Shown: positions 1 through 64,000 of the stretch, piece by piece | How the letters are laid out: each line of letters opens with the position of its first letter | Position numbering within the stretch: the first letter of the stretch is position 1 | Origin: Truepera sp. | Lineage (GTDB): Bacteria; Deinococcota; Deinococci; Deinococcales; Trueperaceae | NCBI GenBank assembly: GCA_965218435.1 | Contig: CBDCKW010000009.1 | Coordinates: 1,120,001 to 1,184,000 of the forward strand | DNA: 64,000 bases | Direction: 5' to 3' | Made by a program: the position numbers and the translations under genes | Notes under the pieces: model-generated | Databases searched by the model: none | Told to the model about the DNA's origin: nothing | The model's input: the letters and a program-made list of their open reading frames with translations, nothing else

Positions 1-722
1 CGGAGCTGCCGCCGGTTCGGTTTGGCGTCGCAATTGCCGACCTCGGCGCGGCGATGTGGAGTTTGGTGGGGATTTTAAGTGCGCTACACGTACGTGAACA
101 GACCGGGCGCGGTCAATACATTGATACCTCGCTTTTTGAAGGGCAGGTGTCATGGCTGACTTACGTCGCCGGAAACTACTTTGCAACTGGAAAAAACCCT
201 GAGCGGCACGGTTCGGCGCACCCCAACATCGTGCCGTACCAGGCGTTTGAAACGAGCGACGGCGCTGTCATGATCGCGATCGGTAACGACGGTTTGTGGA
301 GGAAGTTTGTCGTGGCGATAGGGCGGCCTGCGCTGGGAGACGATCCCAAATACATGACGAACGAGACCAGGGCCGCGCACCGGGATGAACTGATCGGCGT
401 CTTGAGTGACGTATTTAAGGCGCAGACGACAGACGAATGGATCGAGCAACTCGGTCAGCGTGGTGTGCCGGTGTCGCCGATTCAAAGTGTTGCCGATGTG
501 GTTGAAGACCCGCACGCCGCCGCCAGGGACATGTTTGTCAAATTGCAGCACCCGACGGTCGGGGAAATGACCGTCACGGGGATTCCCGTCAAACTTTCCG
601 AAACGCCCGGTGAGGTTAAAACGCCGCCCCCAACCTTGGGTCAGCACAGCGAAGAGGTGCTGCTCGAGCTGGGCTACTCACCTGAAGACATCGCGGCGTT
701 GCAAAAAAATAGCGTTGTTTAG
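1..722 (+). CDS. CaiB/BaiF family (class III) CoA-transferase, 5'-truncated by the window edge
   Basis: Frame is open from base 3 (ELPPVRFGVAIADLGAAM). Typical motifs TGRGQYIDTSL, HPNIVPYQAFETSDG, PPPTLGQH. Confidence 0.9.
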   Translation, partial: ELPPVRFGVAIADLGAAMWSLVGILSALHVREQTGRGQYIDTSLFEGQVSWLTYVAGNYFATGKNPERHGSAHPNIVPYQAFETSDGAVMIAIGNDGLWRKFVVAIGRPALGDDPKYMTNETRAAHRDELIGVLSDVFKAQTTDEWIEQLGQRGVPVSPIQSVADVVEDPHAAARDMFVKLQHPTVGEMTVTGIPVKLSETPGEVKTPPPTLGQHSEEVLLELGYSPEDIAALQKNSVV

Positions 723-842
723 ATGGAGTGCTATTCTGCTGGCTCACGGCTGGGTTGCTTGCTTGAAGGGACAATTTGACAGGTGGCCTCGAGCAGGATG
801 ATAACGGGACTCGAGCTGGCTTATTTGGCACTGTGTTCCCCC

Positions 843-1988
843 TCAATACTTGCTCGGTGGGTCGTAGCGGCGGTGAATCGTCTGCGCCAGCGTGTAATAA
901 TCCAAGAGCTTTTCGGTAGACGCCCGCCAGCTCCAGCGTTCCATCTCGAGTCGTGAGCGTTCCCCGAACCTCTGCCTCAGCTCTGCGTCAAAGAGCAGCG
1001 TGCCGAGTTTGTCAGTCAAATCGCCGAGGTCACCTGGGGTAAACATCAGGCCGTTCTCTCCCTCGCTGATCACATCGGGGATGCCGCCAGCTCTAGCCCC
1101 AACTACTGGAACACCCGAGGCCATCGCCTCCATCGCCACAAATCCGAGCGTTTCGGTGTCCGAGGGAAAGGCAAACACGTCGGCTGACGCGTAGGCTTGC
1201 GCCAACTCGTCGCCGCTCATATAGCCGGTAAACACGGTCGGCGTGTCGGCGAACTGTTCGCGTAACGCTTTTTCAGCTGGGCCGGAACCCACAAACGCCA
1301 GCCGTACCTCGGAAAGCTGGGTGACGGGCGCGTAAAGCCAGTCGAGCCGTTTTTCAAATGAAAGCCGCCCGACGTAGACCATCAGCGGTTTGTCCGGCTC
1401 ACCGTCTGAGAGGCGCAGCCGCATGTCGCCGGAGTTGTTGCCGGGGGTGTAGCGCACCGTATCTACCGCTTTCGGCCAGAGCCGCACCCGGTTGATACCG
1501 AGCCCCCGCGCCGAATTGACCATCGGTTGACTCGTGCAGAGGTTGACGTGCGCTTGGTTGTGAACATCCCGAATCCAGGTGTGCGACAACGGTTTGAGAA
1601 AGCCTAAGTTGAGGTGCTCGACGTAGTGCGGCAGGTCGGTGTGAAAGCTCGCTAAAAGGGGCAGGTTGCGCTGTTTGGCAATGGCGGTGCCCCACATGCC
1701 TAAAACGACCGGGTTGATGACATGCACGATATCGGGTTTGAAGCGGTCCAACTCGCGGCCCAAACGGGGGCGGGGGAGACCTAAAAAAAGTTCGGGATAC
1801 CACGGGTAAAATGACACCGCCGGAACCTTGATGATGGGAAACCCTTGAAAGCTCTCGGGCGGGTTTTGCGGCGCGAAGATGATGGCTTCGTGACCGAGGC
1901 TTTGGAGCTGTTCCAAAGTCCGCAGCATCCGGGTAACGATGCCGTCAATTTTGGGTAGAAAGGTTTCGGTAAAGTAGGCGATACGCAC
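843..1988 (-). CDS. sqdX: GT4 glycosyltransferase, probable sulfoquinovosyltransferase (SqdX/SQD2-like)
   Basis: MRIAYFTETFLPKIDGIVTR N-terminus; YVGRLSFEK and ETLGFVAMEAMASG motifs; lies downstream of sqdB on the same strand. Confidence 0.75.
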   Translation of the reverse strand: MRIAYFTETFLPKIDGIVTRMLRTLEQLQSLGHEAIIFAPQNPPESFQGFPIIKVPAVSFYPWYPELFLGLPRPRLGRELDRFKPDIVHVINPVVLGMWGTAIAKQRNLPLLASFHTDLPHYVEHLNLGFLKPLSHTWIRDVHNQAHVNLCTSQPMVNSARGLGINRVRLWPKAVDTVRYTPGNNSGDMRLRLSDGEPDKPLMVYVGRLSFEKRLDWLYAPVTQLSEVRLAFVGSGPAEKALREQFADTPTVFTGYMSGDELAQAYASADVFAFPSDTETLGFVAMEAMASGVPVVGARAGGIPDVISEGENGLMFTPGDLGDLTDKLGTLLFDAELRQRFGERSRLEMERWSWRASTEKLLDYYTLAQTIHRRYDPPSKY

Positions 1989-2262
1989 GGCTATGATAGA
2001 CCTATGATGCGTTGTCGGTACCTGGGCCGGTCAAAACGGAACGAGTCGGACCTAGTTGTTCTAAAAGCGTTATGAATAGATGCGCCATAGTCAGTATGGG
2101 CTACCCAGCTTTCAAACTTACCCGCAAGGTGCGGCACGACGTTTCTTGTCCGCTCCTTGATAGGCCGTGAACCGTCCGGTAAATTGGCTACCCTCACACG
2201 CACAAGGGGTGAATGGTAGCCAGCTTGAACGTTCAAAAGGTTGTACACAACTCGGCCCCTAC

Positions 2263-3501
2263 TCAGGTGGTGGGCTCGAGCTTCTCCGTACCCACGCTGC
2301 TTTTAGGAACGCCAGCTTTGGGTATCCCCGCATGTTGTGCTTTGGTCCATAGAGACATTGCCGGAATCTTGCTCAGGTCGGCCCTGTTTGCGTACTTTTT
2401 GGCAATTTCAGTAACTTCTAACAGCAACCCTTCGGAAAGCGTCGTCGGGTTTAGGCCCATATCTAAAAACAGGTCGTTTTTGACGTGCAGTTCGTTTTCC
2501 GGCGACTCTTTGCGGGGGTTCGGGACGTAGGCTACGTCGTCACCCGTAAGCTTGGCGACGAGCTGCGCTAAGTCGCGCACCTTGTGTGTTTCGGTCATCT
2601 GGTTCAAGATACGGACGCGCTCACCCACAGCCGGGGGATGGGTCAGCGCCAGCTCGACGCAGCGCACGGTGTCCTGAATATGGATAAACGCCCGCGTCTG
2701 CCCGCCGGTGCCGTGAACGGTCAGCGGATACCCGACCGCTGCTTGCATCAAAAAGCGGTTCAGAACGGTACCGTAATCGCCGTCATAATCGAAGCGGTTG
2801 ATGAGGCGTTCGTCGCGGGCCGTCTCTTTCGTATTCGTCCCCCAGACGATGCCCTGGTGCAGGTCGGTCACGCGAACACCGTCATTTTTGTTGTAAAACG
2901 CGAACAACAGCTGGTCTTGTGTTTTAGTCATGTGATAGATGCTGCCGGGGTTCGTCGGGTAGAGAATCTGCTGCTGCACCCGTTCGCCGGTCTCGGTAAC
3001 GACCTCGACGTCTAAGTAGCCCTCCGGAATCTTCATCCCGGCGGTGCCGTAACCGTACACGCCCATCGTGCCTAAGTGCGCGATATGAACGTCTTGACCC
3101 GACTCGACCACGGCGCAAAGCACATTATTGGTCGCGCTGACGTTGTTGTCTACGGTGTAGCGTTTATGCCGTGGCGACTTCATCGAATAGGGGGCAGCCC
3201 GTTGTTCGGCAAAGTGAACGATGGCGTCGGGGCGTTCAGCCTCTAAAATCCCCAAAAACCGCTCGTATTCGGTCGCCAGGTTGAGGTTGTAAAACCCCAG
3301 CTCGTTGCCTGAAACCTCTTTCCAGGCTGCAATACGCTGGTCTATCGGCGCAACCGGGGTCAGCGAAGTTGCGCCGAGTTCGTTGTCAATGTTGCGCCGT
3401 GACAAGTTATCTATGATGACCACTTCATGACCGAGGTTCGACAGGTGCAGCGAGGTCGGCCAGCCGCAAAAGCCGTCGCCGCCCAAAATAAAAACTTTCA
3501 T
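2263..3501 (-). CDS. sqdB: UDP-sulfoquinovose synthase
   Basis: GGDGFCGWPTSLHLS, HFAEQRAAPYSMK, HLGTMGVYG, PGSIYHMTK, TDLHQGIVWG and RFDYDGDYGTVLNRF are SqdB/SQD1 signatures. Confidence 0.93.
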   Translation of the reverse strand: MKVFILGGDGFCGWPTSLHLSNLGHEVVIIDNLSRRNIDNELGATSLTPVAPIDQRIAAWKEVSGNELGFYNLNLATEYERFLGILEAERPDAIVHFAEQRAAPYSMKSPRHKRYTVDNNVSATNNVLCAVVESGQDVHIAHLGTMGVYGYGTAGMKIPEGYLDVEVVTETGERVQQQILYPTNPGSIYHMTKTQDQLLFAFYNKNDGVRVTDLHQGIVWGTNTKETARDERLINRFDYDGDYGTVLNRFLMQAAVGYPLTVHGTGGQTRAFIHIQDTVRCVELALTHPPAVGERVRILNQMTETHKVRDLAQLVAKLTGDDVAYVPNPRKESPENELHVKNDLFLDMGLNPTTLSEGLLLEVTEIAKKYANRADLSKIPAMSLWTKAQHAGIPKAGVPKSSVGTEKLEPTT

Positions 3502-3814
3502 CGTGCCTCCGTAGGCGTGGGGCAGGCTTGCCCCAACAAAGTACCTGTCAGTCTAGCACTTCGTATGTACGGTTAAACAGGCTGAGTAAACGACAAGAAT
3601 AGAGCTACAAAAAGCAGACCTTAGGTCTGCTCGAGCCTCTTTGCCAGCTTGCCCGGCTTTTGCTCTCTAACTGCTGCGCCGAATACACGAAAGACACTTT
3701 TCACAGGCTGCAGATGCTTGAATGCCGTTTTTTGTAGCTCGGCTGTGATCTTATTGGCTGTAGTCTCAGATATTACCAACGCCCTTAGCTGATAAGGTCA
3801 ACAAAACCCAAAGC

Positions 3815-5026
3815 TCAAAGGATACTGCCGCCTCCGCGCACCTTACGGAGCCACTCGCGCCACTGCCGTTTGACGAATCTGCGGCGGTAACTTTGCGCCC
3901 CCGCCTTCCACTCGCCGGATTTAACGGTTGCCCAGATCACCACAGCTGCGATAAAAAACGGGTGCAGCACGGCCCAGGTCACGGTGTTAAGGCCGCCCAA
4001 GTCGCGCCGCCCCATCAATCTTTCGCCTAAGTGCATCCCGTAAACCTCAACGATGAGTTTCGCACCCCAGAGCCCGAACACCCACGGCATCAGCGCAGGG
4101 TCAAAAAAGGCCAGCACCACGCCGAGGCTCAGCACGACGCTCTGCGCCCCTAAAACTGAAATGGCGGCAAAAAAGGCCGGATGGTAGTGCATGATGTGAA
4201 AGTAGCGGCTGACCCAGCGGCGGCGCTGATTTAAGAGCGCGTAAACGCCCGGCATCGGTTGGGTATAGACGCGGATATCGGGGGTATTGGCAAAGACGAT
4301 GCGGCCTTGTTGCAAGCGGCCCATTCGCTGCGTCAAGAGGTCTTCGTCACCCGAAGGGGCACGGCCCGACGCGCCGAAACCGCCGATCTGCAAAAACGCG
4401 CTGCGGCGGTAACCCTGATTGTTGGCGGAGGAGGCGAACTTCCAACCGAAGTGCGTCAAGGCCATCGAGGTCATCATTAAGGATAACCAATCGGTTGATT
4501 CAAACCGCTGCACGGCGCTCGAGCCGTCATTCGGGCGCGTGCTTTCGACGTAGCCCACGACCATCGCCACGTCCGGCGCGAAGTGTGAGACCATCCCCGA
4601 CACCCACGTCTCCGGGTACTGACAGTCGGCGTCCGAGGTTAAGATAAGCTCGCCGGTTGACGCCTGAATCCCGGTATTGACCGCGTTGACCTTGGGTGAT
4701 AAGCGGCGGCTCGGTAGGTGAACGTTGACGAGGCGGAAGCGCGGGTCTTGCGCCACAAAGCGTTCGATGATGGCTTCGGTCGCGTCGGTTGAGCGGTCGT
4801 TGACGATCACGAACTCGAGCCCCCCCGTATAAACCTGCCGGGAAAGCGAGGCGAGCGTCGCAGCTAATTTGTCCTCTTCGTTATGCGCGGGGATAATCAC
4901 GCTGACGCTCGGCGTTGCAGCGTTTTGGGGGCGGTCGTTATGTCTGAGCAGGCCGACAATGACCATCAGCATCAGACCGATATAGGGTAACACGAGCGCG
5001 TAGAGTAAAATTAAAAGTAACGTCAT
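3815..5026 (-). CDS. GT2 family membrane glycosyltransferase
   Basis: SVIIPAHNEE, NDRSTD, DADC, GDED and QRRRW motifs, with N- and C-terminal TM helices. Confidence 0.9.
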   Translation of the reverse strand: MTLLLILLYALVLPYIGLMLMVIVGLLRHNDRPQNAATPSVSVIIPAHNEEDKLAATLASLSRQVYTGGLEFVIVNDRSTDATEAIIERFVAQDPRFRLVNVHLPSRRLSPKVNAVNTGIQASTGELILTSDADCQYPETWVSGMVSHFAPDVAMVVGYVESTRPNDGSSAVQRFESTDWLSLMMTSMALTHFGWKFASSANNQGYRRSAFLQIGGFGASGRAPSGDEDLLTQRMGRLQQGRIVFANTPDIRVYTQPMPGVYALLNQRRRWVSRYFHIMHYHPAFFAAISVLGAQSVVLSLGVVLAFFDPALMPWVFGLWGAKLIVEVYGMHLGERLMGRRDLGGLNTVTWAVLHPFFIAAVVIWATVKSGEWKAGAQSYRRRFVKRQWREWLRKVRGGGSIL

Positions 5027-5446
5027 AAGTTAAAACCTGAGGCTTGCACGCCCGAGTCTAGCATAGGGGCCTCTCAGCCGAAAGCGCCCTAAGCACCCAC
5101 TTATTCAAGAGTACCGCAAGGGTCGTGTCGCTACAGAGGTTACGCGGGTTGGGCCGAGCGGGTTAATCAGCTGAGCGTCGGACAACTCGCCGAGCCGACC
5201 TGCTGAGTTCGTTTGAGCCGTAGCCATACAAATTTTCAGCTACGCAGCTCACCTCATATTTTTATTTTCAAAAGGATTTGCTCCAAGCCGTGACCCAAAA
5301 CCTAATAGACCATAATAATAAAGATCCATAGACTATAAGAAATAGACCATAAGAATATGTGCGCTGTCGGCGCTCAGACAATACAAGTTGACAACACAAG
5401 CTCTACGCGACTGCTCGGTGGCGCAGCTGAGCGGTACGCTGTAGAC

Positions 5447-7711
5447 GTGAAGCTGCCGGACGCACTCGCTAAGCACCGCTCGTATCACGGCTGGTTGGGA
5501 GCACAAGCGGGGTATCGCGGGCAGATTGAGTTTTTTAGCTACGTGCCGGGGCGAGTCGGCGGTGAGCGAGCTTTACCCCCGGCGCGTTACCGCGCCCTGT
5601 TGGCGCAGCTCGAGATTACACCCTACAAACATCAGGCTGAGGCGCTCGCCTACAGCGCAGCGGGGAAAAATGTTGTCGTAGCAACGCCGACGGCTTCGGG
5701 CAAATCGCTTAGTTATCAGGTACCGACGCTCGAGGTCCTGGCACGCGGTGCTCACGCGCTCTACTTGTTTCCGACCAAGGCGCTCGCGTTCGACCAATTA
5801 GAAAAGCTCACCCAGCTTGCTGAGAAGTTAAAGCTCGGCGGTTTTGTCTCAACGTTCGACGGCGATACACCCACGCAGCACCGCCAAGCGGTTCGTGAGC
5901 ACGCACGCTGCATCCTGACGAACCCGGATATGCTCCACTACGGTATTTTGCCGCAACACGCGCGGTGGGCACGGTTTTTGGGCTGCTTAGAACTCATCGT
6001 CTTAGATGAACTGCACGCCTACCGCGGCGTCATGGGGACGCACGTCGCCAATATCGTACAGCGCCTGTTACGGTTGGCGCGCTCCTACGGGGCGACGCCG
6101 CAAGTCGTTGCGGCGAGCGCAACCATCGGGAATCCGGCCGAGCACGCGCACAACCTCACCGGGCTTAAGTTTGAAGCGGTAACCCAAGACGAAAGCCCCA
6201 GGGCTGAACGTGAACTGCTCTTCTGGCGGCCCCCGGATTTGCCCGGTCAAGCAGGGGTGGACGGGCGTCGCCGCAGCACCCACGCCGAAGCTGCCGACCT
6301 CGCAGCGCTGTTTGTCAAAACCGGGCTTAAGAGTATCTTTTTTTGTAACTCGCGCAAGTCTGCCGAGCTGCTCCGCCGTTACGCCGCCGAAGTGTTGACC
6401 GACGCTGAAAAGGCGCGGTTGTCGAGCTACCGGGCAGGGTACAGCAGCGAGGACCGCCGCATGATCGAGTCGGCGTTTAAGGCGGGACGGCTTTCGGTCT
6501 TGACGGCGACGAGTGCGCTCGAGCTGGGCGTGGACATCGGCGGGGTAGACGCGGTGGTGTTGGTCGGCTATCCAGGGTCGTTGACGGCGTTTTGGCAACG
6601 CGCCGGGCGTGCGGGCAGAGGCAGTACACGGGCTTTAACGCTCCTCATTCCGGGCGGTGATCCGCTTGACGAGTACTACCTCACGCATCCCGAAGCCGTC
6701 ACCGAGGGCCGCGTCGAGCACGCGGTAGCCGACGCCTTGAATACCGAACTGCACCCAAAACACCTGGCGTGTGCGGCGGTTGAGAGGCCGCTCGAGCCTT
6801 ATGAGCCGCTCGTCGGCGGGGTAGATTTGGCGTCATTAGCCGGGTTTAAGGAATACCGGGGCCGCTGGGTTTACCGGGGCCGTTATCCGCACCGCACGCT
6901 CAGTGTGCGCGGGACGGGTGTGGGGCGTATCAAGCTGCGGGACAATCTAGGTCGCAATTTAGGCGAGGCCGATTGGGTCAGCGCCCTCCGCGAGCTGCAT
7001 CCGGGCGCAGTCTACTTGCATCAGGGCGAGAACTACCTCGTGCGTAACCTGGACTTGGAAAAAGGCGAAGCCTACTTACTGCCGCACTTAGAAGACACCT
7101 ATACGCAGGCGCGTTCTGAAACCGAAGTGACCGTGTTGGCTGAGTCCGAACGTTTTGGCCGCGTCCATACGGGCCGCGTCGAGGTCACGACGAGTTTTAC
7201 CTCGTATGTCCGTAAACGCCTCTACCGCGAGACTATCTTAGACGAGCGCCCTTTAGACCTACCCGACGCGAGTTTTCTCACGCAGGCGCTCTGGTTTGAG
7301 GTGACTGATGTTGCCGGGGCGGTGCCGCCAAGTTTGTTGCCGAGCGCCATACACGCGCTCGAGCACACCCTCATCGGCCTTTTACCCGCCTTTGTCCTGT
7401 GCGAACGTGCCGATGTCGGCGGCGTCTCGTATCCGGCGTACCCGGCTAGCGGCGCACCGACTATCTTTATTTACGACGGCTACCCCGGCGGGGTAGGCTA
7501 CGCTAGAGAAGGCGCGACAAGGTTTACCGAGTGGCTGAGGGCGGCGGGTGAGCTGCTCACCCGGTGCCCGTGTCAAAACGGGTGCCCGCGCTGCGTGTTA
7601 TCACCTAAGTGTGGCAACGGTAACCAGCTGCTGGATAAAACCGCAGCAAAAGTGCTGAGCCTTAGTTTGCTTGCTACACTTTCTGCTACGCCGTTAATCC
7701 TAAAGGCGTAG
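5447..7711 (+). CDS. DEAD/DEAH-box helicase with C-terminal Zn-binding DUF1998 domain (Hrq1/MrfA-like)
   Basis: PTASGKS, LTNPDMLH, DELH, TSALELGVDIG, QRAGRAGR, CPCQNGCPRC. GTG at 5447 chosen because TACGCT lies 6 nt upstream (ORF is open from 5357). Confidence 0.9.
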   Translation: MKLPDALAKHRSYHGWLGAQAGYRGQIEFFSYVPGRVGGERALPPARYRALLAQLEITPYKHQAEALAYSAAGKNVVVATPTASGKSLSYQVPTLEVLARGAHALYLFPTKALAFDQLEKLTQLAEKLKLGGFVSTFDGDTPTQHRQAVREHARCILTNPDMLHYGILPQHARWARFLGCLELIVLDELHAYRGVMGTHVANIVQRLLRLARSYGATPQVVAASATIGNPAEHAHNLTGLKFEAVTQDESPRAERELLFWRPPDLPGQAGVDGRRRSTHAEAADLAALFVKTGLKSIFFCNSRKSAELLRRYAAEVLTDAEKARLSSYRAGYSSEDRRMIESAFKAGRLSVLTATSALELGVDIGGVDAVVLVGYPGSLTAFWQRAGRAGRGSTRALTLLIPGGDPLDEYYLTHPEAVTEGRVEHAVADALNTELHPKHLACAAVERPLEPYEPLVGGVDLASLAGFKEYRGRWVYRGRYPHRTLSVRGTGVGRIKLRDNLGRNLGEADWVSALRELHPGAVYLHQGENYLVRNLDLEKGEAYLLPHLEDTYTQARSETEVTVLAESERFGRVHTGRVEVTTSFTSYVRKRLYRETILDERPLDLPDASFLTQALWFEVTDVAGAVPPSLLPSAIHALEHTLIGLLPAFVLCERADVGGVSYPAYPASGAPTIFIYDGYPGGVGYAREGATRFTEWLRAAGELLTRCPCQNGCPRCVLSPKCGNGNQLLDKTAAKVLSLSLLATLSATPLILKA

Positions 7712-8197
7712 TTCTTTTTCTAAAACAACAACCAGTTTTTCTCAGATCAGGCCATGTACCTAAAAGCACCGTCCAGAACAGCTTTCACGCCTTATAGGTA
7801 TTGTCCTTTCGAACATTGACGCAAACTCCATGAGCGACTAATGTGAAGCATGTCACTCGGACTTCTCTCACTTCTAACCGCTCTGGTGATATTTAACGTT
7901 TTTTTGTTTTGTGGAGGAGGCAGTTTTCCGCTGTTGGCTGAGCTAGATGAGCAAGACTAAGGCAGCGACGGAGAACTGCCAGCTATGCGCTGGGTAGCCT
8001 GTATTCGCTCGGCTAAACGCTCCAAAAATGTTGAATCCCAACCGCTCTCAACAGTGTTTTAGTTGTCTCACTTGGTCGCAACACTGCCTACTTACTTTAT
8101 TTGCAACGTCAACCGTCACCTTTAATCTCAACTCTGACATTTGTGAAGTCGGCCAGCTTGGTGTCTACCGCCGTTGGCCCCCTCGAGAGGATACAGC

Positions 8198-9433
8198 ATG
8201 AAAACCCTTTATCTAAGTCACGCCGCCGCTCTGGGGGGAGCTGAGCTGTACTTACTCGACTATCTAACCTACTGCCAACGCCATCATCAGGGCCAGGGCA
8301 GTAAAACGCTGCTCTTCGCCGAAGGTGAGTTTGCGCAGAGCTTACGTGGTGTAGGCGCTGAGGTTGAGGTGATGGCCGCGCCAAAAAAGTTGCTCGGTGT
8401 GACCAGGGAGGCCAAAGGCTACCAAAGCCTCGGCGCCGCGTCTGAACTTTTGGGGCTGGCCCGCCGAGTCGCGCGCACGGCTGCTGATTACGACGTCATC
8501 TTTGCCAACTCGCAAAAGGCGTTTATGGTCGGTGCGCTCGCGGCCCTTACCTCGCGTAAACCGCTCGTCTGGTGTTTACACGACATCTTGAGTGCCGGGC
8601 ACTTCAGCGCGGCCAACCGCAAACTTGTGATTACGCTCGCTAATCTGACGGGGGCGCTCGTCGTCGCCAACTCGCAAGCCACGGCGGACGCGTTTGTCAA
8701 GGCCGGTGGCCGAGCGGCGAAGGTCAGAGTCGTTTATAACGGTATTGACGTTGACGCCTACTGTAAGTCTGACGCTGCGACCAACCTCGCAACCGCCGAC
8801 CTGCGCCGCGACCTTGGGATCGGCGACGCGCCGGTCGTCGGCGTGTTTAGCCGGTTGTCTGAGTGGAAAGGTCAGCACGTGCTACTAGAGGCGCTCACTG
8901 AGCTGCCGGGTGTTCACGCTGTCCTCGTTGGTGACGCGCTCTTTGGTGAAGATGCTTACGCCGAGCGCCTACGTGAACAGACGCAGCGTTTGGGGCTCGG
9001 CGGCCGCGTTCACTTTTTGGGGTTTAGACGTGATATTCCCGAGCTGATGCAGTGTGTTGATATTGTGGCGCACACCTCAGTGACGGCTGAACCGTTTGGC
9101 CGGGTGGTAGTTGAGGGCATGCTTTCGGAAAAACCGGTGATTGCGACGTGCGCAGGCGCGATTCCTGAAATTATCAGCGACGGGGAAACCGGCCTGATGG
9201 TTGAACCCGGCGACGCCAACGCCTTAGCCGCCGCCATCAGCACAACCTTAGCGGAGCCTGAAAGGGCGGTGACTCTGGGAACGGCGGCGCGGCGAGCGGT
9301 GCAGGGGCGGTTCTCACTCGAGGCTCTCTCGGGAGGTCTTGAACGCTGTTTTGCTGAACTGAGCGTGTCAGCTGCACCGACCTCGGGCTCGCCGGAAAAG
9401 GCGCTCGACGACTACGAACCTCAGCTTGCTTAA
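8198..9433 (+). CDS. GT4 family glycosyltransferase
   Basis: GGAELYL, NSQAT, VYNGID, SRLSEWKGQ and EPFGRVVVEGM motifs; GAGG RBS precedes ATG 8198. Confidence 0.9.
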   Translation: MKTLYLSHAAALGGAELYLLDYLTYCQRHHQGQGSKTLLFAEGEFAQSLRGVGAEVEVMAAPKKLLGVTREAKGYQSLGAASELLGLARRVARTAADYDVIFANSQKAFMVGALAALTSRKPLVWCLHDILSAGHFSAANRKLVITLANLTGALVVANSQATADAFVKAGGRAAKVRVVYNGIDVDAYCKSDAATNLATADLRRDLGIGDAPVVGVFSRLSEWKGQHVLLEALTELPGVHAVLVGDALFGEDAYAERLREQTQRLGLGGRVHFLGFRRDIPELMQCVDIVAHTSVTAEPFGRVVVEGMLSEKPVIATCAGAIPEIISDGETGLMVEPGDANALAAAISTTLAEPERAVTLGTAARRAVQGRFSLEALSGGLERCFAELSVSAAPTSGSPEKALDDYEPQLA

Positions 9434-9594
9434 ACAACTCCGTGCCGGATGTGGCGGCTGGTTTAGCTGGTATTCCGGGTGCTGCAGAGTTGGCTATCCT
9501 AGTATTACAGCCGCAGTTAGCAGGAGTAAGTTGAGCTGTAACTTTCTCCCACGCCACACCACCTAAGCTTAAAACCTGGGCAGTTGAATCTCAG

Positions 9595-9700
9595 GGGGAT
9601 ACATTTCCCGAGGCTTGCCTCGAAACTAGGAACGTATCAAGGTAAGCGTAGCTTACGAGATTTTCCTAAATACCCCGTCCGCTTGCGGCGGGGATTTTTA
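9595..9700. mobile_element. Small non-coding multi-hairpin element (REP-like or IS200/IS605-end-like, non-autonomous)
   Basis: Hairpins CGAGGC-TT-GCCTCG (9609-9622), GTAAGC-GTA-GCTTAC (9642-9656) and CCCCGtCCGC-TT-GCGGCGGGG (9673-9693). No ORF. Confidence 0.4.
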
Positions 9701-9841
9701 TTAAAGAAACGATTTCCGCAGCGTCCGTAAGGCGTATATCACGAAGAACGAGCGTGGCTCGGCTTACGCCTTTTTAGCTGGTATTTTTGCGTCCCGAGAA
9801 CTTCTTACTTGCTGCTACACACAGATGATAGCCTCAATACT

Positions 9842-10759
9842 ATGCGAGGAACCCACGCGTCTCTGCCCGACCCCCGTAACGAAACCGTCCAAGTGTACAT
9901 CAACGGCGAGTTCTTTCCCCGTACCGAAGCCAAAATCTCTGTCTTCGACAGTGGCTTTTTAGTCGGTGACGGCGTTTGGGAGGGTATCCGGCTGGACAAA
10001 GGCAAGTTTGCCTTTTTAGACCGGCATCTGACCCGACTTTTTGAAGGGGCAAAGGCGATTAGCCTGGACATTGGTAAGACCAAAGAAGAGCTGGCTGACG
10101 CACTCTACGCAACAGTTCGGCAAAACGACATGCAAAGTAATGTTCACGTCCGGCTGATGGTTACGCGCGGTACCAAAAAAACACCGTCGCAAGACCCGCG
10201 GTTAGTGGTGGGTGGCCCCAACATCGTGATTATCGCCGAGCATAAACGCGCCGACCCGGATGTGACGAGGGCGGGGGTGCGGCTTTTTACGGCAACCGTG
10301 CGCCGTCCGCCACCCGACACGCTAGACCAAAAGCTCAACTGCCACAGTAAACTGCACGAGGTCGTGGCGCTCGTGCAGGCACTTCACGCGGGCGCGGACG
10401 AGGCGCTGATGTTAGACTCCGAGGGGTTTGTGGCGACCTGTAATGCGACGAACTTTTTTATCGTCCGGCAGGGTGAAGTTTGGACGTCAACCGGGCAGTA
10501 CTGCCTGAACGGGATTACGCGGCGGCTGGTCTTAGAGCTTTGCCACGCGAACGGTATTCCGGCGTTTGAAAAACCCTTCTCCCTCACCGAGGTGTACAGC
10601 GCCGACGAAGCGTTTGTCACCGGCACCTTTGGCAGTCTGACGCCGGTCGTCTCGGTAGATGGGCGCGACCTCGGGGCAAATCTGAGGGGGGGCTTCGGCC
10701 CGGTTACGGCGCGGCTCAGTAGCCTTTACCAAGAAGCGGTTGCCGAGGCGACACTGTGA
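9842..10759 (+). CDS. PLP-dependent aminotransferase class IV (IlvE/Dat/PabC-like)
   Basis: ISVFDSGFLVGDGVWEG, DEALMLD, LNGITR and ADEAFVTGT motifs. Confidence 0.9.
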   Translation: MRGTHASLPDPRNETVQVYINGEFFPRTEAKISVFDSGFLVGDGVWEGIRLDKGKFAFLDRHLTRLFEGAKAISLDIGKTKEELADALYATVRQNDMQSNVHVRLMVTRGTKKTPSQDPRLVVGGPNIVIIAEHKRADPDVTRAGVRLFTATVRRPPPDTLDQKLNCHSKLHEVVALVQALHAGADEALMLDSEGFVATCNATNFFIVRQGEVWTSTGQYCLNGITRRLVLELCHANGIPAFEKPFSLTEVYSADEAFVTGTFGSLTPVVSVDGRDLGANLRGGFGPVTARLSSLYQEAVAEATL

Positions 10760-11484
10760 CCAAAACTGTGACGAAACGTATTTCAATCTGGTCGGGGCCG
10801 CGCAACGTCTCGACCGCGCTGATGTACAGCTTTCGTTCACGCGCCGATACGCCGGTCGTTGTAGACGAACCGCTCTATGGGCACTATCTCAAACGAACTG
10901 ACGCGCCGCATCCGGGCAAGGCTGAAGTCTTAGAGGCGGTGGATACAGACGGTGAGCGGGTCGTCTGTAAGGTTTTGTTAGGTCGCTATGACGCTGGCAC
11001 TGTGATGTTTAAGAACATGGCGCACCATCTGCCGGGTCTGAATCCCGCCTTTTTAGACGAACTGGATAACGTGCTGCTAGTACGTGACCCCGCTGAGATG
11101 CTCCCGTCTTTGGCCCAAGAACTTCCCGATCCGACGCTCCGCGATACCGGTTTGCAAGAACAGGTTTGGCTGCTCGAAAAGATTCAAATGTCGGGTAAAG
11201 TGCCCGTTGTGATCGAAGCCAGGAGGCTGCTCCAAAATCCTGAAGGGATATTGCGTGCGCTTTGCAGCGCGTTAGCGTTGCCCTTTGACCCGGCGATGCT
11301 TTCGTGGCCCGAAGGCCCCAAACCTGAAGACGGGGTGTGGGCAAAATATTGGTATAAAAACGTTCACGCCTCGAGCACCTTTGCCCCGTATACGCCCAAA
11401 ACTGCACCGTTTCCCGAGCATCTAAAGCCGCTGCTCGAGGTTTGCGCGCCGCTTTACGACCAGCTGCGGCGTTGCGCGCTCTAG
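10756..11484 (+). CDS. Sulfotransferase-like P-loop protein coupled to the class IV aminotransferase
   Basis: WSGPRNVSTALMYSF, DEPLY, KNMAHH and DGVWAKYWY motifs; GTGA overlap with the upstream gene. Confidence 0.8.
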   Translation: MTKTVTKRISIWSGPRNVSTALMYSFRSRADTPVVVDEPLYGHYLKRTDAPHPGKAEVLEAVDTDGERVVCKVLLGRYDAGTVMFKNMAHHLPGLNPAFLDELDNVLLVRDPAEMLPSLAQELPDPTLRDTGLQEQVWLLEKIQMSGKVPVVIEARRLLQNPEGILRALCSALALPFDPAMLSWPEGPKPEDGVWAKYWYKNVHASSTFAPYTPKTAPFPEHLKPLLEVCAPLYDQLRRCAL

Positions 11485-11577
11485 CACTAAGCTATCCCAC
11501 AGCGTTTGGGAACATTTAGGCTTTTTGCTTACCAACGTTGTGAGTATTCGCATCTCAGACGGTATAATTTCAGAATA

Positions 11578-14500
11578 ATGTCAGGTGTAAAAGATGAAAC
11601 TTGGAAATCCACTGAACTTTGGCGCTTTATAGAAAATTCCCAAGATAGTGAAGCAGAATCCGTCCGCACTTTGCTCGAGAGTGTGATGCCTAGTGTTGAA
11701 ACTGTTTTGTCTAAAGGTGGTACTTCATCTACAGACTTCACGCTTCACGATGAGGGTCACGCTTTTAGGGTAGCACAGACCATGACAAAAATCGTTCCTC
11801 ACGATGTTTTGTCCAAGCTTTCTATCTATGAGTTGATGTTGCTGTTACTCTCAGCATATTTGCACGATATAGGTATGACACCTGAGAGAAAAAAAGTCCA
11901 TGAACATTATGCTTATTTGCTTACAGGTGATGCTAGAGGTTTAGACGCCCAAGCGCGAGCTGAATTTCAAAGCTGGTTAGATCACCAAGGCTCGAGTATA
12001 GAGCCACCTTTAGCGCGTGGAGCCCCCTCTCGTGAGCAGCTAGAGCAAGTAGAACTATTGACGACTCATTACTGTCGTTTCAAACACAACGATTGGAGTG
12101 AAGGTTGGGTTCGGCAACACTTATCTAAGAACCGTATTGCTGGTTACTCCCATTGGTTAGAAGACCTTATTCTTCTGTGCCGAAGTCACCATGAGACGTA
12201 CAAAGACCTTGTAGGTAGCAAATTTAAGCCTCGAAAAGTAGGGCAACCGTTCAGAATCGTCCATTTAAGATATCTAGCGTGTGTACTCCGCATCTCAGAT
12301 GTTCTCGAGTTTGACCCGAAGCGTACACCAGATGTTATATTCCGACATCGTAGTGTCTCGGAAGGCAGTCAGATATTTTGGCATAAAGACCACGAGATTT
12401 CCTCTGAATTTAGCTCGGAAGAGATAAAGGTCTTTGCACGTCCGTCAAATGCGTATGTACACAAAGCACTCGAAGAAACTGTAGAACAAATAGACACTGA
12501 GCTTCGCATCTGCCGAAAAATAGCTGATGAATTGCACTTTTCGAAAATACCTCAGCTACAGGAGGATTCACCGCACCGCTGGGACTTACCTGCATCATCT
12601 AATGCTTCAGTTGAACCTTCAGAAAACACTTATGAGTACATAAACGGAGCGTTTCGCCCGAACACAGAGCGTTTGCTCAAACTTCTTTCGGGTGTCGAAC
12701 TATACAAAGACCCGTTGGCGGCAGTTCGAGAGCTGTTACAAAATGCTTTCGATTCCGTCAGGGAACGCATAGCGTATCAGCGTCTTGAAAAGTCTAATCC
12801 GGCAGACCCTAATCTCGAGAAGTCTTTAGGGTCACTGCATGAAGTACATCTGAGATTCGAAGTTGGTGAAGACAACAGCACCTTCAAACTTATTTGTGGG
12901 GATGAAGGTATGGGAATGACTAAAACTATCATCAGCGACAGCTTCTTAGTCAGTGGTACTTCCAAAAGGCAAGATATTCTTGCTTTAGAACGCAAGTATA
13001 GGGAAGCAGGTGTCAACTTAGGACGAACCGGGCAGTTTGGAATAGGCGCTCTAAGCTATTTCATGCTGGCAGACAAATTGACGATACAAACGAAGCGCAG
13101 CCAAGAGGCTGGAGATAGCGAAGCGACAGGATGGGCCTTTGAAACGCGAGGCATTGAAGCATTTGGTGAACTGCGCACTACTAAGATGTCAAAAGTTGGG
13201 ACACAACTTACGCTGCATTTGCGTAGTGACATTGTTGGAAACGAACCTTCAGCGTGGTTTTCTGCCTTAGAGAAATATATTAGAGAAACGCTATTGTATA
13301 TTCCGTGTAGATTCACGCTGAGCAGTTCGTTGACAGATTGCGAGCCTGTGGTCTTTGAACCTGGCTGGTTCAAAGATACTAATAGTTTTGAGCCTCATGT
13401 TTTAGACGCTCTAAAGAATGTAGATTGGCGACACTACAGTCTAACCAGTAACGAAATGATTGACGTTCTGACGGTAGAGGCTCGTCAAGAACTACGTCAG
13501 ATGCAGGAGCGCCAGGATGCAGCTTACAAGCAGGCCCGAGACTCCTTGAAATGGAAAGTTGTAGAGGGCACGTTTGGAAATAATCTAGGAAGATATAGGG
13601 TACAAATCCCGTACTTTGACCTTGCAAGCCATCTGTCGCTGGCATATCTCAAAATCAGACAAGAAGGTCAAACTGATTATATGGAATATGTAAAAGAACG
13701 TGATTTCATATATTTTCCCGACTGGCAAATGGATATTGGGTGGAAAGGGGTTTCTACATTATCCACAGGGCGTAACAATCGTTTTTATGAATTAGCGTTG
13801 CCTGTTAATAATTTCTTTTCGGCGATTGTAGAAGTAGATACATACTCATCAGACGTAGGACTACTTTCGGTTGACAGGAAGGGTATAGAACTTAGCCAAG
13901 CATTTAAGCTTGCGTTACGAGATTTATATAAAGACTTAGAAAACATGTATGACGAGCTGCTGCGTGAAAACATAAAGTCAAAATTCGCTCTGCTAAACCA
14001 TATTCTTACAACAGGTTCCTTGCCCTCAGTTGATGATATGAAATGGATTAAAGGAATAAGGGACCCGAAACATCCAGAAAAGAGAATTGCTGCTTGGGAC
14101 GGAGTTTCTCTACCAGTAGTTCACTACTCAAGAAGCATCAGGGGATGGGGCGACGAAGGTAACATTCTGAGCGATTTTGATGAAGAAAGGCTGTCGTGGC
14201 GTGGTTATGAAGTGTCAACCTTTCATAGCCTCTCGCGGTCTGGAAGAAGTGCAAACACTTGGCGAACGCCAGAAGCTGTGCCTGATCGCATAGTCGAATT
14301 TACTCACAAGAATACCTTATTTCTCGCAGTATTATGGACTAAACAGTCCATAGAAAACAGCGACTTGACGACCTTAATGAGTATAGGCCAGAAGTGTTTG
14401 TTTCCTATGGAATGGAAAAAGCTAGCTATCGTTCAGCTTGAAGACTCTGGTACAAGCAGTTTATCTTTTCTAAATGGCGACAACAATTTAGTGCAGATGT

Positions 14501-14886
14501 TTGACGAAAATCGGTATAGAGAACTTCGGCCTACACTATCAATAGCATTTGACCCACTGCTCTCAAAAGATACAATCCTTAAAGACAAGTTTTATTCGGC
14601 AACCTGGCTATTAGCATATCTTGCAAAATCAAGAGGACATGAAGAGTGGACATACAAGTCAATATGGGATGCTTTGCCCCAGCGTGACCCGCGCTTTCTT
14701 ACGTCGCTGTGGGCAATGCTCGGACTTGACGAATCTACACCTATCTATGTCTGGCACGGAGAACAACAAGACGGTTACTTGCTCGAGATATCGCCCGGAG
14801 TTTGGAATGTTCATAAGGATATGGCGGCAATCAGGCAACATCTACCAGAACCATCTAACGAGTGGAAACTTCAGCAAACGTCATAA
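11578..14886 (+). CDS. HD-domain (HD-CE type) + HSP90-like GHKL ATPase fusion; candidate conflict/defence protein
   Basis: HD region: FTLHDEGH, AYLHDIGM, CRSHH, LRISDVLEFDPKRTP. GHKL region: LYKDPLAAVRELLQNAFD, DEGMGM, GQFGIGALSYFM, GTQLTL. TATAAT at 11563; visibly AT-richer than the flanks. Confidence 0.8.
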   Translation: MSGVKDETWKSTELWRFIENSQDSEAESVRTLLESVMPSVETVLSKGGTSSTDFTLHDEGHAFRVAQTMTKIVPHDVLSKLSIYELMLLLLSAYLHDIGMTPERKKVHEHYAYLLTGDARGLDAQARAEFQSWLDHQGSSIEPPLARGAPSREQLEQVELLTTHYCRFKHNDWSEGWVRQHLSKNRIAGYSHWLEDLILLCRSHHETYKDLVGSKFKPRKVGQPFRIVHLRYLACVLRISDVLEFDPKRTPDVIFRHRSVSEGSQIFWHKDHEISSEFSSEEIKVFARPSNAYVHKALEETVEQIDTELRICRKIADELHFSKIPQLQEDSPHRWDLPASSNASVEPSENTYEYINGAFRPNTERLLKLLSGVELYKDPLAAVRELLQNAFDSVRERIAYQRLEKSNPADPNLEKSLGSLHEVHLRFEVGEDNSTFKLICGDEGMGMTKTIISDSFLVSGTSKRQDILALERKYREAGVNLGRTGQFGIGALSYFMLADKLTIQTKRSQEAGDSEATGWAFETRGIEAFGELRTTKMSKVGTQLTLHLRSDIVGNEPSAWFSALEKYIRETLLYIPCRFTLSSSLTDCEPVVFEPGWFKDTNSFEPHVLDALKNVDWRHYSLTSNEMIDVLTVEARQELRQMQERQDAAYKQARDSLKWKVVEGTFGNNLGRYRVQIPYFDLASHLSLAYLKIRQEGQTDYMEYVKERDFIYFPDWQMDIGWKGVSTLSTGRNNRFYELALPVNNFFSAIVEVDTYSSDVGLLSVDRKGIELSQAFKLALRDLYKDLENMYDELLRENIKSKFALLNHILTTGSLPSVDDMKWIKGIRDPKHPEKRIAAWDGVSLPVVHYSRSIRGWGDEGNILSDFDEERLSWRGYEVSTFHSLSRSGRSANTWRTPEAVPDRIVEFTHKNTLFLAVLWTKQSIENSDLTTLMSIGQKCLFPMEWKKLAIVQLEDSGTSSLSFLNGDNNLVQMFDENRYRELRPTLSIAFDPLLSKDTILKDKFYSATWLLAYLAKSRGHEEWTYKSIWDALPQRDPRFLTSLWAMLGLDESTPIYVWHGEQQDGYLLEISPGVWNVHKDMAAIRQHLPEPSNEWKLQQTS

Positions 14887-14917
14887 GCTCATTAACATCT
14901 TCAACCGGTTAGAGATT

Positions 14918-17278
14918 TTAGATCTCAAGTTTTTCTTTAACCAACTCCTGCGCCAACTGCGGATTGGCCTGCCCTCTCGTCTCGCGCATGAGTTGCCCGA
15001 CAAAAAATCCTAGCAAGCCGGTTTTCCCGCCCCGGTAGGCGTCGGCTTTGTCGGGGTTTTGGCTGACGAGCGCGTCTACGAGGGGTTCTAGTGCGCCCCT
15101 ATCTGAGACTTGCTCGAGCCCCCGCGCCGACACAATCTCCGGTGCGCTTTTGCCCGTTCTGACCATCTCGGCAAACACTTCTTTAGCGAGACGCGCACTG
15201 AGGGTACCGTCATCAACGAGCGCCACGAGTCCGGCGAGGTCTTCCGGTGAGACCTTAAACGCGCCGTCTAATTTGTGTTCGTGGGCTACGTCGCCGACAA
15301 CCCAACTCGCCAGCTGTGGGCTCATATGGACGTTTGCGGCGTTTTTGAAATACTCACCGAGGGCACTGTCCCGAACGAGGACGGCGGCCTCCTCGGGGCT
15401 CGCGCCCTGCGCGGTAAAGCTGTTAAAGCGGTCCCGTTCATCAGGGGAGAACTCAGCTGTTACATCTCGAGGTGTTTCTTGCGGACGCTTTTCCTTTTTT
15501 TTAACTTGGCCTCTGGCCTCGAGCCTGCTTTGAGTGCCGGAATGTGCCTGCACGTCGTGCGTTTTCGCCCAGGCGTCTTTGAGGGTGATGGTGCGGTTGA
15601 AAACCAGTGCGTCAGGTTGGCTGTCTACCGAATCCTGAACGAAAAACCCGGTTCGTTCAAACTGATAGTGCGTCGTACTCGGGTCACCTTGGACGCTCGG
15701 CTCAACGAACCCACGCCGAACTGTGAGCGAGTCGGGGTTGAGCTTTTGGACGAATGGCACATCGTCATCTTCAGGATTAGGAACGCTAAAAAGCCGGTCA
15801 TAAAGCCGAAACTCGGCGGGGACAGCTTCTTTAGCCGAGACCCAGTGAACGACGCCCTTAACGTCTTTGCGCGGCGTTTGGCCCAAGGTGTCAGACTCAA
15901 AAGTGCAGCGCAGTTCGGTTACAACACCCGCCTCGTCTCTAACGACCTCATCACAGCGAATCACATAGGCGTGCCGGAGCCGCACCTTGGCTCCCGGCGA
16001 GAGCCGCTTAAAGCCTCGTTCCGGCGTCTCTTGAAAATCGCTCTGTTCGAGATACAGTTCACGGCCAAAGGGCAGGAGCCTCGAGCCCTCATTAGGCACG
16101 TCGTGTGGCCAATAGGGGGCCTCGAGCATTTCGCTCTGACCTTCGGGATAATTCGTCAAGGTGACTTTGAGCGGTTCCAACACGGCCATCACACGCGGCG
16201 AAACCGGGCTCAGGTCGCTGCGGATGGCGTACTCTAGGAGCGCAATATCAACCGTGCGGTTGGTCCGTGAAATGCCGATCCGTCCGGCGAAGTCGCGGAC
16301 GGCTTCAGGCCGCACACCGCGCCGCCGTAAACCCGTCAGGGTCGGCATCCGGGGGTCGTCCCACCCTGAGACCGCGCCGACATTAACGAGTTCGATCAGC
16401 CTGCGTTTGCTGACGACGGTGTACTCGAGGCTTCGCCGCCCAAATTCGTACTGATGCGGCCTCTGTCCTTCCCAAAGATTTTCCATGAGCCAGTCATACA
16501 CCGCGCGGTTGTCGCTAAACTCCAAGGTGCAAAACGAGTGCGTTACCCCGTCGAGCGCGTCCGATGGGGCCTGCGCAAAGTCGTAACTCGGATAGATGTG
16601 CCACGCCTCGCCGGTCCGGTAGTGCGGCGCGTTGACGATGCGGTATAAGACCGGATCGCGAAGTTTCATATTCGGATTCGTCAGGTCAATTTTCGCCCGC
16701 AAGACGTGCGCCCCGTTGTCAAACTCACCGCTGCGCATCTTTTCTAACAACTCTAAGTTCTCCTCGACGCTTCGTTCACGGTACGGGCTCGGGGTGCCGG
16801 GTGTGGTCGCCGTCCCGCGCAGCGTCGCCATTTCCTCTTCAGGCACGCTGTCCACGTAAGCTTTGCCTGCCCGGATGAGCGTTTGGGCCATCTCGTAAAG
16901 CTCAGCGAAATAGTTTGAGGCGTAGCTGACCGCCCCCGCCCACTCCCAGCCGAGCCAGCGCATGTCGCGGATGAAGCCTTCGGCGTACTCGAGCCTCTCA
17001 GTCAGCGGGTTCGTGTCGTCCATCCGTAACCGCGTCAAGCCGCCGTAATCTTGGGCCAAACCGAAGTTGAGATAGCTGGCCACCGCGTGCCCGATGTGGG
17101 CGTAGCCGTTGGGTTCCGGCGGAAAGCGGGTGACGATCTGCACCCCTGTTTGCGCGGCCCGGTCCAAAATATCGGTTAAAAAGTTTTCCGAAACGAGCCG
17201 CTCCGGGTTCGCATCGGGGTTTACGGCGGTCATTTCCGGGTCGGGTGAAGCAGTCGGGGCCATAGGTGAGCCTATCAC
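14918..17278 (-). CDS. glnS: Glutamine--tRNA ligase with C-terminal YqeY/GatB domain
   Basis: TRFPPEPNGYAHIGH, THSFCTLEF, GWDDPRMPT; C-terminal GFFVGQLMRETRGQANP. The true start may be ATG 17263 or 17233. Confidence 0.95.
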   Translation of the reverse strand: MIGSPMAPTASPDPEMTAVNPDANPERLVSENFLTDILDRAAQTGVQIVTRFPPEPNGYAHIGHAVASYLNFGLAQDYGGLTRLRMDDTNPLTERLEYAEGFIRDMRWLGWEWAGAVSYASNYFAELYEMAQTLIRAGKAYVDSVPEEEMATLRGTATTPGTPSPYRERSVEENLELLEKMRSGEFDNGAHVLRAKIDLTNPNMKLRDPVLYRIVNAPHYRTGEAWHIYPSYDFAQAPSDALDGVTHSFCTLEFSDNRAVYDWLMENLWEGQRPHQYEFGRRSLEYTVVSKRRLIELVNVGAVSGWDDPRMPTLTGLRRRGVRPEAVRDFAGRIGISRTNRTVDIALLEYAIRSDLSPVSPRVMAVLEPLKVTLTNYPEGQSEMLEAPYWPHDVPNEGSRLLPFGRELYLEQSDFQETPERGFKRLSPGAKVRLRHAYVIRCDEVVRDEAGVVTELRCTFESDTLGQTPRKDVKGVVHWVSAKEAVPAEFRLYDRLFSVPNPEDDDVPFVQKLNPDSLTVRRGFVEPSVQGDPSTTHYQFERTGFFVQDSVDSQPDALVFNRTITLKDAWAKTHDVQAHSGTQSRLEARGQVKKKEKRPQETPRDVTAEFSPDERDRFNSFTAQGASPEEAAVLVRDSALGEYFKNAANVHMSPQLASWVVGDVAHEHKLDGAFKVSPEDLAGLVALVDDGTLSARLAKEVFAEMVRTGKSAPEIVSARGLEQVSDRGALEPLVDALVSQNPDKADAYRGGKTGLLGFFVGQLMRETRGQANPQLAQELVKEKLEI

Positions 17279-17362
17279 TCAGTTACGTGTGCGACAACTG
17301 AATGTCAAACGTTCGGCCGCAGTTTGTCAGGGTGTTCTGGTAGCTAAGGCTCTACCGCCGAG

Positions 17363-18208
17363 TCAAGGCCCAAGCAGTATCCGTGAGCGAAACTCCGCCT
17401 TACCCTGGACGCCTGTTCCAGCTTCAGACGTATGCTCGAATGTTGCGCCCGCTCCTGAGCCTTCGCCTGCCCCCGAGGTCACATAAAGCGTCCTCAGGTC
17501 AGTGCCCCCGAAGGTCAATGACGTGACATTTTTGGCGTCTAACGGTAACTCATCTAAGACACGCCCGTCCGCGTCATGGTGAACGACTTTCCCGCCGCTA
17601 TGCCGCGCAGAGAAAAAGGTACCGTCAGCAGCGACCGTAAGACCGTCGGGGATGTCGGTTTCAGTGGGCGCTTCGTAGATCAGGTCACGCCCGGTCAGCT
17701 GCTGGGTCGTCTCATCGTAGTTAAAGCGGTAGATATGCTGCGCGGTCGAATCGGTCCAGTAAAACGTCCTTAGGTCGGGAGAAAAGCCTATCCCGTTGGC
17801 AACCTGGGTACCGTCCCAGAGCCGTTCCAACACGCCGTTTTGAAACACGCGGTAGACGCCGCCTGAGGTCTTGGTTGAGCCGATGGTTCCGGCCAGCACA
17901 TCGCCGGTAGGGGTCGTGGTCACGTCATTAAACCGCGCCATGCCCTCTTCGTGCACCTCGAGCAGCGTTTCGGGTTGACCGCCGGGCTCGAGCCGCGCGA
18001 TGTCCGACACCCGGAAAAGAAGCAGGCTGCCATCTTCTTGCAGGGTAAAGCCCCCGACTTTTTCCCCGTGATAGATCACGTCATGCCGGCCCGCTTGGTA
18101 ACGGTGGAGAGTGCCGCCGTCAATGTCGGTCCAGTAGAGGCACCCTTCGCGGTCGTCCCAGAGCGGGTTTTCCCCGAGCGTACAGTGAGCCTGAACAAGG
18201 ATTTTCAT
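17363..18208 (-). CDS. SMP-30/gluconolactonase/LRE family protein
   Basis: LGENPLWD, RFND, NGIGFSPD, PDGLTV and TSLTFGG motifs. Confidence 0.9.
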   Translation of the reverse strand: MKILVQAHCTLGENPLWDDREGCLYWTDIDGGTLHRYQAGRHDVIYHGEKVGGFTLQEDGSLLLFRVSDIARLEPGGQPETLLEVHEEGMARFNDVTTTPTGDVLAGTIGSTKTSGGVYRVFQNGVLERLWDGTQVANGIGFSPDLRTFYWTDSTAQHIYRFNYDETTQQLTGRDLIYEAPTETDIPDGLTVAADGTFFSARHSGGKVVHHDADGRVLDELPLDAKNVTSLTFGGTDLRTLYVTSGAGEGSGAGATFEHTSEAGTGVQGKAEFRSRILLGP

Positions 18209-18299
18209 CAAGGACCTCGCTAACTTCGCCGAACCGTCGCTACTGCTTTTGGTAGGGCACATACTAGAGGCACGTAGCGAGTTGAGATAAGGCTTTGAG

Positions 18300-18992
18300 C
18301 TACAGTTTCTCAGAATAAGAATAGAGGACGAGTAAGTCCTCGAGCCCTGACACTGCAAACGTGGGCGGGCTCAGATGTTGAGGCCAAACACGCCCGTGCC
18401 GCAGCCAAACGGTCTGCATTCCCACCCTCTTTGCGCCCATGATATCTTTCTCCGGGTGATCGCCGACAAAGGTACAAGACGACGGTTCAGCGCCGAAACG
18501 CCGCACGGCTTCTAAAAATATCTCGGGTTCAGGTTTACGCATTCCGACTGCTTCTGAAATAAGGCTGAAGTCCACTAGACTATCTAACCCAGAGGCTCTT
18601 AACTTTTGTTTTTGTGCCAAGATTGTCCCGTTAGTGACGATGCCAAGTCCAGCACCTTGCAGACGCAACTGCCGCAGCACAGCCAGTGCGCCCGGTTGCG
18701 CCGTACAGGTCTCAAAAGCGTTTAACCTGAAGTCAGTTACCAACTCCGCTACCGACGCGTTCAGCTCAAACTCGCGGGTAAGCGTTTTATAGACCTCTAC
18801 TTTAGACGCGTGGCCGTTTTGCTCGAGCTCCAGAAAACGCCGGGTATAGCTTTCCGCCAACGGCTTGCCCGCGCCGTACTTTTTATATTGTTCGGGTAAG
18901 AACGTCTCGAGGGAGGGCAGTCGGTCAACGAGCGTACCGTCGAGATCAAAAAGCCAAACGTCAGACCTAAACTCACACCCGGACTTAGCCAT
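18300..18992 (-). CDS. HAD family hydrolase
   Basis: FDLDGTLVD, VTNG, KPEPEIF and VGDHPEKDI motifs. Confidence 0.9.
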   Translation of the reverse strand: MAKSGCEFRSDVWLFDLDGTLVDRLPSLETFLPEQYKKYGAGKPLAESYTRRFLELEQNGHASKVEVYKTLTREFELNASVAELVTDFRLNAFETCTAQPGALAVLRQLRLQGAGLGIVTNGTILAQKQKLRASGLDSLVDFSLISEAVGMRKPEPEIFLEAVRRFGAEPSSCTFVGDHPEKDIMGAKRVGMQTVWLRHGRVWPQHLSPPTFAVSGLEDLLVLYSYSEKL

Positions 18993-19077
18993 AGGTGACG
19001 ATACAACCTTATTTGCTAAAGCTAAGCCGAACGAAACCTAAAAAAGCTCTCACCGCCCATATGTTAAACTCGTCCGC

Positions 19078-19422
19078 GTGGCGCAACCTGAACTCAAGCT
19101 TCCCAACGTCGAAACGCTCGCGCCGATTTTAGGTCAGCTCACGTTCGGTGCGCTCGCCGGTTTTGCGGCGGGGTACGCCCTTAAAAAAATCGGTAAGTTT
19201 GCAGCCATTACGCTTGGGCTCTTTTTTCTCGGTGTTCAGCTCTTGGCGTATTACGGCCTGGTGGAGATCAACTGGCTACAGATTCAAGAGGGCGTTGACC
19301 CGCTCCTCCGCCCCGAATCGTTGCAGGCGCTGTGGCGCTCGCTGGTTGACTTGCTGACGCTCAATCTGCCCTTTGCCGGTGCGTTCGTCCCCGGTTTGTT
19401 GCTCGGCTTGCAGCGCGGTTAA
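19078..19422 (+). CDS. FUN14 domain membrane protein
   Basis: QLTFGALAGFAAGYALKKIGK...LQLLAYYGLVEINW pattern. Confidence 0.8.
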   Translation: MAQPELKLPNVETLAPILGQLTFGALAGFAAGYALKKIGKFAAITLGLFFLGVQLLAYYGLVEINWLQIQEGVDPLLRPESLQALWRSLVDLLTLNLPFAGAFVPGLLLGLQRG

Positions 19423-19521
19423 AGCGCAGTTTATAAGCTGCTTTTAGGCTAGAGTGCGGGAGTGCCCAAGTTAAAGTCAGTTCTGAGTTGCCCGTTTTTT
19501 ATTAATCAGCACCGTAAACAT

Positions 19522-19542
19522 TCTGAGTGAGGTACGCTCAAG
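19522..19542 (+). promoter_or_regulatory. HAIR-like (HspR) operator upstream of groES
   Basis: tcTGAGT-N7-gCTCAAG versus consensus CTTGAGT-N7-ACTCAAG. Confidence 0.55.
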
Positions 19543-19561
19543 CTACCTGATACAAATCCGC

Positions 19562-19591
19562 TTGACATTCGGCGGGTACCGTGCATATGAT
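19562..19591 (+). promoter_or_regulatory. Sigma70-type promoter of groESL
   Basis: TTGACA-18 nt-TATGAT. Confidence 0.75.
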
Positions 19592-19600
19592 AAGCCTTAG

Positions 19601-19627
19601 TTAGCACTCGAGCAAAGCGAGTGCTAA
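19601..19627 (+). promoter_or_regulatory. CIRCE element (HrcA operator)
   Basis: Perfect TTAGCACTC-N9-GAGTGCTAA upstream of groES. Confidence 0.97.
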
Positions 19628-19660
19628 AAAATTGCAGAGACGTTTTGAGGAGGAGTAGAG

Positions 19661-19948
19661 ATGGCACTAAAACCACTGGGAGACCGAGTGATCGTCGAAG
19701 TTGTTGACGAGCCGCAAACCACGGCGAGCGGGATCGTTTTGCCCGACACCGCCAAAGAGAAAAGCCAACGCGGGAAAGTGATTGCCGTAGGACCGGGCAA
19801 GCTGCTCGACAACGGTGAACGTGCGGCGGTTGAAGTCAGTGAAGGCGACACCGTGATGTTCGCTAAATACGGCGGCACCGAGGTAACGCTAGACGGCCAA
19901 GACCTTATGATCTTGCAAGAACGCGACATTATCGCGGTTGTTGCGTAA
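19661..19948 (+). CDS. groES: Co-chaperonin GroES
   Basis: [22 protein letters not shown] and KYGGTEV motifs; strong RBS. Confidence 0.99.
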
Positions 19949-19961
19949 AACAGCTGCGTAA

Positions 19962-21641
<1,680 letters not shown>

Positions 21642-21672
21642 GTCCTGCTTACCCAGCAAATACCTACCAAAC

Positions 21673-21697
21673 AGGCGGCCTTCGGGCCGTCTTTTTC
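21673..21697 (+). terminator. Rho-independent terminator after groEL
   Basis: AGGCGGCC-TTCG-GGCCGTCT followed by a T run. Confidence 0.85.
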
Positions 21698-21708
21698 GTT
21701 ATGCTTTC

Positions 21709-22569
21709 ATGGTGATTGAAGTGAAGCTCGAGACACCAACCCAACTCGCCGCTTACGAGGGTAGCCAACGGGTCGGCGCGGTCACCTTTACTCACAACAG
21801 GTTTCACTATCACCCCCGCATTTATACAGTGGCTTTTTCTAACTTTGCTACCAGTGTAGATGTTGCGGCGGTTGCGCACAAACTTTATGACTGTCTCGTT
21901 CAGGAATTACAACCGCACAGACCGCTGCTGTTGCGAACAGGTGTAGACGAAGGCGATCCTTTTTACGCTGCGCTTAGGGCGCTGGGATTTCGGGATTACA
22001 GACGAGTTTACAACCCAGTATTAGATGTTGCTGCGTTTGACCTCGAGCGTCTTAAAGAGGCCGAAACCACCTTTGCGGCGCTCGAGTATGAGCTCGTTCG
22101 GCTTTCAGATTTAACTTGGTCTGAGATTGAAACTGAGCTGTACACGCTTCATGTCGAGGTCTATAGGGACACCTCAACCGTCGTTCCTGCCACACCCGAA
22201 CAGTTCAGTCAAAGTGAGTGGCTGGGAGCCACTGTCAAAGCTGACGCAGTGATTCCCGAAGCGTTTTTTATCGCCATAAGAGACGGTGAGTTCGTCGGCT
22301 TCGGTAACTTGTTTCGTGGCGACCCAGGTGAACTCGAGACCGGTACTTTCGGTACCAAACGCCGCTACCGGCATCATCACAAAGAAATTATGCTGGCCAT
22401 CAAAGCGCGTGAAATTGCCTACGCCAAAACGCACGGTTATGAGACCATTCGGGCAGAAATTGACGCTGAAAACCCCTGGATACTGCAAATTTGTGCCGAA
22501 CTGCCCTTCGTGCAGGGCAAAGATCACCTCAGCTTGGTCAGAGTTATGAACTGGACGGTGGCGCTGTAA
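21709..22569 (+). CDS. Tandem GNAT-like acetyltransferase
   Basis: C-terminal FFIAIRDGEFVGF...GTFGTKRRYR...ENPWIL GNAT-like pattern. Confidence 0.6.
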   Translation: MVIEVKLETPTQLAAYEGSQRVGAVTFTHNRFHYHPRIYTVAFSNFATSVDVAAVAHKLYDCLVQELQPHRPLLLRTGVDEGDPFYAALRALGFRDYRRVYNPVLDVAAFDLERLKEAETTFAALEYELVRLSDLTWSEIETELYTLHVEVYRDTSTVVPATPEQFSQSEWLGATVKADAVIPEAFFIAIRDGEFVGFGNLFRGDPGELETGTFGTKRRYRHHHKEIMLAIKAREIAYAKTHGYETIRAEIDAENPWILQICAELPFVQGKDHLSLVRVMNWTVAL

Positions 22570-22596
22570 AAGCCTTTTTACGCTGACTTCCGGCAG

Positions 22597-23049
22597 TTAC
22601 GACACGACTTTACGCGCGACGAGTTCGTCGTCCTCGAGCTCTCCTGTCTCAACGAAACCCAAAGTTTGGTAAAGCTGTCTTGCCACGGTATTTGTAGGCG
22701 AGTACGACAGCGCAAACTTGTTGCTACCGGTTTGTTCACCCAGTACGTTTACCGCTTCAGTGACGGCTGCTTTGCCATATCCCCGCCGTTGCTGCGCCCG
22801 GTCAACAAAGACACCGCCGAGCCAACAGCTTTTACCGTCATCAATCCCCCACATCATAAAACCGACAACCCGCTCGCCCGCGTAAATCGCCAGTGGGTTC
22901 CAAGTTCCGCCGTGGCAGCAAAGTGCCAGATAAAAGCTTGGTTCAGCGACAAAAGTGCGCTGCTCCGGGGTGACCCCTAAGCTCACCACCGCCCGCCAAT
23001 TGGTTTGATCTATAGGGCGTAAGGTAACCGGCAACCGGGCATCAGACAT
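22597..23049 (-). CDS. GNAT N-acetyltransferase (spermidine acetyltransferase-like)
   Basis: QQRRGYGK and PTNTVARQLYQTLGF motifs. Confidence 0.88.
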   Translation of the reverse strand: MSDARLPVTLRPIDQTNWRAVVSLGVTPEQRTFVAEPSFYLALCCHGGTWNPLAIYAGERVVGFMMWGIDDGKSCWLGGVFVDRAQQRRGYGKAAVTEAVNVLGEQTGSNKFALSYSPTNTVARQLYQTLGFVETGELEDDELVARKVVS

Positions 23050-23383
23050 GTCAAAGCTGAGTATAGCAGTAGGTCTCAACTTCAAGTTGAGGGCTTTGCC
23101 GCTGTGCAGAGGGTTTGGACTAAAAGAGTTAGGCTGAGGCTCGAGCAGCTTTATGATGCGGTTCGGCTGACGCTAGTGCGCGGCCTAGCATCCGCTTTAC
23201 CTAAGGCTTGGGTTCATTATGCCGCGGTACTTATGATGATACAGTGATTATGCAGTTGTGGGTGGTCAGCACCCCGTCCAGTGAGGTACTTATCGCTACT
23301 AAACATACTCAGCTTGATCCGGTAACTTCTGGCGTGGTTTTGACCGTGTGCGGCGCTACGGGTTCAGCCTTAGAGCTTTAGCC

Positions 23384-23860
23384 ATGGGCCTTAACCTCGT
23401 CGGTCAAGCTTCTTTGTCAGGGACAGCCACAGCTTCCGAGTCGGCTGACTGTTGTGAAGAACACCGCCGTGAAAAATGTTGCTGTGAAAAGCACCGCGAA
23501 AAAGCTCGAGACCATCTGCAAAAGGTGCTCTCAGGCGTATTGTACGCGCTGGCAGAGGTAGCGTCCGGCGAAGCGGTCGGTGACTTGGAGCGCAGCGTCT
23601 GGCACCTGCAGATGGCGTGCAACTATCTCAAGCTGGCTGCCGGCGAAACCGGCACAGCAGAGGCCGACACCGTAGATACGGCGAGAGAGAGATTAACCGA
23701 GCGATTTTTCTGGCTCCAGGCGTCAATGGTTCGTCACCGCGGCGCTGGGGGTCACGCCCAAGCCTTGTTAGAGGGGCTCGAGGTTATGGCCGCCGTGTCC
23801 TCCTTGCTCCCCGCCGACGCGTCAGCTGCCGAGTCACCCGGCGAGCAAACGTACGATTAA
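23384..23860 (+). CDS. Hypothetical helical protein with Cys/His-rich repeat
   Basis: ORF containing CCEEHRREKCCCEKHREK; start uncertain (23348 or 23384). Confidence 0.5.
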   Translation: MGLNLVGQASLSGTATASESADCCEEHRREKCCCEKHREKARDHLQKVLSGVLYALAEVASGEAVGDLERSVWHLQMACNYLKLAAGETGTAEADTVDTARERLTERFFWLQASMVRHRGAGGHAQALLEGLEVMAAVSSLLPADASAAESPGEQTYD

Positions 23861-23936
23861 GCTCTACTCCCAAAATGCCGCTATAATCTGGCGCTGAGCA
23901 ACTGTCTCACTACCCGCGCGGGGTAGACTCGGAGTC

Positions 23937-24791
23937 ATGACTACGATTGCAGTAACCGGCGGCAGCGGCAAACTAGGTCGCGCCTGTATCAAAGACCTGT
24001 TGGCTCACGGCTACACCGTTGTCAACCTCGACGCAAACGCGCCGCACCCGCAACTCTGCCACTTTACCCAAACCGATTTTGCCGACTTCGGTTCGACGAT
24101 AGACGCGCTGGCCGGGTCGGACGACCGTTACCCGAAAGTAGACGCCGTGGTTCACCTCGCCGCGTACCCGGCTCCGGGTCTCGTGTCCAACGCCGCACTC
24201 TTTGCCAACAACACTTTAAGCACCTACAATGTCTTCGCCGCGTCGCGCATTTTAGGCATTACCAATGTCGTATGGGCTTCTTCGGAGACCCTTTTGGGCA
24301 TTCCCTTTAACGACCCGCCCCCCTACATTCCTTTGGATGAAGATTACCCAGTACGCCCCGAATCGTCGTACTCGCTCTCCAAAGAACTCGGTGAGGTGAT
24401 GGCGGAGCAGTTTTGCCGCTGGGAACCCGAGCTGAAGATTATCGGTTTACGCTTTTCCAACGTGATGGACCCGGAAGACTACGCCGAATTTCCGAGCTTC
24501 GACGCCGACGCGATGACGCGCAAATGGAACCTGTGGGCTTATATTGACGCCCGTGACGGTGCTCAAGCCATCCGTAAAGCGGTTGAACACGAAGGCAAAG
24601 GCGCGGACGTGTTTATCATCGCCAACGCCGACACCGTGATGACCCGGCCCAACGCCGAACTAATCCAAGAAGTGTTTCCAGGTGTGCCGATGAAACGCGA
24701 GGTTGAGCCGAATGAAACGCTTTTGTCTATTGACAAGGCGCGCCGGGTGCTGGGGTATGAGCCGGAGCATTCGTGGCGGGATGAAGTTTAG
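23937..24791 (+). CDS. NAD-dependent epimerase/dehydratase (extended SDR)
   Basis: TGGSGKLG, VHLAA, and YSLSK (YxxxK). Confidence 0.9.
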   Translation: MTTIAVTGGSGKLGRACIKDLLAHGYTVVNLDANAPHPQLCHFTQTDFADFGSTIDALAGSDDRYPKVDAVVHLAAYPAPGLVSNAALFANNTLSTYNVFAASRILGITNVVWASSETLLGIPFNDPPPYIPLDEDYPVRPESSYSLSKELGEVMAEQFCRWEPELKIIGLRFSNVMDPEDYAEFPSFDADAMTRKWNLWAYIDARDGAQAIRKAVEHEGKGADVFIIANADTVMTRPNAELIQEVFPGVPMKREVEPNETLLSIDKARRVLGYEPEHSWRDEV

Positions 24792-25525
24792 CGGGGATTG
24801 GTTTCAGGCGAGGGCTCGAGTCTGACAGGTAGGTAGAAGTGTGAAAAGGCAGAGGGTGTGCCGTCGGTCAGGGTAAAAGGCTGCCAAAGAATATGGAGCT
24901 TTAGGTTGGTCTCGAGCGGTGAAACGGGTTTCCCCGAAGTATCTACGATGCGGTAAACTGTTGGGCCACCCGGTTTGCCAAGTGCGCCGACGGCTTTGGA
25001 ACCTGCCACCCACATATATTTCTCAGGGGAAAAGCCGAGGCCCCCGACAAGGGTTGGAGACGCGGCAGAAGCAAGGTAGCGTCGCGCCTTTTGACGAGGT
25101 AATTGAAGTGGTCCACCTACTCTGAAAGTTCCCTTTTTGTTAGTGCTCAGCTCCACATGGAATACATAACCACAAGTACGGTCAAAGATGGAAACGCGGT
25201 AGGCATCCCAGTTGTAAAAGTCATCTTGGGGCGTGAAAACAAAATCAGGTTGTTTCCTCCGCGCTTCTGCAATGCGCCGTTGCAACCGTTGACGATCTTG
25301 TGACATGGGGTGAATGAGGGAGTGAACGAAAACAGGTTTTCCCGGATAAAGTCTCTTGGCTTTGGGAGAACAGCTTTTCTCGAGATAAGCCGGGGGATAA
25401 CCATAAGTGGGTCTTGCCAGCACAGCTCGAGCACTCTCGAGCGCCGACTGTTTAATCTGTGCGGTGTTCTCCTGGGCAAAGGCGCATGTGAGCAACAAAA
25501 AGAGGCTTAGCAGGCAGACTTTCAT
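24788..25525 (-). CDS. Secreted hypothetical protein (paralogue 1)
   Basis: Signal peptide ending AFA; colinear similarity to 25552-26304. Confidence 0.8.
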   Translation of the reverse strand: MKVCLLSLFLLLTCAFAQENTAQIKQSALESARAVLARPTYGYPPAYLEKSCSPKAKRLYPGKPVFVHSLIHPMSQDRQRLQRRIAEARRKQPDFVFTPQDDFYNWDAYRVSIFDRTCGYVFHVELSTNKKGTFRVGGPLQLPRQKARRYLASAASPTLVGGLGFSPEKYMWVAGSKAVGALGKPGGPTVYRIVDTSGKPVSPLETNLKLHILWQPFTLTDGTPSAFSHFYLPVRLEPSPETNPR

Positions 25526-25551
25526 TCAGCTAAATCTAGCACACTGAGGTC

Positions 25552-26304
25552 TTACGGTTTTGAAGGGAGGGGCTCGAGCTTAATAGGAAGCTGAAAATGC
25601 CAATACGCCGAAGGGTCGCCCATCGAAGTTACAAACGACTCACGAAAGATGCGCGTTTTCAATTTTGTCTTTAGCGGTGATACAGGTCTGCCCGAACGGT
25701 TTACAATCCGGTAAACCTTATGCTTGCCAAATGCTTCAACAGCCTTAGTGTCTGATACCCAAAGATAACCGTCATTTTCAGGAGTAAGGGACTCGTAGAA
25801 AGCGATAAATACAGGAAGTTGCTTAGTGCCAAGCAGCCTTTGTGCTGTTTTCGCGCTTATAGGTTTGAACTCTCCCGCTACTGAGGGAGCATATAGCCCG
25901 GTTCTTGACCGGATATGAAAAAGATAACCGCATACGCGGTCATAAATAGGTACTTCATAAAAATCTCGGTTAAGTTTGGCAGCCTCTACTTCACCTTTAG
26001 GGTCACCGATGAAACCGGGTTCTTTCATGGCCCGAGCGACCCGCGTCCGTAGCCGTTCGAGATCACGTCGAGTCGGATGTATAAGGGTGCGTACTAGAAA
26101 AGGACGCCCAACATAAAGCTGGTTTTTACTGAGCGCACAGCGGTTCGCACCTTCATCTTTACCGAAGAACCGCCCGTCAGCGTTAAAGAAAGGGGTTTGA
26201 ATCATGGTTTGAGCCGTTTTAAGCGCCACCTGTTTAATCTGCGCGGTGCTATGGGCAAAGGCGCACGTAAGCATTAGAACGAAGCTCAGCAGGCAAATTT
26301 TCAT
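25552..26304 (-). CDS. Secreted hypothetical protein (paralogue 2)
   Basis: The MKICLLS start aligns with MKVCLLS of paralogue 1; shared LIHP, DRxCGY and GxPVSPL motifs. Confidence 0.8.
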   Translation of the reverse strand: MKICLLSFVLMLTCAFAHSTAQIKQVALKTAQTMIQTPFFNADGRFFGKDEGANRCALSKNQLYVGRPFLVRTLIHPTRRDLERLRTRVARAMKEPGFIGDPKGEVEAAKLNRDFYEVPIYDRVCGYLFHIRSRTGLYAPSVAGEFKPISAKTAQRLLGTKQLPVFIAFYESLTPENDGYLWVSDTKAVEAFGKHKVYRIVNRSGRPVSPLKTKLKTRIFRESFVTSMGDPSAYWHFQLPIKLEPLPSKP

Positions 26305-26330
26305 CGAACTAAAGTTAGCACACTGAGGGC

Positions 26331-26360
26331 TTAAAGTTTTGAAGGAGGGGGCTCGAGCCT
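26331..26360 (-). pseudogene. 3'-end relic of a third paralogue (RLEPPPSKL*)
   Basis: Matches the paralogue C-termini RLEPSP.. and KLEPLPSKP*, and is followed by a similar 26-bp spacer. Confidence 0.7.
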
Positions 26361-26403
26361 GTTGAAGACAGTAGTAAAATAGCCAAGAAGGAGGATGTTC
26401 AAG

Positions 26404-27042
26404 ATGCCACAACGTGAACGCTTAAAAGCTGACCTGAAAAAAGCGATGAAAGCACGCGAAAGCCAAACTGTTACGGTGCTCCGTTCGCTGTTAGCTGCTA
26501 TTGACAATGCAGAAGCTGTAGAACTCGGTACGTCATCTAGTTTCGTTATAGGGCGGGCTAACGATGTACCAAGAAAAGCTTTGAGTGAAGCTCAAATACG
26601 TGAGGTTTTGCGGGGTGAAGTCGAAGAATTGCAGACTGCGGTAGCGGAATATGAACGTTTGGGTAAACTCGAGGAAGCCGAAACCCTTTCTAAAGCTCTG
26701 GATGTGGCTAGTGGGTATGTTTCGGAAACTCCAACCGAAAATTATCTGTACCATAAACTTAGCTTTCAGAGGGGAGAGGAAACCGACGCTTTTGTCAGGG
26801 CGCTACAGCGGTTTCTCGATAGTCCTCGAGGTAGCGTCTATATAAGCGGGCCGCAGAGTACCGAAATTTGGACAACTCGGGAGCTTGCCGACGACCCGCT
26901 TGAGGTCTACCTAAATGACAGTGCGCTTGCAGCTACAGAAGCGGCGTTTGCACCGGCACCTGTTCAAAACACGCAGTACGGCGACAGCTTACCCAATGAC
27001 ATGGTGCTGTGGTTGCGCGGAACTACCTTGAATCTTGGGTAA
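26404..27042 (+). CDS. GatB/YqeY-like domain protein with unknown C-terminal extension
   Basis: RLKADLKKAMKAR...LRSLLAAIDNAEAV; GAAGGAGG RBS. Confidence 0.7.
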   Translation: MPQRERLKADLKKAMKARESQTVTVLRSLLAAIDNAEAVELGTSSSFVIGRANDVPRKALSEAQIREVLRGEVEELQTAVAEYERLGKLEEAETLSKALDVASGYVSETPTENYLYHKLSFQRGEETDAFVRALQRFLDSPRGSVYISGPQSTEIWTTRELADDPLEVYLNDSALAATEAAFAPAPVQNTQYGDSLPNDMVLWLRGTTLNLG

Positions 27043-27092
27043 ACTTTTTATGCTCCGAACTCATTATTCGCCACACTTTGAGACTTCTTACT

Positions 27093-27476
27093 TTACAAAT
27101 ATCTGCCGAGCATGACCATCTTCTCACTCGTGTAAAACCCGCACGCATGGTAGAACGCTTCGGCGGAACGGCCGCCGGTTGTCAGCAAGTATATTTTAGC
27201 TACGCCTTGCTGCTCGAGGTTGGCCTCGAGCCTTTTTAACAACGCTTTCCCGACCCCTTGACCCTGATGTTCAGCCAAAACACACATCTCTGAAAGGTAA
27301 AACTGCATGTTCTGGTCCCGCTGTTCGACGCGTCCTAAAGCGAATCCGACGACGCTACCTTCGGTTTCAGCAACGACGCCCGACGAACGCGGCGTAGCCA
27401 AAAGGTCTTGCAAGTAGGTCCGTGCTTTGCCCGAAGTCCAAGCCTCGCCCCACGGCTCACCGTTAAAAACGCGCAC
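27093..27476 (-). CDS. GNAT (aminoglycoside acetyltransferase-like); start uncertain
   Basis: FNGEPWGEAW, EMCVLAEHQGQGVG and AEAFY motifs; the frame stays open upstream to the end of guaB. Confidence 0.75.
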   Translation of the reverse strand: MRVFNGEPWGEAWTSGKARTYLQDLLATPRSSGVVAETEGSVVGFALGRVEQRDQNMQFYLSEMCVLAEHQGQGVGKALLKRLEANLEQQGVAKIYLLTTGGRSAEAFYHACGFYTSEKMVMLGRYL

Positions 27477-27535
27477 AAAAACCTCGGCACTTTGGGCAAG
27501 GTGACACGTTTCAAAAGGTAGCAGTTTGACGGGAG

Positions 27536-29032
<1,497 letters not shown>

Positions 29033-29110
29033 TTACCCACTTTCTTGACATTTAGCACAGGTAGGACTGAGTTTGGCTGCGCTCTTTGAGGCAGCTCGAG
29101 GTACTCCATC

Positions 29111-29503
29111 CTAAAGGGTTGCCACGTGTGGGTAAAGCGCCTCAAGCCACACCTTCGGCAGTCTCAAGGCGCGTCCGGTTTGATCTACCGGGATGTGCAG
29201 GCTGTCGCCGGTGGCAATTACTTCGTCGCCCCGGGTGACTACATAGTGATAACGGGCGCGGCGGCTTTTGAGTTCGGTCAGGTTAGCGTCAACGAAAAGT
29301 TCATCGTCAAACCGGCTGCTTTTTAGGTACTCTACATTGACCGCGCTTACGGCGAGCGAGATACCCGAGTCCTCGAGCCTCCGGTAGTCAAGCCCTCTGG
29401 CCCGTAACCATTCGACGCGGGCCGCCTCGAACCAGATGATATAGGCGCTGTGATGCGCGACGCCCATCTGATCGGTTTCGGCAAAACGGACGCGTAGGTT
29501 CAT
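29111..29503 (-). CDS. Acyl-CoA thioesterase (YbgC/4HBT family)
   Basis: VRFAETDQMGVAHHSAYIIWFEAAR motif. Confidence 0.92.
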   Translation of the reverse strand: MNLRVRFAETDQMGVAHHSAYIIWFEAARVEWLRARGLDYRRLEDSGISLAVSAVNVEYLKSSRFDDELFVDANLTELKSRRARYHYVVTRGDEVIATGDSLHIPVDQTGRALRLPKVWLEALYPHVATL

Positions 29504-29679
29504 GTTACCGGCTTACCTTACGCAGTTTGTTCTCGGCAGCTAGCTTTGGAGACAAGTGTAAGAAATGGAGCCTACAGGAGAGAGAATCAAACAGGTGTTC
29601 TGTGTTCTGCATTCTGCACTCTGGAGCTTCCCGGCATTTGTGTACTGACAGCTTACGCACAAAGCGAGTTGGTAGCAAG

Positions 29680-29973
29680 CTACAGGACCTCGAGTGGATT
29701 ATCCGTAAAAATCAGCTTCGGCGTCCGGCGCAGGTCCAAATCATTGGCCAACTCACGTTGTAAAAAACCGCTGGCCCGCGCCAGAGCGTCCTGAAAGTCG
29801 GGCATATCAGCTTTGTTTAAGGTACTCACCAGCACTTTGGCCTGCGAATAATCGTTATTAAGTTTGACCCGCTCGACCGTCACGACGAGCGGAATCCGGG
29901 GGTCTTTAAGTTGTGGGATCAGCTCGCCTAAAGCGCGGACGAGGGTGCGTTCGTTGCGTTCACGTGCGTCCAT
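29680..29973 (-). CDS. rbfA: Ribosome-binding factor A
   Basis: LKDPRI...VTVERVKLNNDYSQAKVLVS...LRRTPKLIF. Confidence 0.9.
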   Translation of the reverse strand: MDARERNERTLVRALGELIPQLKDPRIPLVVTVERVKLNNDYSQAKVLVSTLNKADMPDFQDALARASGFLQRELANDLDLRRTPKLIFTDNPLEVL

Positions 29974-30416
29974 CCGAGTAGGATAACGCACGCACGGCGT
30001 CGACTTTGAAAGCTCTGACGGTCGCCGTGTCAATAAAGCGCGGAGACGGGCAAGAACAGAACAAAAGATTCCTGGTAGCCGCCCCTAACTCGAGGCTGGT
30101 GTATAGACAGTAAGTCCGGTGGTTTGGTAAATTCTGCCAGCACTGCTCAGGAAGAAATAAGATTTTCACGAGCAAGAATATTGTGAAATTAGTTACTTAT
30201 TAGTCGCTCGGTCGGCCAGCTCTTGGTTTTGAGCAGCTGCCGGGTACGCAAACATCACTTTGGCGGCGAATCTTTAGAAGCGTTGCCGGTTCAAGCGGTT
30301 TGGCAGCCAGCGTCATAGGCGAGCGTTTAGCAGCACGCTTACGGAGACAAGGTAAACAGCCTGGATGCTCGAGGTCGGCACCTAGGCTGTTACAGGCTGA
30401 ATATGTCTAAGGCCGT

Positions 30417-31430
30417 TTAAGGCGTCGCAGGTAGGACATTACGGACGAGCAGCACCGCGTCGTTAAAATCGTTGAGCCGGTTCGACTCGTCGGTAGCGAG
30501 GACGTAGGTGGTCTCACCGTTTTGTCTGGCTAACGGATAGACCCGGACGTGATGCGAGGTCGTGTCGAAGGTATTGCGTAAGTCTTCGGTATAAACCGTG
30601 CGCGCTTTGAAAAAACGGGTCGTCGGCCAAAACGAATAAAACCCAAAGGGTTCAGCAGTGGGGGAGAAGCTCACGACGCCCGCGGAAGCTGCGCCTGCTG
30701 GAACGATCGCAGGTTCAAGCCGCTGCCCGTTAAGCGTCGGCGAGGTGGGCAGGCTCAGGAGCTTTTGCAGCGTCGGTTGCGCTTCGCCCGCTTCGTAATA
30801 ACCGAATTCAAAAACCGGTTCGACGTCCGGCACCGCGAACGCCGCGAGCACCTGAACGCGCACCGGTTTGGCCGGGTCAGCGCGGACGAAGGTCTGCGCT
30901 CTAACCTCGTCGCCCAAAAGATAATCTGCCGGTTTCTCTACCAGTGGCGAGGTAGCCGGGTCGCGGTCACCGGTTTGCAGCGGAAAGCCGTAGGTGTCAA
31001 AAATCCACTGAAGCGAAGGTTCGGCGGTACCGTTTTGGTCTCTGACACTGAGCCCTCCCAGCACAACGCTGCCGCCGGCAAGCTCTAATGTGGCGTGTTG
31101 CGGGCCGAAGTCACCGGCAACCGGCGTAAAGGTCACGGTGAGGTCTAGGGCCTGCCCCGCGCTAAGCTCGAAGGGCGCACTGTTTGGCAGCGCAAACTGC
31201 GCCGCGTCCTCGCCGGTGATGCCGGGGAAAACCTCGAGCTTGTCCGTCCCCGTATTGGTCATTCGGAGCGTTTGCGAATCGTGCCCGATACTCCCCCCGG
31301 CGGTAAACACGAGCATGTCGCGGCTAAGTTGGGGTGCGTCCGTTCCAGGTTCAACAGTCTCTTTAGTTGCGCTGCACCCCGCCAACGTTAGGCCGAGCAC
31401 CAGCAGCAAATACGGCGTCCTATAGTTCAA
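30417..31430 (-). CDS. Lipoprotein with Ig-like (choice-of-anchor D/ASH-like) domain
   Basis: Lipobox LAGC; LRMTNTG...LTVTFTP Ig-like pattern; C-terminal DFNDAV. Confidence 0.7.
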   Translation of the reverse strand: MNYRTPYLLLVLGLTLAGCSATKETVEPGTDAPQLSRDMLVFTAGGSIGHDSQTLRMTNTGTDKLEVFPGITGEDAAQFALPNSAPFELSAGQALDLTVTFTPVAGDFGPQHATLELAGGSVVLGGLSVRDQNGTAEPSLQWIFDTYGFPLQTGDRDPATSPLVEKPADYLLGDEVRAQTFVRADPAKPVRVQVLAAFAVPDVEPVFEFGYYEAGEAQPTLQKLLSLPTSPTLNGQRLEPAIVPAGAASAGVVSFSPTAEPFGFYSFWPTTRFFKARTVYTEDLRNTFDTTSHHVRVYPLARQNGETTYVLATDESNRLNDFNDAVLLVRNVLPATP

Positions 31431-31886
31431 GTTGATCTACCCCTTCTCAATAACCCTGTTCTCGGTAACCCTGTTCTCAGGGAGCGTGTTCTCGGCAACT
31501 TCGGCATAAAAGCAGACTAGCAGACTGTCCAACTGCGCCGCTGTACTTAACGACAAGTTGTGTGACAGCGCCCTTTTGTACAACTAAATGTTCTGCGTAA
31601 TAAGCCCGCAAAGTATGCTTTATAGCGTGCTGAACAGCAAACATCTGCTTGTGCGGCTCGAGGGGCTAACTGTCTTGTCCTGAACGAAGAAAGTAGCCGT
31701 TTTTCTCACTATTTCGCAGAAGATTTACTTTATAACGCGACAATGCGGTTGCAATTCGTTTCAACCTCGCTTTGCACCGTTTTGTAAAGAACGCCAGCGG
31801 TGAACCGGGCCGTAAGTAGGCTGAAAAAGTCTCAAGCTGCTCTCTTGATTCGCACTTCTGTTAAAAAACCCCTTACAATAACCTCT

Positions 31887-32096
31887 ATGAGGCGTTACGC
31901 GTTACTAAGGCCCACCGAACTGGCGCAACTCGCAGAGCTTAGCGAGCGGCACGAAGAGTTGATGCAGCAGCTCGAGGCCGACACGCAGGGCGCGCTGCTT
32001 GCGCCCCGTGACCTCGAGATCGAGGTGCGGCAGCTCCGTCAAGAGGCGCTCAAGGTCCTCTCGAGCGTTTCCAGAACCATCGAACAACTGCCGTGA
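31887..32096 (+). CDS. Small coiled-coil hypothetical protein
   Basis: TACAAT 7 nt before the ATG; host-like codon usage; adjacent to the next gene. Confidence 0.6.
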   Translation: MRRYALLRPTELAQLAELSERHEELMQQLEADTQGALLAPRDLEIEVRQLRQEALKVLSSVSRTIEQLP

Positions 32097-32109
32097 CCCC
32101 GGCTACCTT

Positions 32110-33024
32110 ATGAGTCGCCGCGCGACGCTGATCCATAACGCCCACGCCGCCGGTCGGTTGCGGCTTTCGACCGGGCGCATTCTCGAGCTGCTCGGTGAGG
32201 CCGGGTACGACGCCGAGCATGTACCGACTGAAAACGAAGACGACCTCGCCGCCGCCCTCAAAGACCCTGGTGACCTCGTGGTCGCAGCTGGCGGCGACGG
32301 AACGATCCGCGGCGTGGCGCTGGCGCTGGCTGCGACAGGCTCGAGCGTTCCCTTGGCGCTCGCGCCCTTAGGAACGGCCAACAACATCGCCCGTACGCTC
32401 GGGCTGACCGACAAAACCGAAACCTTGCTGCGGGGTCTTGCCAACCCCCAACCACGCCCTTTTGACCTCGGCCTGATCCGCGCCCCGTGGGGTGAGGTGC
32501 GCTTTCTCGAGGCGTTCGGCGTCGGGCTCTTCGCTGCAGGGCTCAAGCAGTACAGTCCGGACGAAAGAAAAAGCCTCGTGCGGATGGCGCAAGCGGCGCT
32601 CGAGACGTTGACGCACTACGAAGCCGGCGAATGGGAATGTGAACTCGACGGCCGCGACCTCTCCGGGCGCTACCTGATGCTCGAGGTGATGAACACGCAG
32701 GCGATGGGGTTACGCCTGCGCCTCGCGCCGCACGCAGACCCGAGTGACGGTCTGTTTGACGTGGTGCGCGTGAAGGAGGACGATACCGTAGGGTTCGGCG
32801 CGTACTTGACCAAACTCGCAGAGGGCGACCTGGAAACATTACCTAACGTCGAGATTAACCGGGGTAAACGGCTTAAGCTGCGTTGGAACGGCCTACCGCT
32901 GCATTTTGACGAAGAGGTGCGCGGCGACGACCCGGCGCGTGAACCCGGCGGCGACATTGAGCTGACCATGCAGGCCGGCGCGCTGACCTTATGGCTTCCC
33001 AGCTCACCTGACGCAGTCTTTTAA
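32110..33024 (+). CDS. Diacylglycerol/lipid kinase family protein
   Basis: AAGGDGT, PLGTANNIA and ADPSDGLFDV motifs. Confidence 0.9.
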   Translation: MSRRATLIHNAHAAGRLRLSTGRILELLGEAGYDAEHVPTENEDDLAAALKDPGDLVVAAGGDGTIRGVALALAATGSSVPLALAPLGTANNIARTLGLTDKTETLLRGLANPQPRPFDLGLIRAPWGEVRFLEAFGVGLFAAGLKQYSPDERKSLVRMAQAALETLTHYEAGEWECELDGRDLSGRYLMLEVMNTQAMGLRLRLAPHADPSDGLFDVVRVKEDDTVGFGAYLTKLAEGDLETLPNVEINRGKRLKLRWNGLPLHFDEEVRGDDPAREPGGDIELTMQAGALTLWLPSSPDAVF

Positions 33025-33207
33025 CCGTATACTGCGTGTTGCTGAGGTTGCTACTTTCGGCACCTCAAGTATCGCCGTAAATCCGGAGAACTGCACAACA
33101 CCCCGTTCTTTGTGCCCTGAGAGCGTCCCCAACCAGATGACAAACCCGGACAAAAATTCAGACAAAAACACCAGACAAAAATCCTGGCCAAAGCCAGCTG
33201 GAAAACG

Positions 33208-33909
33208 ATGAAAATTGACCTGCATCTCCATACTGAAGCTTCGTTCGACTGCGTCGTGCCGCTGCCCGAGCTGTTAGACCGGCTGGTGGTGCGGGGCGTT
33301 GACGTTCAAGCGGTCACCGACCATAACGAAATCTGGGGCGCACAAAAGCTCCAGGCGCTGGCTGACGCGCGGCGCAAAACGCACCCAGGTACGCCGCAAA
33401 TTATCGTCGGCGAAGAGGTCAGTACCCGCGAAGGCGAGATTATCGGACTGTTTTTGACCGAGCAAATTCCCCGTGACCTGAGCCCGGAGGAGACAGTCGC
33501 GCAGATTCGGGCGCAGGGTGGGTTGGTCTTGCTGCCGCACGGTTTCGACCCGCTCAAAAAGAAACGTCTTAAACCTGAAGCGTTGGCGCGGATTGCCGAG
33601 GACGTAGACCTCGTTGAAGCGTTTAACGCGCGTATCTCGAGGCCCAAATGGAACCACGCCGGGGCAGCGTGGGCCGACGCTCGTGGGCTTCCCAAAAGTG
33701 CCGGGTCGGACGCGCACACGCTCGCCGACGTCGGCGACGCCTGGGTTACCACGCCTGTGCAGGATGTCAGCACGCCGGAGGGTTTGTTGGCCGCACTTCG
33801 CGCGGGTGAGGTGTCCGGCAACTGGACGCATCCGCTCTTGGCGTTTGCTTACAAGGTGTGGGATTCGGGGTTTGCGATCACGCGGCGCTACGTTGCAGGT
33901 AGGCGTTAG
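33208..33909 (+). CDS. PHP domain metal-dependent phosphoesterase
   Basis: DLHLHT, TDHN, GEEVST and GSDAH motifs. Confidence 0.92.
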   Translation: MKIDLHLHTEASFDCVVPLPELLDRLVVRGVDVQAVTDHNEIWGAQKLQALADARRKTHPGTPQIIVGEEVSTREGEIIGLFLTEQIPRDLSPEETVAQIRAQGGLVLLPHGFDPLKKKRLKPEALARIAEDVDLVEAFNARISRPKWNHAGAAWADARGLPKSAGSDAHTLADVGDAWVTTPVQDVSTPEGLLAALRAGEVSGNWTHPLLAFAYKVWDSGFAITRRYVAGRR

Positions 33910-33986
33910 GCGGCTTGGGCCAACTCATGCTCAGTAACGGTAATCTAATGACTGCCCGTTCACTCGCTACGGGCTAGGCTCAGGGT

Positions 33987-34544
33987 ATGGATCACGCAGA
34001 CGCGTTGTCGCTTATCGCGCCAGGTCTTTCAGTAGGCGTTGGTGAAGGTCAAATTTGGGCCGACCTCGGGGCCGGAAGCGGCGTTTTTGCCCGTGCGCTC
34101 AGCGAACTGCTGGGGCCGACGGGGGTTGTGATCGCCGTTGACCGGGATGCGCGGGTGCTGCAAAGGATTTGTGTACCGCGACCTGATTTGTCACGACGTG
34201 TGGGCGGCGAGATACGCCGCTACCACGCAGACTTTAGGGGAGCGCTCGAGCTTCCCCCGCTAGACGGCTTGCTGCTCGCCAACTCGCTCCATTTTGTCGC
34301 TCGGCAAGAGGCGGTGCTCCGCCAACTTATGAGTTATTTGCGCCCTCAGGGGCGGATGCTGCTCGTCGAATACGACGAACAAAGAGCGTCACCGTGGAAC
34401 CCGTATCCGGTCCCGCCGGGGCGTTTCAAAAAGCTCGCGGCGGCGGTGGGGTTGCAAGGTGTAAAAGAACTAAGGCGTCGCCCTTCACAGTTCGGTAACC
34501 GAGAGCTCTATACGGCAGTCGCGTTTAATAATATAGCTAGCTGA
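33987..34544 (+). CDS. Class I SAM-dependent methyltransferase
   Basis: WADLGAGSG and ANSLHF motifs. Confidence 0.88.
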   Translation: MDHADALSLIAPGLSVGVGEGQIWADLGAGSGVFARALSELLGPTGVVIAVDRDARVLQRICVPRPDLSRRVGGEIRRYHADFRGALELPPLDGLLLANSLHFVARQEAVLRQLMSYLRPQGRMLLVEYDEQRASPWNPYPVPPGRFKKLAAAVGLQGVKELRRRPSQFGNRELYTAVAFNNIAS

Positions 34545-34771
34545 CCCGAAGATTGGCCTTTATAGAAGAGCTTGCTACAGTTGTTACGAGACGGTCATTA
34601 CAAAAAGTGCGTGCTGAGCGGCAAAGCTTAAACGGAGCGCGTTGCTCCGCAGCTTGTACTTGCCGAGCAGTTCCGAACGCCGTGAGAACGCCTATACGCC
34701 AAATGTGCTTACGTTATCCGAGTTACCGAATAAAAGTTCTATCCGAGCTCTCTTAGTGCGGTTGGACCCGG

Positions 34772-35353
34772 TTACGACTGCGCAGGTGTGTCTGCGGCAA
34801 CGAGCCGGAGAGCACTGAAGACTTCGGCGACGATTTCGGTAAGCTCTCGCTCGCTGCCTCCCTCGAGCCAACGCGTTAAGGAGACACTAAAGACGGTAAC
34901 CGCAATCTGGGCGGCGAGCGTCGAGGTCAACTCGTCGACGCCGCGATTCAGGAACCCTAGTCTGATCGCTTCCGACAGCACGGACAGCTTCCGCAGCTCG
35001 CGCTCGCGCAGGCCCTCGTCCGACTGAATGATGGCGTCGCGTGTCCGAAGGTACTCGAGCTGGCCCTCGAACCTGGTCGCCGCGACGGTCTCGAGTCCTT
35101 CTAAAATCACCTTCATCGGGCCGTGCGAAGCCGGGGCGTCGGCCATGAGCCTCGCGACCAGCGCGGGCAGTTCCTCCTCGACCGCAAAGAGCACCTCGCG
35201 CTTGTCCGCGAAGTGACGAAAGAACGTGCGGGTCGTCAGCCCGGCCCTAGCGGTGATCTCGGGAACCGTCGTCTCGGCAAAACCCTGCTCGAGGAACAGC
35301 TCGAGGGCGGCGCGTTCCAACCGCTTGCGTGCACCCGACTGCCACCGACCCAT
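34772..35353 (-). CDS. TetR family transcriptional regulator
   Basis: AALELFLEQGFAETTV...AGLTTRTFFRHFADK HTH. Confidence 0.95.
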   Translation of the reverse strand: MGRWQSGARKRLERAALELFLEQGFAETTVPEITARAGLTTRTFFRHFADKREVLFAVEEELPALVARLMADAPASHGPMKVILEGLETVAATRFEGQLEYLRTRDAIIQSDEGLRERELRKLSVLSEAIRLGFLNRGVDELTSTLAAQIAVTVFSVSLTRWLEGGSERELTEIVAEVFSALRLVAADTPAQS

Positions 35354-35368
35354 AACCGACTATACAAA

Positions 35369-35420
35369 ATGACATCGCGTGTCATCGTTATGCTATAGTG
35401 ATGTCATCACGTGTCATCAC
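35369..35420. promoter_or_regulatory. Two tandem TetR-type operators in the divergent promoter
   Basis: ATGACA-tcgcg-TGTCAT (35369-35385) and ATGTCA-tcacg-TGTCAT (35401-35417). Confidence 0.7.
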
Positions 35421-35588
35421 TTTGACAACGCGGTAAAAGGGTCTAGCAGGACTGCAACATAAAATCGGATTGGAGTTTGACATTCTGTTGGAATAAACCT
35501 TAACGCAAATTTCATTAGCAGTCGGCGTGAGCTGTACTGCTGCAGAACGGAATCCTCGCAGATGAGGCGGAAAAGAGGGAATAAGCTT

Positions 35589-36503
35589 ATGAGAATTTTA
35601 GTTATCGGAGCTTCGGGCTTCGTCGGTAGGCATCTTGCTCAGGGGCTGTTGGCTGAAGGCTACGCCGTCCGCTGTCTGGCACGGAAGCCGGAGAAGATAA
35701 AAGATTTGGCGGCCATAGGCTATGAGATTGTCCAAGGCGACATTCTGGACGCCGAGTCTATGAAGCGTGCATTGGATTCTGTTCAGGCCGTTTATATCTC
35801 CGTCCACACCCTTTCACCTCAGCCTTCCAGTACGGTAGGTCAAGGCTTTATGGACATCGAGCTGCAGGGCTTGCAGAACATCGTGGCGGCGTGTAAGGCG
35901 AATGGTGTAAGCCGTTTGATCTACCTGACCTCCCTCGGCAACACGCCAGGCGCGCGCAGTGAATGGGGACGTGAACGCTGGCAAGCAGAACAGTTCTTGC
36001 TTGGGAGCGGCCTCGAGGTCACCGTGATCCAGCCCGGTCAGATCGTGGGTGTGGGCGGAAACGGCTTCAATATGATGGTGAACCAAGCGAAAAGGTCGCC
36101 TACCTTGATGATCGGTAGTGGAAAGCAAAAGTCGCGCAATATTGCCGTCAACGATCTGGTCTACTATCTTATCGGCGTCTTGAGCGATTCACGGACTTAC
36201 GGCCAAGCTTACGAAGTGGGCGGGGATGACGTTCTAACGAGCGACCAGATGGTTGACGTTACGGCAGAGGTTCTCGGTCACCATCATCCCGTCAAAATAC
36301 ACGTTCCGCGAACCCTTTTAGGCGTGTTCGCGCCGGTTATCGAGCGGGTAAGTAAACTCCCAAAAGGTGCTATTAAGGGCCTGGTGGACGGCATGGCGGA
36401 CGATCTCGTGGGTGATCCCACGCCCATCCGCAAACTTTTACCGAGGCCGCCGCTGTCTTACCGTCAGGCCGTGGAACAGGCGTTAACAGCGGAGAAGTCG
36501 TAA
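35589..36503 (+). CDS. NAD(P)H-binding SDR/NmrA-like oxidoreductase
   Basis: MRILVIGASGFVG Rossmann motif; AGAGGG RBS. Confidence 0.88.
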   Translation: MRILVIGASGFVGRHLAQGLLAEGYAVRCLARKPEKIKDLAAIGYEIVQGDILDAESMKRALDSVQAVYISVHTLSPQPSSTVGQGFMDIELQGLQNIVAACKANGVSRLIYLTSLGNTPGARSEWGRERWQAEQFLLGSGLEVTVIQPGQIVGVGGNGFNMMVNQAKRSPTLMIGSGKQKSRNIAVNDLVYYLIGVLSDSRTYGQAYEVGGDDVLTSDQMVDVTAEVLGHHHPVKIHVPRTLLGVFAPVIERVSKLPKGAIKGLVDGMADDLVGDPTPIRKLLPRPPLSYRQAVEQALTAEKS

Positions 36504-36505
36504 GA

Positions 36506-36633
36506 CGTGTTCTCGTCGTTGGCGCAACCGGGTTTACCGGCGCTACCGCTGGTTTTTAAGAGAACGGTTTCGTACCGGGGAAGCCACCGAATGGGCTACG
36601 CCTAGCGCAGCCGGCAGCTCCAAGAAAGGATAA
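36506..36633 (+). pseudogene. Relic of an internally deleted Rossmann-fold gene
   Basis: RVLVVGATGFTG then a stop at 36557; an out-of-frame tail ERFRTGEATEW...KKG* ends at the RBS of the next gene. Confidence 0.55.
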
Positions 36634-36639
36634 CTCCAA

Positions 36640-37734
36640 ATGCCGACGAATACGGCGGCGTGGTTAGGGACAAAGCAGGCTAAGCTCGAGGTCAGGCCCG
36701 CGCCCTACACGCCTCCACGCGAGAACGAGATTGTCGTCAAAAACCACGCCGTCGCGATCAATCCTATTGATTGGCTCATTCCCGTTCTGGGCAATATCGC
36801 TTTTACCTGGATTAAATATCCTTTTGTCCTCGGTTGCGACCTTGCCGGCGAGGTTGTCGAGGTCGGTGGCGCGGTCACGCGGTTTAGCGTAGGCGACCGG
36901 GTTCTCGCTCACGCTGTAGGAACAGACAAGGACCGCAACACATCGGCGGAGGGGGCCTTCCAGAACTATACCGTCGTCTTAGAGCGGTTGGCCGCACCTA
37001 TCCCTGACACCCTGCCGTACGAAAACGCCGCTGTTCTCCCCCTCGCTTTATCTACCGCCGCGTGTGGCCTGTTTCAGAAAGATCAGCTGGCGCTTGACTA
37101 TCCGTCTTTGACCCCGAAACCTACGGGGAAGACGCTGCTCGTCTGGGGCGGCTCGACGAGCGTCGGCAGCAACGCTATCCAACTCGCCGTCGCCGCCGGC
37201 TACGAGGTCATCACCACGGCGTCAGCTAAAAACTTCGACTACGTTCGCAAGCTGGGTGCAAGCCAGGTCTTTGACTATCACAGCAAGACCGTTGTCAAAG
37301 ACGTTATCGCGGCCTTCAAAGGCAAAACGAGCGCCGGGGCACTCGCTATCGGAACCGGGTCAACCGAGCCTTGTGTGGACATCGCCTCCGCCTGTAACGG
37401 TCACAAGTTCGTCTCCACAGCCAGCCAATCCGTCTCTTTTGAAAATGGCGTGACCCTTCCGCTGCTGCTCCGGTCTTTATCGTCAAGTTTAGCGTTGCAG
37501 GTGAAAACTCGGTCGCGGCGCGTCCGCACGAAGTCTATCTTCGGCTCTACCTTAAAGGACAACGAGGTCAGCAGAGTCATCTATAAAGACTTCCTGCCCC
37601 AGGCTCTCGCAGCTGGCCAATATATCGCCGCCCCGGAGCCTTACGTCGTCGGCAAGGGTCTGGGGTCCATCCAAGCTGGGTTTGACGTTCAAAGGCAGGG
37701 TGTCTCGGCTAAGAAGGTGGTCGTTTCCCTCTAA
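36640..37734 (+). CDS. MDR family enoyl-reductase-like oxidoreductase
   Basis: AVAINPIDW, LGCDLAGEV and VWGGSTSVG motifs. Confidence 0.9.
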   Translation: MPTNTAAWLGTKQAKLEVRPAPYTPPRENEIVVKNHAVAINPIDWLIPVLGNIAFTWIKYPFVLGCDLAGEVVEVGGAVTRFSVGDRVLAHAVGTDKDRNTSAEGAFQNYTVVLERLAAPIPDTLPYENAAVLPLALSTAACGLFQKDQLALDYPSLTPKPTGKTLLVWGGSTSVGSNAIQLAVAAGYEVITTASAKNFDYVRKLGASQVFDYHSKTVVKDVIAAFKGKTSAGALAIGTGSTEPCVDIASACNGHKFVSTASQSVSFENGVTLPLLLRSLSSSLALQVKTRSRRVRTKSIFGSTLKDNEVSRVIYKDFLPQALAAGQYIAAPEPYVVGKGLGSIQAGFDVQRQGVSAKKVVVSL

Positions 37735-37976
37735 ATTATCTTGGGTCGCGGCTGACCTAGAATAAACACGGTACGGAGGGGTGATTCGCGTCCCGGCGGA
37801 AGCCGCCTTAAAAACCCTTATCGGTCTGTCCACTTGCTCCGCCTGTGAGGTCTTACGCGCGATAGGTGAGTAGGCTTAACCTCGGTTTATACCTACTTAT
37901 CCCTACCTACTACTGTGACTTCTTCTAAATAGCCCTCTGCCAACACTGTTAGCTAAGTTTAGAATACCGTCAAAAT

Positions 37977-39653
37977 CTAAGCGTTTTTAACCGTGCGCCG
38001 CGCCCGAACCGCCGCCGCCGAATAGGTCAGTCGTTCTTGTACAAAGGTCTTGAGCAGTGAGGTCGTCGTCACGTCCTTAAAGAAGTGCTCGCGGAAGGCT
38101 CCGCGCCCCAAAAAGCCCGTATCGCGCCCTAACAGGCCGAGCCGGAGTTTGCGTTTGGGCAGGTAGGTTTTACCGTCCAACACGTCTCTAAATGCTTGGG
38201 GAAGCCACTCGAGCCTCCTAAGCTGCGCCTGAATCTCAGCAACCGCTCGGTCTACCGCCGCCTCGTCTTGCAGGTCAAGGGTTTCTAAACGCGCGTCTAC
38301 GGCGTCGGCGACCTCCCGAAACTCGGCGAAGCCGCCCCCGACGAGCCGTAAGTCTTGGGTTCCCGCGTAATAGCTGCGGCGGTCTGTGGCGAGCGCCCGG
38401 ACGCTGCTCAGTTTGACGAATTCGGTATACGCGCCCAACAGCCACACCACGCTGTAGACCGTCCAGAGTTTGGGGTTGATAAACGACCGATACGAATTAG
38501 CGACTAAGCGGTCGTTTGCTCGGATAAAGGCCAAGGTGGTGGTCTCGAGCGGCCTAAAACGCGCGGCGCTGTAATCCCCGTCGTGTTTAGCTTCTAACAG
38601 CAGATCAGCCAACACCGATACGCTCGTTAAAGACGTGTAAAGTCCTTTGGAATAGAGCGGGTCAACGAACCCGGCAGCGTGCCCCAGAAGCGCAAAGCGG
38701 TCGCCGACGACGCGTTTGGAACTGTACTGGATACGTCCGGTACGCGTCCACGGGCGCACGGCTTTACCTCCGGCCAGGTGCCGCTCGATGCTTGGAAACC
38801 GCTTGATAAAGGTCCGAAACTCGTCTTCCGGGCTCTCATCTGACGCTGGGTAAAGGCGCGGGTCGAGCAGCAGCCCGACGCTGCAGAGAGGATTGGTCGC
38901 CTTAGCGTGGTTGTTAAAGGGGATGACCCAGAGCCAACCGCCCGCAAAGATGTGATGGAGCGTACCTTCGGAGGCGCGGAAGGGAAGACGGCTCCGGTTT
39001 TGTGACGACGTGCTGTGATAGTCGGGAACCCCGACCATATGGGTAAAGAGCGCCCTCGAGTGTGTCTGCAGCTCAAAATCTCTCAGCTCGAAAGCGTCGG
39101 CTAAGAGTGACTTAAACCCACCTGCGTCTACCACGTAATCAGCCGTAAAAGTCCCAGTGTCGGTTTTTAAGGTGACGGTTTCAGCGGTGACCTCGAGCGC
39201 CTTGACCGGCGTGTTTTGCAAGACCGTCGCGCCGTAACGCACTGCCACCGTGGTTAAAAACGCGTCTACATCTTGCCGGTAGAGGTGTAGTTCGTGGCCA
39301 TGAGGTGCTTTAGGGATGACCGCTTGCAGTACCTGCGTGGGGTCTTGCTCCGCTCCGGCGGTGTGGTGCAGGTACGAAAAGTGCCGTTTGACGCCGTGCG
39401 AGCTGCCGATTAAAGGCAGGTAGTTTTCCGAGCTGAAATACGCAAGTTCAGGCACACCGTAAAGGTCAGCGAGTGCGCGCATCGTCTCGCTGGTTTCTAA
39501 AATCATCGATTCGCCGATGCTGAACTTCGGATGCGTTTTGGCCTCGAGCACCACCACACGTTGCCCGTGTTTGGCGAGAATCGCCGCGAGCGACGAGCCC
39601 GCAATCCCCGAGCCGATAATAGCGACGTCAAAGTGGTTCATAGGTGGGTTCAC
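37977..39653 (-). CDS. Flavin-dependent halogenase (PrnC-like)
   Basis: GSGIAG, HPKFSIGES, GVKRHF (putative catalytic Lys), WLWVIP (WxWxIP) and GFVDPLYSKGL motifs. Confidence 0.82.
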   Translation of the reverse strand: MNPPMNHFDVAIIGSGIAGSSLAAILAKHGQRVVVLEAKTHPKFSIGESMILETSETMRALADLYGVPELAYFSSENYLPLIGSSHGVKRHFSYLHHTAGAEQDPTQVLQAVIPKAPHGHELHLYRQDVDAFLTTVAVRYGATVLQNTPVKALEVTAETVTLKTDTGTFTADYVVDAGGFKSLLADAFELRDFELQTHSRALFTHMVGVPDYHSTSSQNRSRLPFRASEGTLHHIFAGGWLWVIPFNNHAKATNPLCSVGLLLDPRLYPASDESPEDEFRTFIKRFPSIERHLAGGKAVRPWTRTGRIQYSSKRVVGDRFALLGHAAGFVDPLYSKGLYTSLTSVSVLADLLLEAKHDGDYSAARFRPLETTTLAFIRANDRLVANSYRSFINPKLWTVYSVVWLLGAYTEFVKLSSVRALATDRRSYYAGTQDLRLVGGGFAEFREVADAVDARLETLDLQDEAAVDRAVAEIQAQLRRLEWLPQAFRDVLDGKTYLPKRKLRLGLLGRDTGFLGRGAFREHFFKDVTTTSLLKTFVQERLTYSAAAVRARRTVKNA

Positions 39654-39842
39654 AGGCGCGTGCTCACCCCCCCAGCTTATACCCTTAATGCCTGCAAGCT
39701 GAGTTCTGAAATCAGGAGAAAGAAGTCAGAATACAGAATTTAGAAGGTGCTGCCTCGGTAAAGTCTGTGTTGTCCTTCAGTCAAGATGACGGCAAAAGTA
39801 GAGGGCAACAGAACTCGGCCAAGACCGACTTTAAGACGACCT

Positions 39843-40283
39843 TTACAGCGTATCGAGCGTTCTAAACAGCCCCGCTTCGTCGTAGGCTTGCGTTTGGAGC
39901 GTGCCGTGTTTGAAAAAAGCGGCGCGGCCCCCCTGATCGAGCAGCAGCGTTCCGCTCCCCTGAACTGCGCCTAAGAGCCGCCGACCTAAACCGACGGCCT
40001 CGTGCGCCTCTGTACCCGACAAAACAGGAAACGGCACGCGCTCCGCAACCTGCCGAGCTTCTTCCGGACCTTCCGAGACGACGACAAAAACCTGAGCGTC
40101 TTTGTCGTTCCCTGCGAGCTTTTTAGCGATTCGCTGAACGTGCCCCAAGCAGATGCCGCACGTCGCGGAGCGCATAAAGTAGAAGACCGTCGGCGTGCCC
40201 AAAATGCCCTTTTGGTCAAACGGTTGTCCGTTTTGCTCGAGCTTTAGGGGCGGCAAAGCTTCACCAATTTGAAGTGGGGTCAT
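39843..40283 (-). CDS. AhpC/TSA-like redoxin
   Basis: FMRSATCGIC CxxC motif; overlaps the stop of the upstream gene. Confidence 0.75.
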   Translation of the reverse strand: MTPLQIGEALPPLKLEQNGQPFDQKGILGTPTVFYFMRSATCGICLGHVQRIAKKLAGNDKDAQVFVVVSEGPEEARQVAERVPFPVLSGTEAHEAVGLGRRLLGAVQGSGTLLLDQGGRAAFFKHGTLQTQAYDEAGLFRTLDTL

Positions 40284-40864
40284 TTTGCTGTCGGAGCTTG
40301 GAGTGCGGCCCCCAACTGCGCGTCGGTCACTTCACCCCGCGCCGGATAGTCTTTACTCATCACAAAGTCGAGCGCACCTAAAACCTCACGGAAGTTCGGA
40401 CGGGCGAAGGGCATCGTCTGGACGCTGCCGAAATAGAGCGTGCCGTCAGGCCGGACGAGGTACAAGGCCGGTTCGCTAAACAGGGCCGGTTCGTCAACCC
40501 CGGCTGAGGTTTTACCCCGGCTTGCCGAAACATACAGACCCCACTCGCGGGCTTTCTCGAGGTCCAGACCGTACCCCACGGTAAGGTTCTCCAGACCCCA
40601 CTCGTTTTTAGACCGTTCTGCTCGCTCCCGGCTGTCGCTGCTGATAGCGACGACGCTCACGCCCCGCTTTTCAAACTCGTCCAACTTTTTCTCTAAGTCG
40701 CCCAGATAGGTGGCGCAAATCGGGCAGTGAAAGCCGCGGTAAAACACGACCAGAGTAAAGTTTTCGGGTGTCTGGTCACCTAGCTGCCACGTTTCGCCGC
40801 CCACCGTTGGGACGTTCAAGCTCGGAACGGGTTGTCTCGGAAACAAAGGGTGTATCATCGTCAT
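40280..40864 (-). CDS. Peroxiredoxin-like AhpC/TSA protein
   Basis: FYRGFHCPIC, FSEPALYLVRPDGTLY and QTMPFARP motifs. Confidence 0.9.
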   Translation of the reverse strand: MTMIHPLFPRQPVPSLNVPTVGGETWQLGDQTPENFTLVVFYRGFHCPICATYLGDLEKKLDEFEKRGVSVVAISSDSRERAERSKNEWGLENLTVGYGLDLEKAREWGLYVSASRGKTSAGVDEPALFSEPALYLVRPDGTLYFGSVQTMPFARPNFREVLGALDFVMSKDYPARGEVTDAQLGAALQAPTAK

Positions 40865-41172
40865 CTCCTTCTCTATAGTAAAAGCTCTGTAGCAAAAACC
40901 TCGTGGTAACTCCTCTGCGTATCAGCCTTAATCTAAACCGTCTTTTTTACGGCGTAAGTCGTGGTTGAGACAGATGCTTGCAAGAGCCTCGAGCAACGCA
41001 ATCCAACTTCGTCCCAAAACTGAACCAGGGCCTACGGTCTGTGGCCGTCAACCGACCTCAAAATAAACTTGGTTCAGCTAAAGACCAGCTCGTGTCCGGT
41101 GGGGTACACGAAAAGAAACCAAGCGCCCGACATGCCAGCTACACAAAGCGTCAAGTCAATAAGGAGTCAGCC

Positions 41173-42861
41173 ATGAAAAAAATGTATCTCGTGCTTGTGA
41201 CCGCCGCGGCGATAGGCGTGTCTTTGGTTTACGCTCAAAACGGCGAAAGCCTTTACAGACAGTGCGCGGCGTGTCACGGCACCCAGGGTGGCGGGGGCAG
41301 CGGTCCTGCCTTAGCGGGAGATCAACATCTCAAAAAAGCCCCTTACGTCATCAACCAGATTTTGCACGGTGGGGGTGGAATGCCTGCCTACGATTCGTTG
41401 TCGAACGCTGAAGTCGCGGCGGTGGCGAGCTATATCCGCTCGAGCTTCGGCAACAGCTACGGCAAGGTGAGCGCCAAACAGGTCGCCGCGCAGCGTGGTG
41501 GTGAGTCACAAGCTCAGCAAACCCAGCCTCAGAGCCAGTCGGCTACGCAAAAACAGGCAAGTTCAGCTCAGGACTCAGCACAAAAAACAGCACAAAAAAC
41601 GTCATCGCCCTTGGCTGCAACCAAAGCGGTTCAGCTCGAGGTTCCCAGCGAGATGGCGACGCCACCTTTTGACACCACGCGTACGCTCAACGTCCCCCAA
41701 GGCTTTAGCATTTCGGTTTACGCCCGCATTCCGAACGCCCGCTTTATGACGCTGACGCCTGAAGGCGACCTGCTCGTCTCGCAACCTGACCAGGGGAAAG
41801 TTTCGCGTGTGGTTGCAGGGAAGGGTGGAAACGCGACCGTCTCCGACTTTTTAACCGGACTGACCCGCCCTCATGATCTGGTCTTTCACCAGCTGAACGG
41901 TAAGACGTATCTGTTCGTCGCCGAAAGCGATCAGATTTCACGCTTTACCTATCAGAACGGTAACGCTACGAACGAGCAGGTGGTGGTCGCAGGCTTGCCC
42001 GACGCCGACCCGTACCGGCATCCGCTCAAATCTTTGGCGATTGACAGCAGCGGGACGCTCTACACGATGATCGCCTCGTCAACCAACGCCGGACCTGAAG
42101 ATTTAGCCGACGACCCCAAACGCGGCGCAATCTACACTTTTGACGCCAGCGCCACGGACGTAGACGCCACGGCGGGAGAACTGTTCGCTCAGGGACTGCG
42201 GAACGCTGAAGGGTTGGGGTTCGTGCCCGGTACCAACGAGCTGTGGGCTGTGATCAACGACCGCGACCAGATCGCCTACCCCTTTCACCGAGACTTTGAC
42301 GGCGACGGTTCGGACGATTACGGCAAGGTGCTCCAGAGCTACGTGGACAACCATCCGCCCGATGAGTTTACCCGGGTCGTTAAAGGCGGCAACTACGGCT
42401 GGCCTTTTTGTAATCCGTATCCCGATACTAAAAATAGCTACAACGACATACCCTTTAACCGCGATGTGGAGACCAATCCTAACGGGCAGCAACTCAACTG
42501 CAACCGAGCTGACCGGATCAACCGGGGGATTCAGGCGCATTCGGCCCCTCTAGGTCTGCTGTTTTTGCAACATACGGCGTTTCCGGGCGCGTATCAGGGC
42601 GCAGTGACGCCGCTGCACGGCTCGTGGAACCGCGACGTGCCGACCGGGTACAAGGTCGTTTACTTTCCCTGGCAAAACGGCGCACCAGGCGAGCAGCTTG
42701 ACCTCGTAACGGGTTGGCTGCCTGAGAACGCTCAAAACGGTGAGGCTTGGGGGCGTCCGGTAGATGCCGCTGTAGACGCGCAGGGCAACCTGTTTATCTC
42801 GGACGACTCGAGCGGCACCGTCTATAAGCTCAGTCCGGAAACCCAGAGCGCAAGCAACTAA
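41173..42861 (+). CDS. Secreted cytochrome c fused to a PQQ-dependent sugar/sorbosone dehydrogenase beta-propeller
   Basis: Signal peptide, CAACH, MP ligand, Q/S/A linker; GLRNAEG, NYGWP, HSAPLG, HGSWNR and GRPVD motifs; AAGGAG RBS. Confidence 0.88.
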   Translation: MKKMYLVLVTAAAIGVSLVYAQNGESLYRQCAACHGTQGGGGSGPALAGDQHLKKAPYVINQILHGGGGMPAYDSLSNAEVAAVASYIRSSFGNSYGKVSAKQVAAQRGGESQAQQTQPQSQSATQKQASSAQDSAQKTAQKTSSPLAATKAVQLEVPSEMATPPFDTTRTLNVPQGFSISVYARIPNARFMTLTPEGDLLVSQPDQGKVSRVVAGKGGNATVSDFLTGLTRPHDLVFHQLNGKTYLFVAESDQISRFTYQNGNATNEQVVVAGLPDADPYRHPLKSLAIDSSGTLYTMIASSTNAGPEDLADDPKRGAIYTFDASATDVDATAGELFAQGLRNAEGLGFVPGTNELWAVINDRDQIAYPFHRDFDGDGSDDYGKVLQSYVDNHPPDEFTRVVKGGNYGWPFCNPYPDTKNSYNDIPFNRDVETNPNGQQLNCNRADRINRGIQAHSAPLGLLFLQHTAFPGAYQGAVTPLHGSWNRDVPTGYKVVYFPWQNGAPGEQLDLVTGWLPENAQNGEAWGRPVDAAVDAQGNLFISDDSSGTVYKLSPETQSASN

Positions 42862-42878
42862 ACGCGTCCTAAACTTAT

Positions 42879-42907
42879 TTGGGGGCCAACGTTTAAGTTG
42901 GCCCCAA
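42879..42907. terminator. Stem-loop downstream of the cytochrome c/dehydrogenase gene
   Basis: GGGGCCAAC-N6-GTTGGCCCC. Confidence 0.6.
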
Positions 42908-43099
42908 GTATTTTCCAATATTTGGGCTGCACTACGTGTTGTTGTGAAGCTTTGTAAAGCTGGGTGCTAATAAGAACAGCCTCGAGTTGCGCCCTTTAGG
43001 TTCTCATACCGTCTAAAAAACTGTGAAACGTCCGGGAAGGTGCCGCTGACGTTGATGTACGATGACCTCGAGACTACTTGAGATTGTCAAGGAGGAGTT

Positions 43100-44044
43100 A
43101 TGGCGCTAGACGACATCTTGATCTTCGGCGGTTCAGGCAGCCCTAAACTCACCCGGCAGATCGCTCACTACTTGGGACTCGAGCCGGGTCTAGGCGAAGT
43201 CTTGCGGTTTTCTGAAGGGACGTTGTTCGTGCGGATTTTGGAGAACGTCCGGGGCCGCCACATCTACCTCGTGCAGTCTACGGCGTTTCCTGCCAACGAC
43301 AACTTTATGGAACTGCTCTTTTGGGTTGACGCGTTTCGGCGGGCGAGCGCCGAGTCGGTGACCGTCTTGATGCCCTACTTCAGCTACGCCAAAGGCGACA
43401 AAAAGGACGAACCGCGCGTCTCGATTCGTGCCCGCGTCTGCGCGGACGCCATTGAAGCAGCGGGAGCCGACCGCGTAGTCACGCTCGACCTGCACGCCCC
43501 GCAGATTCAGGGATTTTTCAAGCTTCCGGTAGACGACCTCTACGCGCTGCCGGTATTGGGTGAGGCGGTCCAAAAGTTGCAACTGCCCGACCTGGTGGTG
43601 GTTTCACCCGATGCCGGGTTCGTCAAAAAAGCGCGGCAGTACGCCTCACTCCTGGGCGCGTCGCTGGCCATTGGGGATAAAGAACGTAAAACTCACGATG
43701 AGAGTGCCGAAGTGCTCGAGCTTATCGGCAACGTCTCCGGTAAAACGGCGCTCCTCGTTGACGACGTGCTGCTTTCCGGCGGGACGCTCGTCGAGATGGC
43801 GGCCAAGCTGTTAGAGGCAGGCGCGCGCGAGGTCTACGCGGCGGTGACGCACGGCGCGATTTCTGAGCGGTCACTAGGGCGGCTGACTGACAGCCCCATC
43901 CGTAAGCTCTTCATCACCGACTCTATCGAAACGCAACCTGTGGCGTTACCCGAAATCGTCGAGGTCGTTTCGGTTGCCCCACTTTTTGGCGAGGCCATCC
44001 GGCGGATTCACGATAAAGAGAGTATCAGCGTGCTGTTTCAGTAG
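43100..44044 (+). CDS. prs: Ribose-phosphate pyrophosphokinase
   Basis: NDNFMEL, PYFSYA, DLHAPQIQGFF, SPDAG and DDVLLSGGT motifs; somewhat divergent, may be a second copy. Confidence 0.93.
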   Translation: MALDDILIFGGSGSPKLTRQIAHYLGLEPGLGEVLRFSEGTLFVRILENVRGRHIYLVQSTAFPANDNFMELLFWVDAFRRASAESVTVLMPYFSYAKGDKKDEPRVSIRARVCADAIEAAGADRVVTLDLHAPQIQGFFKLPVDDLYALPVLGEAVQKLQLPDLVVVSPDAGFVKKARQYASLLGASLAIGDKERKTHDESAEVLELIGNVSGKTALLVDDVLLSGGTLVEMAAKLLEAGAREVYAAVTHGAISERSLGRLTDSPIRKLFITDSIETQPVALPEIVEVVSVAPLFGEAIRRIHDKESISVLFQ

Positions 44045-44055
44045 GTTGGGAAGGT

Positions 44056-44137
44056 TTAGGTTCTAAACAGCACATCTTCACGCCGAAAACTGCGTAACGC
44101 AAACCAGAGCAGCAGCGCCGCGAGTAAGAGGCTCGAG
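44056..44137 (-). repeat. 82-bp direct repeat of the ABC permease 3' end (other copy 44968-45049)
   Basis: Encodes the identical SSLLLAALLLWFALRSFRREDVLFRT* with 5 silent differences; begins at CTCGAG. Confidence 0.95.
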
Positions 44138-44152
44138 CCCGTTGTGCTGGCG

Positions 44153-44644
44153 TTAAGCTCGAGTGGTCGCTCGTCGTTCCGGCTTGGGTGCTGCTTCGGG
44201 TGCTGCAAAACTAACTCTCAGCTCAGTACCTAAAACCTCCGCAACGCGGTTTAAGGTCTTAACCGAATGGCCCCAATAAAACGGATTGGTCAGCCTGCTT
44301 ACGACCGAACGAGAGGTGCCCAACCGCTTGGCAAGTTCGCTCGGTTTGACGCCGAGTTGCTCGAGTTCTGCTGCCAGCGTAAGTGAAACCGGGTTGAGTG
44401 GCGCAGGTTCGACGTAAACGACCATACTGCCCGCTTCATAGTTAGACAGGTCAATGTCCACGTCGTCTAGCGGAGCTGGTGGCGTTTCGTTACGTTCGGC
44501 GTAGCTGTGCAGCTCGAGCGCAAGTTGTTCAGCCATCAAGCGCCCTAGTTCAGCGCGGTTATTTGCAGTTGCCAGCGTTGCAAATTGAACCGCGCTAGCT
44601 GCTAGGTTAAGCCTAGCGGGTTCGATGACGAAGGGATATTTCAT
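44153..44644 (-). CDS. hicB: HicB-like antitoxin with C-terminal Xre HTH
   Basis: MKYPFVIE N-terminus; ELAKRLGTSRSVVSRL HTH; downstream of hicA. Confidence 0.75.
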   Translation of the reverse strand: MKYPFVIEPARLNLAASAVQFATLATANNRAELGRLMAEQLALELHSYAERNETPPAPLDDVDIDLSNYEAGSMVVYVEPAPLNPVSLTLAAELEQLGVKPSELAKRLGTSRSVVSRLTNPFYWGHSVKTLNRVAEVLGTELRVSFAAPEAAPKPERRATTRA

Positions 44645-44675
44645 CTTTTCCTTTCTGCTGTGGTGTCCTAAAACG

Positions 44676-44867
44676 TTATTTAAGGCCAGCTTCTTTGAGA
44701 ATCTTGTTTAGCGTCCCTTTAGGTACCTCATCTGAAAGCTTGCCTGCAATGGGGATGGGGCGTCTTGCCCCCGGCCTGGTGTACTGCCGATGACTCCCCG
44801 TCTGCCGAGTCTGTGCCCAACCGCTCGCCTCGAGCAGCTGCAGCTTGATAAGGTCTTTTACCTTCAT
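44676..44867 (-). CDS. hicA: HicA family mRNA interferase toxin
   Basis: MKVKDLIK..GW...RQTGSHRQY...GTLNKILKEAGL. Confidence 0.92.
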   Translation of the reverse strand: MKVKDLIKLQLLEASGWAQTRQTGSHRQYTRPGARRPIPIAGKLSDEVPKGTLNKILKEAGLK

Positions 44868-44893
44868 AGCGCATGGTAACAACGATACCACAT

Positions 44894-44911
44894 GTTAGCA
44901 AAATTGCTAAC
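44894..44911. promoter_or_regulatory. Palindromic operator upstream of hicA (probable HicB site)
   Basis: GTTAGCAA-aa-TTGCTAAC. Confidence 0.6.
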
Positions 44912-44967
44912 TGTTCGCCAATTGTCTGCCAATTGTCAGCTACCGAGTACGGACTGATATGTGTTCG

Positions 44968-46191
44968 CTAGGTTCTAAATAGCACATCTTCACGCCTAAA
45001 ACTCCGTAAGGCAAACCAGAGCAGCAGCGCCGCGAGTAAGAGGCTCGAGGCCCACGCCCACACTGCCAACTGCGGGTCGAAAGCTCCCTTTACGGTGTCG
45101 TTCATTAAGAGGAGTGTGCCGAACGCGGGAAGCGCGTAGACGACCGGACTCGAGCCGAAAAAGTCTGAAAACTGCAAACTCACGACCGGCAACACCAACA
45201 CAAGCGCGAGCGGTGCGACGTAGCTCTGCGCTTCTTTGAAAGAGCGGGCGAAAAGCGTGATGGCGATGAGCAGCGCCGCGACGAGCGCCGCTAACAGCAG
45301 GGCGCTCACCAGCAGGGCGAAAAGTTCACTCGGACGAACCCGCAACGTGCCGCCGAGACCTTGGGCGATGCCCCCCGCACTGCCACTTAACCGCCCCCCA
45401 AATGTGGCGCTTAAGAGCCATCCGCTTCCTAAGAACCCGACCAGCGCTACCGACGCCGCGCTCAGGCCGAACAGCAGGGTTGCTAGAAACTTCCCGACGA
45501 CGACTTCCGAGCGCCGCACCGGAGCTACAAGGAGCGCCTCAAGCGTGCCACGTTCTTTTTCCCCGGCTGTCGCGTCAATGGCCACCATCTGCCCGCCGGT
45601 CAGCGTCCAGATCATTACGAAAAAGGGAATTAACCAGCCGAGTGAGCCGCTCGCACGCTCCGCCGGGGTGCTTGCGTCGCGGGTCTCGAGCCGAATCGGA
45701 GTAAGGACTTCGGGAACCAATCCGGCCCGCTCAATCCGCTGCCGTACCAGCGACTTCTGAAAGGTTTCAACCGCTCCGGTGAGCTTTTCGTTCAAGAGTT
45801 CGTCGCGTAAGCCGCCGCTTTTACGGTAAAGCACGAGCGGCGCGGTGCCCTCGCGCAGGTTTACGGCAAAACCTTGCGGTACCCTAAAGGCACCTTTGAC
45901 CTCTTCTGTGCGCACGGCCGCTTCAGCGTCCTTGACAGAAATCAGCTCAATGTTTTTACGTTTTAAGGTCTGGACAAACGCTGGCGGCAAGCGTTCCAAC
46001 CCTTCAGCCCCGACCGTCGTACTCTGCAGCGCCTCGCGGCCGAACAGCCCGCCGAGGAGCAGCGGCAAACCGAGCATCACGAGCGGCAACACCACGAGTG
46101 GAATCAGCAAGTTGGCGAGCACGGCGCGGTGGTCTCTTAGGGTCGCTAAAACTTCGCGGTGCGCGACGGCCCAGACGAGTCCGGGCCTCAC
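44968..46191 (-). CDS. ABC transporter permease (NatB-like)
   Basis: DATAGEKERGTLEALL and ARSFKEAQSY motifs. Confidence 0.92.
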   Translation of the reverse strand: MRPGLVWAVAHREVLATLRDHRAVLANLLIPLVVLPLVMLGLPLLLGGLFGREALQSTTVGAEGLERLPPAFVQTLKRKNIELISVKDAEAAVRTEEVKGAFRVPQGFAVNLREGTAPLVLYRKSGGLRDELLNEKLTGAVETFQKSLVRQRIERAGLVPEVLTPIRLETRDASTPAERASGSLGWLIPFFVMIWTLTGGQMVAIDATAGEKERGTLEALLVAPVRRSEVVVGKFLATLLFGLSAASVALVGFLGSGWLLSATFGGRLSGSAGGIAQGLGGTLRVRPSELFALLVSALLLAALVAALLIAITLFARSFKEAQSYVAPLALVLVLPVVSLQFSDFFGSSPVVYALPAFGTLLLMNDTVKGAFDPQLAVWAWASSLLLAALLLWFALRSFRREDVLFRT

Positions 46192-46946
46192 AGCTTGGCC
46201 TTTGGTGTAACCGTATCCGAGCGGCTCAAACTGCGTTCGACGAGGGTAAAGAAGGCGGTCTCGAGCCCCCGCGCCCCAGTCTCCTGAACGAGCTGCGCGG
46301 GCGTCCCTTGCGCGATCAGCGTCCCCTCATAGAGGATAGCAACGCGGCCGCACAGTTCTTCAACTTCGCTCATCACGTGCGTCGAGTAGAGCACGGTGCG
46401 CCCCGTCGCCGCATAGGTTTTGACAAATTCCAACACGCTCCGCCGCGCCATCACATCTAAGCCGCTGGTCGCTTCGTCAAAAAAGATGATCTCCGGGTCG
46501 TGCAGCACTGCGCGGGCGATCACAATTTTTTGCTTCATGCCGGTGGAAAAGTCGCCCGCACGTTTGTCGAGTGTGCCTGCTAACTCGAGCAGCATATCGA
46601 GTTCGCCGATCCGTACGTCTGTTTGAGTCCGTGTCAGGCCGTAAAGCCGCCCGAAGTAGCGGAGGATTTCCCGTCCGCTCAGGCGGTCGTAAAGGCCCAT
46701 CCCACCACTGACGACCCCGATCCGCCGCCGCACCGCTTCGGGGTCTTTGAGCACATCGAAACCGCCGACCTCCGCGCACCCTTCGGTAGGGGAGAGCAGC
46801 GTCGCTAAAATACGCAGCGTCGTCGTTTTCCCCGCACCGTTCGGGCCGAGGAGCCCGAAAACTTCACCGGGAGAGACAGAGAACGACACGCCGCGGAGTA
46901 CGGTCGTCTCGTCAAAGGTTTTACCTAAAGCTTCGACCACAATCAT
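46188..46946 (-). CDS. ABC transporter ATP-binding protein (NatA-like)
   Basis: GPNGAGKTT, FSTGMKQK and FDEATSGLD motifs; TATGAT 6 nt before ATG 46946. Confidence 0.93.
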   Translation of the reverse strand: MIVVEALGKTFDETTVLRGVSFSVSPGEVFGLLGPNGAGKTTTLRILATLLSPTEGCAEVGGFDVLKDPEAVRRRIGVVSGGMGLYDRLSGREILRYFGRLYGLTRTQTDVRIGELDMLLELAGTLDKRAGDFSTGMKQKIVIARAVLHDPEIIFFDEATSGLDVMARRSVLEFVKTYAATGRTVLYSTHVMSEVEELCGRVAILYEGTLIAQGTPAQLVQETGARGLETAFFTLVERSLSRSDTVTPKAKL

Positions 46947-47045
46947 CTCTGCATCATAGGGCGCACCGGGCCGCCTGAAGTTACGCACTTTCACGTCTGC
47001 GGCACTTCCGCCGCAACCTTATGACGGCGCGTGTATCATAGGGCC

Positions 47046-47816
47046 GTGCCCGAGCATGAGTTTGCCGCCCTCGACAGCCTGCAGCTGCTTCCGCGTCTGC
47101 TGCACCGGGTGAGTGACCCCGATACGCGGTTGACGCTCCTGGGCCGCGACCTCGCCGCGCCGCTTTTGCCCCTTGCAGACTTGCCGAGTCCGGGGACAGA
47201 AACCCTCAGTTTGGTAGAAGCTGAGACCCTGCTTGCCCAAGACGGCGAGTTTCCGGCCGTTTTGCCCCTCTTAAAACCGGAAAAGATGGGCGTGCTGATG
47301 CCCAAACTTAAAAAGTTGGTAGCGCGTGGGGTGCCAGGATTAGTCCTCGACCTGAGCGCGTTCGCCGAGTCACCGCCGTACGGCGGGCTCGAGTGGCACC
47401 CGCGTACCCGTGAAGATTTGGCCGAACTCCGCGCCGCTGCCGGGGTTTCCTTGTGGCTCTACGGCGTGTGTAGCGTGCCTGACGCCGAAGTCGCCAGCGA
47501 AGCGGGACTCGAGGGTGTCGTGGTCAATACCGGAGCCGGAGTGTTTCTGGGCGCACCGGCAACAGCTGAGGTGTTCCCCGACATCTTAGACGCCGTAGCC
47601 GGAACGATTTCTGTATATGCGGGCGGGCCGATACGGAGCGGCATTGACGTGTTTCGCTACCTTGCCCTCGGAGCCGAAGCCGTCGTGGTAGATACCGACC
47701 GCTCGCCGCTTAACCTCCGCGCCGAACTCGCCTACGCGATGCGTTTAACCGGCTGTGCGACGCTCGCCGACATCTCGTACGAAGCGATCTTTGCGCCGCT
47801 TTTTAGTGAGCTTTAG
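47046..47816 (+). CDS. Degenerate FMN-dependent alpha-hydroxy acid dehydrogenase-like protein
   Basis: LLPRLL...TLLG..LAAP and GPIRSGIDVF..LALGAEAV are present; the catalytic SNHGGR is replaced. Confidence 0.7.
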   Translation: MPEHEFAALDSLQLLPRLLHRVSDPDTRLTLLGRDLAAPLLPLADLPSPGTETLSLVEAETLLAQDGEFPAVLPLLKPEKMGVLMPKLKKLVARGVPGLVLDLSAFAESPPYGGLEWHPRTREDLAELRAAAGVSLWLYGVCSVPDAEVASEAGLEGVVVNTGAGVFLGAPATAEVFPDILDAVAGTISVYAGGPIRSGIDVFRYLALGAEAVVVDTDRSPLNLRAELAYAMRLTGCATLADISYEAIFAPLFSEL

Positions 47817-48106
47817 CCGAGTGGTTCGATCTCTAAAAGGCGACCCTCGAGGTTCCCGACAATACACGCTTGTAACTGTTCGGTAACGGTCGGTTCGACG
47901 AAGTTACCAAATTTAGGCATCGGAAACTGCTGTGCGGTCTTAGCTGCTTGCTCGATTTGCGTTACACAAGCTGCGATAGCCTTTGCAATCTGCGCCTCGG
48001 AATAGGTCGACTTCCCCTCCGGGGTATACGTCTGCGCTGCCGCGACGCCACAAAAAAGCAAACTGCAGACAAAGCTGCCTAAAACAATTCTCGCCGTACG
48101 TTTCAT
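47813..48106 (-). CDS. Small secreted hypothetical protein
   Basis: Signal peptide ending AAA-Q; GAGAGGAG RBS; two Cys in the mature part. Confidence 0.65.
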   Translation of the reverse strand: MKRTARIVLGSFVCSLLFCGVAAAQTYTPEGKSTYSEAQIAKAIAACVTQIEQAAKTAQQFPMPKFGNFVEPTVTEQLQACIVGNLEGRLLEIEPLG

Positions 48107-48190
48107 CTTCGGCTCCTCTCCCGTATAAAGTTAAGGTGCCGAAATTATAGACGATGGCTGCCGGTCTTGGATTAGAAGAGTACCGACAAC

Positions 48191-49345
48191 TTAGGAACTC
48201 AAACCGCGTGACGCCCCCACCAACCGCGCAAAGCCTACGACGAGCCCGAGGGCCGCCGCCACGACGCCTAAAGCCCCCGCGAGCGTGATAAGTTCTGCCA
48301 GCAAGCCGATCACCGGTGGCCCCGCCAACCAACCCAGATAGCCGAGCGTCGCAACAGCGGCAATGCCCGTACCGGGCGCGACGCTGGGCGTTCGCCCAGC
48401 TGCGCTAAATAAAACCGGCACCAGATTAGCGAGTCCTAGGCCGACGCAGCCGAAGCCGACGATGGCGGCCAGTGGGTTGCCAAAAAGCAGAGAAAGCCCG
48501 AGCCCGACCCCGGCGACCGCCGCACCTAAACGCACTGTGGTGACCGGCCCGAGCCAGCCTACTAAGCGGTCGCCGCTCAAACGCCCGAGCGCCATCATCA
48601 AAGAGAATGCGGCGAAGCCTGCAGCGGCCAAGCCCGCGCCCGTACCTAAGACGTTGCGCAGATAGACGGCGCTCCAGTCGGCCATTGATCCTTCGCCGAC
48701 AAACACGACGAACGCTAAAAGACCCAACCCGAGTAGAGAACCCTTCGGTAAGACAAACGCGGGACCTTCGTCGGTTGTTTTAGCAGCGTCAGGGAGAAGT
48801 TTACTCAAAACTGACACCCCCAAAACGCCGAAGACGAGCGCCGCTACAACGACGTGCAGCGGTGGACTGACCCCACTCGCTAAAGCCAAGCCGCCAAGTC
48901 CGGCTCCGACTAGGCCGCCCAAACTAAAAAAGCCGTGAAACGAAGACATGATGGGCTTGCCGTACCGCTCTTCGGCAATCACAGCCTGCGTATTCATCGA
49001 AACGTCCATCGCGCCATTGCAAAGACCGAAAAAAACGAGCGCGGCGACGAGCAGCCCGAAGTTCGGGGCAAAGATGGGGAGCGGTAGCGCCACACAAAAC
49101 GCGACGGTCGAGACGCTTGTAAGGGCGCGGCTGCTAAAGCGGGCGATCAGCCAACCCGAAAGCGTCAGGGATAAAACCGCGCCGACCGCAACGCCCAAAA
49201 GGGCGAGCCCGAGCAGCCCGTCGGACAACCCCAGTTTGTCTTGAACGAGCGGGATATGCGGCACCCAACTGGCAATCGTTGCGCCGTTGACAAAAAAGAT
49301 AGTGAGGACGGCCAGCCGAGCGGCTCGAGGGGGCGCGTGACTCAC
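48191..49345 (-). CDS. MFS transporter
   Basis: About 12 TM helices; GAMDVSMN, MSSFHGFFSLG and EGSMADWS motifs. Confidence 0.92.
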   Translation of the reverse strand: MSHAPPRAARLAVLTIFFVNGATIASWVPHIPLVQDKLGLSDGLLGLALLGVAVGAVLSLTLSGWLIARFSSRALTSVSTVAFCVALPLPIFAPNFGLLVAALVFFGLCNGAMDVSMNTQAVIAEERYGKPIMSSFHGFFSLGGLVGAGLGGLALASGVSPPLHVVVAALVFGVLGVSVLSKLLPDAAKTTDEGPAFVLPKGSLLGLGLLAFVVFVGEGSMADWSAVYLRNVLGTGAGLAAAGFAAFSLMMALGRLSGDRLVGWLGPVTTVRLGAAVAGVGLGLSLLFGNPLAAIVGFGCVGLGLANLVPVLFSAAGRTPSVAPGTGIAAVATLGYLGWLAGPPVIGLLAELITLAGALGVVAAALGLVVGFARLVGASRGLSS

Positions 49346-49507
49346 AGGTTTACCGGTATTTCTTTGTAGATGAACATCTGCTACAGAATAACGCCTTATC
49401 TCGTATCCGGCTTCATAGCCGCTAAACCCTCGTTTTGCTCATGACGTGGCTGCTGAGGTTCATCAAGTTTATTGAGGAGAAAGCTACCTTAGGCTGTTCT
49501 TCTATGT

Positions 49508-49888
49508 CTAACGCTTAAGCCCCCGGAGCCGCGTCGCCGCCTCCGCCGCGCTGATGTCGCCGCGCTCGAGCAGCCCTAAAATGTCGGTGCGTTCCTCGCG
49601 GATTTCCTGGGTTTCAGGGGGCGACTCATAGCCGAGCGAACGGAGCATCCCGTCAAAGCGGCTGCGCACCGTCGGATACGACACGCCCAAAATCCGCTCG
49701 ACTTCTTTTAAGTTGCCGCGCACGCGCAGGAATAGCCGCATGAACTCGAGGTTTTCCGGGCTCAGCATGACGAATTCGTTGGGCGTAAAACGCCCTTCAA
49801 TCGCCACGCCGCTGGTGGGGCACTCGAGCCGGGTGACCTCTAACGGGTCGCCCGTGACCGGGCAACGGGTCGGCATCGGTAAACTCAC
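49508..49888 (-). CDS. DUF2089 family protein (Zn ribbon + HTH)
   Basis: CPVTG...RGNLKEVERILGVSYPTVR. Confidence 0.88.
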   Translation of the reverse strand: MSLPMPTRCPVTGDPLEVTRLECPTSGVAIEGRFTPNEFVMLSPENLEFMRLFLRVRGNLKEVERILGVSYPTVRSRFDGMLRSLGYESPPETQEIREERTDILGLLERGDISAAEAATRLRGLKR

Positions 49889-50823
49889 GCGTCACCTCTG
49901 ACTGTCACGTCACCCGCGGTCAGGCGCAGCTCGAGGCGGGCCTCACCCGCGCCTAGCGTGCCTTCAAAGTTTCCCCCGATAAAGCCGCCACTACGTGCAA
50001 AGTTCTTCGGCAGGCTCAGGTCGCCGCAGGTCGCGCTCCCCGAAACCGTCACCGAAGAGCCTGCCAAAAAGGTTACGTCAATGTCCCCCGAGGTCGCCCG
50101 CAAACGTTGGTCGCCCGTTCGGGGTCGCAGCTTCAGGGTAACGTCGCCAGCGGTCACTGTAAGGTCGAGGGTTTCGGCCTCTGAGAGCTCAAAATCGCCC
50201 CCGGTAAAGCTGCCTTTGACGGTTTTAACGCCCCGAACTTCGCCGTCACCCGCAGCGATGCGGAGGTCTAAGCCCACGTCGGCGGGAAGGCGCACATGAA
50301 CGTCTCCGGCAGCCTGATGAAGCTTTGTCAACCAGTTGCTCTCGCCTTTGGCCTGCGGTGGGGTACGGATGAGGTAGCCCCCTTCAGGGGTGCGCTCCAA
50401 GGTCGCCTTACCCGTAACCACCGGGCTGTTTAGCGACGCGTCGGCTTCGACCGAGAGGTCGCCGCAAAACCCGCTCAGCTTGACCCACTGCGTCTGCTGG
50501 GTTGTATCAGCAATTTTGGGACCGCGTGGGGGTTCGGGCGGGCCTGGCGGTAGGGCTGAGGTTGAAGGCGGCGGTTGTACCGGTTTTAGCTCGGTAAGTC
50601 CTAGCTCTTCGTCTGTCACATCCTGGCTCAGTGACGCGAGTTCCGTGAGTCCTAAAGGGTCATCGTTAGTAGATGAGTCAGTTGAAGCTTGTGGCGGTAT
50701 TGAGGGCGTCTCCTCTCTAACACTTTCTTCTCCTAGTGCAGCGAAAAGAATCTCGGCTTCGTCTTCGGTAATGCGGCCTGACTCGAGTAGGGCTTGGACA
50801 CGGGCTTGTTCGGCTTGGCTCAT
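49885..50823 (-). CDS. SHOCT-like N-terminus + DUF4097-like beta-strand repeat protein
   Basis: LLESGRITEDEAEIL; repeated xTxGDV motifs; AGGAG RBS at ATG 50823. Confidence 0.75.
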   Translation of the reverse strand: MSQAEQARVQALLESGRITEDEAEILFAALGEESVREETPSIPPQASTDSSTNDDPLGLTELASLSQDVTDEELGLTELKPVQPPPSTSALPPGPPEPPRGPKIADTTQQTQWVKLSGFCGDLSVEADASLNSPVVTGKATLERTPEGGYLIRTPPQAKGESNWLTKLHQAAGDVHVRLPADVGLDLRIAAGDGEVRGVKTVKGSFTGGDFELSEAETLDLTVTAGDVTLKLRPRTGDQRLRATSGDIDVTFLAGSSVTVSGSATCGDLSLPKNFARSGGFIGGNFEGTLGAGEARLELRLTAGDVTVRGDA

Positions 50824-51032
50824 TGCGCTCTCCTGGATATAGCTTGGGGCGTGGGTTGGGACTGGGGCTCGAGGCGTTCGGCAACGCCCCGCAACTGCGC
50901 GGCAAGTCTCGAGCGCCATAACGGGCAGGGCTTGGCTTCATGCAGAAGGCGGCGTACTTCGGCCTCTCGTTGTAGCGTTTGGGCGCGACCCTCTACTTTA
51001 CTAACTTCGGCGTAAAACCTGATGCTGTCCAT
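50820..51032 (-). CDS. Small hypothetical protein, first gene of the DUF4097/DUF2089 operon
   Basis: AAGGAGG RBS; ATGA overlap with the next gene. Confidence 0.75.
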   Translation of the reverse strand: MDSIRFYAEVSKVEGRAQTLQREAEVRRLLHEAKPCPLWRSRLAAQLRGVAERLEPQSQPTPQAISRRAQ

Positions 51033-51050
51033 ACCGCCTCCTTTTGCTAA

Positions 51051-51079
51051 AAGATAAACCTAAAACGTAAATATGTCAA
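51051..51079 (-). promoter_or_regulatory. Sigma70-type promoter
   Basis: TTGACA-17 nt-TATCTT on the minus strand, with an AT-rich upstream tract. Confidence 0.7.
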
Positions 51080-51231
51080 GTAAAAATTAATAAATATAAA
51101 AATTGACTTATCACGTTTGTCTATTTGAGCTGTTATTCATAGAAAGTTGAATGAGATTAGGGCGGGGCTCGAGCTCCCTAAATCGGACGATAGGCGGAGG
51201 TTTGGGAGGCTACGCATTGGTATCTTGAACT

Positions 51232-52665
51232 ATGGCTTCACCGTCTCCCCGTATTTTCGATGCTGAGCACCGCACCCTTACCTTGGGCATCCTGATAGGG
51301 GTCACCCTCATCGCTTTTGAATCCCTCGCCGTCGTGACCATCGCGCCCCGTTTTGCCGCTGAACTGGGCGGCACCCATCTCTACGGCTGGGTCTTTAGCG
51401 GTCTGCTTTTGACCTCGCTGTTAGGCACTGTGATCGGCGGGCAGATGGCCGACACCAGGGGGCCGGGGCGGGTGATCTTGCTGGGGCTGATTATCTTCGG
51501 CTTGGGGCTCGCGGTCGGGGGCGCTGCGCCGACGATGCCGGTGCTGCTCGTCGGTCGGCTGTTGCAAGGTCTAGGTGGCGGTGCGCTCGGGACGGCGCTC
51601 TACGCGGTGGCCAACCTCGCCTACAGCGACCGTCTGCGCCCGGCGCTGTTCGCGGCGATGTCGAGCGCGTGGGTCGTGCCGGGGCTCGTCGGGCCGCTGC
51701 TGGCCGCCTTTATCGCGGCGGCGGTGGGCTGGCGCGTCGTCTTTTGGGGTCTTATCCCGCTGCTGGTGCTGGTCGCCGTTTTGACCGTCCCGGCCTTCCG
51801 CCGCTTTCCCCGTCCGAACGCGCCGACGCCGCCGAGCCGCCTGCCGCAGGCGCTCGGTCTGTCTTTTGGCACCGGGCTCTTTTTGGCAGGGTTGACGCTC
51901 GCCTCGTGGTGGGGCGCTGCGCTGCTCGCCGTTGGTGGGCCGTTGGCACTCATGAGTTTACGCCGCCTCATGCCCGCCGGGACGCTCCGGGCTCGGCGGG
52001 GACTTCCGGCGGTGGTGGCCTCGAGGGGTCTCTTTTACGCGTCGTTTGCCGGGGTCGAGGCGTTTTTGGCCTTTATGCTGACCCGCGTTCACGGTTATAC
52101 GGAGACCGTCGCGGGGGTCGTGATTGCAACCGGGGCGCTCAGCTGGGCGACCGGCTCATTTTTGCAGGCACAGCTCGATAAGCGCGGGACCGGCGAACCG
52201 GGGCGGGCGCGGCGCGTACGCTTTGGGACGCTGCTGATGAGTGCCGGACTCTCGGTACAACTCGTGGCGCTGTTCGCGCCGCTGTATTCGCTGCCGATCA
52301 GCATGGTGGGCTGGGGGACGGCGGGTCTGGGCATCGGCTTGGCGCACTCGACGGCCTCGGTGCTGGCGTTTGCGGCAGCCCCGGCCGGGCAGGGCGGGGC
52401 GGTCTCGGCGTCTTTACAACTCGCCGATCAGTTTTCCTCGGCGCTTTCGACCGGCATCGGGGGGGCGCTGCTCGCGTTCTCCGTGCAGCTCGGATTGTCG
52501 GAACAACTCGGCGTCGCGTGGGCCTTCGGGTTTTGTCTGCTGCTGATTTTTGGGGCGGTGTGGACGTCGGGGCGGCTCGCCTCACCGGACGCTAACTCTA
52601 GCGTTGCTGAAAACGTCACCGAGAACGTCGGGGTGCGGAGCGTCCCGGTCTCCGAAGGGCGGTAA
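51232..52665 (+). CDS. MFS transporter (drug:H+ antiporter-like)
   Basis: AFESLAV, GRLLQGLGGG and SAWVVPGLVGP motifs; many TM helices. Confidence 0.9.
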   Translation: MASPSPRIFDAEHRTLTLGILIGVTLIAFESLAVVTIAPRFAAELGGTHLYGWVFSGLLLTSLLGTVIGGQMADTRGPGRVILLGLIIFGLGLAVGGAAPTMPVLLVGRLLQGLGGGALGTALYAVANLAYSDRLRPALFAAMSSAWVVPGLVGPLLAAFIAAAVGWRVVFWGLIPLLVLVAVLTVPAFRRFPRPNAPTPPSRLPQALGLSFGTGLFLAGLTLASWWGAALLAVGGPLALMSLRRLMPAGTLRARRGLPAVVASRGLFYASFAGVEAFLAFMLTRVHGYTETVAGVVIATGALSWATGSFLQAQLDKRGTGEPGRARRVRFGTLLMSAGLSVQLVALFAPLYSLPISMVGWGTAGLGIGLAHSTASVLAFAAAPAGQGGAVSASLQLADQFSSALSTGIGGALLAFSVQLGLSEQLGVAWAFGFCLLLIFGAVWTSGRLASPDANSSVAENVTENVGVRSVPVSEGR

Positions 52666-52674
52666 ACTTAGCGT

Positions 52675-53268
52675 GTGATTGCCTATTTAGACGGTGTGGT
52701 GGCCGAGGTGCGGGCGAACAGCCTGGTGGTGCAGACGGGCGGGTTCGGGCTCGAGGTGTTTGCCCCCAAATCTACCCTGATGGTCTCCAAAGTCGGGACG
52801 GCGCTGCGGCTCCACACCTATTTCCTTGTCAAAGAAGACCTGTTGGCGCTCTACGGCTTTCACGACCGCGACGCCCACACGCTTTTTACCTATCTGATCG
52901 GCGTGTCGGGGGTCGGGCCGAAGCTGGCGTTAGCACTCCTGTCAGGAATGCAGACCTCGCTGATTGCCGGGGCGATTTTGCAAGGTGACGCCGGACTTTT
53001 AGCGAGTGCGCCGGGCGTCGGGAAAAAGATGGCCGAACGCATCATCTTAGACCTCAAAAATAAACTCCCCGAAGAGTTGCAAGCACCGGGCGCGACGGGC
53101 CGGGTCATGACGCTCACGACGCCCGCCGCCGAAGACGCGGTCGAGGCACTGTTAGCCCTTGGCTACCGTGAGACGCAGGTCAAGGGCGTGGTCGCCGAAC
53201 TGGCGCTAAAAGAGAATGAAGCGACGGCCGAGGCGCTGATTCGGAAGGCGCTTTCGAGGCTCCGCTAG
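52675..53268 (+). CDS. ruvA: Holliday junction branch migration protein RuvA
   Basis: MIAYLDG, LYGF, VSGVGPKLAL, PGVGKKMAERI and EALLALGY motifs. Confidence 0.97.
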   Translation: MIAYLDGVVAEVRANSLVVQTGGFGLEVFAPKSTLMVSKVGTALRLHTYFLVKEDLLALYGFHDRDAHTLFTYLIGVSGVGPKLALALLSGMQTSLIAGAILQGDAGLLASAPGVGKKMAERIILDLKNKLPEELQAPGATGRVMTLTTPAAEDAVEALLALGYRETQVKGVVAELALKENEATAEALIRKALSRLR

Positions 53269-53271
53269 GCC

Positions 53272-53646
53272 GTGAGTCACTTGTTTATGAAAGTCGCACC
53301 TGCAGACGCTGAGCCGGTAAGTCGCGCGAGGCTCGAGCAAGTTCTTACTTACCTGCGTGATTACCCTGCCTCGGTGGTGGCTGTCTCTTACGCCGGGGAC
53401 GCGCCGCCGCTCGCCCGTCTGGGTTCACTGGTGACCCGAGAACAGCTCGAGCAAGGAGCGATTCCCGACCCGGTGTTGCTGCGTTTTACCGAGCGCCTTA
53501 AAAAAGCCAGAGCGGATTTAAGTTTGGATGAGCTTTTGCAGTTGCCCGTCCCAGTGAGCGCCGGGGACCAAGAAGTTTACACGGCCCGGTTGGGTAAATG
53601 GCTTTTTGAAGTGAGGATGCTCGAGCGAACTTTATCCCGGTTGTAA
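53272..53646 (+). CDS. Hypothetical protein
   Basis: ORF starts 3 nt after ruvA; host-like codon usage. Confidence 0.6.
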   Translation: MSHLFMKVAPADAEPVSRARLEQVLTYLRDYPASVVAVSYAGDAPPLARLGSLVTREQLEQGAIPDPVLLRFTERLKKARADLSLDELLQLPVPVSAGDQEVYTARLGKWLFEVRMLERTLSRL

Positions 53647-53703
53647 AGGGCTGCTGAAAGAAACGTTTATAGTCTCGAGTATGACTTCTGGGTTCTACAC
53701 GCC

Positions 53704-55086
53704 GTGAGCGCAACCTATCATCTGAAGCTGGGGCGGCGCAGCTACAGCTTCACTGACCTTAGAGACGTGCTGGCCAAAGCCTCACCGCACCGTTCCGGCG
53801 ATGTGCTGGCGGGTCTCGCGGCGACCTCGGCCGAAGAGCGCGTTGCCGCGAAGTACGTGCTGAGCGAGCTGCCCTTACAGATTTTTTTGGACGAACCGCT
53901 CGTCCCTTACGAGCAAGACGAGGTGACGCGGCTTATCGTAGATACGCACGACGCAAGCGCGTTCTCCCCGGTTGCGGGGTTAAGTGTCGGTGAGTTTCGT
54001 AACTGGCTCTTGTCCGACGAGGCCGATACAGCAACGCTTCAGGCGCTTGCGCCCGGACTTACGCCGGAGATGGTCGCCGCCGTCAGCAAGCTCATGCGTA
54101 ACCAAGATTTGATTTTAGCCGCCCGTAAGTGCCGAGTCGTCACGCGGTTTCGGACGACGATAGGTTTAGAAGGCCGGTTTTCTACTCGGTTACAACCGAA
54201 CCACCCGACCGACGACCCCAAGGGTATCCTGGCGTCTATCGTAGACGGGCTGATGTTCGGTGTCGGCGACGCGGTGATCGGGATCAATCCGGCGTCGGAC
54301 AGTGTGGCGTCGGCGGTGTCGCTGTTAACCATGCTCGACGAACTGAGGGGGGCGCTCGAGCTCCCCACGCAGATGTGCGTGCTGACCCATGTCACCAATC
54401 AACTTCGGGCCGTTGAGCAGGGTGCGCCCCTCGACCTCATGTTTCAGTCGGTGGCGGGCACCGAAGCTGCCAACGCCGGGTTCGGCGTCAATCTAGCCTT
54501 ACTCCGCGAAGCGAACGATGCAGCTCGTTCTTTGGCTCGCGGCACGTTAGGGAATAACGTGATGTACTTTGAAACCGGGCAGGGCGCGGCACTTTCGGCG
54601 GGCGCACATCACGGGCTCGATCTACAAACCGCCGAAGCGCGGGCCTACGCGGTGGCTAGGGCGTTTGAGCCGCTGCTGGTCAACACGGTCGTCGGCTTTA
54701 TCGGGCCGGAATACCTTTACAACGGCAAACAGATCATCCGAGCAGGGTTGGAAGACCACTTTTGCGGCAAACTTTTAGGGTTGCCGATGGGCTGCGACGT
54801 GTGCTATACGAACCACGCCGACGCCGACCAGGACGATATGGATACGCTCCTGACGCTTCTCGCAGCGGCAGGTGTGACGTTTGTCATGGGTGTGCCGGGA
54901 GCCGACGACATCATGCTCAACTATCAGAGCACTTCATATCACGACGCGTGGTACGTGCGGCAAGCTTTGGGGCTACGGCCTGCCCCGGAGTTTGAAAGGT
55001 GGTTGGAGCAGTTCGGTATCGTCCGGGAACACCGACTTACCCCGCCCGGAGCGGCGCAGCGGCTGCTGACCTTGGCGGGCGTTTGA
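53704..55086 (+). CDS. eutB: Ethanolamine ammonia-lyase large subunit
   Basis: RLQPNHPTDD, YFETGQG, NTVVGFIGPEYLY and GLEDHFCGKLLG motifs. Confidence 0.97.
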   Translation: MSATYHLKLGRRSYSFTDLRDVLAKASPHRSGDVLAGLAATSAEERVAAKYVLSELPLQIFLDEPLVPYEQDEVTRLIVDTHDASAFSPVAGLSVGEFRNWLLSDEADTATLQALAPGLTPEMVAAVSKLMRNQDLILAARKCRVVTRFRTTIGLEGRFSTRLQPNHPTDDPKGILASIVDGLMFGVGDAVIGINPASDSVASAVSLLTMLDELRGALELPTQMCVLTHVTNQLRAVEQGAPLDLMFQSVAGTEAANAGFGVNLALLREANDAARSLARGTLGNNVMYFETGQGAALSAGAHHGLDLQTAEARAYAVARAFEPLLVNTVVGFIGPEYLYNGKQIIRAGLEDHFCGKLLGLPMGCDVCYTNHADADQDDMDTLLTLLAAAGVTFVMGVPGADDIMLNYQSTSYHDAWYVRQALGLRPAPEFERWLEQFGIVREHRLTPPGAAQRLLTLAGV

Positions 55087-55087
55087 A

Positions 55088-55846
55088 ATGCCCGTCATCC
55101 GAACGCCGTGGGAGCACCTCAGAAACTTGACGGCGGCTCGTATCGCGCTGGGCCGCGCCGGGAGCAGTTTACCCACCGAGGAGGTTTTGGCTTTCGAGCT
55201 GGCTCACGCACGCGCCAAAGACGCGGTTTACGCGGCGCTTGACGTAACGCACCTAACACGGGAGCTGTCTCGAGACGGAGACGTGCTGAGCGTCCATTCC
55301 CAAGCTGAGTCCCACGAAACCTATCTCACCCGCCCCGACTTGGGCCGCTTGCTCAACCCGGCAGATGAGGCGTTACTCCGGGCACGGCGCGGCGCGTTCG
55401 ACCTCGTGATCGTCGTTGCTGACGGGCTTTCGGCGGTAGCTGTAAACCGGCACGCGGTCCCGCTCCTAGAGACGCTGGGGCCACTTCTCGAGCTCTATAC
55501 GCTGGCTCCTATCGTCTTGGCGCAAGGAGCTAGAGTCGCCCTCGCCGACGCTATCGGGGACGCGCTCGGCGCAAAGCTGAGCCTCGTGTTAATCGGCGAA
55601 CGCCCCGGCCTCAGCTCTCCGGAAAGCTTAGGTGCCTACCTGAGCTTCGCGCCGCGGCCCGGCCGTCTCGATTCGGAACGCAACTGCGTGTCGAACGTTC
55701 ACCCCGCCGGACTTTCAAACCGGGCGGCGGCGCAGCTGCTTTCGGTTCTTATCCGCGAAGCTCTGCGGCAACAGCTGACGGGCGTCGGGCTTAAAGTCGA
55801 GGGGGCGCTGACGTTACCCCCCGAAGCGTCCCGTCTGCCTAGCTGA
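55088..55846 (+). CDS. eutC: Ethanolamine ammonia-lyase small subunit
   Basis: TAARIALGRAG, RPDLGR, ADGLSA, IGERPGL and RNCVSN motifs. Confidence 0.96.
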   Translation: MPVIRTPWEHLRNLTAARIALGRAGSSLPTEEVLAFELAHARAKDAVYAALDVTHLTRELSRDGDVLSVHSQAESHETYLTRPDLGRLLNPADEALLRARRGAFDLVIVVADGLSAVAVNRHAVPLLETLGPLLELYTLAPIVLAQGARVALADAIGDALGAKLSLVLIGERPGLSSPESLGAYLSFAPRPGRLDSERNCVSNVHPAGLSNRAAAQLLSVLIREALRQQLTGVGLKVEGALTLPPEASRLPS

Positions 55847-55882
55847 CTTCTACATGAAGTCCTACCGAACCCCGACCTATTC

Positions 55883-55960
55883 GTGGACGCTCGGCCGCGC
55901 CCTGAGCAAACCTTTGACGCCCTACGCCTCAACGTGCTCAGCGACAGGCTTTTTGCGATT
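55883..55960 (+). pseudogene. 5' relic of a TMEM175/DUF1211 gene
   Basis: EQTFDALRLNVLSDRLFAI versus EQTFDALRLNALSDGLFAI at 59079-59135. Confidence 0.85.
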
Positions 55961-56124
55961 GCTCAGGTGAAAAAACGTGTGTGAGCCTCTCCCAAATCGC
56001 AGCGCGGCTGACAAGCCCGGTTCAAACGGTTTCAAGTTATTCTGTGGAGGTTTACGGTGTAAAAGCCGTGTGCCTCCGGGCTCAACCACCGGTGATTACA
56101 ACAGCTACCCGTTAGGGAGAACGC

Positions 56125-57255
56125 ATGAAGCTCAAAAAGATTACGGCGACCGAGGTCGTGGTGCCTGCCAAAGCCGGGACGATCAATAGCGAGGGGCTCG
56201 AGCGTCCCCTGCACAAACTAAGCAGCAAAGGCCGCGCGGCCTGGACGCAGCAGTTCGATACGCTCCCGAAGCTGCTGTTACAGCTTCACTGGGAGGGCGG
56301 CCTGGTGGGGCTGGGCGAATGCTACCGCGACCACGATTGGGAGACGGTTGCAACGATTTCGGCTTCACTGCTCGGCCTCGAGCTAGCGTCTTTAACCCTG
56401 CAAGAGCTGCCGATCAGCCCGTGCCGCGAATACGACGGGTTCGAGTGCGCCGTCTGGGACAGCACGGCCAAAGCGCATAACTTGCCGCTAGTGACGCTCT
56501 TAGGGGGCGCGGTGCGTGAGCGGGTGCTCGTCGGGGCGTGGACGGGTCACCGCGAGGTCGCTGAGATTCCCGACCTGGCGCGGCGGTTTGCGGCGCAGGA
56601 TTACCGGCACTGGAAGTTCAAGTGCGACCTGGAGGACGATGTAGCGGCCTGGTGCGCGGCCATTAAAGAGGCCGCCCCCGGGATGAAAGTCGTCTTGGAC
56701 CCCAACGAACGCTGGGAGTTTGCGTTCGAGGCGCGTGCCCGCCTAGATGAACTTGCCAAGCTTGGGAACGTGTTGTGTCTCGAGGACCCCTTGCCGCGTT
56801 GGAACTTAGACGCGTACCGTGAACTTCGCGCGCACAGCAGCGTGGCGATTGCGCTGCACGTCTCGCTGCCTTATCTTGCCCACGGACAGAGGGTTTCAGA
56901 CGCCATCAACGCCCTGACCCAGCACGCTGTAGACGGCTTTAACTTTAACGGCGGGCTCGCCAAGTTTGGGCAGCTGAGCAGTATCGCGGGGGCCGCGCAC
57001 TTACCCTTTTGGCATGGTAGTGAGCTAGATTTAGGCGTGCTCGAGGCCATGTACCTGCATCAGTGCGCCGCCGCCAAACTGTGTATCTGGCCGAGTGACA
57101 TCTTCGGACGGCTGGTACGGACGCACGACCTGCTCAAAACCCCGCTCCGGCTCGAGCCTCCCTACGCTTACCTGCCCACCGGTCCCGGCCTCGGCATTGA
57201 ACTGGACCTCGCTGCGCTCGAGACCTACACCACCCGTCAAGAGGTCTACGCGTGA
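56125..57255 (+). CDS. Enolase superfamily enzyme (mandelate racemase/muconate cycloisomerase-like)
   Basis: KFK, DPN, EDP and GPGLGIELD motifs. Confidence 0.88.
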   Translation: MKLKKITATEVVVPAKAGTINSEGLERPLHKLSSKGRAAWTQQFDTLPKLLLQLHWEGGLVGLGECYRDHDWETVATISASLLGLELASLTLQELPISPCREYDGFECAVWDSTAKAHNLPLVTLLGGAVRERVLVGAWTGHREVAEIPDLARRFAAQDYRHWKFKCDLEDDVAAWCAAIKEAAPGMKVVLDPNERWEFAFEARARLDELAKLGNVLCLEDPLPRWNLDAYRELRAHSSVAIALHVSLPYLAHGQRVSDAINALTQHAVDGFNFNGGLAKFGQLSSIAGAAHLPFWHGSELDLGVLEAMYLHQCAAAKLCIWPSDIFGRLVRTHDLLKTPLRLEPPYAYLPTGPGLGIELDLAALETYTTRQEVYA

Positions 57256-58127
57256 CGGCTAATCCGTTTCTAAACGACCCCGACCGCTACGCCATCTGGG
57301 AGATGCTTGTCACGCGCGACATCGCCGCGTTTGTCGCGCAAGATTGGGAACAAGTCGCAGGCGACTTTATCGAACCGGGTTTTTGGGGTCTCGACGCCCG
57401 GTTTCGTGCGAATCCCGATTCGTGGCAGCTCAGCTTTCCTACGTTGGCGAGCTACCGCGAGGCGTGGCTGGAGCAAGCTCATGCGAATGCTGGACGTATA
57501 ACTCCGGTCAAACTGAGTGAGGCGCTCATGGACGCGACGACGCTTAGAGACATCGAGCTGAAGGGGGAGAGCGCCGTCGCGCACAAAAAATTTGACGGTG
57601 AGCTTCGCTTTGATGACGGTTCGGTAGAGACGCTCCGTTGGCAGACGCTCTACCACTGCCGCAAGGTGGCGGGTGAGTGGAAAATCGCTGGATTCGTAGG
57701 GTACTTACTCAATCCACTGGGTGAAGCCGCAGCGGGTGCAACCGCTTTGGTCAAAGAAGTTCCGGTGGGCTCGAGCCAGCACGCGACCGCCGGGCCGTAC
57801 TCGCCGGTGCTGCGCGTCCGGGCCACCGAACTCGTGGTGATTTCGGGGCAGGTCGGGGTCGCACCTGACGGCAGCGTCCGCAGTGACGACTTTACGGCGC
57901 AGACTGAGGATACTCTAGATAACTGTTTTGCGAAGCTCTCGAGCGCCGGATTAGGAGCTGCCGACGTCTTTAAGGTCAACGTCTACCTGACTGATTTGGC
58001 CAACTGGGAGGCGTTTAACGTGGTGTACCGAGAACGCTTTCCCGACCCTAAACCGGTCCGCACTGCTGTCGGCACCCAGCTCTTACCCGGTATCTTGGTC
58101 GAAGTCGAACTGTGGGCCGCGCGGTGA
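57252..58127 (+). CDS. NTF2-like domain fused to a RidA/YjgF domain
   Basis: N-terminal IWEMLVTRDI...AHKKFDG...WKIAGF; C-terminal GPYS, ISGQ, KVNVYL, FNVVY, PVRT, VEVE. Confidence 0.82.
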   Translation: MTANPFLNDPDRYAIWEMLVTRDIAAFVAQDWEQVAGDFIEPGFWGLDARFRANPDSWQLSFPTLASYREAWLEQAHANAGRITPVKLSEALMDATTLRDIELKGESAVAHKKFDGELRFDDGSVETLRWQTLYHCRKVAGEWKIAGFVGYLLNPLGEAAAGATALVKEVPVGSSQHATAGPYSPVLRVRATELVVISGQVGVAPDGSVRSDDFTAQTEDTLDNCFAKLSSAGLGAADVFKVNVYLTDLANWEAFNVVYRERFPDPKPVRTAVGTQLLPGILVEVELWAAR

Positions 58128-58140
58128 TCTGGAGCAGATT

Positions 58141-58929
58141 ATGATCTGGGACAAGCTGACGAGCCCGCAGCTCGCGGCGCTCCCCAAAACTGTACCGGTC
58201 GTCTTGCCGCTCGCCGCGACTGAACAGCACGGCCCGCACCTGCCGCTCGCTACCGACCGCCTGATCGCCGAGCACTTTATGACGCGCTTAGACGAGGAAC
58301 TTAGGGAAAACGTTCTTATTTTACCGACGGTCGCGGTGGGTTGCTCGGAGCATCACCTGGACTTTTGCGGGTCGCTGACGCTGACGCACGAACACTTTGC
58401 GGCGTATGTAACCGATGTGCTCACCTCAGTTCAGAGCCACGGGTTTACCAACCTAGTGATGTTTAACGCCCACGGGGGCAATTTAGCCGTCGGGCAGACG
58501 ATTTTAGAAATCTTCGGACGACGACGCCCCGAGTGCCAGGTTGTCATGATGACCTGGTGGCAGCTCGCTACGGCTGAGCTGCTTGAACTCAGCGAAACGG
58601 GTCCCGGCGGCGTCGGGCACGCCGGTGAGTTTGAAACATCGCTGCTGCTCTACTTCGCTGAGGCTTTAGTTCAAAAAGATAAGTTGCCCGATAACGGCTT
58701 AGCACCGACCTATACGTGGGCCGAGAGTGATATGCTCCGGCGCGGCAACGCGAGCCTCTACCGCCCCTTCAACACGATGACGCGTAACGGTGTCGTCGGG
58801 GTACCTAAAGCGGCGGGTGCCGACAAAGGGGCGCGGATCAGCGATATTGTCGTGGCGCACGCGGCGCGTATTCTGAGGTCTTTACAGGACTCACCGGGCG
58901 TTGTCCACACAGAGGGTCACGACTCATAG
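58141..58929 (+). CDS. Creatininase family amidohydrolase
   Basis: EQHGPHLPLATD, SEHH, NAHGGN and HAGEFETS motifs. Confidence 0.93.
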   Translation: MIWDKLTSPQLAALPKTVPVVLPLAATEQHGPHLPLATDRLIAEHFMTRLDEELRENVLILPTVAVGCSEHHLDFCGSLTLTHEHFAAYVTDVLTSVQSHGFTNLVMFNAHGGNLAVGQTILEIFGRRRPECQVVMMTWWQLATAELLELSETGPGGVGHAGEFETSLLLYFAEALVQKDKLPDNGLAPTYTWAESDMLRRGNASLYRPFNTMTRNGVVGVPKAAGADKGARISDIVVAHAARILRSLQDSPGVVHTEGHDS

Positions 58930-58999
58930 CTGTAAAAACTATAGCCGTAAAAAAATTGGAACTGTACAAACTGAGACGCGTTTTCGGGTCTGCTGCTAA

Positions 59000-59019
59000 G
59001 GGGCGGCTCGAGCCGCCCC
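59000..59019. repeat. Perfect 20-bp palindrome centred on CTCGAG
   Basis: GGGGCGGCTCGAGCCGCCCC. Confidence 0.9.
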
Positions 59020-59051
59020 AACTGACCTGGACGCTTGGCTATACTTAAACG

Positions 59052-59768
59052 ATGCTGACTCCCGGCCCCCCTCGAGCTGAACAAACCTTTGACGCTCTCC
59101 GCTTAAACGCCCTCAGCGACGGGCTTTTTGCCATCGTGCTGACACTCCTCGTACTCGACATCAAGTTGCCGGAGAATGTGAGCGCGTCGGCCTCGACGCG
59201 TGAGCTGTTAAGGCTGCTCGTTCCTGCGCTTTCAGGCTATCTCATCACCTTCGTCCTCGCGGGCGTGTACTGGATTCTCCATAACCGCCTTGTCGAATCG
59301 CTGCGTGTTATTACCCCCCAACTGCTGTGGCTCAACCTGATGCTGCTGCTTTCGGTGGGCCTGCTACCTTTTAGTGCAGCGGCACTATTCGGAGACAATA
59401 ACCTCGGCTATCCCTTTTACAGCGTCAATATGATTTTGATCGGTGTGACCCAGGCGGCTCTGTGGGGCTACGCGGCAGCGGCGGGGTTGTTAAAAGAAGA
59501 GCAGCGAGACCCCAAGCACGTTCGGACGGTGCTGGGGCGTACCCTAATCACACCTTTGGTCTTTGCCTTCGTTTTGGTACTGCGGCCCGTCGCGCCGACC
59601 GTCGCACCGTTCCTACCCTTCGCACTTTTCCCTGGGCAGCTTTTGTTTCGTGAACCGCGCGGCGCTCGGGACGCTCCAGCGCAGCCGAGGTGGGCCACAT
59701 TTTGGCGCTTCGTGGCTTTTGCACCTGTAATCGCGTTTTTTCTCGCGCTGCTCTGGCTTAGAGGCTAG
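59052..59768 (+). CDS. TMEM175/DUF1211 family K+ channel-like membrane protein
   Basis: RLNALSDGLFAIVLTLLVLDI, YWILH and LLPF motifs. Confidence 0.9.
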   Translation: MLTPGPPRAEQTFDALRLNALSDGLFAIVLTLLVLDIKLPENVSASASTRELLRLLVPALSGYLITFVLAGVYWILHNRLVESLRVITPQLLWLNLMLLLSVGLLPFSAAALFGDNNLGYPFYSVNMILIGVTQAALWGYAAAAGLLKEEQRDPKHVRTVLGRTLITPLVFAFVLVLRPVAPTVAPFLPFALFPGQLLFREPRGARDAPAQPRWATFWRFVAFAPVIAFFLALLWLRG

Positions 59769-59789
59769 TGCCTTCCTCGCCGCTTGTCT

Positions 59790-60935
59790 CTAGGCGAAAT
59801 TCTCTTGTCCTGCCAACTTAACAGGTTCACTGAGCGCCACACTTGGTGAGACGGACTCGAGTCCAAACGCGTCGCCGACGGCCCGGTAGGTCAGCTGACC
59901 CTGATAGGTGTTGAGCCCCGAGAGTAGGGCCGGGTCGTTTTGTAACGCCTCGGTGCCGTATTCGGCCAGGGCCAATGCATATTTAAGCGTCTGGTTTGAC
60001 AGCGCCGTCGTGCTCGTATTCGGCACCGCCCCCGGCATATTGGCGACGCCGTAATGCACCACGCCGTCAACCACAAACGTGGGGTCGTCGTGGGTGGTTG
60101 GGTGAATCGTTTCGATACAGCCGCCTTGGTCTACCGCCACGTCAACAATCACACTGCCTGGTTTCATGGTGGCGATCATCTCGCGCGTCACCAGATGCGG
60201 AGCCCTGGCCCCCGGAATCAGCACGGCTCCGACGAGCAGGTCGGCGCGCGCGACCATCTCGGCAATGTTGGCCGGAGTACTCGCCAGCGTCTGTAAGCTG
60301 CTGCCGAAGACGTCATCGAGGTACTGTAACCGCGCGTAGTTGACGTCTAAAATCGTCACCCGTGCGCCGAGTCCGACGGCGATTTTTGCCGCGTTCGTGC
60401 CAACTATGCCGCCGCCTAAAATGACAACCTCACCGGCCTGCACGCCTGGGACGCCGCCGAGTAGTAATCCGCGTCCGCCCAAAAACTTGCCCAGATAGTG
60501 TGCCCCGACCTGCGTCGCCATCCGTCCGGCAACCTCACTCATCGGGGTCAAAAGGGGGAGCGACCCGTTGGCGAGCTGCACCGTTTCATAGGCGACGGCG
60601 GTGGTTCCAGCATTTAACAGTGCCTCGGTCAGCGGGCGGTCGGCAGCCAGGTGCAGATAGGTAAAGAGCAGCAGGTCGTCACGCAAAAACTCGTATTCTT
60701 GCGCCATCGGTTCTTTGACCTTTAAGACCATCGCTTGTGCCCACGCTTCGGCGGCGCTTCCGACCAGCGTTGCACCCTGCGCCTCGTATTCGGCGTCAGA
60801 AAAGCCGCTGCCGACCCCGGCCCCGGTTTGCACTACGACCTGATGCCCGTGAGCGACGAGCCCGTGAACCGTGCCGGGGGTCGCGGCAACGCGGTACTCG
60901 TGAGTTTTGACCTCTTTAGGAACGCCGATATTCAT
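59790..60935 (-). CDS. ald: Alanine dehydrogenase
   Basis: IGVPKE, KVKEP, FTYLHLAA, PMSEVAGR, DVAVDQGGC and VANMPGAVP motifs. Confidence 0.97.
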   Translation of the reverse strand: MNIGVPKEVKTHEYRVAATPGTVHGLVAHGHQVVVQTGAGVGSGFSDAEYEAQGATLVGSAAEAWAQAMVLKVKEPMAQEYEFLRDDLLLFTYLHLAADRPLTEALLNAGTTAVAYETVQLANGSLPLLTPMSEVAGRMATQVGAHYLGKFLGGRGLLLGGVPGVQAGEVVILGGGIVGTNAAKIAVGLGARVTILDVNYARLQYLDDVFGSSLQTLASTPANIAEMVARADLLVGAVLIPGARAPHLVTREMIATMKPGSVIVDVAVDQGGCIETIHPTTHDDPTFVVDGVVHYGVANMPGAVPNTSTTALSNQTLKYALALAEYGTEALQNDPALLSGLNTYQGQLTYRAVGDAFGLESVSPSVALSEPVKLAGQENFA

Positions 60936-61113
60936 ACCCTTCACCTCGCTATACATAGCCTAAACCCAGTTTATAGCAGGTTTCAGCTGCTTGGCTATGT
61001 TCTCTATACTCGGTACTATTTATGGGTCAGGTGGGTTCTAAAAGCCGGTTGAGAGTTGGAGGTGTGCCGCTAAACCTGTGCGACAAGAGACGTTTTAGTA
61101 TGAGTATGGCCGC

Positions 61114-62052
61114 TTAAGCCCAGACGCGCAAAAACTTCATCCGGCCCGCCGTGACCTCAGCCACGGCGACGAGGGTGTGCGAATGGTCAACGAGACCGAG
61201 ACGCCCATCTGCCAACGCTTCTGAAGGCAGCCGCTGACCCTGTTTAACGCGAGCAACCTGTGCAGCGTCTAGCTCGAGCAGCGGATACGGCAGTGCGTCG
61301 GCGAGGGCAAAACCGGGCGTATTAGAGAGATTGTCTAATGGTACAGCTTGGTCTAAAGCAAAAGCTCCGGCTTGAGTTCGGACGAGACCCGAAAGGTGTG
61401 CCGGAATGCCTAAAGCTGCGCCTAAGTCCCTGGCAAACGCCCGCAGGTAGGTCCCGGCTTGAACGCGGACATCAAATAGGGCTGTAGGAAAATCACCGAG
61501 CGTCGGAGGTAACGGTGTAGGTTTTTGGGGTACGTCTAAATCATTTCTGGTGGGCGCAAACCCTAATAATTTGATGTCTTTGTAACCGGCAGGGCGGGAC
61601 TCGAGCTTTAATACTTCACCCTTACGCGCCGCCTCATAACCTTTGACGCCACCTTTTTTCACGGCCGAATACTGCGGCGGCAGCTGTTCGGAAAGCTCTA
61701 AAAATGGGGGCAGCGCAGCGTGAATGTCCTCAGCACTCAGCCCGGACGCGTCCGCCGTTTCGTCAATCGGCCCCTCAGCGTCGAGTGTCGGCGTTCCGGC
61801 TCCGAACGAGACCCACGCGAGGTAACGTTTTTCCGAAGCCGTCAAAAAAGGGGAGAGCTTGGTCGCCTCGTCGCTCAAGATAACCAGCACCCCGGTTGCT
61901 AAAGGGTCGAGCGTCCCGGCGTGACCGACCGACCTAGTTTTGAGAAGTTTACGCGCTCTTGCCACCACGTCATGTGAAGTCAGGCCGAGCGGTTTGTCAA
62001 CGATGTAGACCGGCATTGCCTCTTCATACCATGCTGTCTCAGTTGCCGCCAT
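61114..62052 (-). CDS. truB: tRNA pseudouridine(55) synthase
   Basis: DKPLGLTSHDVV, GHAGTLDPLATGVL, PPQYSA and GTYLR motifs; the start may be 62016. Confidence 0.96.
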   Translation of the reverse strand: MAATETAWYEEAMPVYIVDKPLGLTSHDVVARARKLLKTRSVGHAGTLDPLATGVLVILSDEATKLSPFLTASEKRYLAWVSFGAGTPTLDAEGPIDETADASGLSAEDIHAALPPFLELSEQLPPQYSAVKKGGVKGYEAARKGEVLKLESRPAGYKDIKLLGFAPTRNDLDVPQKPTPLPPTLGDFPTALFDVRVQAGTYLRAFARDLGAALGIPAHLSGLVRTQAGAFALDQAVPLDNLSNTPGFALADALPYPLLELDAAQVARVKQGQRLPSEALADGRLGLVDHSHTLVAVAEVTAGRMKFLRVWA

Positions 62053-62075
62053 CTCTCATTACGTTATTTCAACTA

Positions 62076-62104
62076 TTGACAAAATGTTGTAGTTGTACAA
62101 CAAT
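62076..62104 (+). promoter_or_regulatory. Promoter overlapped by a palindromic operator (probable Xre autoregulation)
   Basis: TTGACA at 62076; TGTTGTA-N4-TACAACA at 62085-62102. Confidence 0.6.
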
Positions 62105-62127
62105 ACGTTTTAGCTTTACGAACTGAG

Positions 62128-62409
62128 GTGACGATGCCTGAAAACAAACTAACGATCTATAACCGGCTTTCCGTTTTACGGGCCGAACGCGGGCTGTCGC
62201 GGCAAGAGCTGGCGGACGCGGTGGGGGTGAATTATCAAACTATCGGTTACTTGGAGCGCGGCGACTACAACCCGAGTTTAGAGTTGGCTTTCAAACTGAG
62301 CGACTACTTCAGCTTGCCTATCGAGGTTATCTTTTCAACGAAGCCCCTCAAACCCTTGAGCGAAGCTCTGTATGAACTTCAAAATCACAGAGAGGAAAAA
62401 GTTGCATGA
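62128..62409 (+). CDS. Xre/Cro family HTH regulator
   Basis: LRAERGLSRQELADAVGVNYQTIGYLERGDYNPSLELA. Confidence 0.93.
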   Translation: MTMPENKLTIYNRLSVLRAERGLSRQELADAVGVNYQTIGYLERGDYNPSLELAFKLSDYFSLPIEVIFSTKPLKPLSEALYELQNHREEKVA

Positions 62410-62495
62410 AAAAGCTTGGGTTTTTTGCTGGCACACTCGAGCCCAACCCACCTACCGAAGAAACCTCTTTTCGTACCTCGAGCGGAGCGCACTGA
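62406..62495 (+). pseudogene. 29-aa mini-ORF, probable internally deleted paralogue of the downstream membrane proteins
   Basis: MKKLGFFAGT-LEPNPPTEETSFRTSSGAH*; ATGA and TGATG overlaps at both ends; the LEP tail matches the paralogue C-termini. Confidence 0.65.
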
Positions 62496-62962
62496 TGCGC
62501 AAACCTCTAAGGAGGAGCGTTCGGCGGCTCTTAAGCGTCCTTGCGTTCGCGGCGCTGCTCCTCACCTTTTTTGCGGGCGCACTAGGCAGGGAGTTCGCCT
62601 GGTTAGCCCTTCTGCCGCCCATTCCTCTTATTTTTGTCATCATATGGCTGGATAGAGCGACGGCGAATATAGCGACCAAAAAAGTGAGTAAGCTCGATGA
62701 GCGGCAGAGACGTGTACATGACCAAGCCCACCGCTTGACGTACTGGGTTCTCTACCTTTATGCGTTCCTCGTGTTCTCTGTTTACACTTTTGACTTTGGC
62801 GACCTCAATATCCCTATAGCTTACGGGGTAGGGGAAACGACCTTCATCTTCAAACTACTCAGCATGAACATATATTTGTTCATTGTCTTGCCAACTCTGT
62901 TCGTGGCGTGGCTCGAGCCTAACCTTGTGCAAGAAGATAACTTCGCTAAGGAGACTGCATGA
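62495..62962 (+). CDS. Membrane protein (LDERQR motif), paralogue A
   Basis: About 4 TM helices; LDERQR..HDQAH and AWLEPN motifs; GGAG RBS before ATG 62495. Confidence 0.75.
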   Translation: MRKPLRRSVRRLLSVLAFAALLLTFFAGALGREFAWLALLPPIPLIFVIIWLDRATANIATKKVSKLDERQRRVHDQAHRLTYWVLYLYAFLVFSVYTFDFGDLNIPIAYGVGETTFIFKLLSMNIYLFIVLPTLFVAWLEPNLVQEDNFAKETA

Positions 62963-63465
62963 AACGCCGTATAGTCTTATATCAGAGTAGCCGCCGCTTA
63001 CTCGTAATTGGCTTCATAAGCACTTTTGTAGCGAGTTTGATGCTGAGACTCTTAGCCGATAATCTTGACCAATTAGCTTTAGGTCTTCAAGTTTTGGGAG
63101 TATTCTTTGCTGCTGGTTTACTCAGATGGGGAAAGCCTCAAATCAAAAGCAAATTTATGGATGAGCGCCAGCGCGATATTCGTAACCGCTCGTACTTTAG
63201 GACTTACTTACTGCTCTCGGTTATATCCGTCAGTATTCCCATTGTCATGACTTTGCTGTTTGTCGTTGCTGAGCAGACTACAAGGGCGCTGATCGTTACG
63301 CTCCTCACCTCCTTACAGCGACCTGTGGATTTTGTAACGGTGTTTAGTTCGTTAGCACTTTTTGTGGTTTTTCTTCCTTGGGCAATGCTGGCGTGGCTCG
63401 AGCCCGACCCACCGCGAGACGAATCCGTTACTCTCAAGTCTGACTCGCGCATAACGAACTCTTAA
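62959..63465 (+). CDS. Membrane protein (MDERQR motif), paralogue B
   Basis: About 4 TM helices; MDERQR..RNRSY and AWLEPD motifs; ATGA overlap. Confidence 0.78.
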   Translation: MKRRIVLYQSSRRLLVIGFISTFVASLMLRLLADNLDQLALGLQVLGVFFAAGLLRWGKPQIKSKFMDERQRDIRNRSYFRTYLLLSVISVSIPIVMTLLFVVAEQTTRALIVTLLTSLQRPVDFVTVFSSLALFVVFLPWAMLAWLEPDPPRDESVTLKSDSRITNS

Positions 63466-63470
63466 AGCCT

Positions 63471-63908
63471 ATGTCACCACGCGTTCGGCCTCTGGCTATC
63501 TGCCTCATCTACCGTGAGGGTACGCAAGGCCGAGACCTCTTGGTGATGGAGGGTTTTGACGAAGCCAAAAAGTCTTGGTTTTATAGACCGCTCGGCGGCG
63601 GTATCGAGTTTGGCGAGCGGGGTCATGAAACGGTCAAGCGGGAGTTGCGTGAGGAAACCCGACAAGACCTGACCGATATCCGGTTTTTAGGTGTGCTCGA
63701 GAACCTGTTTACCTACGCGGGCACCCCGGCTCACGAACTCATGCTGGTGTATGAAGGGCGGTTTGCCGACCCAACCGTCTACGAACAAGACAGCCTGGAA
63801 GCCGTTGAGGATGACGGCTCGAGCTTTACCGCCCGCTGGTTGGCTGTAGAAGATTTTCAAAACGGCACCTTGAGACTCGTCCCTGAGGGTTTATCGGCCT
63901 ATCTCTAG
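63471..63908 (+). CDS. NUDIX hydrolase
   Basis: GGGIEFGE...TVKRELREET Nudix box. Confidence 0.92.
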   Translation: MSPRVRPLAICLIYREGTQGRDLLVMEGFDEAKKSWFYRPLGGGIEFGERGHETVKRELREETRQDLTDIRFLGVLENLFTYAGTPAHELMLVYEGRFADPTVYEQDSLEAVEDDGSSFTARWLAVEDFQNGTLRLVPEGLSAYL

Positions 63909-64000
63909 GTCTGCCGCGCCGTATACTTTAGCAGTGCCCTATAAACCCGTCTGTCTCGCCTTACTGCTACTAGTTCAGCTCGCTTTTGCCACCCAAGAGG

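Follow-up and report, generated by a model that had tools for sequence, protein, structure and literature searches.

Highly iterated palindromes (HIPs) have been described in cyanobacteria, both HIP1 (GCGATCGC) and alternative HIPs (PMC4390886; PMC5861425; PMC13756078). The smtB deletion is described as a sporadic deletion between two HIP1 copies (PMC13756078), and a preprint reports that HIP1 raises transformation in a methylation-dependent manner (10.1101/2024.09.10.611283). A different palindrome, CTCGAG, carries a published m6A modification (CTCG(m6A)G) in three Deinococcota. Table S3 of PMC4752239 assigns it to the orphan methyltransferases M.Mru1279II, M.Mch9957IV, and M.Mhy14884I, with 94–99.5% of sites detected as modified and no cognate nuclease listed. 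The passages of that paper on the three organisms give no genome-wide CTCGAG excess, and the CTCGAG clustering that the paper describes concerns the Nocardia replication origin. The hosts of the three enzymes share their phylum and CTCGAG with the genome analyzed here (G000).

The DNA analyzed (the window) is a 64-kb stretch of G000, the genome of a Truepera-like member of the Deinococcota, with a GC content of 56.7%. The original prediction had tallied about 145–150 copies of CTCGAG where about 20 would be expected. The count is 148, dispersed over 663..63823 (first copy at 663, last at 63818) in coding DNA in all frames and in intergenic DNA, versus 20.8 ± 4.6 in 100 dinucleotide shuffles (maximum of 31). 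The claimed use of all three codon phases is borne out by a frame split of 96/12/18; another 22 copies were left uncalled by a crude gene caller, five of them in one long ORF that it overlooked. Each of the 11 copies previously listed as intergenic falls outside the called genes. The copy at 59007 is at the center of a 20-bp perfect hairpin (59000..59019). An Rfam search of the window returned no match.

CTCGAG is the top hexamer of G000, with 9,883 sites in 4.81 Mb and an observed/expected ratio of 5.2 under an order-2 Markov model. The maximal-order Markov ratio of 1.24 was set aside as uninformative because the 5-mers are already inflated by CTCGAG itself. The codon-shuffled null that had been suggested was applied to 4,160 genes. 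Synonymous-codon shuffles gave approximately 1980/80/260 copies by frame versus 6392/560/1351 observed, and 1,388 copies were found in intergenic DNA versus 200 expected. The fold excess is 3.2 in the Leu-Glu frame, 7 and 5 in the other two frames, and 7 between genes. The enrichment did not vanish in any frame, and the earlier assertion that codon-pair bias alone fails to explain it holds. The excess is confirmed as real and independent of codon bias. The restriction targets GGCGCC, GGGCCC, and TTTAAA are avoided in G000 while CTCGAG is enriched. GATC is also avoided (observed/expected of 0.61), and 71 CRISPR spacers contain two CTCGAG copies versus 4.6 expected, numbers too small for interpretation.

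The sites are also kept between genomes. CTCGAG is the best conserved of 2,801 hexamers tested, with 59% of sites kept versus a median of 26%. At conserved Leu-Glu pairs the CTCGAG site is kept in 81% versus 25% otherwise, and the odds ratio for keeping CTCGAG at Leu-Glu is 13.1 versus a median of 3.9 for 233 dipeptides. In a survey of 161 genomes the excess is clade-wide, present in most of the Deinococcota lineages sampled and not in two large genera, and CTCGAG is the commonest hexamer in many relatives of the host as well. The lineages form density steps at about 6, 2–3, about 1, and under 0.3 copies per kb, with 4.3–6.6 per kb in the densest family (f5). These data show that CTCGAG is a highly iterated palindrome of the Deinococcota, kept site by site on the chromosome and on small contigs. 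This conservation is compatible with selection and with biased repair alike and does not separate the two.

Members of the HIP class exceed composition-based and codon-based nulls by far across the genome, are better kept between genomes than control words, and co-occur with an orphan methyltransferase for the word. CTCGAG has the first two properties, and the distribution of its candidate enzymes is mixed. Like HIP1, it is dispersed at 500–2500+ copies per Mb above these nulls, is conserved between genomes, may be associated with orphan methyltransferases, and shows occasional two-copy deletions. Unlike HIP1, it is a hexamer with no GATC or GC core, occurs in another phylum, and attains 6.6 per kb in a single family. 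HIP1 proper has quasi-periodic spacing; a rough FFT test of CTCGAG spacing, by a method other than that of PMC5861425, gave a peak of 7.6 versus 6.2 expected from noise, with no period clearly over noise. The candidate enzymes for CTCGAG belong to three unrelated m6A methyltransferase families, in contrast to DmtA/DmtC of HIP1. HIP1 proper is GCGATCGC in a cyanobacterium; the word here is CTCGAG and the host belongs to the Deinococcota. The Deinococcota are a second phylum with a HIP-like word. As to natural transformation, ComEC is present in 5/5 genomes tested, including lineages without the CTCGAG excess.

CTCGAG is the target of XhoI/PaeR7I restriction-modification. A search for an XhoI/PaeR7I-type or TCGA methyltransferase had been suggested, and in G000 neither an XhoI/PaeR7I-type nor a TaqI-type methyltransferase was found, nor an XhoI nuclease; the pair of nuclease and cognate methyltransferase that defines such a system is absent from the genome. 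In G001, an XhoI-type methyltransferase occurs together with the remnant of an XhoI nuclease. The orphan candidate in G000 is a predicted M.Eco57IB-like gene (C9:3672240-3673934), whose family is widespread in other phyla and whose product has no PDB match. A nuclease was sought alongside its homologs, and the 80 loci share no neighbor. One plasmid homolog adjoins a second, larger N-6 methylase gene in an Eco57I-like layout. Genus g20 is represented by 13 genomes, of which 10 contain the G000-type enzyme, the other three contain the XhoI-type, and none contains both; such complementary families occur in g20 and in part of family f1. The searches run in family f5 and genus g39 returned no shared methyltransferase. 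In genus g17, a TaqI-like enzyme is present in 23/23 genomes, with little CTCGAG excess. The median density in f1 is 1.48 per kb with a candidate enzyme and 1.32 per kb without one. A Fisher test in f1 of methyltransferase presence against the CTCGAG/GAGCTC ratio (15/15 high, 12/29 low; p = 8e-5) was not relied on because the ratio tracks GC content, the relatives are not independent, and the densities do not differ. The published methylome of Allomeiothermus silvanus has no CTCGAG motif, and its genome has the CTCGAG excess. A PF22837 search gave no match in any control genome and was hence uninformative.

The original prediction placed three exact breakpoints at CTCGAG in the window. Those at 44132/45044 and 62436 are supported by relatives, and that at 26352 is only an end of homology in both copies. 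No recombinase was found among the annotated genes at the three junctions. At 44132/45044, the 3′ end of an ABC-2 permease gene (minus strand) appears twice as an 81-bp duplication of 95% identity that ends exactly at CTCGAG. Copy A (44969..45049) starts at the CTCGAG at 45044–45049, a site also present in G004 and G005, and copy B (44057..44137) starts at that at 44132–44137. The inserted toxin–antitoxin module, also on the minus strand, consists of a HicA toxin gene (44676..44867; PF07927, E of 3e-16) and an HTH-bearing partner gene (44153..44644) that, from its position, is probably a HicB-like antitoxin. The allele without the insert is present in strain contigs, which come as contigs alone from two sequencing runs of one sample and among which the window's own source may be included. 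Most joints listed there, marked 'between: not known', were left out. At this junction a HicAB module has been inserted, and the accompanying 81-bp duplication ends at CTCGAG.

At 62436, an HTH_3 regulator (62128..62409, plus strand) heads an array of small membrane-protein genes on the same strand. A 29-residue fused mini-ORF (62406..62495) joins ten N-terminal codons to an array-gene tail at CTCGAG 62436, and two array genes (62495..63465) both terminate in a W-L-E-P motif, with one CTCGAG copy at 62912 and another at 63397. The gene that provides the tail is full-length in G005; identity to G005 (87%) begins exactly at CTCGAG, and G005 has approximately 1.5 kb more upstream. The strain contigs diverge from the window at 63389–63410, within the array. 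The array varies in gene number, and some paralogs end in W-T-E-P or W-R-E-P without CTCGAG. The fusion is in frame, lies within a membrane-gene array, and has parallels in relatives. Integron-like cassette arrays resemble this HTH-headed array in the variable gene number and the shared CTCGAG-bearing gene ends; they differ in that the CTCGAG motif of this array encodes a protein motif and that its observed events are deletions or fusions. An integrase was not found next to the array. At 26352, the homologous upstream and 5′ regions of two tandem paralogs on the minus strand (25440..25579 for paralog 1 at 24788–25525; 26222..26358 for paralog 2, ORF 25552–26412) stop at CTCGAG 25573 and 26352, at GCTCGAGC in both copies.

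Joints of CTCGAG to CTCGAG exist at several loci in G000 and in relatives. Genome-wide, 7/374 near-duplication ends lie at CTCGAG, and the window, with two of the seven, is unusually rich in them. The CTCGAG share of junctions is about 1–5%, versus a passive expectation of 1.7–9% (3.5–7% when computed for random 7–9-bp microhomologies). The share is above site density and about what passive microhomology predicts. The proposed enrichment of breakpoints at CTCGAG is thus seen relative to site density and not relative to passive microhomology, and the proposal that CTCGAG directs how small gene modules are inserted and deleted is not upheld at this share. It is also far from a site-specific recombination or cassette system, in which most junctions would fall at the site beside a linked recombinase. 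A first self-BLAST was dominated by CRISPR arrays and was filtered to 2,041 unique ends, 40 of which lie within five columns of CTCGAG. It was rejected as a test because a single MITE or IS family supplies 10 of the 40 and many are diverged paralogs ending at Leu-Glu. A metagenome scan returned seven loci, none from the same species.

As a whole, these results are explained best, and with moderate confidence, by a kept HIP mark with occasional joints via available short homology. Most likely, CTCGAG serves as a mark for a host process of DNA repair or recombination, which would read it and favor its retention, as proposed for HIP1. Many lineages may m6A-methylate it via interchangeable, mostly stand-alone methyltransferases, as published for three relatives, and G000 may do so through its M.Eco57IB-like enzyme. 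Being both very frequent and well conserved, CTCGAG would be the most available short homology in the genome, and for that reason occasional deletions, in-frame fusions, and module insertions would join two copies, as at several loci. A few percent of junctions could be accounted for in this way with no dedicated recombinase. Counting against this explanation, no protein reading CTCGAG was found, the M.Eco57IB-like family is common in other phyla as well, the searches run in f5 and g39 gave no shared methyltransferase, g17 combines a TaqI-like enzyme with little excess, and the f1 density barely changes with a candidate enzyme.

It is rather unlikely, though with a real chance of being correct, that CTCGAG is a functionless by-product of a methylation- or repair-directed ratchet that makes and protects sites (Elhai's model for alternative HIPs, PMC4390886, section 18), with the joints as passive microhomology. 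The Poisson-like spacing without clustering or a period clearly over noise is consistent with a ratchet, as is the depletion of one-off synonymous Leu-Glu codon pairs (CTCGAA 320, CTGGAG 322, and CTTGAG 218 versus TTAGAG 1215). However, CTCGAG persists across four families with differing or no candidate methyltransferases, and Leu-Glu is enriched 1.26-fold at the protein level versus 1.06 for Glu-Leu. Vsr is absent from G000, from all 12 genomes in f5, and from all but 5/61 overall, and neither of the two C5 methyltransferases of G000 has a close relative among five kin; very-short-patch (Vsr) action with a conserved C5 methyltransferase was rejected as the driver on these grounds.

An active methylation/recombination tag, at which a site-directed nick or strand exchange makes CTCGAG the preferred joint for small modules, toxin–antitoxin pairs especially, is improbable. 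CTCGAG is in both flanks of 3/58 indels versus 0.26 expected, while direct repeats in general are not enriched in the same indels (19 versus 17 expected), which leans toward a more active role; two of the three are flawed, one having no CTCGAG at the empty junction and another being an ambiguous replacement. Ends of non-coding near-duplications fall at CTCGAG in 6/178 cases versus about one expected. Several CTCGAG events contain toxin–antitoxin modules (HicAB, HEPN-nucleotidyltransferase, a PIN gene, and the C9:257-261 kb cluster), fusions at the array site recur (G000, G002, and probably L221), and the methylation-dependent gain in transformation reported for HIP1 would fit as well. Against such a tag, close pairs at 92–93% identity have just 2/142 and 0/20 alignment ends at CTCGAG. 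In a pair at 79% identity, non-rearranged ends fall at CTCGAG in 12/588 cases (2.6 expected) and rearranged ends in 7/718 (3.2 expected), and therefore conservation alone draws alignment ends there. Other microhomologies erode faster than CTCGAG, and no nuclease or recombinase linked to CTCGAG was found.

A broader proposal seems similarly doubtful: most Deinococcota would run a HIP system of independent origin that spans the phylum, in which a putative protein acts at CTCGAG, six shared bases suffice for joining, small modules (toxin–antitoxin pairs and array genes) come and go, and the methyl mark is passed among three unrelated methyltransferase families or dropped while the word is retained. 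Although the Leu-Glu frame holds 77% of coding sites, CTC-GAG encodes 54% of Leu-Glu pairs, and a 240-bp MITE carries CTCGAG in both terminal repeats, it is highly improbable that Leu-Glu codon-pair or dipeptide bias, or repeat or mobile-element spread, explains the counts, being refuted by the codon shuffles, the larger excess in the other frames and between genes, the varied flanking sequences, and the five MITE copies seen versus 9,883 sites.

After 30 years HIP1 still has no settled function, and work on it has been confined to cyanobacteria. With a word of their own, the Deinococcota allow the hypotheses of uptake, recombination, and repair to be tested independently in a second phylum. 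The window contributes concrete CTCGAG-to-CTCGAG joints and the null that such joints must beat, and the Deinococcota offer natural gain and loss contrasts in CTCGAG density together with cultured, non-pathogenic hosts.

In the window, CTCGAG occurs 148 times, whereas 100 dinucleotide shuffles predict 20.8. The whole genome that contains the window (G000; 4.81 Mb in nine contigs) holds 9,883 copies, one per 486 bp, and CTCGAG is its top hexamer with an observed/expected ratio of 5.2 under an order-2 model. The copies are distributed evenly along the chromosome (contig C9) with near-Poisson spacing, and no clear period appears in a rough spectrum of that spacing. From crude calls of 4,160 genes, the three reading frames contain 6392, 560, and 1351 copies, compared with approximately 1980, 80, and 260 in five synonymous shuffles; intergenic DNA contains 1,388 copies versus 200 expected. 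The original prediction of an excess in all three codon phases and between genes, beyond codon bias, was borne out by these values, and the excess persists when codons are preserved in the shuffle. The codon pair CTC-GAG encodes 54% of all Leu-Glu pairs. Other palindromes (GGCGCC, GGGCCC, TTTAAA, and AGGCCT) are strongly avoided in G000. The 21-kb contigs C6 and C8 carry CTCGAG more densely than the chromosome (5.2 and 3.2 per kb, respectively), and each looks like a doubled plasmid of approximately 10–13 kb.

Conservation was measured against two congeners over 514 kb of alignment (800 kb fetched; 79% identity). Of 2,801 hexamers, CTCGAG ranks first in conservation (59%; median 26%). At conserved Leu-Glu pairs, CTCGAG is shared in 469/577 cases, versus 113/454 where G000 lacks the site. 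The corresponding odds ratio is 13.1; for the commonest codon pair of each of 233 dipeptides, the median is 3.9 and the 90th percentile 9.4. CTCGAG is therefore lost more slowly than codon usage accounts for. The slow loss fits selection and biased repair alike.

CTCGAG was counted in 161 genomes of the order. The density per kb is 4.3–6.6 in family f5 (16 genomes), 0.3–2.6 in family f1, which includes G000 (44 genomes), 0.7–2.9 in family f3 (17 genomes), and 0.01–0.27 in family f2 (42 genomes). Among genera, the values are 1.4–3.1 for g20 (13 genomes), 2.7–3.4 for g39 and g40 together (five genomes), and 0.6–1.1 for g17 (23 genomes). We infer that g20 is Meiothermus-like, g17 Thermus-like, and f2 Deinococcus-like. 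The composition-corrected observed/expected ratios, for fetched samples only, are 19–25 in three f5 genomes and 6.8–9.6 in the related genomes G005, G044, and G076. In f5 genomes (G022, G030, G058, G067, and others) CTCGAG reaches one per 150 bp, and GAGCTC is nearly missing (0–25 copies in 13 of 16 genomes). The GlnRS of G000 carries a C-terminal YqeY domain, a feature linked to Deinococcota, and the nearest named homolog of one G000 gene (67%) comes from an uncultured Truepera; together these assign G000 to the Truepera-like Deinococcota.

The search for a cognate enzyme suggested by the original prediction was negative in G000, where no XhoI nuclease, no XhoI/PaeR7I-type methyltransferase (a family assigned from the adjoining XhoI nuclease), and no TaqI-type methyltransferase were found. 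An orphan gamma-class methyltransferase gene is present at C9:3672240–3673934 (564 aa; N6_Mtase and M_Eco57I_C). Targets of the Eco57I family read CTNNAG. This type is found in 22 of the 43 other f1 genomes and 10 of 42 f4 genomes, and in none of the 17 f3 or 16 f5 genomes. Within g20 it occurs in 10 of 13 genomes and the XhoI type in the remaining three, with both together in none; g40 carries the XhoI type (2/2) and g17 an M.TaqI-like enzyme (23/23; loci L037–L055). This pattern suggests functional replacement, with the G000 enzyme a candidate CTCGAG methyltransferase. All 11 g17 loci examined (L037–L047) share one upstream neighbor of the M.TaqI-like gene. Genome G001 has an XhoI-type methyltransferase gene with, after it, an XhoI nuclease gene broken into two reading frames (L056:2330–4787), and G000 has just 143 bp at that position. 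No shared methyltransferase was found in f5 or g39 in the searches run. In an A. silvanus plasmid, the initial 50 kb contain 63 CTCGAG versus 17 expected, and CTCGAG is not among the five methylation motifs published for A. silvanus (PMC4752239). The lack of a shared enzyme and the A. silvanus case count against the need for a methyl mark.

Three rearrangements had been described as breaking exactly at CTCGAG. At 44132/45044, an ABC-2 permease gene has its 3′ end duplicated over 81 bp (95%), with both copies starting exactly at the site and flanking HicA (PF07927) and an HTH partner gene. The breakpoint was confirmed by these duplication ends and by an allele without the 924 bp in contigs from one sequenced sample. 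A second allele in that sample fuses the end of the partner gene to the neighboring gene and lacks the duplicated copy. The HicA module may have arrived by integration of a circle at CTCGAG, or by long homology at one end and the hexamer at the other.

The breakpoint at 62436 was likewise confirmed. At 62128–63465, small membrane-protein genes, most with a terminal W-L-E-P, form an array behind an HTH gene. The array of G005 has three genes more than that of G000; identity between them begins exactly at 62436, where G000 carries a 29-aa fusion jointed at CTCGAG. The 22-aa fusion in G002 is consistent with a deletion from an N-terminal to a C-terminal Leu-Glu. Locus L221 lacks the first array gene present in L223, with the join near CTCGAG, and the join in G004 apparently lies some bases upstream of the site. 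The sample contigs part at 63389–63410, and the last array gene is at half depth. A longer shared protein motif plays a part in these joins. Such HTH-headed arrays (also L117:17341–20000) bear D-E-R-Q and W-L-E-P motifs, mostly have no Pfam match, and vary from two to six genes; the first gene has shrunk to a mini-ORF in G000, G002, G004, and L221.

The breakpoint at 26352 stood in part. The upstream homology of the tandem paralogs at 25573/26352 stops at CTCGAG in both copies, and a third paralog (C9:1257417) diverges just ahead of the site. This family (tandem pair at 24788–26412) is secreted-looking without a Pfam match, and the 5′ end of the third member lies beside a MITE. This repeat of approximately 240 bp, with CTCGAG in both terminal inverted repeats, occurs at C9:467667, 1257805, 1403596, and 2623614 and at C7:9965, with related ends at C5:232542 and 503197. 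Elsewhere, G004 lacks 1,567 bp between the sites at C9:1998782 and 2000350, including a HEPN-nucleotidyltransferase pair, and retains one site. At L173 (C9:257.5–261.3 kb), four toxin-antitoxin-like pairs (DUF4258, BrnA, DUF433/DUF5615, and Fic with an AbrB-type partner) lie between two paralogous lipoprotein-like genes, spaced by short repeats containing or ending at CTCGAG. A 582-bp repeat, whose ends are presumably IS200/605-like, has six copies, of which those at C9:1256132 and 2702738 share 19 extra flanking bases starting exactly at CTCGAG. A 1126-aa HD-CE domain protein is encoded at 11506–14886.

Direct repeats within 25 kb of each other were collected from G000, and 187 of 528 were kept after removal of arrays and multicopy repeats. 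CTCGAG lies at 7 of 374 ends (two of the seven in the window), and at 6 of 178 ends of repeats with a noncoding copy versus approximately one expected from density. Among 58 indels of at least 100 bp relative to G004 and G005, three have CTCGAG in both flanks (0.26 expected); direct repeats of at least 6 bp in general number 19 versus 17. Of these three, which do not include the 62436 event, one is clean; in another the empty junction lacks CTCGAG, and the third is an ambiguous replacement. At 79% identity, rearranged alignment ends fall at CTCGAG in 7/718 cases (3.2 by simulation) and nonrearranged ends in 12/588 (2.6), so conservation of the site alone pulls alignment ends to it. In closer comparisons, at 92–93% identity, alignment ends fall at CTCGAG in 2/142 cases in one and 0/20 in the other. 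A passive null was built from random pairs of matching words up to 10 kb apart in the first 1.5 Mb of C9; of these, 1.7, 5.2, and 9.0% contain CTCGAG for lengths of at least 6, 8, and 10 bp, respectively. The predicted enrichment of breakpoints thus holds relative to site density but, in small samples from pairs at 79–93% identity, is not clearly above the yield of abundant, well-kept microhomology.

No published report of a CTCGAG excess in Deinococcota was found, and subscription papers and word-count supplements could contain one. PMC4390886 (HIP work) gave no hits for CTCGAG, Thermus, or Deinococcus, and PMC13756078 none for CTCGAG; further HIP sources were PMC5861425 and 10.1101/2024.09.10.611283. 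The honey bee excess described in PMC3903499 is an unrelated case. CTCGAG is not the cyanobacterial HIP1 itself but behaves like it: the word is abundant and conserved, and now and then one copy is joined to another. The original prediction is supported in part: use of CTCGAG at breakpoints is real at several loci, yet it accounts for a minor share of junctions, and an enzyme-directed tag guiding the insertion and deletion of gene modules is a less likely reading. CTCGAG is a genuine HIP-like word in a second phylum.
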